A stretch of DNA of 63,956 nt, filler included, from Octopus bimaculoides (Eukaryota): assembly GCF_001194135.2 (NCBI RefSeq). It is 8 parts of 8 records of this genome, joined end to end, with 100 filler letters (N's around TTAATTAATTAA, not from the genome) between each part and the next. Parts side by side here need not be neighbours in the genome. Positions count along the whole stretch, not along the records: positions 15,909 to 30,074 come from NC_069007.1; positions 30,175 to 40,305 come from NC_068990.1; positions 40,406 to 49,911 come from NC_069009.1; 5 more parts are not named here. One strand, 5' to 3'. Below, in pieces: positions 1 through 63,956 of this stretch. Positions within the stretch are counted from its first letter, which is position 1; each line of letters starts with the position of its first letter. The notes below the pieces were generated by a model that was not told the DNA's origin, ran no database searches, and worked only from the letters and a program-made list of their open reading frames with translations. The translations under genes were made by a program, and so were the position numbers.

Positions 1-36
<36 letters not shown>

Positions 37-103
37 ATTTATACACTCATGTATAAATATAAATATATATATATATGTTTGTGTGTGTGTGTGATTTTCA
101 TTG

Positions 104-180
104 CTCACGAAGAGCTATGCTCGAAACGTCAAAAATTCCCTGTTTTTACTGAGCGTCAAACTAATACATTCCTCTGTGTA
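104..180 (+). mobile_element. Decayed copy of hammerhead-bearing PLE-derived repeat (family E)
   Basis: CTCACGA-A-GAGC-TAT-GCTC-GAAAC-GTC at 104-130 (G5 changed to C, stem I poor), followed by ctgagcgtcaaactaatacat, homologous to the segment downstream of the other family E hammerheads. Confidence 0.7.
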
Positions 181-363
181 TGTGTCTATTTGTGTTGCAG
201 GCTATGCAGAGAACGACTGGGAAGGTGTTAAATTTAATGTGGCTATGTGGATATAAATTATTTCAGGTATAAAAGAATTTAACTGAAATGTTATTCATTA
301 GATATCCTCATGTGTTAATTGCTTTGATTATATTCCAGAATGTTTTACATGCATTGAAGTTAC

Positions 364-506
364 CTGTAGCCTTGGTTTTTGGTATTGTGCTGTGTCAACT
401 CTAATTGTGCAGACTTATTATCAAACATTTCAGTTGTGACCATCGCATCTTCTTTATTCAGAAATGCTGTAACTAGGACTACATTCTTAAAAGTGTCCAT
501 CCACAT
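364..506 (-). CDS. Candidate first coding exon of an unidentified minus-strand gene running off the left edge (MWMDTFKNVVLVTAFLNKEDAMVTTEMFDNKSAQLELTQHNTKNQGY, phase 2)
   Basis: Open frame from ATG at 506 (in-frame stop just upstream) ends at a CAG|GTAACT donor (intron begins at 363). Unique sequence below a long UTR-like and promoter-like region. No homology recognised. Confidence 0.3.
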
Positions 507-799
507 TTCTTAGAATGCGCAGTGAAATGAAGGCAATCACAATGCCATTTCTAGCAGGTCAAATTACAGTATATAATGGTGATATATATTTTCCGTGGTG
601 CTGTTGTTGTTGCTGTTTGTTGGGGAGGGGGTGATGGTGGTGGACTTAGTTCAACTCTTATTGAAAGGAACTATGATAGTTAACCGTGACTATCCAGAAT
701 GTTTCCAGTGATAGTGGTGGTGATGGTGTTAGTTGTGTTAGTGAGTGTGGTTGTTGCGGTGGTTGTGGTGTTAGTGGTGATGGTGGTGGAGGTGCTAGT

Positions 800-1088
800 T
801 GTTGCTGCTCCGTGTAGAAATCTAAGCAAGCGGCGTCACAATCACCTATGCGATAACAAAGACGAACAATGGTTTTAATTTTTTGGAGCCATTTATTTTC
901 TACTCGTACGTAACATCTTGCAGCTGTACTACTTGTATATACAAATGTATGGCAAGTGTACGCTTGCACATTGTTACGTACTAGTAGAAAATAAATGGCT
1001 CTAAAAAAATAAAAACCATTGTTCGTCTTTGTTATCACATAGGTGGTTGTGACCCCGCTTGCTTAGGTTTCTACACGAAGCAGCAACA
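800..1088. repeat. Long foldback inverted repeat (arms 800-915 and 972-1088); MITE-like or structured RNA
   Basis: The reverse complement of the right arm matches the left arm over about 116 nt with about 8 differences. The 56-nt spacer is partly self-complementary (acttg/caagt, tatac/gtatg). Confidence 0.9.
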
Positions 1089-1279
1089 GTAGAAAAAAAG
1101 CTTTGTCGGATCATCATTCTAGAAGCAGCAGAAAATGGTCACACTGGTACAAAGCCACTTTCGCAGTAACATTAAATAACCAAAGAAGAACATTTAGGGA
1201 TGACAACGGGTTTTCTGAGATACAGACGGACACAAAAAGGGTCCCCCACCCTTATTTTTGAAAACAAAGCAACCTCGAT

Positions 1280-1930
1280 CCCAGATGCAAACCGGAAGTG
1301 ACTCACTTCCGACAAGTTGTGAAAACTAATACTAAATAGTAATACAATAGACTTTTCGTTGGAGATAACACTAGTTGTGATGTTGAAAGTAGTAATCGTG
1401 ATGGTAGTGGTGATGGTGGAATGGTTATTCTTGTTCTTGGTTGGGATAATGTAGCGAGAGGGTGTTCCATTGTTGTTAACGTTGTTGGTGTTGCTGTAGT
1501 TGTTGATGTTATTTTTGTGGAGTTGATAGTTCTGAGTCTGCCCTGGATGAACAACAGATCTGTGATCAAAGGCGTGACTGTACTCGTTTGTGTGATGGAC
1601 GGGAGAGGTGAAGGTGTGTTTGTATTGCGCGCGCGCGAGTGAGTGTGTGTGCATGTGTAAGTGCCGATGTATGTCGTTTGCCTGTGTCCGTGTGTTTGTG
1701 TTGGTATATTAGAGGGAAGAGAGAGAGAGAGAAAGAGAGAAAGGAAAGGAGAGAAAAAAGAAAATAAAGAGAGAGAGAGGAAGAGAGAGAGAGAGTGGCT
1801 GTACGTGAGTGCATCGAGAAATGCACAGAGTGTGTTTGTGTGTGTGTACTAGAAGGCCTATTGGCGAGCATATTTGCATCGCTGTTGTGAATGTGTTGTG
1901 TGAACACAGGAAGTGGATCTGCATGTATGT
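1280..1930 (-). promoter_or_regulatory. Putative promoter/5' region
   Basis: CCGGAAGT (ETS-type) 1292-1299, ATCAAAG (TCF/LEF-type) 1565-1571, (GC)n run 1627-1637, GA tract about 1716-1795, octamer ATTTGCAT 1872-1879, CAGGAAGT 1907-1914. Short motifs can occur by chance. Confidence 0.3.
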
Positions 1931-2157
1931 GTGGGTGTGCGTGCGTGTGTATATGTGCCAGTAAATTTTCATATACTTGAGAGATTTGTTTGTATATGTA
2001 CGGAAGATAGAAGCTTCAACTCAGAGAATAACATCGCTCTTACTACTCCTATCCTCTTCATATATATGTGTGTATATTTATACACATCTATGTACAGACA
2101 CGTACATGTATATATATATATATATGTATGTATGTGTGTTTGTGTGTGTGTATATAG

Positions 2158-2188
<31 letters not shown>

Positions 2189-2202
2189 AACACACATATA
2201 TC

Positions 2203-2370
2203 ATAGGCGCAAGCATGACTGCCTTGTTACGAAGCTCGCTTTACAACTCCGTGGTTTCGAGTTCTGTCCCACTGCATCACATCTTGGGTGTTATACTATA
2301 TCCTTGGGTCGATCAATGCCGGATGAATGAATATTAGACGGTAAGTGTGTGGAAGCCCGCTGTGCATACA
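2203..2370 (+). mobile_element. SINE family B, 5' (tRNA-derived head) module, diverged
   Basis: taggcgca...gagttctgtcccactgcat...cttggg...actata...gaagccc matches the head of the fuller B copies at 42040-42450 and 42835-43290. Confidence 0.7.
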
Positions 2371-2596
2371 CACACGTGCGCGCGCACGCACCTATTAATG
2401 CTTGTTTAAATGTTAAAAACTCAATTGTAAACTAAACATGAAAGATCATTCAATACTTTTTGTAGAGTGTTTATTTATTATTCTTTAACAAGAACAGCGT
2501 TGGCAGTGACTTCGAATTTTCGGCCTGACTACTTTTCACTGGACTGTGCGTGAAGACTAAACTGGCTGAAGCTTGTAAAAGAATAATATGTATGTA

Positions 2597-2678
<82 letters not shown>

Positions 2679-3258
2679 ATAGATAAAGAAAAGATTAAAA
2701 AATGTCAGATATATTGAGTTATTATTGTCTGCGGTTTGTTCGTTGCCAACGTCTTTTATATTTCTCTCACAGCTGCCGTATTCTATAATATACATTTTCT
2801 TCTAACCACGCATCACGCTTTAGCTGTCCGTATCTCATCCAGTCCGCTCAGGCAGAACATTACGGAACAGACCCAACCAGAAACCCATGAGTTTAAGACT
2901 CTACTCTGAATGTGCCATACTGTGCCATCTTTATGTTTGTCATGATTCCCTAAATCCTTCATATTTCAGCTCCTTTTCATTTGCCCATTCTAGATCAACC
3001 TTCCCGGGACATAGTCAACGCAACCATCAATCTGTTATGATAAACCATGTCATAATATGAAGGTATTGTTTACTTATCGCAAAACGGATTAGAAATACAC
3101 GCACTTTCTACAAATACAAGTTATTGGCATTATGAAATGGTATACAATATGAGTTTCTTTAGTTTCCACTCTTGCGTTGTCCTTTCTCACCTTGATTGGA
3201 GAAAGCAATAGAGTGTACAATGGTGCTGAGTTTATAGCAGTGACGCTGCTCTATTGTT

Positions 3259-3402
3259 GTGAATGTGCAAGACTAGTCAGGATTTGATTATGGCACTAGA
3301 CATTGTCAAAGAATGACGATGATCTAGATGCTTCTTGAAAACGCTTGCCCCAACGATGACTCCATACCGATAACTCTCAGCAATGAGGCTCTGCCCCACA
3401 TG
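3259..3402 (-). repeat. ~140-bp repeat, inverted relative to the copy at 5602-5740
   Basis: Shared blocks tggggcaga, gatcatc..tca.tctttgacaatg and tcctgacta.tcttgcac; roughly 70% identity by eye. Confidence 0.8.
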
Positions 3403-5463
3403 CGTATATACGTACATACATACATGCATGCATGTATGTATGTATGTATGTATGTATGTAATGTGTATATAACACACATATTTATATATATGTGAAGGTT
3501 TGAGGTCTAGCTGGAGGGGAGAGTTCGGCTCATGATCATAAGGTTTTGAGGTCATTTCCTCGGCCTTGAGCAAAGAACTCCATTTCATGCTTCTCCAGTT
3601 CACTCATTTGCAATGCGTGCTATTCGGGTAGTGGTACCCTCCGCCATCTGTCAAATTCTGTTGTTTCTCTGAAACAAGAGACATTAAATGGAAAAAAAGT
3701 TAACTCAATATACAATATGCAAACGAATATTATTTCTACAAAGTTAACTATCTTACAAATTTCTACGGGGTTGGTTTATCAAACAGAGCTATGTGAAATG
3801 AAGCAAGGTGCATATCTACAGATGTAATTTGTATGGGTGTAGCGTAGCACTGATAGTGGTGGAACGGAAATGTTTAGAGACACACGCATCTGAATGTTAG
3901 GAGTTTGTAATAATAAATGAATAATATAACAAAGTAAAAAGGATATAAAATTTGGGATTAGCCAATATAAGAGGGTGACGGCTGAGAAAAAGAGAAAATA
4001 TATAAGTTAATAAAATAAAAGTGAAAATAAAAATATATCAATAAAATGTATCAATAGAAGCTTAGGAAAATATGAGAATAAGAGAATAATAATGAAGTTT
4101 TAACTAAAACAAAAGAAACAGTTAAGCTTGAACAGTAAAAGTCAAACGACAAGAGAGTTTACAAGCATTTATATATAGTTGTCTATGACGAAAACTTAAA
4201 ACTAGAATATTAAACTTGAACAATAGAAGTTAAAAGGGAATGGTTTACACGACTACTTGTATACATTAATCTATATATAGAATTTAAAACAAAAAATATC
4301 AAATAAACTTGACGAATGAACTGAACGAACAACAAACTGTACAAATATATATATATATATATAATAGTTTGTGTGAAAATGTGAATGTAAGCACTGAAAA
4401 TGTTAATGTAAACAGAAAATGTGAATGTAAGCACCAACCTCCTAAAACTAAATTTAATAGAAATCTTAAGCAAAATCCAGCTATGTTCCTCGTCCCTGTT
4501 ATTTTTAACCACACCAATCAACCCCTCCCTCTACAACCATTACAAACGGGTCTCATCCTATTTAAAAGTTGGTAAAATAACATTGATGTTAACAGCCAAA
4601 TCCACATAATATCATTAAAACATGAAGTATGACATTTACCGCGTCCAACCACGCACCTCACCACAATATTCCCTTCTTAGCTAGTTCCATATTTTCTATT
4701 ATTCTTTTGGCACACCCAACCATTCCTTCCTGCACACTTGCATATCTTCATTGTTACATCTATTTTATCTTTATATACATTGTTTTTCTTCTTCTTCTTA
4801 ATTCTTCGTGATTTAATTTATATATTTTCTCTTTACACCTGCCAGTTTTACTCCTTCTCCCTGTACAGCTGTATACTCATAACATTTCATATCCAATACC
4901 GCTGTTTGATAAGTTGTCATAAGCGAGACTTCGTTACATACGTTATATATATATATATATATATACACACACGCTAATACACGAATTATAATACCCAATC
5001 CTGTTCATACAACGACTGGGACAAACTAGTCGGTATACAGCACTTACTCGGTATTACCTGTATCCTCCTGGGTTTGGTTAAATCCAATACCCTCCTCAAC
5101 CTTATCTATATATATATATATATATNNNNNNNNNNNNNNNNNNNNNNNNNNNNNNNNNNNNNNNNNNNNNNNNNNNNNNNNNNNNNNNNNNNNNNNNNNN
5201 NNNNNNNNNNNNNNNNNNNNNNNNNNNNNNNNNNNNNNNNNNNNNNNNNNNNNNNNNNNNNNNNNNNNNNNNNNNNNNNNNNNNNNNNNNNNNNNNNNNN
5301 NNNNNNNNNNNNNNNNNNNNNNNNNNNNNNNNNNNNNNNNNNNNNNNNNNNNNNNNNNNNNNNNNNNNNNNNNNNNNNNNNNNNNNNNNNNNNNNNNNNN
5401 NNNNNNNNNNNNNNNNNNNNNNNNNNNNNNNNNNNNNNNNNNNNNNNNNNNNNNNNNNNNNNN

Positions 5464-5505
<42 letters not shown>

Positions 5506-5601
5506 GCGCACGCACACACATATATATACACACACACATACACAGACATAGAGATACGTACGAACAATGATGCCATTGTGTTCCACACGTACGTGCACAA
5601 G

Positions 5602-5740
5602 CATCGTGGGGCAGAATGACATCGCTGATAGTCATCAATACAGGATCATCGTAGGCCTTTTGTAGCGGCATCGGATCATCATCAGTCTTTGACAATGCCT
5701 GGTGCGATAACCAAGTCCTGACTAATCTTGCACGTTCATG
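5602..5740 (+). repeat. ~140-bp repeat, partner of 3259-3402
   Basis: Same blocks as 3259-3402 in the opposite orientation. Confidence 0.8.
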
Positions 5741-6329
5741 TATGAATACACACATATGTATATGTGTATAAATATATAGATAAAAATCTTATCTTTCCCT
5801 TCCTCCCCCCCTCTCTCTCTATATATATATATATGTACGTGTATGTATATACATATACCCGCGTGTGTGTGTATATATGTGTGTGTGTGTTTGTGTGTCT
5901 ATAGACATATAGAATAAAAGCAGAAGAGCATACATTTCACATATAATTCTTGCATTAACTGTGCTCAATTGCTGTTTCATTACAATAAAGAACATTGATT
6001 CCAAAATTATACATTTGCGATACATGTTTTAAAATTTTTTTATAAAATTTAAATAGACTGGAATTTTAATGAATCGAATATGTATTGCAATTCCCTAATT
6101 ATGAATAAATGCTGTTGATATTAATGAGGCATCTGTTGCGCTGAATTAATATATGAATTATACGTGAAATGATGCATTTCTGCTTTAATGATAAATAGCT
6201 GATTATACATATTATACTCGCTAGTAGATTCCAACTGTAGTTTCTGAAATGTAATAACGTGTTGAAGTTTAACGATGTTTTTTCGCTGAGCTCTTAATTA
6301 CCGCATATTTATTTTCATGTTTATACATC

Positions 6330-7385
6330 AATTCGCAGTGAGAGCTGGCAGTGACCGTCATGAGGTAGTATGCCGAATGACATCGATGTGTTTACTTCAC
6401 AAGTTGGGAAATTTGTGTTTTTGCGATCACGTGTATGCTGTAGTATACTATTTTCTCATGCACAGGAAGTTGGAACAAAGAGCCAACGTGAAATCTCGCG
6501 TTAAACTTGGGCAGTCTTTTACAGAGACATTGAGCATGCTTCGGCAAGCTTACGGGACGAGGTAATGGGACGTACGCAATGTTTCGAGTGGCACGAGTTC
6601 TTCAAAAGCGGAAGAACGTCCCTGGAAGACGATGGGTGATCTGGAAGGTCTGCCAAGAGTGTCACCTCCGGAAATGTGGACAAACGTCATCATATTGTGC
6701 ATGACGATCGTTGGAAGACAATCAACGATATTGCCGATGTTGTTGGTCTGTTGTATGGGTCCGTGCAGGAAATCCTAACGTTTGAATTGAACATGCGGCA
6801 TGTCTCTGCCAACTTTGTCCCCCGTCTACTGACCAGTGAGCATAAAGAAGATTGCGTCGAAGTCTGTCAAGATCTCCGCCAGCGTGCCACCTAGTGACCC
6901 ATTCTTCATGTCGAGGATTATCACCGGTGACGAGAGTTGGATCTACGGACACAATCATGCGACGAAGCAGCAGTCGTCACAATGGAAGAAACTTTTATCT
7001 CCACAACCGAAGAAGATACGACAGAGCCGTAATTGAATCAAGAAGATACTAATCGAGTTTTCGACATCCTCGGAACTATGCATTGAGAATTCGTTCTCCA
7101 GTGCTGGATCGTCAATCGTTTTCAAGCGTTTGAGGGAAGACATTCGGTGAAAGTGATCGGATCTGTGGAGCGCGAAGAATTGGATTCTTTACGACGACAA
7201 TGCAACCTGGTATTGAGCTCTCTTCATCGCGAGTTTCTCGCCGAAAAGAACATAATATCGCTTCCGCACCCACCCTATTTGCTAGATTTAGCACCTGCAG
7301 ACTTCAATCTCTTCCCCAAGATTAGAATGCAGCTCAAAGGTCGCCGTTTTAACACCGTTGTCGAGATCCAGATCGAATCACTGAA
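6330..7385 (+). mobile_element. Degenerate mariner (DD34D) transposon; right end lost in the gap
   Basis: Frameshifted transposase: KLEQRANVKSRVKLGQSFTETLSMLRQAYG (HTH), FVPRLL (WVPHEL-equivalent), IITGDESWIYG (first D), QSSQWKK..SPQPKK, HPPYLLDLAPADFNLFPKIRMQLKGRRF (YSPDLAP.D motif). Confidence 0.92.
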
Positions 7386-8329
7386 NNNNNNNNNNNNNNN
7401 NNNNNNNNNNNNNNNNNNNNNNNNNNNNNNNNNNNNNNNNNNNNNNNNNNNNNNNNNNNNNNNNNNNNNNNNNNNNNNNNNNNNNNNNNNNNNNNNNNNN
7501 NNNNNNNNNNNNNNNNNNNNNNNNNNNNNNNNNNNNNNNNNNNNNNNNNNNNNNNNNNNNNNNNNNNNNNNNNNNNNNNNNNNNNNNNNNNNNNNNNNNN
7601 NNNNNNNNNNNNNNNNNNNNNNNNNNNNNNNNNNNNNNNNNNNNNNNNNNNNNNNNNNNNNNNNNNNNNNNNNNNNNNNNNNNNNNNNNNNNNNNNNNNN
7701 NNNNNNNNNNNNNNNNNNNNNNNNNNNNNNNNNNNNNNNNNNNNNNNNNNNNNNNNNNNNNNNNNNNNNNNNNNNNNNNNNNNNNNNNNNNNNNNNNNNN
7801 NNNNNNNNNNNNNNNNNNNNNTATATATATTTCTATACACATACATACACACAAACAAACACAAATGCACATACAAGCGCAAATACACACACACACATGC
7901 GCACACACATTCTGTGATTAGCTGGAACTGCCAGTTCTTGCTTAGCGCCGTCAACCAACTGAATTTGATGCATAACACTAACACTTGATCAAATTACTAT
8001 TTTCATCTGAAGATTTGACATTTCAATGTGACCAAGCTATGGTCTACGCAACGATTTCCCGACATTGCAGTGTTTCGCTAATGAAACATTTATAAAGATA
8101 TGTAATTTATAATGTTTTAATAAAGAGAAAAAATCTGTTTTATTCTATTTTCGGATAAAGACTCAATGAATTATTCAAAGTGTATAATGCCAAAAGAAAA
8201 TCAGTGGACAAATTTGACTGGACATACATATAAATGTATGTATGTATGTATGTATGTATGTATGTATGTATGTATGTATGCATGTATGTTTGTATGTGTG
8301 TATGTATGTATGCATGTATACATACATCT

Positions 8330-8369
<40 letters not shown>

Positions 8370-8371
<2 letters not shown>

Positions 8372-9783
8372 CGCAAGGGTTGGCAGAGACCATCATCTTT
8401 GGGAGAAGGTTGTCGGGAAAGACGGAGTCGGGAACTCCAATGAAAATGGACATCTTCTTGGACTGTGTTCTACACACCAACTTGCTGTCACAAACACCTT
8501 CTTCAGGCAGAGTAACGGCTTCAAGACCACATGGCAACATCCCAGATCCAAGCATTTGCACCTCCTATACTATTCCATCACAAGACGACGTGATCTCAAA
8601 GATGTTCTGATCACTCGTTCTATGCTGTCTGCTGACGACTGTTGGACCGACCACCGCCTGGACTCTGAAGAAGAAGACACTCTCCCCAAGATCAAATTCA
8701 CCTTCCCGGAGGAAGTACAACACCACTGCCCTCCGAGACCTCCAGAAGGTCCGTCTTTTTCAAGAGTCTGTCGAAAAGCAGTTGAATGATCCCCCCCCCC
8801 CACCAATGTGACAGCTCTGATCCCAACGCAGAGTGGACCACGCTCAAGAACATTCATCACCAAATCTGCGAGAGAGAACATCGATTTCCAAAAACGATCC
8901 CGTGCAAACTGGCTCGACTCATAGTCTTGAAATCTCCACCTTGACTGATGGAAAACGAGCGGCACTCATTGAACATCTGAACAACCCCTCATGTTCCACG
9001 AAACTCGCCAGATTCAAGGAAGCCATGTCACTCTGCCAAAGAAGGATTCGCGAGATCGAGAATCAATAGTGGCAAGCCAAAGCTGTCCAACTCCAATCCT
9101 TTGCTGACAGCCGTGACATGAGGAACTTTTTTGCTGGGACCAAGGAAATCTACCCTCCCAAAAGACCATCAACATCCCAGCTGAAAACAGCAGACAACTC
9201 AACTGTCATCACCGAGAAGGATGGGATTCTTGATCGCTGGAAAGAACACTTCGAAGCCTTGTTGAATCGTCCGTCCACTGCTTCTGAAGACCCGCTGAAG
9301 AACATTCCTCAACACCCAGTCAAACCGGAACTGTCACGCCCCCCTTCCCATATCGAATTCTTAACGCTTCCAATCAAATGAAACCTAACAAAGCTCCCGA
9401 ACCCGACAACATACCCTTTGAACTCCTCAGAGCGGGGGGACCTGCTCTTCGGGTAAGACTCTTCATGCTGATTCTACAGATCTGGGAGAAGAAACAAATT
9501 CCTCAAGATCTTAATGATGCAGTCATTGTCACCATCTTCAAGAAAGGGATAAGAGCCTTTGTGGTAACTATCGTGGCATCTCTATGCTTTCAATCGCAGG
9601 CAAGATCATCGCTCGAATCTTGTTAAAACGTCTCCAAGTGGTAGCTGAGTCAGTCTTCCCTGAGTCACAGTGTGGTTTCAGAAGGTCAAGAAGTACCATC
9701 GACATGATCTTTTGTGCACGTCAGATCCAGGAGAAGAGCCGGGAGCAGTAGAAACCTGTCTTTTTCATCTTCTACGACTTGGA
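8370..9783 (+). mobile_element. RTE-clade LINE internal fragment (APE endonuclease C-terminus to RT N-terminus), pseudogenised and truncated at both ends
   Basis: NARVGRD..GVGNSNENG..TNTFFRQ..KTTWQHPRSKH..DCWTDHRL (APE end). Then NKAPEPDNIPFELL..IPQDLNDAVIVTIFKKG, NYRGISLLSIAGKIIARILL, PESQCGFRRSRSTIDMIF (RT), with stops and frameshifts. Confidence 0.93.
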
Positions 9784-9844
9784 TTAATAGACAACAACAA
9801 CAACTTCAATAACAACAACATAATGAATTGATTGGTGCGACGAA

Positions 9845-10075
9845 GTGAAGGCGCATGGCTCAGTAGTTAGAGCGTCGGGCTAACAATCATGAGGTAGTGA
9901 GTTCGATTCCCGAACCGATGTATGTGTTGCGTTCTTGAGCAAGACACTTTATTTCACATTGCTCCACTTCACTTGGCTGCGGAAATGAGTTGCGACGTCA
10001 CTGGTGCTAAGCTGCGTTGGTCTTTGTTTTTCCCTTGAATATCATCGGTGACGTGGAGAGGAGAGGCTGGTAACT
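9845..10075 (+). mobile_element. tRNA-derived SINE (separate family) after a (CAA)n tract
   Basis: A-box-like tggctcagtagttagagcg and B-box gagttcgattcc, then cttgagcaagacactt. A reverse copy of the same head lies at about 43490-43590. Confidence 0.8.
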
Positions 10076-10504
10076 GTTGGTTTTTCATAAGCAACCTTTC
10101 CCAGACTTTTGCCTCAGAGGGGAACTTCCTAGGTGCAATTCCATGGCTTTTACGGAGTGAAAGCCCACTTGGTAGTGCTCATTAGCCAACATTTCGACCC
10201 AATTTATAAGGGCTTTATATATTACTGACTTTATATAGAATATGCAGATACATACATACATAATACATACATACATACATACATGTATGTATGTATGTAT
10301 GTGTGTATGTATGTATGCATGTATGTACGTACTATGTATGTTTGTATGTGTGTATACATATCTATGCATACGTATGTACGTACGTACAAGGAACGAGAAA
10401 CATGATGACTAATTTGTTAATTTAGCTAAGCCAACTCTAAACTACCAAAATGTATTTCAATAAAAATCTGTGCACATGTTTTCGATAATCTTTCTTATAA
10501 GATT

Positions 10505-11455
10505 ATTCTATGAATCCGCCTTCAGCTTCGATGTTTACTTCAATATGGAATCGGAATCATTGACATGCCAGCAGTAAATGGTCTTTATTAATTTCGGACA
10601 CCATCTAGACAATAGCCGCCTTTAGTGATGGTATTGTGACGATATCGATTAGTTTTCCTTTCAAAAATGCTCAAACGTAGCAGACTATGAGATTTAAATG
10701 GGGCACGTTTGAAGATCATAAGTTAAGCGTTACATGATATTAAAATTGCCTGAGATCTATTCTGAGCTTTGTAGAGAGGTGCTGAGTCTTGCTGTTTTAC
10801 GTATGGCCTACCATTGCGTACTTCAACCTTTTAGGGCTTAACAAATTCAGCAGCATCAATACTAAGACCTAGTGGAAAGGTGTGAAATGCCATTTTATCA
10901 CAGTTGCTGGAAAGATATGCACACGGTTATCTATCATTCCTCCTGCTAGACCTTTGATCCTGGACAAAGATTTTTCTCATCAAAGAAGAACCAGAGTATG
11001 ATATGTTCGAGAAGAATTTTAACCTCGACACGGACCAAACGGTTTACCTGTGTTTTTGGAGACATGCATTGGCTTTTCCTTAGTACATACAAATAGTTGC
11101 ACAGTTCTGGATGGATGATGTACGCAGTGAAAGGCTAAACGTGTATCGAATATCATAGTACACCTTATTTCTGATAGTTTACTTCAGGAACGGCTCTCAT
11201 TGATTTTCCGAGACCATCATCAATACTGTTTTGAACTCGTAGGTTGAATTCCGGTGTCCTTTTCTGATTGTAAAGAATGTCATTTCTTTTTCTCTGTGGT
11301 ACAGTTGAAATATTCCCGCAGAGTCTTCGAATTCCATCCGAACTTTGTGTAAAAAAGATCCTGCAACATTTAGAACGTTGAAAATTTCCAAATCGCTCTA
11401 TTCTGCAAATTCGTCAATAGTTTTTGCATATCTTTGTATTTCTTGTGTTAGCATT
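10505..11455 (-). mobile_element. Degenerate Tc1/mariner-superfamily transposase, maT/DD37D-like
   Basis: Minus-strand fragments FLHKVR, IDDGLGKSMRA, TIRNKVYYDIRY, LWFFFDEKN, FPATV, GRPYVKQQDSAP, SLKAAIV, and a C-terminal EAEGGFIE*. Many stops and indels. Confidence 0.8.
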
Positions 11456-11550
11456 TTGCTTGCCCTGGAAGATCTAAAAGAAATAACCTTTTAATTGGTT
11501 TTAAAAGAGTAGTATAATTAACTGTTCTCAAAGGTCTCCTCCGATCCACT

Positions 11551-11668
<118 letters not shown>

Positions 11669-12780
11669 GTCATACAATAAGACTCATTAAACTTTGTATG
11701 TCCAACCCTTTAATTGTTACATCCAACATCTTTTACTGAAGAGCAGTCAATAAGGGCCTGTGAAAGCCAGAGCACACTCACTTCTAGTTTAAACAATTTA
11801 CTAACGAATATTTCGCAATCCTGAGAAACCGACTTCTATTCTACCTGGGGCATCGGTCCAACACAAAGGTACTGCAATTGTTCTTTTGCCACAACATATT
11901 CAATCTCGACCAATAACAAAGTAAACCTTAAATATATGAATATAATGTAACTGTCACATATAACCGTATAGCTTTTTTCATCTTATTATTCTCACCCAGT
12001 TTAGAAGTTTGGCCTCCGTAATAGTATATTACAGAATATATATATAACTTTGTCCTTTCTGCGAGATCGGTTAGCTATACAGCAATACAGCTTTTGCGAA
12101 ACACATTTTTTAATTCACCAACAAAACAGAACATTGTCACCTATCATCTTTTCAAACCTTATTTTGTTTTATATGTTATGAAATCCCTTTAAAGAAAATG
12201 TGTATTGCTTCTATCCTTAAATATTCTTTTTAATGCCCAAATTACGCTAAATTTTAGTTCCCAAATTACGCTAAAATTTTTTCTCCCTTTCTCTAACAAA
12301 GCAGGGCTGATATTTTCTTCATCTTCTTTTTTTTTACTTAGAAGTGCATCCAGTTGTTCAATGGACTGAATCAGTTGATCATTGTATTTTAGTATTTTAA
12401 CGGCTGAATATTCCATTGATACGTGTTATTATAGACTCATCCGAACACAGTGTCTGGCAATATAGGTCTTTGACTTACAGTTACACTCCATTTGACTTCT
12501 TTTACAGAGTGTTCATCTCACAAGGTTTGGAGCGACTTGGGGCTATAGTAGAAGACATGATAGCGCATTGGGATCGAACTTAGTTGCAAAGTAAACTTCT
12601 CAACCATTTGAACACGACTCCTTATATGAAGCAGACATATGTGATTTACACGAGGGCCCTATTCTTTAGACATTCAAACATCCTGTGAAAATACGTTTAA
12701 CTTTGTACTGGATCCCGACTTATCAGCTGGAAAATATAACACAGTAAAAGAATTTTTTGGACTACTCCTGAAACCTATTC

Positions 12781-12841
<61 letters not shown>

Positions 12842-13226
12842 CCATCTCTCTCTCTCCCTCTCCCTCTCTCTCTTTCTCTCTCTCGTCTGTCTAAATCAAG
12901 GTCGTGACAGTTGTTANNNNNNNNNNNNNNNNNNNNNNNNNNNNNNNNNNNNNNNNNNNNNNNNNNNNNNNNNNNNNNNNNNNNNNNNNNNNNNNNNNNN
13001 NNNNNNNNNNNNNNNNNNNNNNNNNNNNNNNNNNNNNNNNNNNNNNNNNNNNNNNNNNNNNNNNNNNNNNNNNNNNNNNNNNNNNNNNNNNNNNNNNNNN
13101 NNNNNNNNNNNNNNNNNNNNNNNNNNNNNNNNNNNNNNNNNNNNNNNNNNNNNNNNNNNNNNNNNNNNNNNNNNNNNNNNNNNNNNNNNNNNNNNNNNNN
13201 NNNNNNNNNNNNNNNNNNNNNNNNNN

Positions 13227-13260
<34 letters not shown>

Positions 13261-14195
13261 TCCCTCTTTATAAAGGTCTCTCCATTTTCTCTGTACGAAG
13301 GAGGAATGTGACAATTGGTTGTGAGTTTTCCCTTCTTCTACTACTCAAGCATCGTCTGAGGATTCATGTCTGTCTGTGCTCTCTACGATGAAGCTGTGTT
13401 GTGAGCTGGCAAACATAGCATAGCTGTTGTCTGCTTGTTCGGATATTGATTTCTGCTCGGCTCTCTAGATATCGTTGTTTAACAGTGTCGTTGCTTCTGT
13501 TACAAATAGCAGCAGCTGCAGCAAGCGCAACAACAGCAGCAGCAGCAGACTGAGATGGAAAAGAAAATGATGGGGATGTTATCGTACTTCTTATTGTTAT
13601 AGGTGGTGATGGTGGTTGTGGTGATATTGCTGATGACGATATCAGTGGGTATGATGACGAAGGTGGTGGGATTACAGTTGCTCACGATCATATTTATGAT
13701 CGTATCGATAATGGTGTTGATGATAATGTTGTTGATGATGGTGTTGTTTTAAAGCCACAAATCGGCTTCGATCATACACATCTATATAAAAGCGCTCCAG
13801 CCTTGGCCAAGCCTTCTTTTTATAAACCTAAATTTTTTGTTTTAGGTTTTAAAGATCGTAGAGTATGAACTGAGATATTTCTTACAAAAAGAGCGACCAC
13901 ATCGATGATTACTGGTGCTGTTAATATTGGGATGTGGTATTACTGCATTGATATTGCAGCTACTGCACTCACTGTTGCAGATAATAATGTTTAGGTCTTG
14001 AGCTTCTGCAAGTGTGAAGCTGCATATCTTATAATACTGCTGCATATGCATTAGATGTTTGACTGTTACTGAAGACACTAGGGATGATGATAGTGATGAG
14101 GATGATGATAGTGATGAGGATGATGGTAGTGAAGAGGATGATGATCATTACTGATGGGAAGTCTAATAAAAACAACAACAACAACAGCAATAATA

Positions 14196-14410
14196 ATCCT
14201 TTCTACTCTAGGCACAAGGTCTGAAATTTGGGGGAGGGGAATAGTCGATTACATCGATCTCAGTATGTAATCGGGACTTATTTTATCAACCCTTAAAGGA
14301 TGAAAGGCAAAGTTGACCTCGGTGGAATGTGAACTCAGAACGTATAGACGGACGAAATGCCGCTAACGATTTTGTCCGGTGCGCTAACGATTCTGCTAGT
14401 TCGCCTCCTT
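14196..14410 (-). mobile_element. SINE family C copy (a tandem second copy follows at about 14425-14625)
   Basis: Reverse of gaatcgttagcgcaccggac..tctgagttc..ccgaggtcaactttgcctttcatcc..gataaaataagt..gccttgtgcctagagtagaaaggattatt. Further copies at about 21005-21175 (+), 23120-23320 (-), 27118-27335 (+), 30470-30672 (-), 47725-47950 (+) and 48245-48450 (-). Confidence 0.8.
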
Positions 14411-14678
14411 AACAATAATAATAATAATCTTTTCTACTATAGGCACAAAGCCTGAAATTTTGGTGAGGGGGTAAGTCCTTTACATCGCCCCCAGTACTTG
14501 ACTAGTCCTTATCTTGTCAACCCGAAAGGATAAAAGGTAAATTCGACCTCGGCAGTATTTTGACATAAAACGTAGACAGACGAAAGGCCGCTGACCATTT
14601 TGTCTGGCGTGTTAATCATTGTCAGTTTCCCCCTCTAATAACAACAACACAACAACAACAACAATAACAATGATAATG

Positions 14679-14754
<76 letters not shown>

Positions 14755-15298
14755 CCTGATGCAGTACCAGGCAGTGGCTTTCATGCCTTCTGATCTTATG
14801 ATTGGAAGTGTTATCATGTACATGCTTTGTATTGGTATAAAAGATGGGCTACAGCAAATATTCTGCTCAATACCATAGATTTGCTTGTCAGCTGTTTGAC
14901 CTTAACTCGTTGAGCATGTCCTTTGGTGACTGACGACATGTGCACACCTGATCGCGAGCAGAAGTAGTGAGGGAGCATCATAGCCATGTGTTGAGAGGAA
15001 TTCTTTGGGGTTTGAATAATTCACCTCTGGAAACATGGCTGTTTCGTTCAGCATCCTGAAGCAACCCTTATTCAGGGACCGTTTGAGCGGGATGAGCTTC
15101 TCAACTTGAAGAAACTTTTAAGAGAGTTCCACCTGCAAGGTCATGCACTGTTTATCTTGAAATGAAATCACCACGTCACGCACATATGGTTGTGATGCAT
15201 GTGCCTGGTGTACCCTTATCAGATGGGTAGTCATGATGAGTATATTGGGATTCCTATATTTGCACCCCAGTGTCACCTTGATGGCATGCATTGCCCTC
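14755..15298 (+). mobile_element. ~540-bp non-coding element embedded between (TAA)n arrays; probable R4/Dong-type 3' UTR or dependent SINE
   Basis: Complex, GC-normal, ORF-less block flanked by (TAA)n at about 14656-14752 and (GAT/TAA)n at about 15300-15385. Assignment inferred from the known TAA targeting of Dong/R4 elements and the adjacent RLE fragment. Confidence 0.5.
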
Positions 15299-15338
15299 AA
15301 TAGTGATAATGATGATGATCATGAAGAAGATGATGAGG

Positions 15339-15371
<33 letters not shown>

Positions 15372-15384
15372 GTTATAATAATAA

Positions 15385-15808
15385 CTACACAAAACCAGGC
15401 TCTCGCTACCAGTTCAGTGAAGTATAAAACATCTATAAAACTTTTAACACCCAGAAATTCAGACTCTGTGGAAAATGTGACCCACTTGGTAAGTGGATAT
15501 GAGAGCCTTGCACAAAAAGAATACAAGCGCTGCCAAGGTAAGGTGTGTGTGTGTATCTTCATTGACTCTTATGCCATAAATACCAATATGAAGTAACAGA
15601 GAATTGGTATGAGGATGTACGAAGTAAAGTTATGCAGGAGGATGGAAAAGTAACGATACTCTGGGACTATGATTTTCAGACGGATCGTGTAATCGAACAC
15701 TGTCGGCTGGATATTGTCATATTGAATAAGAGAGACAAATACTGTTAGATCATTGATGTAGCCATACCAAATGATATGAATGTTGTGAGTAAAGAGGTTG
15801 AAAAAATC
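15385..15808 (+). mobile_element. R4/Dong-like non-LTR retrotransposon fragment: degenerate zinc knuckle plus restriction-like endonuclease
   Basis: AQNQALAT..ENVTHLVSGYESLAQKEYKR..NWYED..KVTILWDYDFQTDRVIEHCRLDIVILNKRDKYC*IIDVAIPNDMNVVSKEVEKI matches the PD..D RLE region of R4-clade ORFs. 5' junction is in (TAA)n. Confidence 0.85.
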
Positions 15809-16707
15809 NNNNNNNNNNNNNNNNNNNNNNNNNNNNNNNNNNNNNNNNNNNNTTAATTAATTAANNNNNNNNNNNNNNNNNNNNNNNNNNNNNNNNNNNN
15901 NNNNNNNNTTTTTTTTTTTTTTTTTTTTTTCTCCATCTATTTACTTGACAGTGAAATTTTCACGACGCTAAAATATACTTTAGCCCTAATAATCTTGATA
16001 CGGCTACTAAGGGAGTTAATGCGAATTGTCTCCCTTGATCTGGCTTCGAAATATTTTTTTTTTTAATGGTTAGAATTTTCTTTGCTATCGTTTACTTTTC
16101 TAAAGCCATTGTATGATTTATGAAACACAGTTTAAATTGAATTTCACCAAGTTTGTTTGCAATAATTCAGTATAAAAAGAATTTGTTTGACTAAATCCTA
16201 CAAAATGGTGCTCCAACATAGTCGCAATCTCATGATTGATAAATAAAAAAATTGGGAGTAAAGAAATGGAGACAAGATGAATACGAGTTAAATAATCAGA
16301 CGATAAACATGTACACTCCCTCAGTAATAAAATATGGTAACAAAAGGGTTAAGGAGTACTATGAGAGGAAATACGTTGCTAACAGTAATGCCTCAGAAGC
16401 GGTTCCTACCGTTTATCCCAAAGATGAGAGTGAGTCTATCAGACATCTTCATTAGACGATCTCATGGGCTCCAGATTTGAGGGTGTATTTACCCGAGCTC
16501 GTGTATGGTTAAAGGTTTTTATCTTTTACTTGCTCTTGAAGAGTTTAATCAAACAAATTAACCCTGGTACTCCCCCTCCCCTACCTTATTTTAAACCTGA
16601 TACTTATTCTATTAGTTTCTTTTGCCAAACCACTAACATATGGATGGGGGTGGAAGCAAATCAACTCTGGTTATCAACTGATAGAGGGACAAACACAAAG
16701 AAACACC

Positions 16708-16744
<37 letters not shown>

Positions 16745-17850
16745 CGAGCTGGCAGGATCGTTAGCCCACTGCGCTTTCTAACCCTCTCTTTAGCACGATG
16801 CTTTCGACGTGACAACTACTTGCTCCTTTGGCATGCCTCAACGAAGCTCTTAATATCCAGATGCCGATTACAAGTTAACCAGCGGCTACCAGGCTGAATG
16901 ACACAGGATTTGTAAAAGCTAAGCATCACCAAAAATAAAACTTATTTTTATTATGTTGTTAATTGTTCTACTGTTTCTTAATATATAATTTTGTTGAAAG
17001 GTGATAGAGACACTAATGTCTCTATTGCAACTGTCAACCTTTTACAAGCTTTTCGTTTGGAAACTATGTGGGGAGACTTCGTGTGTATATGTATGTGTTC
17101 TTTTGCATTTGTTCTTTGACAACCATTCTTGTGGTAGGGTCCAAGGTTATGGTTTATCACCAATCTATATTGTAAACTCATTGTTTATGTCTCCATGTCT
17201 TAACAGTTTAGCAAAAAGCGACCAACAGAATAAGTACTAGGTTTATAATTACTGAGGTTGATAAAATAAGTATCAGGCTTTAAATAAAACAAAGGTTACA
17301 GGGTTAATTTGACTAACCCCCTATAAGATGTTGCTCTTTTGCAAGCTTCAGGGTAATTTCACAAATGCTTGTGGCATGACAGAAGCACCCAGTACATTCT
17401 ATAAAGTGGTTGGCATTTGGAAAGGCATTCAACCATAGAAGCCATACCAAAGAGAACACTGGAGCATGATGCAGCTAGTTTTCATCTCTGGGCCCCTTTG
17501 ATTGCTGTTTATTCTGGTAGACCCACCCCCATAGCCGTTTGATGTTTAAAAACTAGTTTTTTTTCATATATTTCTTCAAAGATTCCTATTTTGTTTTTCA
17601 TCAACTCACTTTTATATTTTACTTGTTTCAGTCATGTAACCGTGGCCGTGCTGGGGCACCACCACCATTTTGTGGAATTTTAGTTAGTTGCTCTAGTTGA
17701 TCTCAGAACTTTTCTTTTTTATGTTGGTACTTATTCTGTCAGTTTCTTTTGCTGGACCACTAACTTATGGGGACATAAATACACCAACACCAGTTGCCAA
17801 GCAACAGTGGGGGACAAACAGACACACACACACACACATATATATATATG

Positions 17851-18030
17851 GGGAGAATTCACAAAAAAACAACAGACGAAGACAGGTGGTGTTGAAAACA
17901 AATAGATGTATTAGCATAACGCTCAGGAATAGAGAAAGTCTTTGACGTTTCGAGCCTACGCTCTTCTACAGAAAGAAACAAGGAGAGAAAAAAATGTGTG
18001 TAGTGGTCAGCGATCTATCATGACGAAATA
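17851..18030 (-). mobile_element. Family E PLE-derived repeat
   Basis: Contains the hammerhead at 17939-17976 and the conserved block (+ strand gggagaattcac..gacgaagacaggtggtgt..atgtattag..acgctcagga) shared with 40501, 38408, 52185 and 104. Confidence 0.8.
17939..17976 (-). ncRNA. Minimal type-I hammerhead ribozyme motif, core variant CUGUAGA
   Basis: Minus strand UCUUU-CUGUAGA-A-GAGC-GUAG-GCUC-GAAAC-GUC-AAAGA: 5-bp stem I, 4-bp stem II, loopless palindromic stem III (ACGU), GUC triplet, A6 replaced by U. Confidence 0.7.
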
Positions 18031-19076
18031 TTTAGTTACATATTTAGGAGCTGCTTATAAATTTACTTATTGAATTTATTTACCAATACTGTTGTACAGT
18101 AGGGAAAATGTGCTTGAAAGTTGTGGTTTCTTTGGTATGTTTGTTCCCAAACAACACTTATTTTAGTGCTGTTGACACTGCCAGACTGAATGATATTGTT
18201 CAGGTGTCGAAACCATAATGATGATGGAGGTATGTTAGATTGTTGGTATGGCTGTTTTTGTATATGTGGATTAGTATTATAACACATCCTTTTGATGGGC
18301 TTCTTTCAGTTTCTATCTACCAAATCCACTAATAAGGCTTGCCCTAGGTGTCACGTAGTGAGAGTGAACTCAGAACTATGTGGTTGGGAAGCAAATTTCT
18401 TACCACACAGCAACACCTGTACCTAAGTGTAGGTTTGTAAAAGCACTCTGGGAAAATGTGTTTCAGTGGCTCAAAACATGTTAAACTATGTAAAACATTA
18501 GTGAAAAGGAAAGCTGACTGTTTCTTGCAGAAATATATCTAATATATTTACTGCAATAAATATATCTAAAGCAGCATCCCCCCCCCCACCTAATTTACTA
18601 ATTTTTCTTGTGTGGACTCCTAAAAATTTTATATGGACCTGATCTGACCCATGCATGGTAAAATGGATATTAAAGGATTTCCGAATGTAAATAGGAAATG
18701 AAACGTATTTGGTAATGTTGCAGATCGAGCTGATGCTGGTGTGTAAAAGTCCACGTGTGTGTTAAAATAAATGACTCCAATGCGTACTGCATTGCAAGTG
18801 GTGAAAATAAATAAAGTTCACAAAGGTTGGTATAAAACACATCATAATTTATTCAAACTAATAAGTACTGGTAAGTACTGTGTGTGTGTATGTAAAACCA
18901 TTAAATGGTGTAGTGAGACAGGAAGATATTGCATGACTTACTGCATATATTTTAATCGTTTATGCAAAGCAGACTGAAAACTGATATTCATGAACTGAGT
19001 TGTGCAGTCATCATCATCGTTTTCCATGCTGGCATGGGTTGGATAGTTCAACTGGGGTCTGGGAAGCCAGAAGGCA

Positions 19077-19167
19077 GTGTAGTTATCTATTGCTCTCTCT
19101 CTGTCTCAATGTAGTTACCTATTGCTCTCTCTCTCTCAATGTAGTTACCTATTGCTCTCTCTCTCTT

Positions 19168-19205
<38 letters not shown>

Positions 19206-19222
19206 AATGTAGTTACCTATTG
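19077..19222 (+). repeat. Minisatellite: (aa)tgtagttac/atctattg spacer alternating with (CT)n, four units
   Basis: The unit tgtagttacctattgctctctct recurs at about 19109, 19140 and 19209; a variant is at 19077. Confidence 0.8.
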
Positions 19223-20315
19223 NNNNNNNNNNCCTCCTCATCTCTATCCTCCCATCCTCTGTCTGCTTACCTATCTATCTTTATTTTCCCTCTCCTCACT
19301 GTCTGTCTACCTAGTTACCCCCCCCTCTCTCTCTCTCATTACCTGTCTTAGTTACCTATCTCCACCATTTTCACTTCTCTTTCTTCCTCTGTAATTAGTT
19401 ATCTCTCTGTCTCTTATGTCTTCTCTCTTTTTCTTTCTGTCTAGCTAGTCTTCATTTTAGCCATCACTGCCAAAGCCATACTGGAGCACTGCTTTCACCT
19501 CACTATCTATCCCCACCACCTCCACTCTCTCTTTTTCTCTCACTTTTTCTCTCTCTCTGTCTATTTATCTTCCTCTCTATCTCTTTCTTTCTCACACTAT
19601 CTCTATTTCTCTCTCCCCCTTTCTATCTCTTTATCCATTTTCTATTTCTATCTCTCTCCAGCTCTCTCTCTCTCTCTCTCTCTCTCTAACTCTTCTGCTC
19701 CAAAAATGGACCATCAAATATTTCTTCACTATAATATTAATTTTACAACCCACACTCAACACTAAGTCAAAACAACGCTTAAACTTTTAAAAAAAGGCAT
19801 TTTAGTTTGTACAAAACTCTTCAAGGCACCCAACAATAAAACCAGCCAAAAAGAAAAACAATATGAATAAATAATTACAAAAACCAAGAAAAATATCAAA
19901 GAAAAAGCAAACAAAGCNNNNNNNNNNCCAAAACCAAGAAAAATATCAAAGAAAAAGCAAACAAAGCCGCTTGCTGCCGAACTGGAAGTATTTTCGAGTA
20001 ACCTTGTCAAGCTCACATCAAAACAAAGTTTTGTTGAATTTGGCTGCTAAGAAGTCCTTAGAAATCATGTGATTTCGTAAGGTTCTGTTATTTTTAAATT
20101 CCTGACTTTTGTTTGACAGATGCTTGTCTTTGAATAGATCAGAAAATGGCATCGAGTAGGGAAGGCATTGGCCGGTAGATTGCTATACATTGGTACATCG
20201 GTTAGTGGACAGTTATTTAAAGCTGATTATCAATAGTCACACTGTCACATTTCAAAAACATCTAGTTCCAGAAACAGAAACAGAAGTGCTTTCAAAACAA
20301 GATTTCAGTTTCACT

Positions 20316-20346
20316 ATGAATTATTTTATACTTTCTACATTTCTGG
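20316..20346 (+). CDS. Unrecognised spliced gene, first coding segment (MNYFILSTFL, phase 1)
   Basis: actATG (A at -3) and strong donor CTGG|GTGAGT. Upstream acceptor cctgacttttgtttgacag at 20119 with a branch-like ctgac suggests a UTR-containing exon from 20120. Confidence 0.5.
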
Positions 20347-21189
20347 GTGAGTAAAATGTTTTTATATTCTTCTTATATTATAATTCCATATTAATAAGTT
20401 CGTTTGTTGTACTAATGACTTCCAATTTATAGAATTGATTTGCTTCTTGCAAGAGATCGCATGAATATGACTAAAGATAACTAATCTACAAACTCTATTA
20501 ATTCTATCAAATATAGGTGTATGTATGGCTGTGTGGTTGAGGAACTTGCTTCCCAACCGTGTTGTCTTGAGTTCAATCCCACCATGCAGCACTTTGGACA
20601 AGTGTCTTTTACTGTAGCCTCAGGCTGATCAAAACCTTATGAGTGGATTTGGTAGCTGGAAACTCAAGGAAGCTTGTTGTATGTGTGTGTTATTGTCCAC
20701 TACCATTTGATAACTGATGTTGGTTTGTTTATGACCATGTAACTTAACAGTTCAGCAAAAGAGACTGGTGGAAGTATCAGGCTTTAAAAAAAATTAGTAC
20801 TGGGGTTGTTGTGTTCAACTGAACCCTTCAAACTGGTACTTCAGCATGGCTGCCATCCAATGATTGAAACCAGTAACAGACAAAATATAAAAACATACGA
20901 AACTTTGTTTAACATCAATCCTTAATTATTTTGAAACCATACAAACTGAAATCATTAACTACATAAACATGCAATGAACCCCAACTCCTCCAAACTATTG
21001 GCCAAAGGCAGCGACCTGACAGAATCGTTAGCACACTGGACATGCTGCTGAGCATTTTGTCCATCCTTACATTCTGATTTCAAATTCCACTGAGTCATCT
21101 TTCCCTTTCATCCACTCAGGGCCGTTGAAATAGGTACCAGTGAAGCCTTAAGCTCATTGTGGAAAGGATTATTATTATTATTATCTTAA

Positions 21190-21433
21190 CCCATTAGTGC
21201 CCAAATTTTTTTTTCATCTAATTTATTACCAAAAATCTTTTTTTATACAACTTATACTAATTATATTAAAAAAATATATACTAAATATATTAAAAAAAAA
21301 ATTTATTACAATATTTGAAAGACAATCCAGTCTTGATGACTAACTAAAGATATCTCAGAAAAATACAGGTGTTGCAGAAATATGATGGTTTATCCTTCTG
21401 GTCCTAAAAAAAAGGACCATAAGCGCTAATGGG
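21190..21433. mobile_element. piggyBac-like MITE
   Basis: TTAA|CCCATTAGTGC ... GCGCTAATGGG|TTAA: TTAA target duplication (21186-89, 21434-37), CCC ends, 10/11 TIR match, AT-rich interior. Confidence 0.85.
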
Positions 21434-21726
21434 TTAATATGGTTTATTATGAGAAACTGTATTGTCTGGTCTGTGAGGGTGGAGCAGGTGGTAACACACT
21501 GAGCAATAATTGTTTTTGTTGGTTAATAACTGAGCTCAAATCCTGCCTGTCTGCTGCGTTTTATCCCTCCATTGGTCTGCAGGAAATATTTACTGTAACC
21601 AGATGGCTACACCAGATTGGAGCCTGGTGTAGCCATCTGGTTCACCAGTCCTCAGTCAAATCGTCCAACCCATGCTAGCATGGAAAGCGGACATTAAATG
21701 ATGATGATGATGATGACGAGTTCCAT

Positions 21727-21867
21727 AGACTGTTGTTGTTGGCACTCCGTCGCTTATGACGACAAGGGTTCCAGTTGATCCGATCAACTGAACAGCCTGC
21801 TCGTGAAATTAACGTGCAAGTGGCTGAACACTCCACAGATACGTGTACCCTTAATGTAGTTCTCGGG
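21727..21867 (-). mobile_element. SINE family A, 3' fragment
   Basis: Reverse complement of the last ~140 nt of the copies at 24011 and 27685. Confidence 0.9.
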
Positions 21868-22320
21868 TACAATTTCTATTATGCAATAGAAATTTATACA
21901 GGATCAAGGGCTCACCAACTGACAGGGTCAAGGGATCACTAACTGACTGGGGTACACCAAAACCTTTGTAACCTCGAGGGCAGAGAACAACAACAGGAAT
22001 TTTTGCTTAGTATACAAAATTATAATAATTTTTATGATAATGTCGTTATGTTGATGCTTAGTCCAATCTCATCAGTAAGTAATAGTGTAGGGTTATGATC
22101 AGGAAAATATCCAACCATGGTCATCCCACCTTTTTTCTGATACATTGTATATATATATGTATATATTTGTATATATTACTTTATCCATCCAATATTTTTT
22201 CCAAAATGCCTCATACACTCACACACACACATATATGTATGTGCATGTGTATATATGTGTGTGCATATATGTGTGTATACATGTGTATATGTATGTGTGT
22301 GTGTATTTATATATGCATAA

Positions 22321-22354
<34 letters not shown>

Positions 22355-22363
22355 GAAGACCCG

Positions 22364-22755
22364 GCAAGCCAAGTAAGATCGTTGCCAGTGCCCCTGGACT
22401 GGTTCTTGTGCGGGTGGCACATGAGATGCACCATTTTGAGCGTGGCCGTTGCCAGTACCGCCTGACTGGCTCCCGTAGGATTTTCGAGCGAGATCGTTGC
22501 CAGTGCCCCTGGACTGGCTTGTGCGGGTGGCACATAAAAGACACCATTTCGAGCGTGGCCGTTTTCGTGCGGGTGACACGAAAAAGCACCCACTTCACTC
22601 TCTGAGTGGTTGGCGTTAGGAAGGGCATCCAACTGTAGAAACTCTGCCAAATTAGACTGGAGTCTGGTGTTGCCATCCAGTTTCACCAGTCCTCAGTCAA
22701 ATCGTCCAACCCATGCTAGCATGGAAAGCGGACGTTAAACGATGATGATGATGAT
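22364..22755 (+). mobile_element. Repeat family D: internal ~115-bp tandem subunits plus a LINE-like tail ending in (GAT)n
   Basis: agatcgttgccagtgcccctggactgg, gtgcgggtggcacat and gagcgtggccgtt each occur twice. The tail gaagggcatcca..catgctagcatggaaagcggacgttaaacgatgat recurs at about 21590-21715 and 48530-48710, with a reversed subunit array at about 40930-41300. Confidence 0.8.
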
Positions 22756-24010
22756 ATATGTGTGTGTGTGTGTGTGCCAGAAAGAAGATAGAATTCCAGA
22801 ATTAAAGAATAAGAACTGTGGTTGATTTGTTTGATTAAACCCTTCAGTACAATGCCCCAGCATGGCCACAGTCCATTGACTGAAACAAAAAGATAGAAGA
22901 TAAAGCAGTCTGGGATTGTGAGACATGTCATGAATAAAACAGCATGGACAATTCTTTGAAAAAAGTGCCATGTTTGTAGATTTGGTTCACTCAAGAATAC
23001 AAGAATTCGATGTCAGCAGACAAGTAAAAAGAAATTTTTGGTTGGAACAGTGGAGGGGACTGGCATGTCAAAGAATAGGACCAATGTTTCATCTGCATGT
23101 TGTATAAGAATCCTTTCTGCTTTTGGCACAAGGCCTGGATTTTTGTGGGGAGGGGCACAATTGATCACAGTACTTGACAGGTGCTTAATTTATCAACCTC
23201 GAAAGAATTAAAGACAAAGTCGACCTCGGCAGAATTTGAACTCAGAATGTAAAGACAGGAAAAATACTGGTAAGTATTTTGCACGGCATGCTAACAATTC
23301 TGTCCGGTCGCCGCCTTGCATGTTGTTTAAGAATAAGAGTGGCGCAAAGGTGTCATCTGCCAGGAATAGGGAATCCCCAACAAATGGTGGATGCTGTTAC
23401 AGCGCATTCCCCCCATAATACTACTCTCTTGGTGCTTGGATAGGTGCATTTGTTTCTCAACCTCATGTTTTCAGGTTCAGTCCCACCTTGGGCAAGTATC
23501 TTCTTATACTTTGGCCCTGAGTGGATTTGGTAAATGAAACCAAAAGAAGCTTGTTGCATGTGTATGTGTGTGTGTGTGAGCATGCGTGTATTTGTGTCTG
23601 TTAAGAGACCACATGAAAGTTGTAAATAAGTGCCACTGTCATACAAGCAGCATCTTTCATCTCCAATATTCTACAAGATATGTCTGGCCATGGAAACAGG
23701 TTAGGGTTGGCAACAGGAAAGGCATCTGGCTGCATTATCTTTCTCGATAATCTCCATCCAATCCATGCAAGCACAAAAAGTAGATGTTAAAACGATGATG
23801 ATGCAGACGGCAAATCCAGCAGTTGCATTAAGGAGGAGGAGGTGGTGGTGAAGGCAATGCCAGGGTTTGGGGGTTACATGCCTGGAAAGATGGTGAGATG
23901 AAGTGGAGTAGTTACATACGTCGGGTTAACAGTATCATGAACAGTACAGCGTGTTGAGAGATCTTCAAGAAAGTCATTCTTCCAATGTACCAAGGGTCAT
24001 TTAGATTAGA

Positions 24011-24400
24011 GTGGAGGCGCAATGGCCCAGTGGTTAAAGCAGCGGACTCGCGGTAATAGGATCGCGGTTTCGATTCCCAGACCAGGCGTTGTGAGTGTTT
24101 ATTGAGCGAAAACACCAAAAGCCCCATGAGGCTCCGGCAGGGGATGGTGGCGAACCCTGTTGTACTCTTTCACCACAACTTTCTCTCAGTCTTACTTCCT
24201 GTTTCTGTTGTGCCTGTAATTCAAAGGGGTCAGCCTTGTCACACTCTGTGTCACGCTGAATATCCCCGAGAACTACGTTAAGGGTACACGTGTCTGTGGA
24301 GTGCTCAGCCACTTGCACGTTAATTTCACGAGCAGGCTGTTCCGTTGATCGAATCAACCGGAACCCTCGACGTCGTAAGCGACGGAGTGCCAACAACAAC
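24011..24400 (+). mobile_element. Full-length tRNA-derived SINE family A
   Basis: A box tggcccagtggtt, B box ggtttcgattcc, 3' hairpin cgtcg-taag-cgacg, (CAA)n tail. Approximate TSD catttagattag / catttagactag. Confidence 0.92.
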
Positions 24401-25530
24401 ATTTAGACTAGTCATGGGTTCTTCAAAATGACGATGACCTAAGATGTATCACAAAGAATAACCAAAGAATTCACCAAAAACAAGAAGCATGTTCCAGAAT
24501 GACATGCATATTCTTCAGATTTAAATCTAGTAGAAAACTTATGGAAATGTGTTGCCATGGTTATTCAACAAAACAACCATCGTCTTTGTTTTAATGTCCA
24601 CTTTTCCATGCTTGCATGGGTCAGATGGAATTTGGTGAGGTATATTTTCTGTGGCTAGGTAGATGCACTTCCTGTCACCAATCCTCACTTGTTGCCATCA
24701 CTAGACATGTTTTCACAGAAGATTGACAACAAGGGATACTGTTGCTTGTAACAGTGCTGGATTAACCCATTAAACAAAGATTGGAAACATTAACCCATTA
24801 AACAAAACAAGCACGTGTTTAGCACATCAGGGGTGGGGGGGGCACCACAGAAATGAAAATGGTTTACAGCACAAAAGAAATCACTTTAAACTTGTTAAAA
24901 TATTCTGAATACTAAAGGGTTAAGCAAATATGGTGTGATTTGGAAAGAGATTAAGCTGCTATTCTTGGCCGATCAAAAGCTTTGCTTGTCACTTGGTTAA
25001 TTCCTTCCATCTGACACTGAATGGCAATATGATCCTCTGTTGTTGTTTTTGGTTTTTACCTTTTATGTTGTTTCAGTCATTTGACTGCGGCCATGCTGGG
25101 GCACTGCCTTGAAAGGTTGAGCAAATCAACCCCAGGGCTTTTTTTTTAAGCCTAGTACTTATTCTACATGGTCAATTTTGCTGAATTGCTAAGTTATGGG
25201 GACATAAACACACCAACAATGGTTGTCAAGTGGTTGTGGGAGGGACAANNNNNNNNNNNNNNNNNNNNNNNNNNNNNNNNNNNNNNNNNNNNNNNNNNNN
25301 NNNNNNNNNNNNNNNNNNNNNNNNNNNNNNNNNNNNNNNNNNNNNNNNAAGGTAAGTTGCAATTAACGTCGTTTCTAATGTTTTAATTAAAAGCCTAATC
25401 TTTTATAGCATTATAACATACCTATTCATCTATTGCACACTCACACACACACACACGTACACACACACACACAATACTGTATATTCGTATATATTGGTAG
25501 GTTAACAATTATTATTTCTTCCTTTTTCAG

Positions 25531-25593
25531 ACTTGTTTTCTGCAGCAGCGACTGTCCATAGTCCTGGGATGTTTGAGCGAGAACATTCTGACG
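25531..25593 (+). CDS. Same gene, 63-nt exon ((D)LFSAAATVHSPGMFEREHSD, phase 1-1)
   Basis: Acceptor tttcttcctttttcag, donor GACG|GTAAAT; open frame and phase compatible with both neighbours. Confidence 0.65.
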
Positions 25594-25668
25594 GTAAATT
25601 ATGATAAATATCAATTTCAAGTTTTTAATTAACACACCAAATTACATTCATGTTGCTAATTGTCATTT

Positions 25669-25705
<37 letters not shown>

Positions 25706-25713
25706 ACACAAAG

Positions 25714-25746
<33 letters not shown>

Positions 25747-25979
25747 CATACATAGATACACAGGTACCTATATACCTGTATCTATGTACATATTTTTCCC
25801 TGCATGTATGCATGAATGCATGTATACACGCATGCCTCTATGTATGTATGCATGTATGTATGCATGTATGTATGTATATATGTATATCAATGTACGTTTG
25901 CAAGTATATTGTTATGTATACCCCTGAAATTCATACAGGAATGCTTTATATATATAATTTTTTGCTTTATTTCTTGCAG

Positions 25980-26042
25980 AATCCTCCTCTGCAGAGACCA
26001 GTTCTTATGAACCTCATCTTGCCATCCTACCTTTCACCGGAA
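25980..26042 (+). CDS. Same gene, 63-nt exon ((E)SSSAETSSYEPHLAILPFTG, phase 1-1)
   Basis: Acceptor tttgctttatttcttgcag, donor GGAA|GTAAGT; GC-rich island in AT-rich intron-like DNA. Confidence 0.7.
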
Positions 26043-26285
26043 GTAAGTCATACTCTAGCATTTCTAATTTTTCATTAAACATTTTAGCAGATTCTATTGT
26101 CCTAAATAATTTCTAGTGGATTATACACACACACACACACACACACATCGATAGCTCAGTGAAACATTAACAACCCATGCATAATTACTTTTCTCAATAT
26201 GAATATTCCATGTTTGATTTGTGTCCGTTTCTCTTGTTTATGTCAAATTATATTCATTGAGTTTTGTTTTTCGGTCAATTTGCAG

Positions 26286-26371
26286 CTCGTTTTTCCGATG
26301 CCGAAGAAATTCCCCGTGGTCCGTATTATGAACCTCTTGTACTGACTGATATTTTCTTTGAAAACCACTCG
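26286..26371 (+). CDS. Same gene, exon ((T)RFSDAEEIPRGPYYEPLVLTDIFFENHS, phase 1-0); alternative donor at 26414
   Basis: Acceptor ggtcaatttgcag. Donor TCG|GTATAC keeps the downstream exons open. Alternative AATG|GTAACA (phase 1) gives an early stop in the 32345 exon. Confidence 0.6.
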
Positions 26372-27684
26372 GTATACGTTCATCTCGCCGAATTCTTCGT
26401 GTTTGCTTTGAATGGTAACATAATCTTGAATGTTGCCATGTATATAAATATAGATGAATAATAGGTAAGCAATGAGTTAAATACTTTGATAAATTATTTA
26501 ACTGTTCTGCGCCTTATTTTAACTGATTTGCGACATCGATTACTTATTTATGCATACATACCTACACAAACACATAATTGTAATGTCTCACATTGACAGG
26601 ATAATTTTATTTAAAGCATTTTTTATTTAGATGAGTATATGTATTTATTATTGGTTTTATTAAAGTGATTGATGTTTGAGTTGAGGTAGCTAAAACACAC
26701 ACACACATATATATAATTTCTCCATTTTCTTTTTCCAGACAATTGAAGACACATGACCACGTGGCATTGAAATAGACAAAGAAAAGTGCCGTATCTCAAT
26801 ACACCAAAGAATTTAAACAACATTCTAACGATTCTGAGAATACAACAACTCTAAAGCATAAAGAACCCGCGCCGCGTTAGCGTTGGGTGCCCAAGTATGC
26901 AGAACCCCACCTTATTTTGTTAAAGTTGAAAAACACATTTCGTAAATCCAAAAAGGTGATGGTGTGAAATGATCCTGCGAAAAAATGTTAATAAATACAA
27001 TTATCTGTAACATCCTTCATTTTGAATAAAATAAATTAAAATGATATTTGTTTGGACTTCATTTTTTTTGTTTTGATTTTCGCTGATAGAATGATGATAA
27101 TATTTGTAATGGGCGTCGAGCTGGCAGAAACGTTAGCAAACCGGGCGAAATGCTTAGTGGTATTTCGTCTGCCGTTACGTTCTGAGTTCAAATTCCGCCG
27201 AGGTCGACTTTGCCTTTCATCCTTTCGCGGTCGATTAAATAAGTACCAGTTAAGCACTAGGGGTCGATATAATCGACTTAGTCCCTTTGTCTGTCCTTGC
27301 TTGTCCCCTCTATGTTTAACCTCCTGTGGGCAATAAAGAAATAGATAATATTTGTAATGAAAACTTCATTGTGAACAGAAATTGAAATACAGTTTTGATA
27401 TAATGTCTATCAATTGTTTGTTTGTGTTCGAGGATTTGTATCTCTGGGCGTGGGTCCTGGTTGAGCATGCTCCTTTCGGAAGACAAACAAACGTATGCTC
27501 ATTGAGGTAGAACAATCGTTAATTTTAGCTTTCGCATAATAGATAAATTAGGAGTAAACACCGGCTGGACTGGTAATGTCATTCAACTTATCTTGGCTTC
27601 GGCGCACCTTAAGAATACAGGATGGTTTCAAATCAAGCAGCTTCACAGAATATAGCAGTATACTGCTATATAGGTATCCAGGTC

Positions 27685-28080
27685 TGTGGAGGCGCAATGG
27701 CCCAGTGGTTCGGGCAGCGGACGCGCGGTCATAGGATCGCGGTTTCGATTCCCAGACCGGGCGTTGTGAGTGTTTATTGAGCGAAAACACCTAAAGCTCC
27801 ACGAGGCTCCGGCAGGGGATGGTGGCGAACCCTGCTGTACTCTTTCACCACATCTTTCTCTCACTCTTACTTCCTGTTTCTGTTGTGCCTGTAATTCAAA
27901 GGGTCAGCCTTGTCACACTGTGTCACACTGTGTCACGCTGAATATCCCCGAGAACTACGTTAAAGGTACACGTGTCTGTGGAGTGCTCAGCCATTTTGCA
28001 CGTTAATTTCACGAGCAGGCTGTTCCATTGATCGGATCAACTGGAACCCTTGACGTCGTAAGCGACGGAGTGCCAACAAC
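27685..28080 (+). mobile_element. Full-length SINE family A with a perfect 13-bp TSD
   Basis: AGGTATCCAGGTC at 27672-27684 and 28081-28093; near-identical to the 24011 copy. Confidence 0.95.
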
Positions 28081-28339
28081 AGGTATCCAGGTCATATGAC
28101 CCGGAAGTGAGCAACCACTCTTAGAGTGGAAAATATGAAACACAACTATGAAACATTATGCCATTTTGGGCATCCACATATATATCCGAGTTTCGGCTTT
28201 TGGAAATTTCATCCTTGAGCCTCTCCAGTGTTGACCACCCAGTAAAAATTCAAGCCCGTCACGTTATATTCCGTTTGTGTACTGGTTTTGTTTTGCGCCA
28301 AAAACACAGCACAGTGTTTGAATGTTTTGTCCATAAATA

Positions 28340-28963
28340 TTTTTGCACCATGTGCCTAATAGTCGGAGGTACTGAGATAGAAAAGGCGAGCAGCTATATG
28401 TATCTCGGTCAAGAAGTGACTATGAGGCGAGAGATGGGGAATGGGTTCTCGCGAGAGGAAAGAGCAGGATGGAGAGTATTCAATTCGGTGAAGGATGTAT
28501 CGAAGGCAAGGCAACTCGCGCCAATCTCTTCAGCAGCACAGTCAGTCTTGCCTGCAATGTGAGACTTGGACCTCGACGAAGAGAGAACAACATCTGCTTG
28601 CAGCGCAGAGAGCCATGGAAAGATCGATATTGGAAAGAACGCTGAGAGATCACATTCCGAAACGAACCGATCAGGAACAGAACTGGAATGAAGGACGTCG
28701 TCACAGAATATCACCACGCGAAGCTACGATAGGCCGGTCATGTCGCAGGGTCCAAAGACGATCGATGAACTCGTGTATACATATCGAGTGGTACCCGTGC
28801 GAACGGAAGAGACCGCTCGGAAGACCTCCAATGATAATTTCAGAAAAATGTTTGGGACAACGTGGCGGAGAATGGCGAGAGCACGAGAGGAATGGAACGA
28901 ATGCTGTGGCCAACGGAGCCGACTCGGCACCAGACAGCCTGGCCGATCCAGGTCAGCCGGCTA

Positions 28964-28964
<1 letters not shown>
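28340..28964 (+). mobile_element. RTE-1-like LINE 3' fragment (end of RT and C-terminal region)
   Basis: VGGTEIEKASSYMYLGQEV..RAGWRVFNSVKDV..CETWTSTKRE..AAQRAMERSIL..AGHV..EWYPCERKRPLGRPP..TWRRMARAREEW, typical of the RTE ORF C-terminus; frameshifted. Confidence 0.88.
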
Positions 28965-29001
<37 letters not shown>

Positions 29002-30411
29002 NNNNNNNNNNNNNNNNNNNNNNNNNNNNNNNNNNNNNNNNNNNNNNNNNNNNNNNNNNNNNNNNNNNNNNNNNNNNNNNNNNNNNNNNNNNNNNNNNNN
29101 NNNNNNNNNNNNNNNNNNNNNNNNNNNNNNNNNNNNNNNNNNNNNNNNNNNNNNNNNNNNNNNNNNNNNNNNNNNNNNNNNNNNNNNNNNNNNNNNNNNN
29201 NNNNNNNNNNNNNNNNNNNNNNNNNNNNNNNNNNNNNNNNNNNNNNNNNNNNNNNNNNNNNNNNNNNNNNNNNNNNNNNNNNNNNNNNNNNNNNNNNNNN
29301 NNNNNNNNNNNNNNNNNNNNNNNNNNNNNNNNNNNNNNNNNNNNNNNNNNNNNNNNNNNNNNNNNNNNNNNNNNNNNNNNNNNNNNNNNNNNNNNNNNNN
29401 NNNNNNNNNNNNNNNNNNNNNNNNNNNNNNNNNNNNNNNNNNNNNNNNNNNNNNNNNNNNNNNNNNNNNNNNNNNNNNNNNNNNNNNNNNNNNNNNNNNN
29501 NNNNNNNNNNNNNNNNNNNNNNNNNNNNNNNNNNNNNNNNNNNNNNNNNNNNNNNNNNNNNNNNNNNNNNNNNNNNNNNNNNNNNNNNNNNNNNNNNNNN
29601 NNNNNNNNNNNNNATATATCATAACGAAGTTGCTATTTTGAAGCAGGTCTCATAATAACAATGGAATATTAATAGACGGGCTGGTTCTATATATACATTT
29701 ATATTCAGAGAAGAGGGGTACGTTTATTGTGAAGATGAAGCTGACTGGGACTTCATGATAATTTTATATATGTATATACATTAATACACAAATACACACA
29801 CATATATATATATAAATATATACACACACATAAAAAGCGAGTGGATTTGTAATTTTTCTCATGAACAGCTATATTTATTCACATGTGTTTGTGAGGGAAA
29901 TGCGAGTGTGTACAACCCTCATGCTTATATAATGTATGTCTATCTATTTATTTATCTATCAATATATATATATATATATGCACATATATGTATATTATAT
30001 ATTTATATACACATATATATATTTATATGTGTATATATAGATGTAGATGTATGTATATATATATATATATATATNNNNNNNNNNNNNNNNNNNNNNNNNN
30101 NNNNNNNNNNNNNNNNNNTTAATTAATTAANNNNNNNNNNNNNNNNNNNNNNNNNNNNNNNNNNNNNNNNNNNNTCACAGACAGGAAGAGCAGTGTCCCT
30201 TAGCATTTTCAGGGACCTGAATACTTGTAATAAAGTGGGCTCTTCTAATGGCATCTATGAAATAGAAACTGGAGTTTTCTTACAGCAATATTTAAATGAC
30301 ATTTAACCAGAGAACTACAATTCAACTATCAGAAATAAGTATATATATATACAATCTTTTGATTTTCAAGATACTAATATCGAAATGTTTTTGTCTTTTC
30401 ACTCTCTTCAG

Positions 30412-30450
30412 GAAATGCCCCAGAGCCAACAGCATCCTTCATTGATACGA
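30412..30450 (+). CDS. Same gene, 39-nt exon (EMPQSQQHPSLIR, phase 0-0)
   Basis: Acceptor ttgtcttttcactctcttcag, donor ACGA|GTAAGT. Confidence 0.65.
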
Positions 30451-31213
30451 GTAAGTATTTATCAAATTGTTCTTTTCTACTCTAGGAACAAGGCCTGAAA
30501 TTTGGGGGGAGGTGGGGAGGGGCAGTCTATTAGATCAATGGTACTTAATTTGTCGACCCCGAAAGATGAAAGACAAAATCAACCTTGGCGGTTTTTGAAC
30601 TCAGAACATAAAGACAGTCAAAATACCGCTAAGCATTTCGCCCAGCGTGCTAATGTTTGTGGCAGCGCCACCTCAAGTATTTATCAAATTATTGTTGTAA
30701 TGCTGGAGTTTCATTAGAATGACACTTTTTGACTGTGAAGAAAGTTGTGTATTTTGGTCCCTTTTGAGTTTTGATTATTTATCACAAATGCTTTGCAAGC
30801 CATCTGTCTATATGTCTCTGTCTTATCTGCCTGTCCATCTATCTTTCTACTTCTCTATCTGTCTGTCTAAAATAAGAAACCCTGTTTAATTCTTCTCATT
30901 TGTAGTTTGTTGAGTTTAAAATGCTTTATTTACTTGGTTTCTCAGCTTTAGATTAATTGATATCAGTTAAATTCGTTTACATCCACGTATGTGTGACATG
31001 TACTAAAACATTTAATATACAGGGACCAATAAAATAATGCTTTCTGTTATAGGTACAGGGCATAATAATACCTGACTAAATATAAACCCATAAAACACTT
31101 GTAGGCAATACTATATGGTCATTGCCCAAAGACTAAAAGCAGTTATAAATTTATATATTTTTACTGATATCTGTAGTTCAACTTCAACCATGCTGAGACA
31201 CTACCTTCTAGAG

Positions 31214-31416
31214 CAGTGTTTCTCAACCTTTGTCTACTTGTGGATCCGTTTGTTTCCTGTTTTACTCAGCTGGGCCCCAATAGGAATTGTATAAAAAAGA
31301 ATTAAAATATTTTGTGTATTGTAAGAAGTGTAACCAATTTATTATACATTGATTTCAACAGCAAAGACCCTATATCAACCCCTAAGGACCATATGGATCC
31401 CATTTGAGAACCACTG
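31214..31416. mobile_element. hAT (Charlie-like) MITE
   Basis: TIRs CAGTGTTTCTCAA / TTGAGAACCACTG; degenerate 8-bp TSD ttctagag / atctcgag. Confidence 0.8.
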
Positions 31417-32344
31417 ATCTCGAGTATAGTTGATTATATCAACATTGAAAGGATGAAAGGTAAAGATCAATGTGGGAAGAATATGAATGCAAAATGTATT
31501 GGAATGTAACCAAGTACCACAATATACATATATACATGTGTGGTTGTATGGTAAGTTTGCTTACCAACCATATGGTTCTGGGTTCAGTCCCATTGCATGG
31601 CATGATGGGCAAGTGCCGTATATTATAGACTCAGGCCAATCAAAACCTTATGAGTAGATTTTACTGACAGAAACTGAAAGAAGCCTGTCGTAAATGTGTG
31701 TGAGTTCTAGTCATTGGACTGCAACCATGCTGGGGCACTGCCTTAAATTTCTAGTCAAATGAACCAACCCTAGTCCTTATTTCTTTTTAAGCCTGCTGCT
31801 TGTTCTATCTGTCTTTTTGCCAAACTGTTAAGTTATGGGAGCACAAACACACCAATACCAGTTGTCAAGTGCTGGTCGGTGGGATAGACAGACACACATA
31901 AATATATATACTTATATATATTGAGTCATCCCATAAATAGTGTGGGATTTTTTATGCTGCTTTTATTTTTTAAAATGAACATAAACAAAGTTCTTCTTTG
32001 ATCTAAAATATACTTTCCTTCATTTTCTACAATGTTCTCCTTGCTCAATTTGCTAGGAATAGTAGCCAAAGCCCCCCTCAAATCACATCCTAAAGAATAT
32101 ATCATAACTGATAGTTAGATACCTCTGAAAAGTTGTGATGGCCACGGTTGGGATATCTCTGGGTATAGGTAGAATATAATCTGCAGTTAAAATATCTAAT
32201 GTCTATTGATTTTTGGAGTGGGTTGACTTTCATCAACAAAATCACTCTGTTATTACCAATATTATGTGTCACATCTTCAGTTCTTTAGCAAAAAATAATC
32301 CAACTAGCTATTCTGAAATCTCCTTTTTTCTCTTTTTTTTACAG

Positions 32345-32446
32345 AAAAACCGGAAAGGTTATTTCCAGTTTCTGCGTGATCAAGAATTGGAGGGTTTAAC
32401 TGATTTCATTTCACGGTTCATTGATTCTCGGTTAGATTTGCAAACA
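32345..32446 (+). CDS. Same gene, 102-nt exon (KNRKGYFQFLRDQELEGLTDFISRFIDSRLDLQT, phase 0-0)
   Basis: Long polypyrimidine tract plus acag acceptor, donor AACA|GTAAGT; only frame 0 is open. Confidence 0.7.
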
Positions 32447-35004
32447 GTAAGTTTCTCTTCTTAATAACTGCTCACAAACACCCTAATATATACTAGGGCA
32501 TCTGTTTGGGTCATCAATTAGTTAGTTCTTATTCAGACAGGTTGATTGGGGTGAAGGTGAGGACCATACTTTTCTCATACATTCTAATTTTGGCAGTTTC
32601 TTTGTTTGGATGTCATTTTTAACACCAACTACTTTACACAGTATACTGGCACCAGCACAAGAGAGGTTGTCATTTCCTCAACAGGCTAAAACTAATACCA
32701 AACACTTTACAGAGTGTATTGGCTGCTTTTGACGTGGCACCATCACCAATGCTTTTTACATCAATTTGTTGAATCAATAAATTTATTCCAGATAGAGTAA
32801 TGAAGGCAGAAGGTGAAATCTTTAGCAAAACCAGTATTTACAACTTGAGAGAAATTTTACCNNNNNNNNNNNNNNNNNNNNNNNNNNNNNNNNNNNNNNN
32901 NNNNNNNNNNNNNNNNNNNNNNNNNNNNNNNNNNNNNNNNNNNNNNNNNNNNNNNNNNNNNNNNNNNNNNNNNNNNNNNNNNNNNNNNNNNNNNNNNNNN
33001 NNNNNNNNNNNNNNNNNNNNNNNNNNNNNNNNNNNNNNNNNNNNNNNNNNNNNNNNNNNNNNNNNNNNNNNNNNNNNNNNNNNNNNNNNNNNNNNNNNNN
33101 NNNNNNNNNNNNNNNNNNNNNNNNNNNNNNNNNNNNNNNNNNNNNNNNNNNNNNNNNNNNNNNNNNNNNNNNNNNNNNNNNNNNNNNNNNNNNNNNNNNN
33201 NNNNNNNNNNNNNNNNNNNNNNNNNNNNNNNNNNNNNNNNNNNNNNNNNNNNNNNNNNNNNNNNNNNNNNNNNNNNNNNNNNNNNNNNNNNNNNNNNNNN
33301 NNNNNNNNNNNNNNNNNNNNNNNNNNNNNNNNNNNNNNNNNNNNNNNNNNNNNNNNNNNNNNNNNNNNNNNNNNNNNNNNNNNNNNNNNNNNNNNNNNNN
33401 NNNNNNNNNNNNNNNNNNNNNNNNNNNNNNNNNNNNNNNCATTGAGTTACCTGTGCATCAATATCTCTATTACCATACTTGAACACAATCAGTGGTCAAG
33501 TAATTTTCCTCTTCATAAAATGGGAGCTGCTGTCTGGGTACTTTGATGCAGGTAACTCATTGTGCCCAGCCTTTCACTTTGTGCCAGTCTAGCTGAGTAT
33601 CTAAGGTGCTCAGTGAATGGATGAGTGTATTTGATTGAAATAATTTGATGTAGATTAACAATAGAAATTGATGATTGTTGATGAAATGCATGAGTGTCTA
33701 TGTCCAAAGTAGGAGAGTACACAACCAACCAAAGAGGAAGGGCTCTATGTGGTTGTATGATTAACAGCTGCTNNNNNNNNNNNNNNNNNNNNNNNNNNNN
33801 NNNNNNNNNNNNNNNNNNNNNNNNNNNNNNNNNNNNNNNNNNNNNNNNNNNNNNNNNNNNNNNNNNNNNNNNNNNNNATCTTACCAACTTGAAAAATGGG
33901 AAGACTCATTAGTTACTTCTGTGAGACCTGTTCAGGCAGTTATAATCAAAGGCATTCATTTAAGTTTTTTTTTTTTTTTTTTTTTTCAGACTACCCAATA
34001 TCTAAGAGCGTTTGATTTTAGTGAGATTCAGTTGCTATTTCTAACAGGTCGCTTGACTCCATAGAGAAGGGCTCTCTAATTAATTTGTAATGCAATATAA
34101 TCTACCACTTTAAGTTGTAGTTGCACTATTTTACTGATCAGCAGTTCATTACTTAAGAGTACTGAATTCAATAGTTCAAGAGTTACCATAAGAAAATGGG
34201 AAGCTTGCAAACTATTCTGAGCAGGGTTTAAGTCTTGTTCACTTGGGTACTGCACAAAGTGATGATAAACACTTGAGCAATGAACCATGGAGGTCTGTCA
34301 AGTGTGGACTGGACTATCTTGCGAGCCGACAATCTTTTTGTATTCAAGAGCAGTAAATAATTGCCGTATATTTTGGAGTCCCCATCCCTTCAGTTCTATG
34401 AACACCACTTGCATGCAGCTGCTCTTGTTTAACCATTTTTCTGTGTCGAACGTTTCACAACACAGTGTAGTTTAATTAATGACTCCTAATTTATTTAAAA
34501 TCCTGTTTGAATTATGAGGGCCATTTAAAAAAAAAACACAAGCACAGCAGTGACTGGTGAAACTTGGCTATATAGAAGAATTGGGGGGACAACACGATAG
34601 CAATGATACAATGATGACAGGATTAGGGAGCTAGAAATAAGCATAGGGCTTGAAAAAGAGGAAATGTGAGGAAGAAATGTAGTTTGGTTTGTTGGGGTAA
34701 GGTGTGTGAAATTCTTTCTTTATTATTATTCCAGGTGGGTGGAACACACGACACTCTTTGATCTCTTTCACTGTAGATGGCTTCGCAACTCAGTGTAGTT
34801 TAATTAATGACTCCTAATTTATTTAAAACCTGTTTGAGTAATGAGTGCCATTTTCAAACACACATACACTGTTATATTGTTTTTTGTTTGTTTGTTTCTT
34901 TTTGGTATTTTATATAATTGTGTGTCTAAGAATTTTATGTATTGACTGACTTAGTCATCAACACTTTGTTCCATTGTATATGTAGCCATGCAAATACTGG
35001 ATGT

Positions 35005-35044
<40 letters not shown>

Positions 35045-35048
35045 ACAC

Positions 35049-35269
35049 ACAAGGTGTTGCTGAAAAGTTTCTGGCTTTAAAGAATATCATGAAAGGCCTC
35101 GATGGAGACCCAACCTTCCAAGATCTTTTTCAGGACTTAGGAAAACTGAGGGATTATTGCAATAAGTGTGCAAATCTGAGAGGTAAATATGTTAAATAAA
35201 ATGATAATTAACTGATCCGCTTGCATTTTCTTTTACCTAAAGTCAGGAATTTTTCAGCACCCGCTTTGT
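35049..35269. mobile_element. Mariner-derived MITE, diverged relative of 39367-39577
   Basis: tgctgaaaagtttctggct ... agtcaggaatttttcagcaccc TIRs; internal remnant of the transposase end (KLRDYCNKCANLRGKYVK). Confidence 0.8.
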
Positions 35270-36582
35270 TCATATACATCAATCGTAAATCATGATGAAT
35301 AATGGTAACCTTTTAAAACCCACATATACCATTAGATTCACTTTGCAGGCATTTCTAAGGTATCCTATGACTTGAACTGTGTTAGTGACCTGCTTGCATA
35401 TCTCTGACAAAATCTTTTGACACTATTATAGTCCACACAGTTCTAAGTGGGTAGCCTTGTGAAGGACAGGTGTTCCATCCAGGGTAAATGTTGGTCTGCC
35501 TGCTTAGGCATCATTCAAATGCTACAATAATACATGGAAACGCATTGTGACCAGCTGTGTATAACATCCAGTAGTCTAGTTGATGTTTGTATAAATATTT
35601 ACTCTTTTATACTTATTTATATGAACATGTGTGTATGTGTGAGTGTGCATAAAATCTAAAAATGTTATAAAATAAAATAACTGAAAATTTATCAAAACCA
35701 TTTTTTCCTTTTGTTTTTTTGATTCATGTGTGTTGGAGTGAGTGGAATCAGGGATGGTGTTGGGGAAGGTTACATCACTTTGGCATCTGTTTTGTAGTAG
35801 TAAGTAGTAAACTAATTATTTTATCTTGGGATTTTTTTTTTTTTTTAAAGATATTCAATATGGTGTTTTTTGCAAAATGTACATAAAAAAAATATATTAA
35901 AAGGAAAAAAAGAGAAAGAACCACCAGAAACAATTCATAGTTAAAGGCCGAATAACAGACATGATTTNNNNNNNNNNCGAATCGGAATTCAGAGAATGCT
36001 GGAATAGTATAGGAGATAGGTTCAGTCTACTCCATGTTTTGTTTCTCCTTATATCAAAACTATGTGAATATCTTCTTAATGTGTCAGAATATGTGGGTTT
36101 ACGTGTTTTTTTTTTTTTGTGTTGTTTATTGCATGTGATTGTGTGTGTGTGTGTGTATACAGAAAAGTTGTACAAATTATTCCAATTGTTGTTTTGTAAA
36201 TAACCATATTAACTTCAACCATTCCACCCTCGTATTCATTACTGCCAATCACTTTGTTTACATGTGTGTGTATGTGTGCATATGTGTTTATGTATGTATG
36301 TGTGTAAATAAGTATTGTTTATCTGTATATCAGCTTTATATATATATGTATATATGGACATTTGTAGTGTTGTTGTGTACATGTATCTCTCTCTCTCTCA
36401 CAAGGCCACTTGGGGCACCATCTTGAAGGGTTTAGTCAAAGATATTGACCCCAGTCCTTATTTTTTAAAATCCAGTCCTTATTCTATTGGCTTCTTTTGT
36501 TGAGCCATTAAGTTACAGACATAAACAAACCAACAGTGGTGAAAGTCAAACACGTGTGTGTGTGTATGTATGTATGTGTGTG

Positions 36583-36613
<31 letters not shown>

Positions 36614-37524
36614 GAGGGGCTTTTTTAAAGTTTTTCTTTACTAAATCTACTTATGAGGCTGTGGTCGGGGCTCATGGCTATAGTAGAGGACATTTGTTCA
36701 AGGTGTCACACAGTGGGACTGAACTGAAAACCATGTTATTGGGAAGCAAACCTCTTGCCACACCTGTACCTATAAATTTCAATTCAGTTTGGTTCCTATC
36801 AAATTACTGGTACCAGAGTTGAACCACCCTTGTTTGGGGTACCAAATTCCCTAAGGTTCACTTTTGGTTCCCCTCTCTAGAAATTGTACCACCCAATGAT
36901 AGTCCAACCTTCACTATTTTGTTGCTCTGAAACCACCAAACACCATCAGGGTTCTACTGCAGGAATCTCTACTAAGCATTTGTGCCCTACATAGTCCATA
37001 AAACCAAATGTAAAATATTATTCAAAATAATTAACAGTGTCAATAATGAGTTGTTGAGGGGGCTAATACATGGTTGCTTAACCTGCCAGAAATATCTGCT
37101 ATATCTCTCTCAAACACACTTTACTGGCTTAGGAGAGTATATGGTGGATAATGTAGTCCTACATGCATTGTGCCTGGGAAGAAAGATGTCTGGAACAATT
37201 GTAACTAGGCTTGACTTGGGGCTAAAAATCAACAATAACAACAAGGAGTCCTTTGCATGGTCACTCAACATGCTAGAAATAATAGCCTTATTCTTTAATC
37301 TCATTAATTTAACCCCTATGGATGCCAACTTGCCTGAGACCACCCTTGGTTCTGTGATAGATATTGCCTGTTTTAAAGTGATCTAAATTCAAAGCTTCTA
37401 TTAGTATTTCATGTTTTAAACAACAGCTTAATAATACTGTTCTGTAATTTTGAGATGGGGAATTCTGTAGATTATTTACATTGGTAGGATTTTGAGCCCA
37501 ATCCTGGGTTCTCATTCCTAAGTT

Positions 37525-37558
<34 letters not shown>

Positions 37559-37574
37559 TTTTTTTTTTTTTGCT

Positions 37575-37995
37575 GTTATGCAGTCCATATGACATCAGGA
37601 CGGCATTCAAGAGTAATAGAGCACTTCGCAAATATCGCCTTCAAGTAGAACCACCAGGAGAAGAGAATATGACCAAAGACTGCGTGTAGTCCATCCCATG
37701 CAGTTATGGTAGGTTATACAAAGGTGAAACATGCCACCCACTCAAAAAATGTAGAGGAACATTGTAAAGCTGTGACACGAGGTGTTGAAAAATCGGGTAT
37801 AGCTGATCATGTATGGAAAAGTGGAGACCACCTTCCCCTGTGGAATGAAATTAAAATAATAGAGAACGCCCCTGGAAAATACGAAAACTAAAAGAGGCAA
37901 CACATATGCTAGGGCACAATAACTTCCTAAGCAGACCCAGTGCAGATACGAGTAGAATATGGGAACCTGTATCAAGGAAGGATGCAAAAATATTA
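37575..37995 (+). mobile_element. Penelope-like element GIY-YIG endonuclease fragment
   Basis: DIRTAFKSNRALRK..KDCV*SIPCSYGRLYKGETCHPLK..EEHCKAVTRG..EKSGIADHVWKSGDHLPLWNEIKII..KIRKLKEA..LSRPS, matching the GIY-YIG layout of PLE ORFs. Confidence 0.85.
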
Positions 37996-38505
37996 GGTCT
38001 ATAAGCCCTAAAATTCACTCTATGACTTAGCGGTTCGGCAAAAAAACCGATAGAAAAGTACTAAGCTTACAAAGAATGAGTCCTGAGGTTGATTTGTTCG
38101 ATTAAAGGCGGTGCTTCAGCATGGTTGCAGGCAAATGACTGACACAAATAAACGAACGTGTGTGTGCGTATTTAAGAATCTGTGATGGTATTTATGTTTC
38201 TGTATTGATATTTATCCCCACCAACATTCGTTAATGTGTTAGCTTGTTTTCACCCCCGTTACTTAACAGTTCGACAAAAGACCGATAGAATAAGTATCAG
38301 ACTTTAAAAGAATAAGCACTGGTAAATTTGTTCCACTAAACCCTTTGAGGCGGCGCCTCAGCACGGCAAAAACATGACTGAAAGAAGTAACACACACACA
38401 CACACATGGAGAGAGAGAGTTCAATTTACAGAAAACAAAAGGCGAAGTCACGTGAAGGAGCAACAAACAGATGTATTAGTTTAACGATCTGGAAGAATGG
38501 AAAAG

Positions 38506-38543
38506 TCTTTGATGTTTCGAGCCTACGCTCTTCAGCAGAAAGG
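38506..38543 (-). ncRNA. Hammerhead motif (family E), core CUGCUGA, probably inactivated
   Basis: CCUUU-CUGCUGA-A-GAGC-GUAG-GCUC-GAAAC-AUC-AAAGA; a CpG-type G>A change breaks the stem III C-G pair. Lies in a family E copy at about 38408-38600. Confidence 0.6.
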
Positions 38544-38922
38544 ATTGAGAGGGAAAACAATGGGGAGAGAAATAAATGTGTAGGGATTAACGGTTTAACT
38601 TGATGCTATGTAAATGGAGTTACCAAATGATTTACAATTGTTTTATCATTATTCAGTACAACTAATCTTGCGTAATGCTGTAGCCATTCGGGCAACTATT
38701 GATTAATTTTTATGTGCTATGTAGGATTTCTTTATAACACATGTTGAACATATGTCTTGAAAATTTCTTTAAAAATATGCTGACTGATTCTGAAATCTAA
38801 ATAAATACGCAGCGAGTTGGGTGGTCTACATGATCACGTTTTTGTAAGAGAAACAAATGAATGCGAGAAACTGAGCAGATTAAGAAAATATTTGTATGAT
38901 ATACGGAATTTGCCATCTAAAT

Positions 38923-39261
38923 CAGTAGTTCTCAACGGCGCCATTTGAACCCTGTGGGGCCATAAAAGATTTTGGGGGAGTCCACGCAAGCAAGATATTA
39001 AATTGGGGACCCACAGTAATATATTACGGGTCCATGAAAAAATTTTGCTTTTGATGTGTTTATTGCAAGAAACAGATTTCTTTCTCTAATGTTTTACATA
39101 GTTCAACCTACACAAGTCAATGTGCGAAAAGCAAAATAGAAATTTTTAAAAATATATATATAATACTAGTTTTTAAACATCAAAGGGTTATGGAGGTCTA
39201 CTAGAATAAAATAGTAATGAAAGGGATCCATAGTTGAAAACAAAATGGTTGAGAGCCACTG
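38923..39261. mobile_element. hAT (Charlie-like) MITE
   Basis: TIRs CAGTAGTTCTCAAC / GTTGAGAGCCACTG; TSD atctaaat / atttaaaa (6/8). Confidence 0.82.
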
Positions 39262-39366
39262 ATTTAAAAGCTTGTATGGAAGTTCTTTGCAAAATACTCT
39301 AATTTGAACGAAATACAACCTAGAAAATATTGACCCAGTGAAAAACCTGTTCAGTCATGGAAAGTA

Positions 39367-39577
39367 CGAGAGGGTGCTGAAAAGTTCTTGGCTCTAAGGG
39401 TATCGTCTGGCTGGAGGCTCAACTTTCTGAGTTCTTTTTATAGGGCTTAGAAGAACTGAAGGACCGTTGCAATGAGTGTGTGAACCTGAGAGGGGAATAC
39501 GTTGAATAAAATCATAGTTAACTGATTCTCCTGTATTTTCTTGTATCCAAAGCCAGGAACTTTTCAGCACCCCCTCG
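39367..39577. mobile_element. Mariner-derived MITE with TA target duplication
   Basis: TA|CGAGAGGGTGCTGAAAAGTTCTTGGCT ... AGCCAGGAACTTTTCAGCACCCCCTCG|TA; internal GLEELKDRCNECVNLRGEYVE* is a mariner transposase C-terminus. Confidence 0.93.
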
Positions 39578-40234
39578 TATTATTTTGCCTGGGAGCAGTT
39601 GGCGATTGGTGATAGGAAGGACATCCAGCCGTAGAAAATCTTTCTCAACTAATTCTGTCTGACTCATGCAAGCTTGGAAACAGAGCATATTAAGCGATGA
39701 TGTCTAAATGAATGCGTTTCCAGGATTGATCTGTTGATCAATTCGAAACCGTATTGGTCGCAAAGTAAGCTTCTTAACCAAACAGCCATGCTTGCATCTA
39801 AAATGGAGAACACTAACATGGCAGTATTGGGATGGTATACAAATATATATGAAGCGAAAACATATTTTGGCAACCTATTTGACAGTCGGCTAAATATACA
39901 AGCTAATTACTTAATTTCTGTTCGTTTAATTATCCCTCATGTTGTATATTTATTCTATTCCGTTTGCTAATAAAAATGTATTAAGATTATGTAAATAAGT
40001 AAATGTTAATAGTAACAGAACATAAACATGCTTTTGTCTTTGTTACTTTTTATGGAGGGTGGGTGTATTTTTCGTTCATTTATTTAATTAGTTCGTATCA
40101 CGTGATATGTTAAGTCGTCATGTAAATGACAAGGGTCAGAGAACTGCCGTAAGACGATATTAGTTATATAAATAAATATATTTATAATACTTATATATGT
40201 GTGTGTTTATATACATAAGTATGTAAATATAAAT

Positions 40235-40305
<71 letters not shown>

Positions 40306-40422
40306 NNNNNNNNNNNNNNNNNNNNNNNNNNNNNNNNNNNNNNNNNNNNTTAATTAATTAANNNNNNNNNNNNNNNNNNNNNNNNNNNNNNNNNNNNNNN
40401 NNNNNCATGCATACATATATAC

Positions 40423-40495
<73 letters not shown>

Positions 40496-40593
40496 CATAT
40501 GGGAGAATTTACGAAAAAAAACAGCAGCAGATGAGGACAGGTGGTGTAGACAACAAAATTATGTATTAGTTTAATGCTTGGGAATACAGAAAG

Positions 40594-40630
40594 TCTTTAA
40601 CGTTTCGAGCTACGCTCTTCAACAGAAAGA
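40594..40630 (-). ncRNA. Hammerhead motif (family E), core CUGUUGA
   Basis: UCUUU-CUGUUGA-A-GAGC-GUA-GCUC-GAAAC-GUU-AAAGA; 5-bp stem I, palindromic ACGU stem III. Lies in a family E copy at about 40501-40650. Confidence 0.65.
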
Positions 40631-41429
40631 ATACAAAGAAAACAAGGAGTGTGTGTGTGTGTGTGTATGTATATACATATATACATTCATATACATATAT
40701 GTAGTAGGTATCTGTCAGCCTTGAGAGACCATGGATCTGTACCCTGAGAAATTTGCAGCTGGCGGTGGTGGTGGTAGTGCAGCATCTGCTGTAGTCTTAG
40801 GGGCCCACAGAGGAATGGCAGTAACGCATACAGCGACTGCATTTGAAAGGGATCTCTACCATCATTACTGGTTTCTCCTTCCATTATGTATGCTTTCTCC
40901 TTCCATTATGTATGCTTTCCACTCCAAGAGCATAGTGGGTGCTTTTACGTGCCACTGGCACGAAGGCCAGTCAGGTGGCACTGGCAACGGCCATGCTCAA
41001 AATGGTGTATTTTATGTGCCACCTCTACTAGAGCCACTCCAGCGGTACTGGCAATGATCTCACTTGAATGTTTTTTCCCATGCCACTGGCCCAAGTGCCA
41101 GGAAGGCGTTGCTGGTAACAATCACGCTCAAATGGTGCTATTTACGTGCCACCGGCACAGAAGCCAGGCAGCTGCTCTGGCAATGATCACGCTCGGATGG
41201 TGCTCTTAGCGCTCCACTGGTACAGGTGCCATCATGATTTCGAATTCACTTGCCCCAACAGGTTTTCGCAAGCCAAGTTCAGTGTTCAATGAAGGAGAGG
41301 TTGGCATGGGTGCCAGTCGTAGAATTTAGTTTGATTTCGATTCTTTTATCTTTTACCATTTTCAGTCATTTGACTGCAACCATACTGGAGCACTGCCAAA
41401 AGCAGAAATCCTATGATATTATTTAATCC

Positions 41430-41535
41430 CCATTACACATGTTTCATTTTCCAATAGGAATCACAAAATATTTACATATTATATAGACATGTAAATCTTC
41501 GCAATTCTTATTGGAAAATGAAACAGGTGTCATGG
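41430..41535. other. ~105-nt hairpin (small foldback element or pre-miRNA-like)
   Basis: tgtttcattttccaataggaat (41440-61) pairs with attcttattggaaaatgaaaca (41504-25), with one G-U. Inner ATTTACAT/ATGTAAAT helix and outer acac/gtgt extension. Confidence 0.7.
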
Positions 41536-41964
41536 AGAATAAATAATACCAAAAATTTCCCATTTCCCATTTTCTTGTTTTGTTTATTCAACAACTCTAC
41601 AAATAATATTTCCATATTCTTCAATTTTAATGTATATTTTAATTTACATACAACACTAATTATAGATACATATTAATTGTAATAATGGAATAAGTAGATG
41701 GTGCTTCAAAAGGAAACAGCTGGGACTTACTCTTATTACCTGTGTGTGTGCATGTGTGTGTGTGATGAGTATAAAGGGATAAGTTGTCTAGGTGGACACC
41801 ATAAGAGTTCTCAATTATTGTCCAGGTTACAGCTGACCACATCACATGTGTCAGTCATTTTAACTAAGTAATTATGTGCTATAATTATTAGCTGTTAAAT
41901 TAAAATAAAAGTTTGAAGATGCACCAATTTCCATATTCCTTGTAATAGTTTTGGATATATATGC

Positions 41965-42002
<38 letters not shown>

Positions 42003-42039
42003 CTACACATGCATACATACATATATATATGTATGTATT

Positions 42040-42450
42040 ACTCTTTTCTCTCTCTCTCTCTTTTACTTGTTTCAGTCATTTGACTGTAGCCATGCTGGAG
42101 CACTGCCTTTAGTCGAGCAAATTGACCCCGGAACTTATTCTTTGTAAGCCTAGTACTTATTCTATTGGCCTCTTTTGCCAAACCGCTAAGTGGCGAGGAC
42201 ATAAACACACCAACATCGGTTGTCAAGCAATGCTGGGTGGACAAACACAGACACACAAACATACACACACACATATATATGTACATATATATGACAGGCT
42301 TCTTTCAGTTTCCGTCTACCAAATCCACTCACAAGGCTTTGGTCGGCCCGAGGCTATAGTAGAAGACACTTGCCCAAGGTGCCACGCAGTGGGACTGAAC
42401 CCAGAACCATGTGTTTGGTAAGCCAGCTACTTACCACACAGCCACTCCTG
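42040..42450 (-). mobile_element. Full-length SINE family B (tRNA-like head, central microsatellite, tail ending in (GTAAAAGA)n)
   Basis: Head gagtggctgtgtggtaagtagc..gggttcagtcccactgcgtggcaccttgggcaagtgtcttc and tail gatagaataagtactaggc..ccagcatggc.cagtcaaatgactgaaac. Many half copies occur across the window. Confidence 0.9.
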
Positions 42451-42834
42451 GTATCTGCTACGACTGCGGTTTTACTTGGCTTGATGGAACTTCTTCTGAA
42501 GCACAATATAATGCCAAAGGCCTTGGTCATTGCCTCTATGAGACCCAACACTCGAAAGCAACTCAGCCACTCTGCCTCCATGAGGCCCCACACTCAGAAT
42601 GAACTCAACCACTTTGCCTTTGTAAAGGGTTTGCCATTAGAAAGAGAAACCTGGTGTGTGGGGACCATGTGAAAATAGACATTGGAATTTGGTGCAGTTT
42701 TCTCTGCCTTGCGACTTTCTCTCAAGAATGAGACTCAAATCTTAAATGATGATGCTGATAGTGATGACACTGAGGATGAAGTTGGCTGCGGTGACAACAA
42801 CACTGACTGACTCCTAATTTTTCTGATATACTCT

Positions 42835-43060
42835 TTTACTCTTTTACTCTTTTACTTGTTTCAGTCATTTGACTGCGGCCATGCTGGAGCACCGCCTTTA
42901 GTCGGGCTAATCGACAACAGGACTTATTCTTTGGAAGCCTAGTACTTATTCTATCGGTCTCTTTTGCCGAACCGCTAAGTTACGGGGACGTAAACACACC
43001 AGCATCGGTTGTCAAGCGATGTTGGGGGGGACAAACATAGACACGCAAACATATACACAC

Positions 43061-43138
<78 letters not shown>

Positions 43139-43290
43139 GACGGGCTTCTTTCAGTTTCCGTATACCAAATCCACTCACAAGGCTTTGGTCGGCCTGAGAC
43201 TATAGTAGAAGACACTTGCCCAAGGTGCCACGCAGTGGGACTGAACCCAGAACCATGTGGTTGGTAAGCAAGCTACTTACCACACAGCCA
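42835..43290 (-). mobile_element. Full-length SINE family B
   Basis: Near-identical to 42040-42450 with a longer (AT)(AC) centre. Confidence 0.9.
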
Positions 43291-43879
43291 TTTCTCTGTA
43301 TCCTACATTTGTCTAAAAGTACTCACTCACCCGGTAAATAAATTTAGAATAAAACCAAGCACTCAAAGACTGCATAAGAATTTACAAAGAAATTAGATTG
43401 TATGTTGATTTAACTTAGCCATGTTAATTTCTTTCTGTTAAACAGATTCAAAGTTTACCTGTGTGAGTTGAGCAGAGCAGCTTCAGATAAAGTATTTTGC
43501 TGAAGAAGACAACATGCTTCCTGGTTTGGGAATTGAACCCATGGTCTAACAATTGTAAGTATATCACTCAACCGCAAGGCTGCGTGCCTTCACACACACA
43601 TATACACATATATATATATTTTCAAATATGAATTAGCAGCAACACTAGTGTTGTAAACATTATTGACTACACAGGCTAAAGGTATGTGCTTTGTTTGTTC
43701 CCCAGTAGGCTGTGATTTGGTGCAGTGGAGATGATTCCCTGAAAGCAACAGGTGTTAAAACACCTGAAAGTCATACACAGGTGAGACAACTCACCCCAAA
43801 TCCCATCCAGGTGTGATAGGGGTGATTTTCCTTATCTGTCTACCACACAGTCACTCCTACGCCTATATATATATATCTT

Positions 43880-45200
43880 GCCGTCTATGCCAAGTAAATT
43901 TTACATTATATGGTTTTGCATGCCTTACTATGAACCAATTAATGCTGTACTTCATTTTATCCTCCTTCAGTTGCCATACAAAATCTGCCAAAGATGTTGA
44001 ATGTCTCTTATTGATCGTCTTAAAGCTGGCAACAGGGTTACGATAACAATTCTTAAAGAATCAGCCGTCTACCCAATGTAAACATATGGCCCTCCCCTTA
44101 TGTGCCTGGTACATTTATATACAACATTTGTACTCATACAGAGATTCATCAAAGGACATTTTGATTTATCTCTGCATGAGCATCTATCGTATTTATCTCC
44201 ATATAAAGGCAGTCCTGACTTGATTAACCGGCGTTTTTGCCGTGTTAGCTGTATCATAAGTATTTCTACTACTACAATTTGGCCGTAATTGGTGTTTACC
44301 AATGTGGTTTACATCTCCTTGGTTGGTATTTAGATGCAAATGTTCGCTAGATCCAGTAGGTGGGATATTGAACCTTTGCCGCATTTTGCTATTGTTTATG
44401 CGATGCATAAGCTGCTCTAAATTAGCAGAGTTGGCATACGATACCTTCATGGTGTGTCGATTAAAAATAGCATGATATCGCTTAAATTTAGGAAAACACC
44501 TGTTCAAAGCAACAAAAAATTTTCCAGCGATCCTGGTTGAAACATGCGAACCGAAAATCGGGTTGAACCAGGGGACATCCTGATCCCTATATCGGTTGTT
44601 TGGCTTATTTGATCGAGTGTGTTGTACAGGATTGGAACAAGCAGCTGGATTATTATGTCACATGTGTCTATGAATTTCCGTTGGTAGTTCATTGATATGA
44701 CCAATTCTTTCTGGCCTGTATTTTTTATCTGAGTGAGTTCCTAAACCGTAACTTTGTGGTAGTGTACAATGTGCATCACAATTAGAGAAATTACCAGTGT
44801 TGTGTATGCCTGCTTCTTGTATATATATCGAATTTTTCCATGGTACCCAGCCCTAGCTAGAGCAGCATTATAATAAGATGCATGAGATTCAAAAATTTTA
44901 TTCTTACCAGACAATCTAGAAATTCTTGTAGAAATATTCTCAACTACTCGCCATATAATCGAAGGTGGATGGTTGGAAGCTATGTTAATGTGCTTAATAT
45001 GATCATTTGGCTTATGAAATGATTCAGATAATCCAGTATTAAGACAGGAGGTGCTGTCAAGAAAATTCACCTGACTGTTATCTTTATCCATAGTAATGTT
45101 TAATCCTAAATTTTTGAAAAGTCTAAAGAAATTTCTCCTATGCCTTTCTGACTGTACTTTGCTATTTCTGTCCAGAAAAAGATAAGGCATCATCCTTATA
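43880..45200 (-). mobile_element. Penelope-like element: RT C-terminus plus GIY-YIG endonuclease, pseudogenised
   Basis: YKDD at 45189-45200, GLNITMDKDNSQVNFLD, INIASNHPPSII, AIFNRHTMKVSY, CSCRDKSKCPLMNLCMSTNVVYKC..YVYIG, HSTSLADFVWQLKE..KYSINW. Confidence 0.88.
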
Positions 45201-45307
45201 TATCTATNNNNNNNNNNNNNNNNNNNNNNNNNNNNNNNNNNNNNNNNNNNNNNNNNNNNNNNNNNNNNNNNNNNNNNNNNNNNNNNNNNNNNNNNNNNNN
45301 NNNNNNN

Positions 45308-45343
<36 letters not shown>

Positions 45344-45666
45344 GATCGTCGTTATCATCATCGTCGTCGTCGTCGTCGTTGTCGTCGTCGTCATCATCAA
45401 CATCATCATCATCATCACCGTCATGTTCGTAGTCGTTTCATTCTCACAGCGGACATGCCGTCATTTTTATGCACGCATGCAAGTGTGCATCAGTGTTTGA
45501 GAGTGAAGAGTGTGTGCGTGTATGCGTAAGCGACTATGTATGTTTACTTGCACAGGAGTGTATAGAAGGGACTATGCATATATGTGTGTATATACATGTA
45601 TATATATATAAACATAAATATATGTTCATATATATATATATATAAATACAAATACACACATATATG

Positions 45667-45697
<31 letters not shown>

Positions 45698-46248
45698 CTG
45701 TATATATATATACATACACATTGAAAAAATGCATATGCATTTATATATATATATATANNNNNNNNNNNNNNNNNNNNNNNNNNNNNNNNNNNNNNNNNNN
45801 NNNNNNNNNNNNNNNNNNNNNNNNNNNNNNNNNNNNNNNNNNNNNNNNNNNNNNNNNNNNNNNNNNNNNNNNNNNNNNNNNNNNNNNNNNNNNNNNNNNN
45901 NNNNNNNNNNNNNNNNNNNNNNNNNNNNNNNNNNNNNNNNNNNNNNNNNNNNNNNNNNNNNNNNNNNNNNNNNNNNNNNNNNNNNNNNNNNNNNNNNNNN
46001 NNNNNNNNNNNNNNNNNNNNNNNNNNNNNNNNNNNNNNNNNNNNNNNNNNNNNNNNNNNNNNNNNNNNNNNNNNNNNNNNNNNNNNNNNNNNNNNNNNNN
46101 NNNNNNNNNNNNNNNNNNNNNNNNNNNNNNNNNNNNNNNNNNNNNNNNNNNNNNNNNNNNNNNNNNNNNNNNNNNNNNNNNNNNNNNNNNNNNNNNNNNN
46201 NNNNNNNNNNNNNNNNNNNNNNNNNNNNNNNNNNNNNNNNNNNNNNNN

Positions 46249-46298
<50 letters not shown>

Positions 46299-46589
46299 CA
46301 TACACATGCACATACTCGTGTGTGTATTAATATGCATGTTCAAAAAAATATGTATACATATGAATTTATGCACACACATTATATATACATACATGTATAC
46401 ACATATATATATGTATGTATATGTAAATGTGGATATATATATATATGTATATGTAAATGTGTCTATATCTATATATATATATATATACATATATATCAGA
46501 GAAGAATAGCTGAAAGTGTTATACATGTATGTATGTATGTATATATGTATGTATATATATATGTATATATAAATAATATCCGCTTGCGA

Positions 46590-46730
46590 TGAGTTTGATG
46601 TGAATAGTATTGGGTGTGCAAGGTAGGGGCTGGTCCTGCGAGTTTTATATCACATGACCAGGCTTGGAAATGAATCATCGTGCTACAAGGAAGAACTATC
46701 TTTTTGGATATTCTTTGGGAGTGTCTGCAG
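46590..46730 (+). mobile_element. Possible RLE-type LINE C-terminal remnant
   Basis: [28 protein letters not shown] loosely resembles the VGCRGF..AEKASFWLW end of HERO/R2-group ORFs. Confidence 0.3.
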
Positions 46731-46939
46731 AGAGCCAGGCAGTAGCATAGAGGGAGAAAGAACTTGTGTTCCCGGAAACTTCCACCGGTGGGGCGAGATA
46801 GCAACTGGTGATGCTGTGATAGACGTTGTTGTATTGATGCTGTTGTTTAACCCCTGGTCAGTCCTGATCTGATCCAACAGGCTTCTGATCAAGCATGTTC
46901 CAGATGTGACACAGTGTATCTCGGACTACACCATCTTTA

Positions 46940-47570
46940 CTCTCTCTTTTACTCTTTTACTTGTTTCAGTCATTTGACTGCGGCCATGCTGGAACACCGC
47001 CTTTAGTCAAGCAAATGGACCCTGGGACTTATTCTTTGTAAGCCTAGTACTTATTCTATTGGTCTCTTTTGCCGAACCACTGAGTTACGGGGACGTAAAC
47101 ACACCAGCATCGATTGTCAAGCGATGGTGGGGGGGGACAAACACAAACACACATCGAAACGCTTAGTTTAGAATAGGGGTAGCTGATGAAGGAAATATTC
47201 TCTATGTGGCCTGTTTGTTTTCTGTTTTCTGTTTATGTTCTGTTTTTCATTTTGTCCACGTTTTTTTGCGACGTCCTGTACCCAGATATGCATCTATATA
47301 TACATGTAGATGCAGGTATGTACATACATGTACGTATATATGCATATACTCACATATTATTTCTATTATTATATATATATATATATACATATATACACGA
47401 CAGGTTTCGTTCAGTTTCTGTCTACCAAATCCACTCACAAGGCTTTGGTTGGCCCAAGGCTATAGTAGAAGACACTTTCCCAAGGTGCCACACAGTGGGA
47501 CTGAACCCGGAACCATGTGGCTGGTAAGCAAGCTACTTACCACACAGCCACTCCTGCGCCTATCAGATTA
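46940..47570 (-). mobile_element. SINE family B interrupted at its central microsatellite by a family F insertion (about 47153-47390)
   Basis: B tail at 46940-47150 and B head at 47395-47570 are in register and in the same orientation. Confidence 0.85.
47153..47310 (+). mobile_element. Family F repeat with permuted hammerhead-core halves, 5'-truncated
   Basis: TC-GAAAC-GC at 47154-62, CTGATGA-A-GG at 47183-92, then a T-rich tract and gtcctgtacccagatatgcat; homologous to 62480-62690. Confidence 0.7.
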
Positions 47571-48022
47571 AAAAAGAGCTTTGTATATCTTAATTTTGAA
47601 AAATACAATAATTTTAAAAAAACCACATTATTTATGGGATGACCCAATATTTAGCCTTAAATTGAACCCTCAGCGAAATACATTTTCGTCAATTATATAT
47701 ATTAATAGTTGCTCAAAAACGCTGGCAGACCAGCAGAACTGTTAGCATGCTGGGCAAAATGCTGTTCAGCTTATATATGTACGCTTAGTAATATTTTTCT
47801 CATCTTTACATTCTGAGTTCAAATGTCACCAACGCCGACTTTGCCTTTCATCCTTTCTGGGTGAATAAAATAAATACCATTTGAAGATTGGGATCAATGT
47901 TATCACTTACCCCATGTCCTGGAACTGTTGGCCCTGTGTCAAAATTCCAAATAAATATTTACTCTGAAATATTTGACAGTAACTACGAAGTGTCAATATC
48001 TGGTGTATCAACAGCCATTATA

Positions 48023-48233
48023 CAGGGTGTCCACAAAGTCTGGGTACATGGGGATTGACACTTACTTTAAGAAATTATTATTTCTTATAATTTAATTGTT
48101 TATGTTATGATTTTATTTACTCCATGTACCCACATGGGGATTAACACATACTTTGAGAAATTATTATTTCTTATATTTAATTGTTTATGTTATGATTTTA
48201 TACTCCATGTACCCAGACCTTGTGGACACCCTG
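48023..48233. mobile_element. Tc1/mariner-type MITE with an internal ~80-bp tandem duplication
   Basis: TA|CAGGGTGTCCACAAAGTCTGGGTACATGG ... CCATGTACCCAGACCTTGTGGACACCCTG|TA; the internal block catggggatt..gaaattattatttctta..ttatgatttta..ctccatgtaccca is repeated. Confidence 0.92.
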
Positions 48234-49080
48234 TATATTGGTTTCAAATTTTGGTACATGCCAGCTGTTTTGAGAAAGCTGTCTTAAGTCAATTACATCA
48301 ATCCCAGAGCTCAGTCGTTGCTTGTTTTATTGCCCTTGGAAGGATGAAAAGCAAAGTTGATTCCAGTGGCATTTGAACTCAGAATGTAAAACTAGACCAT
48401 ATGCAGTAAAGTATTTAGCCTGGTATGCTAAGGATTCTACCAGCGCACCAACGTACAGTCATTACATATTGATAAATATATATATGTGTATATACTCATA
48501 CATACATACATACATACATACTGGTCCTCGTGCTGGTGGCATGTAAAAGCACCCACTACACTCTCGAAGTGGTTGGCATTAAGAAGGGCATCCAGCTGTA
48601 GAAACTCTGCCAGATCAGATTGGAGCCTGGTGCAGCCATCTGGTTTGCCAGTCCCCAGTCAAATCATCCAACCCATGCTAGCATGGAAAGCAGACGTTAG
48701 ACGATGTTGATATATATATATATAAATCTGAGGGTAGCAAACAAAATTTTAGAAATTCCATTTGCCACCAGTGGTCTAGTGAGGAGAAAAAATTAGTCAA
48801 TAGACTATATATTATTCATTTAAAATACAGTGTACATTTAAACACATCAGAGATGTCCATAATAGGACATCTAACCCGCTACAAGGAGCAGTCAAAAACT
48901 CCAAACCAGAAATTAGGGATAATTTCGAAAGGGAATGAAAAATAAAAACATTTACCATCTATATNNNNNNNNNNNNNNNNNTACATATATATATATATAT
49001 ACATATATATACATATATATGTAGATAGATAGATAGATAGATAGATGGATATGATGCTTCACCTTTGGGCTGAAAAATAT

Positions 49081-49120
<40 letters not shown>

Positions 49121-49393
49121 AAATATATATATATATACATGTAATGTATTCGATATATATAAATTATATACACAATATATATATAATAATTATAATATTG
49201 TATTATGTGTTCTTATGTATGTGGTTGTATGTGTATGTATATATAATTGCAACATGAATTTGCATGCCTGTGTGTTCATCATTTTGTGTATATATCTATA
49301 TTTATATACATACACATTTCTATCTATCTATCTATATGTGTGTGTGTATGTATATATAGAGAGATAGATAGATAGACAAGCAGACAGACAGAC

Positions 49394-49437
<44 letters not shown>

Positions 49438-50441
49438 TGATTGATATACATACATACAAAGTATATATCGATAATTGATATATATAAATTTGTGTGTGTG
49501 TGTGTGTGTGTGTGTGTATTAACAGTACACATGAACTCGCACAATTGAAGATCTCCCTGTCCATTTACCCATTCCCAAAGAGTATTGTCCCACCCTGTCC
49601 GTTCCAAAGATGCCCCCCACCATGTGCCCAGCCCTGCTCCTCTCCCCTTACATGAAAGAAGCGTCGGACATTTCTAACAAATGATGTCGACTTTCTGGAA
49701 TCATCTATTGTGATATACACACACACTTGTAGATGTATGTGGGATATGCATGTATATATATGTATATATATATAATAGATGTGTATATACACACACATAT
49801 TCTCATACACACATATATGTCTATACTTATATGTGTATACACACTGACATACATATATGCATGTATGTATATGTATATATATATATATACATAAATTCAC
49901 GTATATACATCNNNNNNNNNNNNNNNNNNNNNNNNNNNNNNNNNNNNNNNNNNNNTTAATTAATTAANNNNNNNNNNNNNNNNNNNNNNNNNNNNNNNNN
50001 NNNNNNNNNNNTTCTTTAATTTTGTTATTCTTATATAAAATAATATTGATTTAGTTTGTGGTTACTGCAATGCTTCACTTTAAAACTCATCGTTGTCATC
50101 ATCTTTCTTTAATGATTAGTTTAGCATTCATCGAGCAAAATACATCAGAGCACTGAACATACCATTTTTCTGGACGTAGATCATCTCAATTGGTCCTCTT
50201 TTACTTGCTTCAACCACTGGACTACGACCATACTTGGTTACCACCTTGAAATGTCAAACAAATAGACCCCACCACTTATTTTTATATCTGGTACTTATTT
50301 TGTCGGCCACCTTTGCGAAACCACTAAGCTATGGGGTCTTATTCCAGCAACACTTCTTGTGAAGCGGGGGTTAGGGTCAAATACATCCACCAATCCACCC
50401 ATCCATCCATGTGTACATACATACATACATACATACATACA

Positions 50442-50474
<33 letters not shown>

Positions 50475-50514
50475 GTTGTTTCTCTCTAAATTGACAAAAC
50501 TTTATTTTTTTCAG

Positions 50515-50655
50515 CTTACTGCCCGATTCAGCGAACCTTTCAAGGAACAGCCAACTCACGTTTTCCCCAGAAATAAATATTTGACGCTACACTATACATT
50601 GAGTGCTTTCTCCAGTTACGGCTCGTTGTTTTCTGATGCTGAAAACATTATATGA
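50515..50655 (+). CDS. Candidate terminal coding exon (LTARFSEPFKEQPTHVFPRNKYLTLHYTLSAFSSYGSLFSDAENII*), possibly of the 20316-32446 gene
   Basis: Acceptor tttatttttttcag, phase 0 fits the 32446 donor, TGA at 50653-55, AATAAA at about 50727. The FSDAE motif also occurs in the 26286 exon. Linkage across 18 kb is unproven. Confidence 0.4.
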   Translation, partial: LTARFSEPFKEQPTHVFPRNKYLTLHYTLSAFSSYGSLFSDAENII

Positions 50656-51536
50656 ATGTGTGTGATTGTATGTGTGCCATATATATGTGTACATACGTGC
50701 CCATACATATGCACCTAAATAGATATAATAAAACAAATGTTCACCTATAGGTACACAGTCTCTATCTTTTTTCCAACTAGAATCTATTTTTCCTAAATTA
50801 AGGAAAGAATGGCAGGCATGGTGTAGCAGAACTAGAAAGTTATAGGAAAATGTCGTTTAAATTCTTCGCAAAGTTTAGCCTATCAGTCACAATAGAAACG
50901 AATTACAGATCTGCTCCTTTTCTACAAGTACCTGGCTGAAATGTTAGATTATATGCACCTTACCATAAACCAAACGAGAATCTTAGGAACGTTAAAACAC
51001 TTGAAAGCGTTTCGCATAGAATGCTGAGATTGTCTGCGACAATTGAAGCCTTCTTGTCAAATGCAGGTTACTATAAGAAAGTATTGGATAGAGTGAGCTA
51101 TACAAAATATAGTCACATCCAAAATAGTGAATTAGTGTACAATGCATCTTGCATGAACTCATGAACTCTACAGTGTGACCATCATAATTGTAATGTCCCA
51201 CAATTGGTAGACAAAAGTAGGAGGTCTTGATGAGGAATTAATGAGGATATAATTAACAGTAAGAGTGATTGGAGAAATCGGATTATAAATGATATGCAAT
51301 GCTATAAGAGACATACTAGCGGAACCGGATACCTTGGCTATAAGTAATACCGAGAGAGGGGAAAGGATGGAAATGGAGAAATAGTAAGATATAACAGGGA
51401 ACGAAAAAGTTTAGGTGACGGAAAGACATCAAACAGGTATTATATAAACACAACCTAAGGTAGTGGTGTGAATTATAATAGGCAAAATACTGCACACAAT
51501 AAGAAAAACTATAGTAAAATAGGGAAATGATTACGT

Positions 51537-51720
51537 AAGAAAGAAACAATATGGTACAATCCAGTATTCTAACTTTATGAATTCTCTCAAATTGCTTTCT
51601 CTTTCTTCAGTGCATTGGAAAATCACTTTCCTGAATTTACTATATATCATAAAATATTTAATAGACATATCGTTAATCTGTCTTACGCAACTTCCCCTAT
51701 TATAGAGTATACCTCTCTAA
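51537..51720 (+). mobile_element. Penelope-like ORF fragment directly upstream of a hammerhead
   Basis: KKETIWYNPVF*..FFSALENHFPEFTIYHKIFNRHIVNLSYATSP, the same region as FFVALNRCFPKFKRYHAIFNRHTMKVSYA in the 43880-45200 element. Confidence 0.8.
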
Positions 51721-51728
51721 ATGGAATA

Positions 51729-51798
51729 ATGTGCTGATGAAGGAAATATGTTTGGGTAATATAATTTACACCTCATTGATCCAGAAACGCGTCTACAT
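51729..51798 (+). ncRNA. Type-I hammerhead ribozyme motif, intact core, long stem II domain
   Basis: AUGUG-CUGAUGA-A-GGA..(about 35 nt)..UCC-A-GAAAC-GC-GUC-UACAU: stem I AUGUG/UACAU, palindrome ACGCGU (51787-92), GUC triplet 51791-93. Confidence 0.75.
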
Positions 51799-52184
51799 CT
51801 AATCAAGGCCTGGAAATTCATTATTTATTTCTTTTTTGCCTTTGTTAGCTGCGAGTATTGCTGTCTCGGAAGTCGTATTTTTGGTAGAGACATAGTAGTT
51901 TTGGCTGCTATTTCTAATTTTCGGCGTGTGGTGAAGCAATGCTTGCTGAACCCTCAATTTTAATTTTGTATACATACATACATATATATATATATACATA
52001 ACCAATTATAAGCAACTTTCGAACCCACATGCAAGGTACAGGAAATTTATATATACAACATTCTACTCAATGAAACTACGGATGCAATATACTTATGTAT
52101 CTCACTACTATTTTCCTTCCTCCACTTCGCTCTGTATTTCATATCTTATCTATAATAACTATTGATTAACCATTTTCTTGCACC

Positions 52185-52233
52185 GTCTCTGATGAAGGGA
52201 TATATGACATATCCCCGGAAACAGCTGTAAGAC
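52185..52233 (+). ncRNA. Type-I hammerhead ribozyme motif, intact core
   Basis: GUCU-CUGAUGA-A-GGGAUAU-AUGAC-AUAUCCC-CG-GAAAC-AGCU-GUA-AGAC: 4-bp stem I, 7-bp stem II, palindrome ACAGCUGU, GUA triplet. The family E 3' block follows to 52352. Confidence 0.82.
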
Positions 52234-52599
52234 CTTCTCTTTATAAATGTTCTGAAACCTTTCATAGAATTTTTCGCTTCCTGAGCGTTAAAGTAATACA
52301 TCTGTTTGTTGCCTACACCACCTGTCTTCGTCTTTTGTTATATTGTGAATTCATATATATATATATATATATATATATNNNNNNNNNNNNNNNNNNNNNN
52401 NNNNNNNNNNNNNNNNNNNNNNNNNNNNNNNNNNNNNNNNNNNNNNNNNNNNNNNNNNNNNNNNNNNNNNNNNNNNNNNNNNNNNNNNNNNNNNNNNNNN
52501 NNNNNNNNNNNNNNNNNNNNNNNNNNNNNNNNNNNNNNNNNNNNNNNNNNNNNNNNNNNNNNNNNNNNNNNNNNNNNNNNNNNNNNNNNATATATATAA

Positions 52600-53327
52600 T
52601 GCTTGTATCCCGAACTAAATTCAATGTAATCCAGCAGATTAAATGGGCTCCACCAAAGATCAACATTGAGTGGCAGCAGTTTGAACATGATGTATGCAGA
52701 ATTGGGCGGACAGCAGGAAGTTGGAGAGCTGATGGATGGTCGGGGGTAATGACAGCACGTATTGTTGGCTATGCATTTGCCAGATTAATTCTCATTGAAG
52801 TATGTAACAGCAATAAATTATACAGCTAAATCTGCTGAGTTACCAAATACAACTGTGGCAGGATGAACTGAGAACACTCAAGAACCAGTACAAAGTATCC
52901 AGTGGAAAGAAACGCCAACCCACTAAGCAGAGCTATGATATACTTTGAGGAAGAAGCTGAGAGCTAGTCGCTGAGGACAATATCATAGAATTCTAAGACA
53001 AAGAATCCAAAGAACATACAGTTTTCATTCCCAACCCTTTCCGCCTCAACAGTAAGTTACTCGCTGATATTTCTACAACAATCCCAAATGCTCGGAGGGT
53101 CGAGTAAGTACCTTTCTTCTCAACGGTCTGGGTTACCTTGCAATACAGAAAGAGCTGGACAAGATAACCCCCTCACCAGGACCCCCACCCTCACCTCAAA
53201 TGCTTTACTGTGACATGAATCATCCGAGTTGGAAGAAAGCTCAGGAAGTTGCCAAGGCAGCAAGGCCAGCATCTACACCCAGGACGTTGTTAAGGCAGTA
53301 AGTTTAGCCTCTGCTACCGGGGCTCTT
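52600..53327 (+). mobile_element. R2-group (RLE-type, HERO-like) non-LTR retrotransposon fragment, pre-RT region, internally deleted
   Basis: IKWAPPKINIEWQQFEHDVCRI, MTARIVGYAFAR, FIPNPFRLNSKLL, PSWKKAQEVAKAARPASTP resemble the pre-RT region of HERO-like ORFs; recognised from memory only. Confidence 0.6.
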
Positions 53328-53612
53328 TGTGGAGGCGCAATGGCCCAGTGGTTAAGGCAGCGGACTCGCGGTCATAGGATCGCAGTTTCGATTCCCAGAC
53401 CAGACGTTGTGAGTGTTTATTGAGCGAAAACACCTAAAGCTCCACGAGGCTCCGGCAGAGGGTGGTGGCGAACCCTGCTGTACTCTTTCACCACAACTTT
53501 TTCTCACTCTTACTTCTTGTTTCTGTTGTGCCTGTAATTCAAAGGGTCAGCCTTGTCACACTGTGTCACGCTGAATGTCTCCGAGAACTAAATTAAGGGT
53601 ACACGTGTCTGT
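53328..53612 (+). mobile_element. SINE family A; 3' end lost in the gap
   Basis: Near-identical to the first ~285 nt of the 27685 copy. Confidence 0.92.
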
Positions 53613-55608
53613 NNNNNNNNNNNNNNNNNNNNNNNNNNNNNNNNNNNNNNNNNNNNNNNNNNNNNNNNNNNNNNNNNNNNNNNNNNNNNNNNNNNNNNNN
53701 NNNNNNNNNNNNNNNNNNNNNNNNNNNNNNNNNNNNNNNNNNNNNNNNNNNNNNNNNNNNNNNNNNNNNNNNNNNNNNNNNNNNNNNNNNNNNNNNNNNN
53801 NNNNNNNNNNNNNNNNNNNNNNNNNNNNNNNNNNNNNNNNNNNNNNNNNNNNNNNNNNNNNNNNNNNNNNNNNNNNNNNNNNNNNNNNNNNNNNNNNNNN
53901 NNNNNNNNNNNNNNNNNNNNNNNNNNNNNNNNNNNNNNNNNNNNNNNNNNNNNNNNNNNNNNNNNNNNNNNNNNNNNNNNNNNNNNNNNNNNNNNNNNNN
54001 NNNNNNNNNNNNNNNNNNNNNNNNNNNNNNNNNNNNNNNNNNNNNNNNNNNNNNNNNNNNNNNNNNNNNNNNNNNNNNNNNNNNNNNNNNNNNNNNNNNN
54101 NNNNNNNNNNNNNNNNNNNNNNNNNNNNNNNNNNNNNNNNNNNNNNNNNNNNNNNNNNNNNNNNNNNNNNNNNNNNNNNNNNNNNNNNNNNNNNNNNNNN
54201 NNNNNNNNNNNNNNNNNNNNNNNNNNNNNNNNNNNNNNNNNNNNNNNNNNNNNNNNNNNNNNNNNNNNNNNNNNNNNNNNNNNNNNNNNNNNNNNNNNNN
54301 NNNNNNNNNNNNNNNNNNNNNNNNNNNNNNNNNNNNNNNNNNNNNNNNNNNNNNNNNNNNNNNNNNNNNNNNNNNNNNNNNNNNNNNNNNNNNNNNNNNN
54401 NNNNNNNNNNNNNNNNNNNNNNNNNNNNNNNNNNNNNNNNNNNNNNNNNNNNNNNNNNNNNNNNNNNNNNNNNNNNNNNNNNNNNNNNNNNNNNNNNNNN
54501 NNNNNNNNNNNNNNNNNNNNNNNNNNNNNNNNNNNNNNNNNNNNNATATATATTCTACCTGTCTATTTCTCGATGAAGAAAGGGAGGGTATGAGAGAGAG
54601 GGAGAGAGAGAGAGAGAGAAAGAAAGAAAGAGAGAGATAAAGAAGGAGAATGAAACAGAAAATAGAACAATCTCAGCTTCACTCACACTTCGAATTGCAC
54701 TCCTCTCATTCACACTTACATATATTGTGCTTTTGTCTCTGTTTTTGTTGTTTGACTACTTAGACTTCACTTTTTGAATCAGACACGTCTTTCCGTTGTT
54801 TTGTGTTGCTTGGAGCCGAAGATCGTTTCCGTTTCTGCCTAAGATCCGTTTCTGTTAAGATCAGAGATGTTATTAGTTATATTGATATTGATGATGGTTC
54901 CTAACAATTCAGCTCGTAAGTTAAGATTCAAAACAATATTTTCTTTTCAGCTCCAACAATCCATCTTTCTCTGTTAGATATCATGCTTACATTCCTTTGA
55001 TGCCTGTCCTTACTATATTTTTCTATCTTCCCCTAATTGCCCTTTTTTGCTTTGCTCGCATTTTCTTCTGCACACGCACATACACATACACATATAATAT
55101 ATTGTAGCCCACTGTGCCGATACCCTAAATTGCTTGTACACCCAACCCATGCAATCAATATATTATTTAGTTACATCTGGATGCGTGTATGTCCATTTCT
55201 TTTAACATGCTCATGCAATACATAATATTGCAATATATAAAAATGCAATATATAAAAATGCATGTATAATGCATAACTTAGAAGCAGCGTCGCGGATATG
55301 CTAACACACACGAGCTCGAGACACGGCCGCCCTCACGCAATTCTCATAAGGAAAGCTGGAAGGAACTTCGAGAGACCACTGCAGAGACGCTTCCGAAAAC
55401 AAAATTTCTGTAACCGTTGGAAAACCGGTTATAGCGGTGACTCGATCAATTGCCAGAAATATCTGAAGAACGAATTTTTATATATTTCGAAATATTACAA
55501 GAGACTATAATATTTCGGAATATTGTAAGAGACTATCAATAATTAAATTATAGCATTTACTATAGTCCACTCTTGCATTGTTGTGCCATTCAAGAACGTT
55601 ATACTTCA

Positions 55609-55654
<46 letters not shown>

Positions 55655-55678
55655 CATATATTTCACAAATATATATAT

Positions 55679-55728
<50 letters not shown>

Positions 55729-55790
55729 TTATACATACATAAACACACACACGCACACACACACACACGCACACAGACAGACACACACGC

Positions 55791-55838
<48 letters not shown>

Positions 55839-55959
55839 ACAATATTTTGTTGACCACTGTGCCGATTCCTTGAATGTGCTTATACAACCAGCCTAATGCA
55901 CAGTAGTTCAGCAGGTAAAATTCGTCCACCAAGCATCTGAAATGAGAGGCAGCAGTTTG

Positions 55960-56295
55960 GTCATAATTTATGTAGGATGGAACAGACAACAGCTAAAGAT
56001 GTAACTTATAGTCGAATAATAGCAATCACAGCACTCAATGTTGCCTATGGATTTTCCAGGTGCAGCTTCATCGATGTTAGGTAACCTCAAGAAATTATGC
56101 AACAAAATCTTCTGGCTTACCGAATACAATTGTTGCAGAAACTGAGAGTGCAGTACAGAGGATTCAGTGAAGAAGAACGGCAACCTGTTAAGACATTCGT
56201 AGGAAGAATGTCAGGCCATTCGAAGAGAAAGGGGCTGGAGAAGTACAGTTTTCGTTTATATAAGTTTAACTTCTGCTACCGGGGCTCTTTGCAGT
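55960..56295 (+). mobile_element. Second, diverged HERO-like fragment
   Basis: AYRIQLLQKLRVQYRGFSEEERQPV; ends in aagtttaacttctgctaccggggctcttt, matching 53299-53328. Confidence 0.5.
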
Positions 56296-56866
56296 AGCCT
56301 ACTGAAAGCCAATAAGGAAAAATATTAAGATATTTCAACAAATAAAGAAAATTTGCCGCTTAAATCATACTATCTTTCTACTCTGTCTATCTCTTTCTCT
56401 CTCTCTCTCCCTCCCCCCCCTCTCTCTATCTCTCTCTCTTTCTCTCTCTCTCTCTTTCTTTTTCTCGTTCGCTCTCTCTTTTCCTCTTGGTGTTTGTTAT
56501 ATTCTTTCATTCTATCACTTCTTTGTTGATTTTCTCAGGTTCACTTCTTTATTTTCCCCTCTCTTCCCTCCCAGGTATTCTTAGTCGCCGTCTCTTTCCT
56601 AATCACTTTACTTTTACCCTCACTCATTCACCCAGTATGTTGAAATTCACTATCTGGTCTGTGGTGTGTGTGTGTGTTTCTGCATGTGTGTGTGCACGCG
56701 CGCATGTTGCGTGTGCGTGTGTGTGTGTCTCGTTCTTAGTTTTTTTGAAACTGTGTTTTTTTTAATATATTTTATCTATCTACTTCTCGAAGAGAAAGAG
56801 AGGGATATACATACATATATACGTACGTACATACGTACGTATCTATGTATGTGGTTATGTATGTAC

Positions 56867-56902
<36 letters not shown>

Positions 56903-57306
56903 NNNNNNNNNNNNNNNNNNNNNNNNNNNNNNNNNNNNNNNNNNNNTTAATTAATTAANNNNNNNNNNNNNNNNNNNNNNNNNNNNNNNNNNNNNNNNNN
57001 NNGGTGGCGGTGGTGGTGGTGGTGGTGGTGGTGGAAGGGATTCGGTTTTCTTGAGTCATTCCTTGTCCTTTGTCGGCTTCTTATCGGATCCATCATCCAA
57101 ATGGGAACCTTCGCACGTGTGTCACTCTCTATGCACACGTCTTGCTGTGTGAATGTGTGGATGTCTGCATGACATCGTCTGTGCGTGTATGTATGTATGT
57201 ATGTTTGTATGTAAATGTATACATATATATCAAGGCTGTGCCCCATCATGGCCGCAGTCTAATGATTGAAATAAGTAAAAGATAATATATATATATATAT
57301 ATATAT

Positions 57307-57343
<37 letters not shown>

Positions 57344-57521
57344 GAGAGAGATGGATAGCTAGATACATACATACATATATACATACACATACACGCACAC
57401 ACACACATACATGCACACACACACTTATATATATACGAATGTATGTATTCTAGATAGATAGGTAGATAGATAGATATTGATACAGTCGCATATATCTGCG
57501 TATGTAGAGTTATATACATGC

Positions 57522-57557
<36 letters not shown>

Positions 57558-58626
57558 TATGTATATATATATTATGTATATATATTATGTATATATGTAT
57601 ATATGTATGACTATATGTATGTATATATGTATGTATGCATTACGTATGTATGTATAAACATATATATACGCATATAGATATGTATGTTTACACACATATT
57701 TATGTACATATGTATATATATGTATATTTATATATACATATATACACAAACATATACATACATATATACACATGTGTTTAGGTGTGTGCGCGTGCGCGTG
57801 CGATCGTGTACGTGCATCCGTTCATCTGTTAGTGTATTCTTGTGTTCATGTACACCTGTATGTATCTGTGTTTATACAAGCCTGTAGATTCACGAAGTAT
57901 GCGTATGTATGAATTTAATTATATGCAAATATATGTGCGTGTATTTGTGTGTGGTGGGGGGAGTGCTTGTGTGTATTAATCCACTGAAACGTTCGTATAC
58001 GTGTTTATGCTTTTAATCCTTGGAATTCAACTTAAATAAGCGTTTTGCACTCAAGCTCAGATCTTCTTCGGGGGAATTTAAACAATGACAAAGTTGAATT
58101 TTTAGAAAAGACTTGCATATTTTCACTGTTCCACTTTATGATTGTATTTGTAGAACGGAAACGTAATTGGGGTCGAGATGACCTTGCAACCGCTCTAGTG
58201 CCGGCTCCACGATAAAATGCACCAGTATGCTCTCTAAAGTGATTGGTCATGCGAACTACGTCATGCAGGTGTTGAACACATGTCGCAGAAAAGCAAACCA
58301 GTGAATCGTATGTGTGATTACGAGCAGGGTTCTAACCCATCCAGGGAGGAAGTAATTGAAAATTAAGAAACTTGTTCTGACTGTGATGACTCGTTCTCCT
58401 CATGCCCGCATGGAATGCGGACATAAAATGACGATGACGACGATGACGCTGATGGTGATGATGATGATGATGGTGATGATGATATTTGCTGGTCCCGTTT
58501 TTCTGACTTTAAACATGTCACTAAGTGAATTAATAATTACATATGTAATTAGATTATAAATTACAAATTTATAATCGGAGTAAATTTTCCCTCTCTCACT
58601 CTCTCTCTCTCTATCTATCTATCTAT

Positions 58627-58757
<131 letters not shown>

Positions 58758-59117
58758 TAAACATATACTTACATTCATATACGCAGACACATATCTACGT
58801 ATATATACATACATACACTTATATATAAACATGTAGAGACATATACACACGCATACACAATTATATATATAGGGAATTCTGGTTCAAGCACCCCATATAA
58901 GTTCGCATGAGTTTTCTATTTTGGGGAATTTTCAGAAGACTTTTTCGAATTCATATGCTTATGCAAAAATATTGCGTGTGTAAATTTTGTGTTTGATTTA
59001 AGGTCGATTTAGCTGTTGTTTTCAGCACATCTCACGACTACCTGATAGCGCCCTGAAAAAAAGTGTGTATGAGGATATTTCATTCATCTCCATTTTGTTT
59101 CCTCAAACGTTATCTAG

Positions 59118-59167
<50 letters not shown>

Positions 59168-59389
59168 GTAGATAGATAGACATACAAAGAGCATGCGAGA
59201 GAGCGAGAGACAAAGAGAAAGAGAGAGACAGACAGGGAGATAGACAGACAGAGAGACAAACAGACAGAGAAAGAAACTAAGAGTGCGAGAGAGAGAGAGA
59301 GAGAGAGAGCGTGCCAGAGAGACAGAGAGAGAGAGTGAGAGAGAGAAATAATGGTCTTTCCCTACATAGCTATTGCCGTAACATAGATA

Positions 59390-60040
59390 TGTAAACAAAA
59401 TGGCTATAAACTTCGTTGTCCCAGTTGTAGTCATTTAATTTTCGCCGCTGTAGGCTCTGTAGTGTTTACATTAGTGAAGGTTTGGAATGAAATATTCCAG
59501 TAATATATTTTCGTGTTGAAAAGTGTAGAATGTATATTTATATATTATTGACGTTATATATACTGTTTTCTCAAGAACAAGATGTTTCAATGGAAGAAGT
59601 TATTACTTTGATGAAATTTTCGTAGCAGCTGTAGAATATGGAGAAGTCTTGTCTTTCTTTCATTTTGGTTTTGCTTATGTTTTTTTGTCTTTAAATGCAG
59701 AGTCGGAAGCTGAAGGCGAGCGCTTATGACGTTTGTCCAAAGCTTTCGTGTCTTTGTAAGAGAAAACTGAAAGCGAAACCAGAATTTGCAAGTTACCATA
59801 ATCAGTCAAGAGAACTGGTAAGAATTCGTTAAAGGATCTTTGTCTCCAGACGTATCAAAGTCTACCAACGAATCCTAGATATGATTTGGTCTCGATTCTT
59901 ATACTTTCTAATATGAATGGGGAAGATTTCCGTTATTGTCTGATTAATGTCCCAAATACAGTACAACAACGATTTTCGAACGCTGATGGTCAAGAACCTC
60001 TTACAATTTGCACTAATTTTCGAACAGGAAAAGATATATA
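59390..60040 (+). pseudogene. Candidate disrupted coding segments of a membrane protein
   Basis: MAINFVVPVVVI / IFAAVGSVVFTLVKVWNEIF join into a hydrophobic helix only if one T is added at about 59435. Further open segments: 59576-59645, 59701-59817 (SRKLKASAYDVCPKLSCLCKRKLKAKPEFASYHNQSREL, tgcag|..|gtaaga) and 59850-60030. No family recognised. Confidence 0.3.
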
Positions 60041-60729
60041 TATGAATACCTATATACACACCTACATACATCATGTATACATACGTGTATATGCTTGTCC
60101 ATACATACATTAATACATCAATGTATTCATGCATATATATATGTGAGTGTGTGTGTATGTATCGACCTATTCATACATATATGCTTACATACGTAGACAT
60201 ACACAGATCCAGGACTATACNNNNNNNNNNNNNNNNNNNNNNNNNNNNNNNNNNNNNNNNNNNNNNNNNNNNNNNNNNNNNNNNNNNNNNNNNNNNNNNN
60301 NNNNNNNNNNNNNNNNNNNNATATATATATATATATAGGGGTTTTTGTATGTGTGGGTAAATATTTATGTCAATTTCAGTATGGTATGCAAATATCTTTG
60401 AAGCTACCAGCATCCACATTTATTATATACACCCATATATAACATACACAAATGGCACACATACACACACACACACACACTCATAAAGAGACACGCTCAG
60501 TATCTCGCACACGCTATCATTACGCATGCGCGCGGTGTGTATGTGTGTGTATGTGTGTACGTAATTGAATCTATTTATAGATTATATAGTTGACTGCAAA
60601 TACGTATATATATATATATATATATATATNNNNNNNNNNNNNNNNNNNNNNNNNNNNNNNNNNNNNNNNNNNNTTAATTAATTAANNNNNNNNNNNNNNN
60701 NNNNNNNNNNNNNNNNNNNNNNNNNNNNN

Positions 60730-60940
60730 GTGTGTGTGTGTATATATTTTTGTGTCTATGTTTGTCTCCCCAACATCGCTTGACAGCCGATGCTGGTGTG
60801 TTTAGGTCCCCGTAGCTTAGCGGTTCGACAAAAAAGATCGATAGGGTAAGTACTAGGCTTACAAAGAATAAGTCCTGGGATCGATTTATTCGACTAAAGG
60901 CGGTGCTCCAGCTTGGCCGCAGTCATGACTGAAACAAATA
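60730..60940 (+). mobile_element. SINE family B, 3' module
   Basis: ccccaacatcgcttgacagccgatgctggtgtg..taagtactaggcttacaaagaataagtcctggg..gactgaaac. Confidence 0.88.
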
Positions 60941-61033
60941 AAAAAACAGAAGAATACATGTATACATACCTATATATATAAAGGTAACACACTTAGTCGC
61001 GTTAACAAAGTGATGTAGGTTCGACTCCCACGC

Positions 61034-61147
61034 GGATAGGAAAGCCTTTTTTCTGTCGAGGGCTTATATGCCCCTTTATTAGACTATTTTCCTTAGTCAC
61101 TGCACAGTGATCGCCATAAGCTTTAAGCTTATATAAAAATACCATTA

Positions 61148-61178
<31 letters not shown>

Positions 61179-61624
61179 TGTATATATATATATATATAAT
61201 TATTATAAAATCTGGTACTTAGTCATATATTAATTAATATCGAATAATTATCAGGAGGCCAGCACATCTAAAGAATCAAAGAGATTTGCCCGCTCACGTT
61301 TTTGGTATGCTGCTATATTTCATGTTGAGAACAATTTAGGTCTTAATAGACACAAGATGTGATCTATTTCTAGCGCATTAACTGTCCACGTTAGTGGTCG
61401 ACGTTATTTTAAAAAATATATATATATATATGTATGTATGTATGTACGTATGTATACTCACANNNNNNNNNNNNNNNNNNNNNNNNNNNNNNNNNNNNNN
61501 NNNNNNNNNNGGATAGGAAAGCCTTTTTTCTGTCGAGGGCTTATATGCCCCTTTATTAGACTATTTTCCTTAGTCACTGCACAGTGATCGCCATAAGCTT
61601 TAAGCTTATATAAAAATACCATTA

Positions 61625-61655
<31 letters not shown>

Positions 61656-61937
61656 TGTATATATATATATATATAATTATTATAAAATCTGGTACTTAGT
61701 CATATATTAATTAATATCGAATAATTATCAGGAGGCCAGCACATCTAAAGAATCAAAGAGATTTGCCCGCTCACGTTTTTGGTATGCTGCTATATTTCAT
61801 GTTGAGAACAATTTAGGTCTTAATAGACACAAGATGTGATCTATTTCTAGCGCATTAACTGTCCACGTTAGTGGTCGACGTTATTTAAAAAAATATATAT
61901 ATATATATGTATGTATGTATGTACGTATGTATACTCA
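61034..61937 (+). repeat. ~430-bp near-identical direct duplication across a 48-N gap (61034-61462 vs 61511-61937); probable assembly overlap
   Basis: Identical apart from about one substitution and microsatellite length; the second copy starts exactly at the gap edge. Confidence 0.85.
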
Positions 61938-62479
61938 CACACATGTACACACGCGTACATGTCTATATTTATATATATCAGCATCTATGTATATGCGTAT
62001 AAGCTTGCGCGGTACCTGGGGCAAGTGTATTCTACTATAACCCCGGGCACATCAATACTACGCCAGTGGATTTTGTAGGCGGAAAGTGCATGGAAGCCTG
62101 TTGTATAATACATATTTTAAAAAGTCGTTAGTAACTATTTAAATAACTATTTAGAGAACAGCATGTCACAGACCTATGAGGGAGAAGTTTTTGTATAGTG
62201 CTTATATTGTGTGTAAGCGCTTTCGTTCTTCAACTTTTTTTTAACAGATTCCATATTGAACAGCTGATTAATTTTCTTCATCTTAGCACAAGCAGAAGAT
62301 CATTTTCTGCCAACCAAATTCACTCCCGTGGCATTGGACAGCCCGCTGCAATAGTAGCAGGTACTCGTTTAGGTTACCGCGCAGTCGGACTTAGTCTGCC
62401 GAGTATAAATATATACCTTCCGCAAAAAAAACCCCCAAATTTTATTTAATTTGCTTTGCGGGAAGGACTGTTTCAACGA

Positions 62480-62690
62480 AGTCACGTATTGTCCTTGCCT
62501 TCGAAACGCGGAGTAGATGGAACAAGGACAACTGATGAAGGGGTATACTCTTTATGTTGCATGTCTCGTTTTTCTGTTTTTTTCGTTGTTCGAAAAAAGT
62601 TCGTTTTCTGTTTTCGTTTTTATGTTTTCGTTTCTCTTAGTGTTTAACGATTTTTTTTCATGTCCTGCACCCATATATGCATGTATATAT
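62480..62690 (+). mobile_element. Family F repeat with permuted hammerhead-core halves
   Basis: GTA-TTGTCCTTG-CCTTC-GAAAC-GCG..CAAGGACAA-CTGATGA-AGGGG, then a T-rich tract and gtcctgcacccatatatgcat. Confidence 0.7.
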
Positions 62691-62848
62691 ACATATAGAT
62701 GTTGGTATGTATATATATATGTATGGATATATGCATATATTTATATATNNNNNNNNNNNNNNNNNNNNNNNNNNNNNNNNNNNNNNNNNNNNTTAATTAA
62801 TTAANNNNNNNNNNNNNNNNNNNNNNNNNNNNNNNNNNNNNNNNNNNN

Positions 62849-62884
<36 letters not shown>

Positions 62885-63319
62885 GAGAGATAGAGAGATA
62901 GGTATAAATAGTTATAAATGAACCTCTCCCTATGAGGTCAAATAGTTCTACACGAGCCTCTCTCTATGAGGTCAACGCACGTATAATGACAATTAATATT
63001 CGTAGCCACTTTAACATGGTTGGCCGTTCGAGAGGATTCTGCTGCGATGCACAGCTGCATCCGATAGCGACGGGACCAGTAGATGTGTCCTGGTGTCAAG
63101 CTATTTGTGGCACTCCACACTACAGAACACCTCGTCTGCTAGAAAGGATACCATTTCGCCTTTGCACGCAATATACACACACATGTAGGATGTAAATAGT
63201 CACCCGTAATTTTCAAAATTTTTTACCTAATTGTCTTAATGATTTCAGTGGTGTAAAATTTAGAATATAATTATTCTTTTTGATTGCAGGTGCTATTATA
63301 TTAAACATCTGCGAAGAGT

Positions 63320-63575
63320 AACCATGCCACGCACAAACAGTTCAGCAAAACTGTCAGATTTTCAAAGAGGTCGTATTGTTGGGAAATCTGAGCCACCGAA
63401 AAATTGCGGGAAATCTTCAAATTCCTCTTGCTACTGTTAATAGAAAAGCCAAGGAAAAAAATCAATAGGTTCTCGTCCCGACTGACTTGGGCCCTCTGAA
63501 AGAAAACTTCGCTGTTTGGAGACAATTGTGGAAAATGAACTACTTTCTAAGGCTTCTGACATTACAAAATGATTG
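63320..63575 (+). mobile_element. Tc1-like transposase N-terminal (HTH) remnant
   Basis: MPRTNSSAKLSDFQRGRIVG / SHRKIAGNLQIPLATVNR / GPSERKLRCLETIVEN..KASDI, frameshifted. Confidence 0.75.
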
Positions 63576-63579
63576 AAAT

Positions 63580-63890
63580 GCAGTTTTCCTCATATTCGTG
63601 TCTATGACGAAAGCAGTAGTGTGTGGACGAGGCTGAAAGGGCTGAAGACAGATACTTTCCACTTCGACCGAGCCCTCATCGATTTTTTCCACTTCTACTA
63701 GAAAATGAAAATGGGGTAGAGAGGGAAGCACTGCTCTCTCGTAATTTTGTTGAAAGGTGGGTGAATGTTGCGAAACTGGCAGTTGAGGGCAAGAGTGATG
63801 ACTACCTCAGTGCACTTGGCAGCCAGGTCGACCATGTTGTGTGGCCCCGGACGGAAATCATCCCAATAAGGGAATGTTGTTGCTAAATCT
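63580..63890 (+). mobile_element. Probable L1/Tx1-like LINE ORF2 C-terminal remnant
   Basis: AVFLIFVSMTKAVV / WTRLKGLKTD..ALIDFFHFY / VEREALLSRNFVERWVNVAKLA resembles ORF2 tails of Tx1-like elements as recalled; not verified. Confidence 0.45.
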
Positions 63891-63956
63891 TTTGTTAACT
63901 TTTTTTTATTGTAATTTTTGCACGTTTTCTGTTTCAAACCCCACTTGTCTCATATT

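Follow-up and report, generated by a model that had tools for sequence, protein, structure and literature searches.

That Penelope-like elements (PLEs) carry minimal hammerhead ribozymes in their pLTRs is already known. The metazoan examples described by Cervera and de la Pena (2014, PMC4209133) have a helix I of 4-5 bp, an unpaired base after A9, a G10.1-C11.1 pair and a palindromic, loopless helix III, are predicted to act as dimers, and occur as thousands of mostly solo copies. The octopus family described here resembles them in all these respects, including its pLTR location, and its loopless ACGU helix III fits the known dimer-type minimal hammerheads. The cores differ. The published consensus is CUGANGAH, with U3-A8 as the exception that paper describes, whereas the octopus lineage carries U at position 6 (U6) throughout, uncompensated. 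It is the whole-lineage U6 that sets the octopus family apart from the minimal hammerheads in that account.

Position 6 belongs to the canonical core, which is given as C3 U4 G5 A6 N7 G8 A9, G12 A13 A14, A15.1-U16.1 and H17 (PMC3088659). The phage Bcep176 hammerhead, a natural A6C variant (PMC3088659, PMC7151607), also has a substitution there. Bcep176, though, is one ribozyme from one phage, has C6 and shows a measured, low, Mn2+-favoured activity; the U6 family comprises thousands of animal retroelement copies, known from sequence only. The PAc hammerhead of the green anole Poseidon element (PMC11167929) is, like ours, a PLE minimal hammerhead in a pLTR, but it overlaps the start of the ORF and is protein-assisted in vitro, whereas the U6 motif lies ~690 nt upstream of its ORF; the parts of that paper drawn on here report no core variation at position 6. 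Metazoan non-LTR retrozymes (10.64898/2026.07.22.740005) share with the U6 units their small size, lack of coding capacity, hammerhead and relationship to PLEs. As described there they form tandem arrays, whereas U6 units are rarely tandem and are truncations of a coding element. That element looks like the endonuclease-positive Neptune and Nematis PLEs (10.1101/2021.04.23.441226) in having a GIY-YIG domain C-terminal to the RT, a DKG motif, a CX4CXXC linker, a CCHH motif, a pLTR-ORF-pLTR layout and (TA)n targets, a likeness of motifs and layout.

Hammerhead motifs in the octopus window

The window, by which we mean the whole 63,956-nt stretch of Octopus bimaculoides DNA that was analysed, contains the following features. 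Core positions are numbered according to the PLE minimal hammerhead consensus.

17850-18028, minus strand: 5'-truncated pLTR of a Penelope-like element, from the U6 lineage with a GUAG loop; (TA)n(TG)n comes next
17939-17976, minus strand: minimal type I hammerhead motif (C3 at 17971, U6 at 17968, A7 at 17967, C17 at 17944)
38418-38605 (5' limit approximate), minus strand: an older copy of the pLTR, placed close to the U6 lineage's base
38506-38543, minus strand: decayed hammerhead motif (C6 at 38535, G16.2-to-A)
40501-40649, minus strand: pLTR copy with GUA as loop II, from the youngest U6 subfamily (clade support 100/100), flanked by (CA)n and (TA)n
40594-40630, minus strand: minimal hammerhead motif (C3 at 40625, U6 at 40622, U7, U17)
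98-169, plus strand: short copy, putatively from an A6 sister family, with a UAU loop and G5C; core CUCACGA
52070-52267, plus strand: head belonging to another repeat family, with a canonical CUGAUGA core and ACAGCUGU as its palindromic helix III; 5' limit approximate
52268-52355, plus strand: U6-family tail joined to the foreign head

The three minus-strand motifs are as the initial annotation had read them: cores CUGUAGA (17976-17939), CUGCUGA (38543-38506) and CUGUUGA (40630-40594), each with a GAGC/GCUC stem II and an extra A after A9, and with GAAAC-GU in all except the 38.5-kb copy, which has GAAAC-AU. Loop II is GUAG at 17.9 and 38.5 kb and GUA at 40.6 kb. The UCUUU/AAAGA-type stem I attributed to all three is present at 17.9 and 40.6 kb, but the 38.5-kb copy has CCUUU/AAAGA and a helix I of 4 bp. 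In the 17.9-kb motif the predicted cut falls between 17944 and 17943 on the minus strand. The copies come from three different stretches of the joined DNA, so the distances between them carry no meaning. C6 and G16.2-to-A in the 38.5-kb motif are likely private changes; another register for this copy (core CUGAAGA) breaks stem II and mismatches the other copies, and was rejected. An Rfam scan of the window gave no hammerhead among the 150 matches listed of 228, those being microsatellite-driven miRNA and snoRNA models.

The copy at 104 does keep A6 and lose G5, as annotated, but it does not belong with the other three. Its UAU loop recurs at a second locus (L165) with a CUGACGA core, and G5C is likely a private change; its placement in the 3-nt-loop A6 sister family, outside the U6 lineage, is weakly supported and on a long branch. 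Nor do all copies share one 3' block end followed by (AT)n. Among window copies only those at 17.9 kb and 52185 have a tail ending in GTGAATTC; the 40.6-kb tail ends in GTAAATTC, the 38.5-kb tail in GTAAATTG and then (CT)n(TG)n, and the tail similarity of the copy at 104 is limited to ~60 nt (109-169).

The tail is indeed found behind the differently built ribozyme at 52185, from which exchangeable ribozyme heads had been proposed. This join is a one-off chimera. The 40 places that scored highest include no second case: 39 of them span query positions 1-102 only, with none extending into the tail, and the head family normally carries its own 3' end.

A coding Penelope-like element and its U6 lineage

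The hammerhead-bearing unit, annotated at first as a non-autonomous element of ~180 nt, is in fact one end, the pLTR, of a Penelope-like retrotransposon with coding capacity, truncated on its 5' side. It lies downstream of the coding region in 13 of 30 loci selected by their endonuclease (EN) and in 8 of 18 long loci, with U6 in all 21. One locus, L363, has the complete pLTR-ORF-pLTR arrangement (unit at 3181-3366, ORF region at ~3940-6665, unit at 7094-7219), with U6 at both ends; its ORF begins ~690 nt downstream of the hammerhead motif. The 17850-18028 unit of the window is ~95% identical to the L002/L091 unit, itself downstream of a GIY-YIG endonuclease remnant.

PLE-type RT motifs are present (MGTRMGPNY..YIDD and IIIKPADKG), and the RT has 186 homologues at E<=1e-10, with up to 63% identity, many of them carrying PF00078 and three of those listed PF01541. 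Motifs of a GIY-YIG endonuclease at the C-terminus, with CCHH, are seen in L002, L204 and L207, and a CX2-5CxxC linker precedes the endonuclease (CSRPRCHTC in L002, CSRPRCRTC in L207). Direct Pfam matches are below cut-off, at E=0.066 for the RT and E=0.004 for the endonuclease (PF01541); PF01541 searches with two other decayed copies gave no match, and neither did an RT search of the PDB. No intact ORF was found among the loci examined. Of the substitutions that copies share, 17 of 19 in the RT and 16 of 21 in the endonuclease hit third codon positions, private ones being even across positions, which shows a coding source under purifying selection.

A TA repeat immediately follows the 3' end in 59 of 100 copies. 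Target-site duplications, looked for in 38 copies, were mostly microsatellite matches or shorter than 6 nt, but L276 has a 13-nt duplication outside microsatellite sequence. Same-strand neighbours, the sign of head-to-tail arrays, are rare: 5 of 30 loci, representing two places, and there split by a microsatellite or short spacer.

U6 is a fixed state of this family and not decay. Exact genome matches to the GUAG-loop form number 2500 with U at position 6, 179 with C or G and 46 with A, so a genome-wide A6 consensus, which would have made the window copies independent casualties, is absent. The three-nt-loop form has 5319 exact matches (U6 in 85 of the first 100; A6 in at most 882), and its GUA-loop version adds ~4,300 further U6 copies. 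A stem II 22-mer has 3556 exact matches in the genome, its reversed control 0, which puts the motif well outside what chance would give. Among 92 copies anchored by their tail and gathered blind to the head, 86 have U6, and the remaining canonical core positions match. They show helix I, a helix II with G10.1-C11.1, the extra base after A9 and the palindromic 15.1-16.1 of PLE minimal hammerheads. The outer stem I pair varies among families (C-G, G-C, A-U). No compensating head change was seen alongside U6.

Pairwise identity rises from 85% in the oldest U6 subfamily to 95% in the youngest, with U6 retained in every one: the lineage kept amplifying through successive subfamilies. The amplified pyrimidine-6 subfamily of the initial annotation is thus borne out for U6, but not for C6, whose copies are scattered private decay. 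A C6 subfamily, or A6 subfamilies surviving within the lineage, were considered and rejected, the labels being unclustered on the tree (169 and 359 of 500 shuffles were as low), and the T>C rate at position 6 resembles that of other T columns. A basal A6 copy, L082, could represent the ancestral state; its node is weak.

As a side observation, no letter but U reached 2% at position 6 in contigs from three sequencing runs bearing the labels of other organisms and from one run that may be RNA, their species identity being uncertain. Near-identical low-depth contigs turned up in RNA runs labelled insect and termite-gut metagenome (9 and 3, respectively) and in neither of two other runs. These are likely cross-contamination and were not used as evidence.

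Constraint, cleavage and competing explanations

What has happened to the motif since U6 arose? Inherited changes occur in 26 of 74 columns of the tail but in 0 of the 28 that make up core and stems (Fisher p=7e-5; p=7e-4 and 3e-3 in conservative recounts), a contrast measured on a single tree of short sequences, where starred branches are few, and against a tail that holds conserved blocks itself. Changes in the head are confined to positions 7, 17 and loop II (p=0.005), precisely the ones that are left free in hammerheads. At position 17 the lineage switches between A, U and C, and every U6 subfamily has one of these, while G5, G8, G12, A13 and A14 show no inherited change. Selection has likely kept the hammerhead fold. 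Protein coding does not explain the constraint, the motif being ~690 nt upstream of the ORF. An overlapping frame (SVEERRLET) is open in young units and would make position 7 a third codon base; that distance and a stop in A17 subfamilies ruled it out as the reason why position 7 is free.

Our favoured explanation, to which we give about an even chance, is that the U6 motif is a slowed ribozyme, whose cutting is predicted to need either a dimer or the element's protein. The fold would be retained because it still works, with U6 lowering the rate. Reverse transcription would begin 3' of the pLTR and have to copy through the motif, so that only uncut RNA could yield head-bearing copies, and a low rate of cleavage would cost little or even help. 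Residual cutting at the upstream pLTR would free the element's RNA from a longer transcript. Published work on the lizard PLE, as far as that account goes, describes a hammerhead that is protein-assisted, with unprocessed RNA as the main insertion substrate (PMC11167929), and the low activity kept by the natural A6C hammerhead (PMC3088659) also speaks for a slowed ribozyme. Against efficient cleavage stand the slowness of position-6 mutants in vitro, the spread of a sister family with G17, and the 5' ends in our set, where only one copy in 100 has its start at the predicted cut site. Neither monomer nor dimer folding told U6 and A6 heads apart, and in neither does the hammerhead dimer have the lowest energy. 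U6 does permit U4-G5-U6 to pair with A15-C15.2-G16.2 in an inactive rod, predicted in three of four U6 heads folded.

A substantial minority of our belief goes to a motif that is catalytically dead, with a hammerhead-shaped fold retained for the RT-endonuclease to bind or recognise, or to serve as some other cis signal within the pLTR. One sister family with A6 amplified although 20 of its 26 copies have G17, against the H17 rule, so a canonical core is unnecessary for amplification in this clade, and in another family 8 of 30 heads carry U4C. Dead hammerhead mutants left PLE insertion in vitro unaffected, and RNA-seq of a lizard PLE gave no reads ending there, at the cut site, in the experiments reported in PMC11167929; Naiad elements are described as reaching high copy number with no canonical hammerhead (10.1101/2021.04.23.441226). 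A mere hairpin-binding site does not, however, predict that catalytic positions stay fixed, with 17 always A, U or C, while exactly the free ones change. That same pattern argues against an unconstrained relic, killed by U6 and hitchhiking on an active retrotransposon. Dispensability for insertion in vitro would suit such a relic, as would the neutral decay of the core in single copies (G5A in 8 of 92), but the unchanged core and stem columns make it very improbable.

At the opposite extreme, U6 might be fully tolerated, cleaving like A6 in its own context because the element's protein, a different metal ion or local structure compensates. It is unreplaced in any subfamily as identity climbs from oldest to youngest, and an A6C mutant keeps good activity with Mn2+ while cleaving >10,000-fold more slowly with Mg2+ (PMC7151607). 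We nevertheless consider this unlikely: single mutants around CUGA have low activity (PMC9901934), the natural A6C hammerhead retains only low activity in the account of PMC3088659, and U6 came with no compensating change in the head. The original picture of a non-autonomous unit with exchangeable heads has in its favour that short copies are in the majority, their 5' ends peaking 110-119 nt upstream of the tail anchor (22 of 100), and that the youngest, GUA-loop subfamily showed no junction with RT or EN, in searches whose queries came from older subfamilies; that one subfamily could be non-autonomous. For the family at large the idea has little left to stand on, given 5' ends that spread continuously into the 3' UTR, EN and RT, the full-length copy at L363 and a 52185 head with its own usual 3' end.

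A natural experiment in ribozyme function

In the U6 lineage an otherwise invariant base was altered, >6,800 exact-match copies followed, and the other constrained positions were kept. It is a natural experiment that separates the need to cut from the need for the fold in PLE hammerheads, with the closely related A6 sisters as matched controls. Searches built on a canonical CUGANGA core would overlook this very abundant hammerhead-shaped family entirely. More tentatively, and with a probability clearly below that of the slowed ribozyme itself, U6 may be a selected, rate-tuning substitution in a hammerhead that still cleaves as a dimer or with protein. Penelope families with U6, G17, U4C and canonical A6 would then form a natural allelic series, and, if this is true, Penelope retroelements evolve their ribozymes toward low, conditional activity, sparing uncut RNA for reverse transcription.

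Hammerhead units as ends of a Penelope-like element

Eight stretches make up the window, and each of the three hammerhead motifs described in the initial annotation sits in a different one. All three are in place with their reported cores:

17976-17939, minus strand: hammerhead motif, core CUGUAGA
38543-38506, minus strand: hammerhead motif, core CUGCUGA
40630-40594, minus strand: hammerhead motif, core CUGUUGA

The proposed common 3' tail holds up as homology, but GTGAATTC, given as its ending, terminates only two of five tails. The copy at 104 retains similarity to the tail over ~60 nt. An additional minimal hammerhead-like motif lies on the plus strand at 51729-51797, ~450 nt upstream of the motif at 52185, with a CUGAUGA core, an ACGCGU palindrome, an AUGUG/UACAU stem I and a long weak stem II.

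The unit had been taken for a non-autonomous mobile element with swappable heads. It is instead the end (pLTR) of a coding Penelope-like element (PLE). One locus (L002) carries a decayed GIY-YIG endonuclease (EN) frame with a CX4CXXC linker upstream of the unit, another (L024) a reverse transcriptase (RT) fragment, and searches with these pieces returned RT, EN, 3' UTR and unit in colinear order. Of 30 EN-selected loci, 13 have the unit downstream, as do 8 of 18 long ones; all 21 units downstream of a coding region have U at core position 6 (U6), some with private damage elsewhere in the core. Two EN-selected loci have an upstream unit as well, C6 in L095 and of the A6 sister type in L105. The full layout survives in L363 (pLTR, ~570 nt leader, ORF, 3' UTR, pLTR), with U6 at both ends. 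Against such loci the non-autonomous, swappable-head model is very improbable. The 52185 copy, whose head differs, is by its alignments a one-off chimera, because only the window's own place covers head and tail among the 40 top-scoring places for query 52170-52355 (the rest reach at most query 1-102), and the head's visible flanks elsewhere, among the matches listed, run into a different 3' end. In the family of that head (window 52170-52267; L171-L199), 8 of 30 heads read CCGAUGA (U4C), and copies are often inverted pairs with a tail, as in PLE ends.

Direct Pfam matches fell under the cut-off (RVT_1, E=0.066; GIY-YIG, E=0.004), and a Pfam search with two other coding pieces gave no match. 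The RT stretch matches 186 database proteins at E<=1e-10, many with PF00078; PF01541 occurs in three among the 120 of these homologues listed. All PLE copies seen are broken. Because shared substitutions fall at codon position 3 (17/19 in 33 RT copies, 16/21 in 36 EN copies) and private ones evenly over positions 1/2/3 (83/90/92 and 76/83/91, respectively), the coding sources were under purifying selection. Short copies have dispersed 5' ends (mode 110-119 nt upstream of the tail anchor) and TA repeats directly follow 59 of 100, which matches how end pieces of PLEs are described in sections of PMC4209133 and 10.1101/2021.04.23.441226.

The leader between upstream pLTR and ORF (L361, ~3350-3940; L363, ~3370-3940) holds a segment also found solo beside other units (L051, L227), so further dispersed repeats in this genome may likewise be fragments of this PLE. 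In some loci (L095/L217, L126/L205, L024) a unit abuts sequence from inside RT or EN, which suggests template jumps or derivatives with internal deletions. L276 has on both sides a direct repeat of 13 nt, not a microsatellite, that is a candidate target-site duplication.

Position 6 across the genome

A 22-mer that spans G8 to U16.1 and carries GUAG as loop II has 3556 exact matches in the host genome (2.34 Gb, 145,327 contigs), against 0 for the reversed control. An intact CUG stands in front of 2725, comprising 2500 U6, 179 C6 or G6 (the first 100 of these are 94 C and 6 G) and 46 A6. The three-nucleotide-loop form matches 5319 times; in the first 100, 85 U6 and 1 C6 all have a GUA-type loop, and 13 A6 and 1 G6 all have another loop type. 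Since A6 totals 882 over any 3-6 nt loop, ~4,300 of the three-nucleotide-loop copies are U6. For a sample independent of the head, a tail 17-mer served as query; of its 8079 matches the first 100 were taken, all at the start of one contig (C1). Seven with head missing or truncated were dropped by an identity filter and one (L291) by eye, and the remaining 92 have U in 86, C in 4, G in 1 and A in 1. From these counts U6 is the family state. The suggestion that a lineage amplified with U at position 6 is thereby borne out, and the A6 consensus that would have spoken for independent decay was looked for and does not appear. C6 had been placed in the same amplified subfamily; because A6 and C6 copies show no clustering in older subfamilies (over 43 rows, 359 of 500 shuffles were as low for A6 and 169 for C6) and T>C is about as frequent at position 6 (2/32) as in other T columns (0-3/32), the C6 of the 38.5-kb copy is likely private decay.

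Unit trees separate A6 three-nucleotide-loop families from the GUAG/GUA lineage at a weakly supported split (89/74) where long branches meet, and their root is not independent. Along the series of subfamilies within the lineage, median pairwise identity rises from 85% in U7/A17 through 89% in C7/A17 and 91% in G7/U17 to 95% in the GUA-loop group, where nearest neighbours reach 98%. That group is a clade with 100/100 support and includes the 40.6-kb copy. Two U6 units lie head-to-head inverted in L371 (114-410), and the core in both arms reads CAGUUGA (U4A). This core recurs in three related copies (L253, L258, L283), which may form a small subfamily.

Minimal hammerheads of PLEs are already known; this lineage differs in its U at position 6. 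We did not find a U6 core in the open-access literature searched, nor in the parts of PMC4209133 supplement file 2 searched. The octopus repeat-annotation paper (PMC13282606) has no mention of ribozymes in the main-text portions consulted, and the models in the consulted portion of a retrozyme preprint (10.64898/2026.07.22.740005) are canonical and minimal type I.

Constraint and cleavage

On a tree built from the non-head columns of the 92 copies, we counted columns in which a clade of at least four copies has a common new base. Inherited changes number 0/12 in the core, 0/16 in the stems and 0/1 at position 6, against 3/7 at free positions (positions 7 and 17, and a deletion in loop II) and 26/74 in the 3' tail (p=7e-5); the tail gives 16/53 without its poly-T end (p=7e-4) and 13/53 also without three weak events (p=3e-3). 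This is one short-sequence tree from one genomic region, and the tail has conserved blocks too; the 5' pyrimidine tract (19/22) was discounted as poorly alignable. All four bases occur at position 7 and A, U and C at 17, variation that the hammerhead consensus permits (PMC3088659, in part). Protein coding is ruled out as the cause, because in L363 the ORF starts ~690 nt downstream of the motif. By this measure the hammerhead pattern was conserved after U6.

Several results tell against efficient cutting. Passages of PMC9901934 report low activity for mutants around CUGA, and parts of PMC7151607 and PMC3088659 give low, Mn2+-preferring activity for A6C; the literature searched yielded no cleavage measurement for A6U. 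The predicted cut site is the start of the copy in only 1 of 100. In folding models U6 allows U4-G5-U6 to pair with the strand of helix III, giving a rod. For no head tested, A6 heads included, is the hammerhead dimer the predicted minimum-energy fold. The lizard PLE hammerhead, in sections of PMC11167929, cuts only with protein, its insertion is unaffected by dead hammerhead mutants, and its main insertion substrate is unprocessed RNA. Among the A6 sister families, one whose loop II is of the UCC type carries G17 in 20 of 26 copies (L378-L397, L151-L162; contigs C1, C2). This falls outside the H17 rule as set out in part of PMC12192606, and we read it as a second non-canonical core that amplified. 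Two RNA runs, X15 and X16, bear the labels insect and termite-gut metagenome; the few low-depth, near-identical contigs that they contain from the youngest subfamily (compared with L227:1432-1580) are likely contamination.

Four readings of a lineage that arose from a PLE, fixed U6, continued to amplify and kept its hammerhead pattern can be weighed. An unconstrained relic we consider highly unlikely, and full tolerance of U6 rather unlikely. A catalytically dead scaffold fold is a serious though lesser contender. To a slowed ribozyme whose fold is still in use, cutting as a dimer or with the element's protein, we would give an even chance. On this last reading of a slowed ribozyme, the hammerhead fold would retain a job and U6 would lower the cutting rate; residual cutting would need two motifs paired via ACGU, or the element's protein. 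Slow cutting may be harmless to the element or even useful, because every head-bearing copy must derive from uncut RNA.
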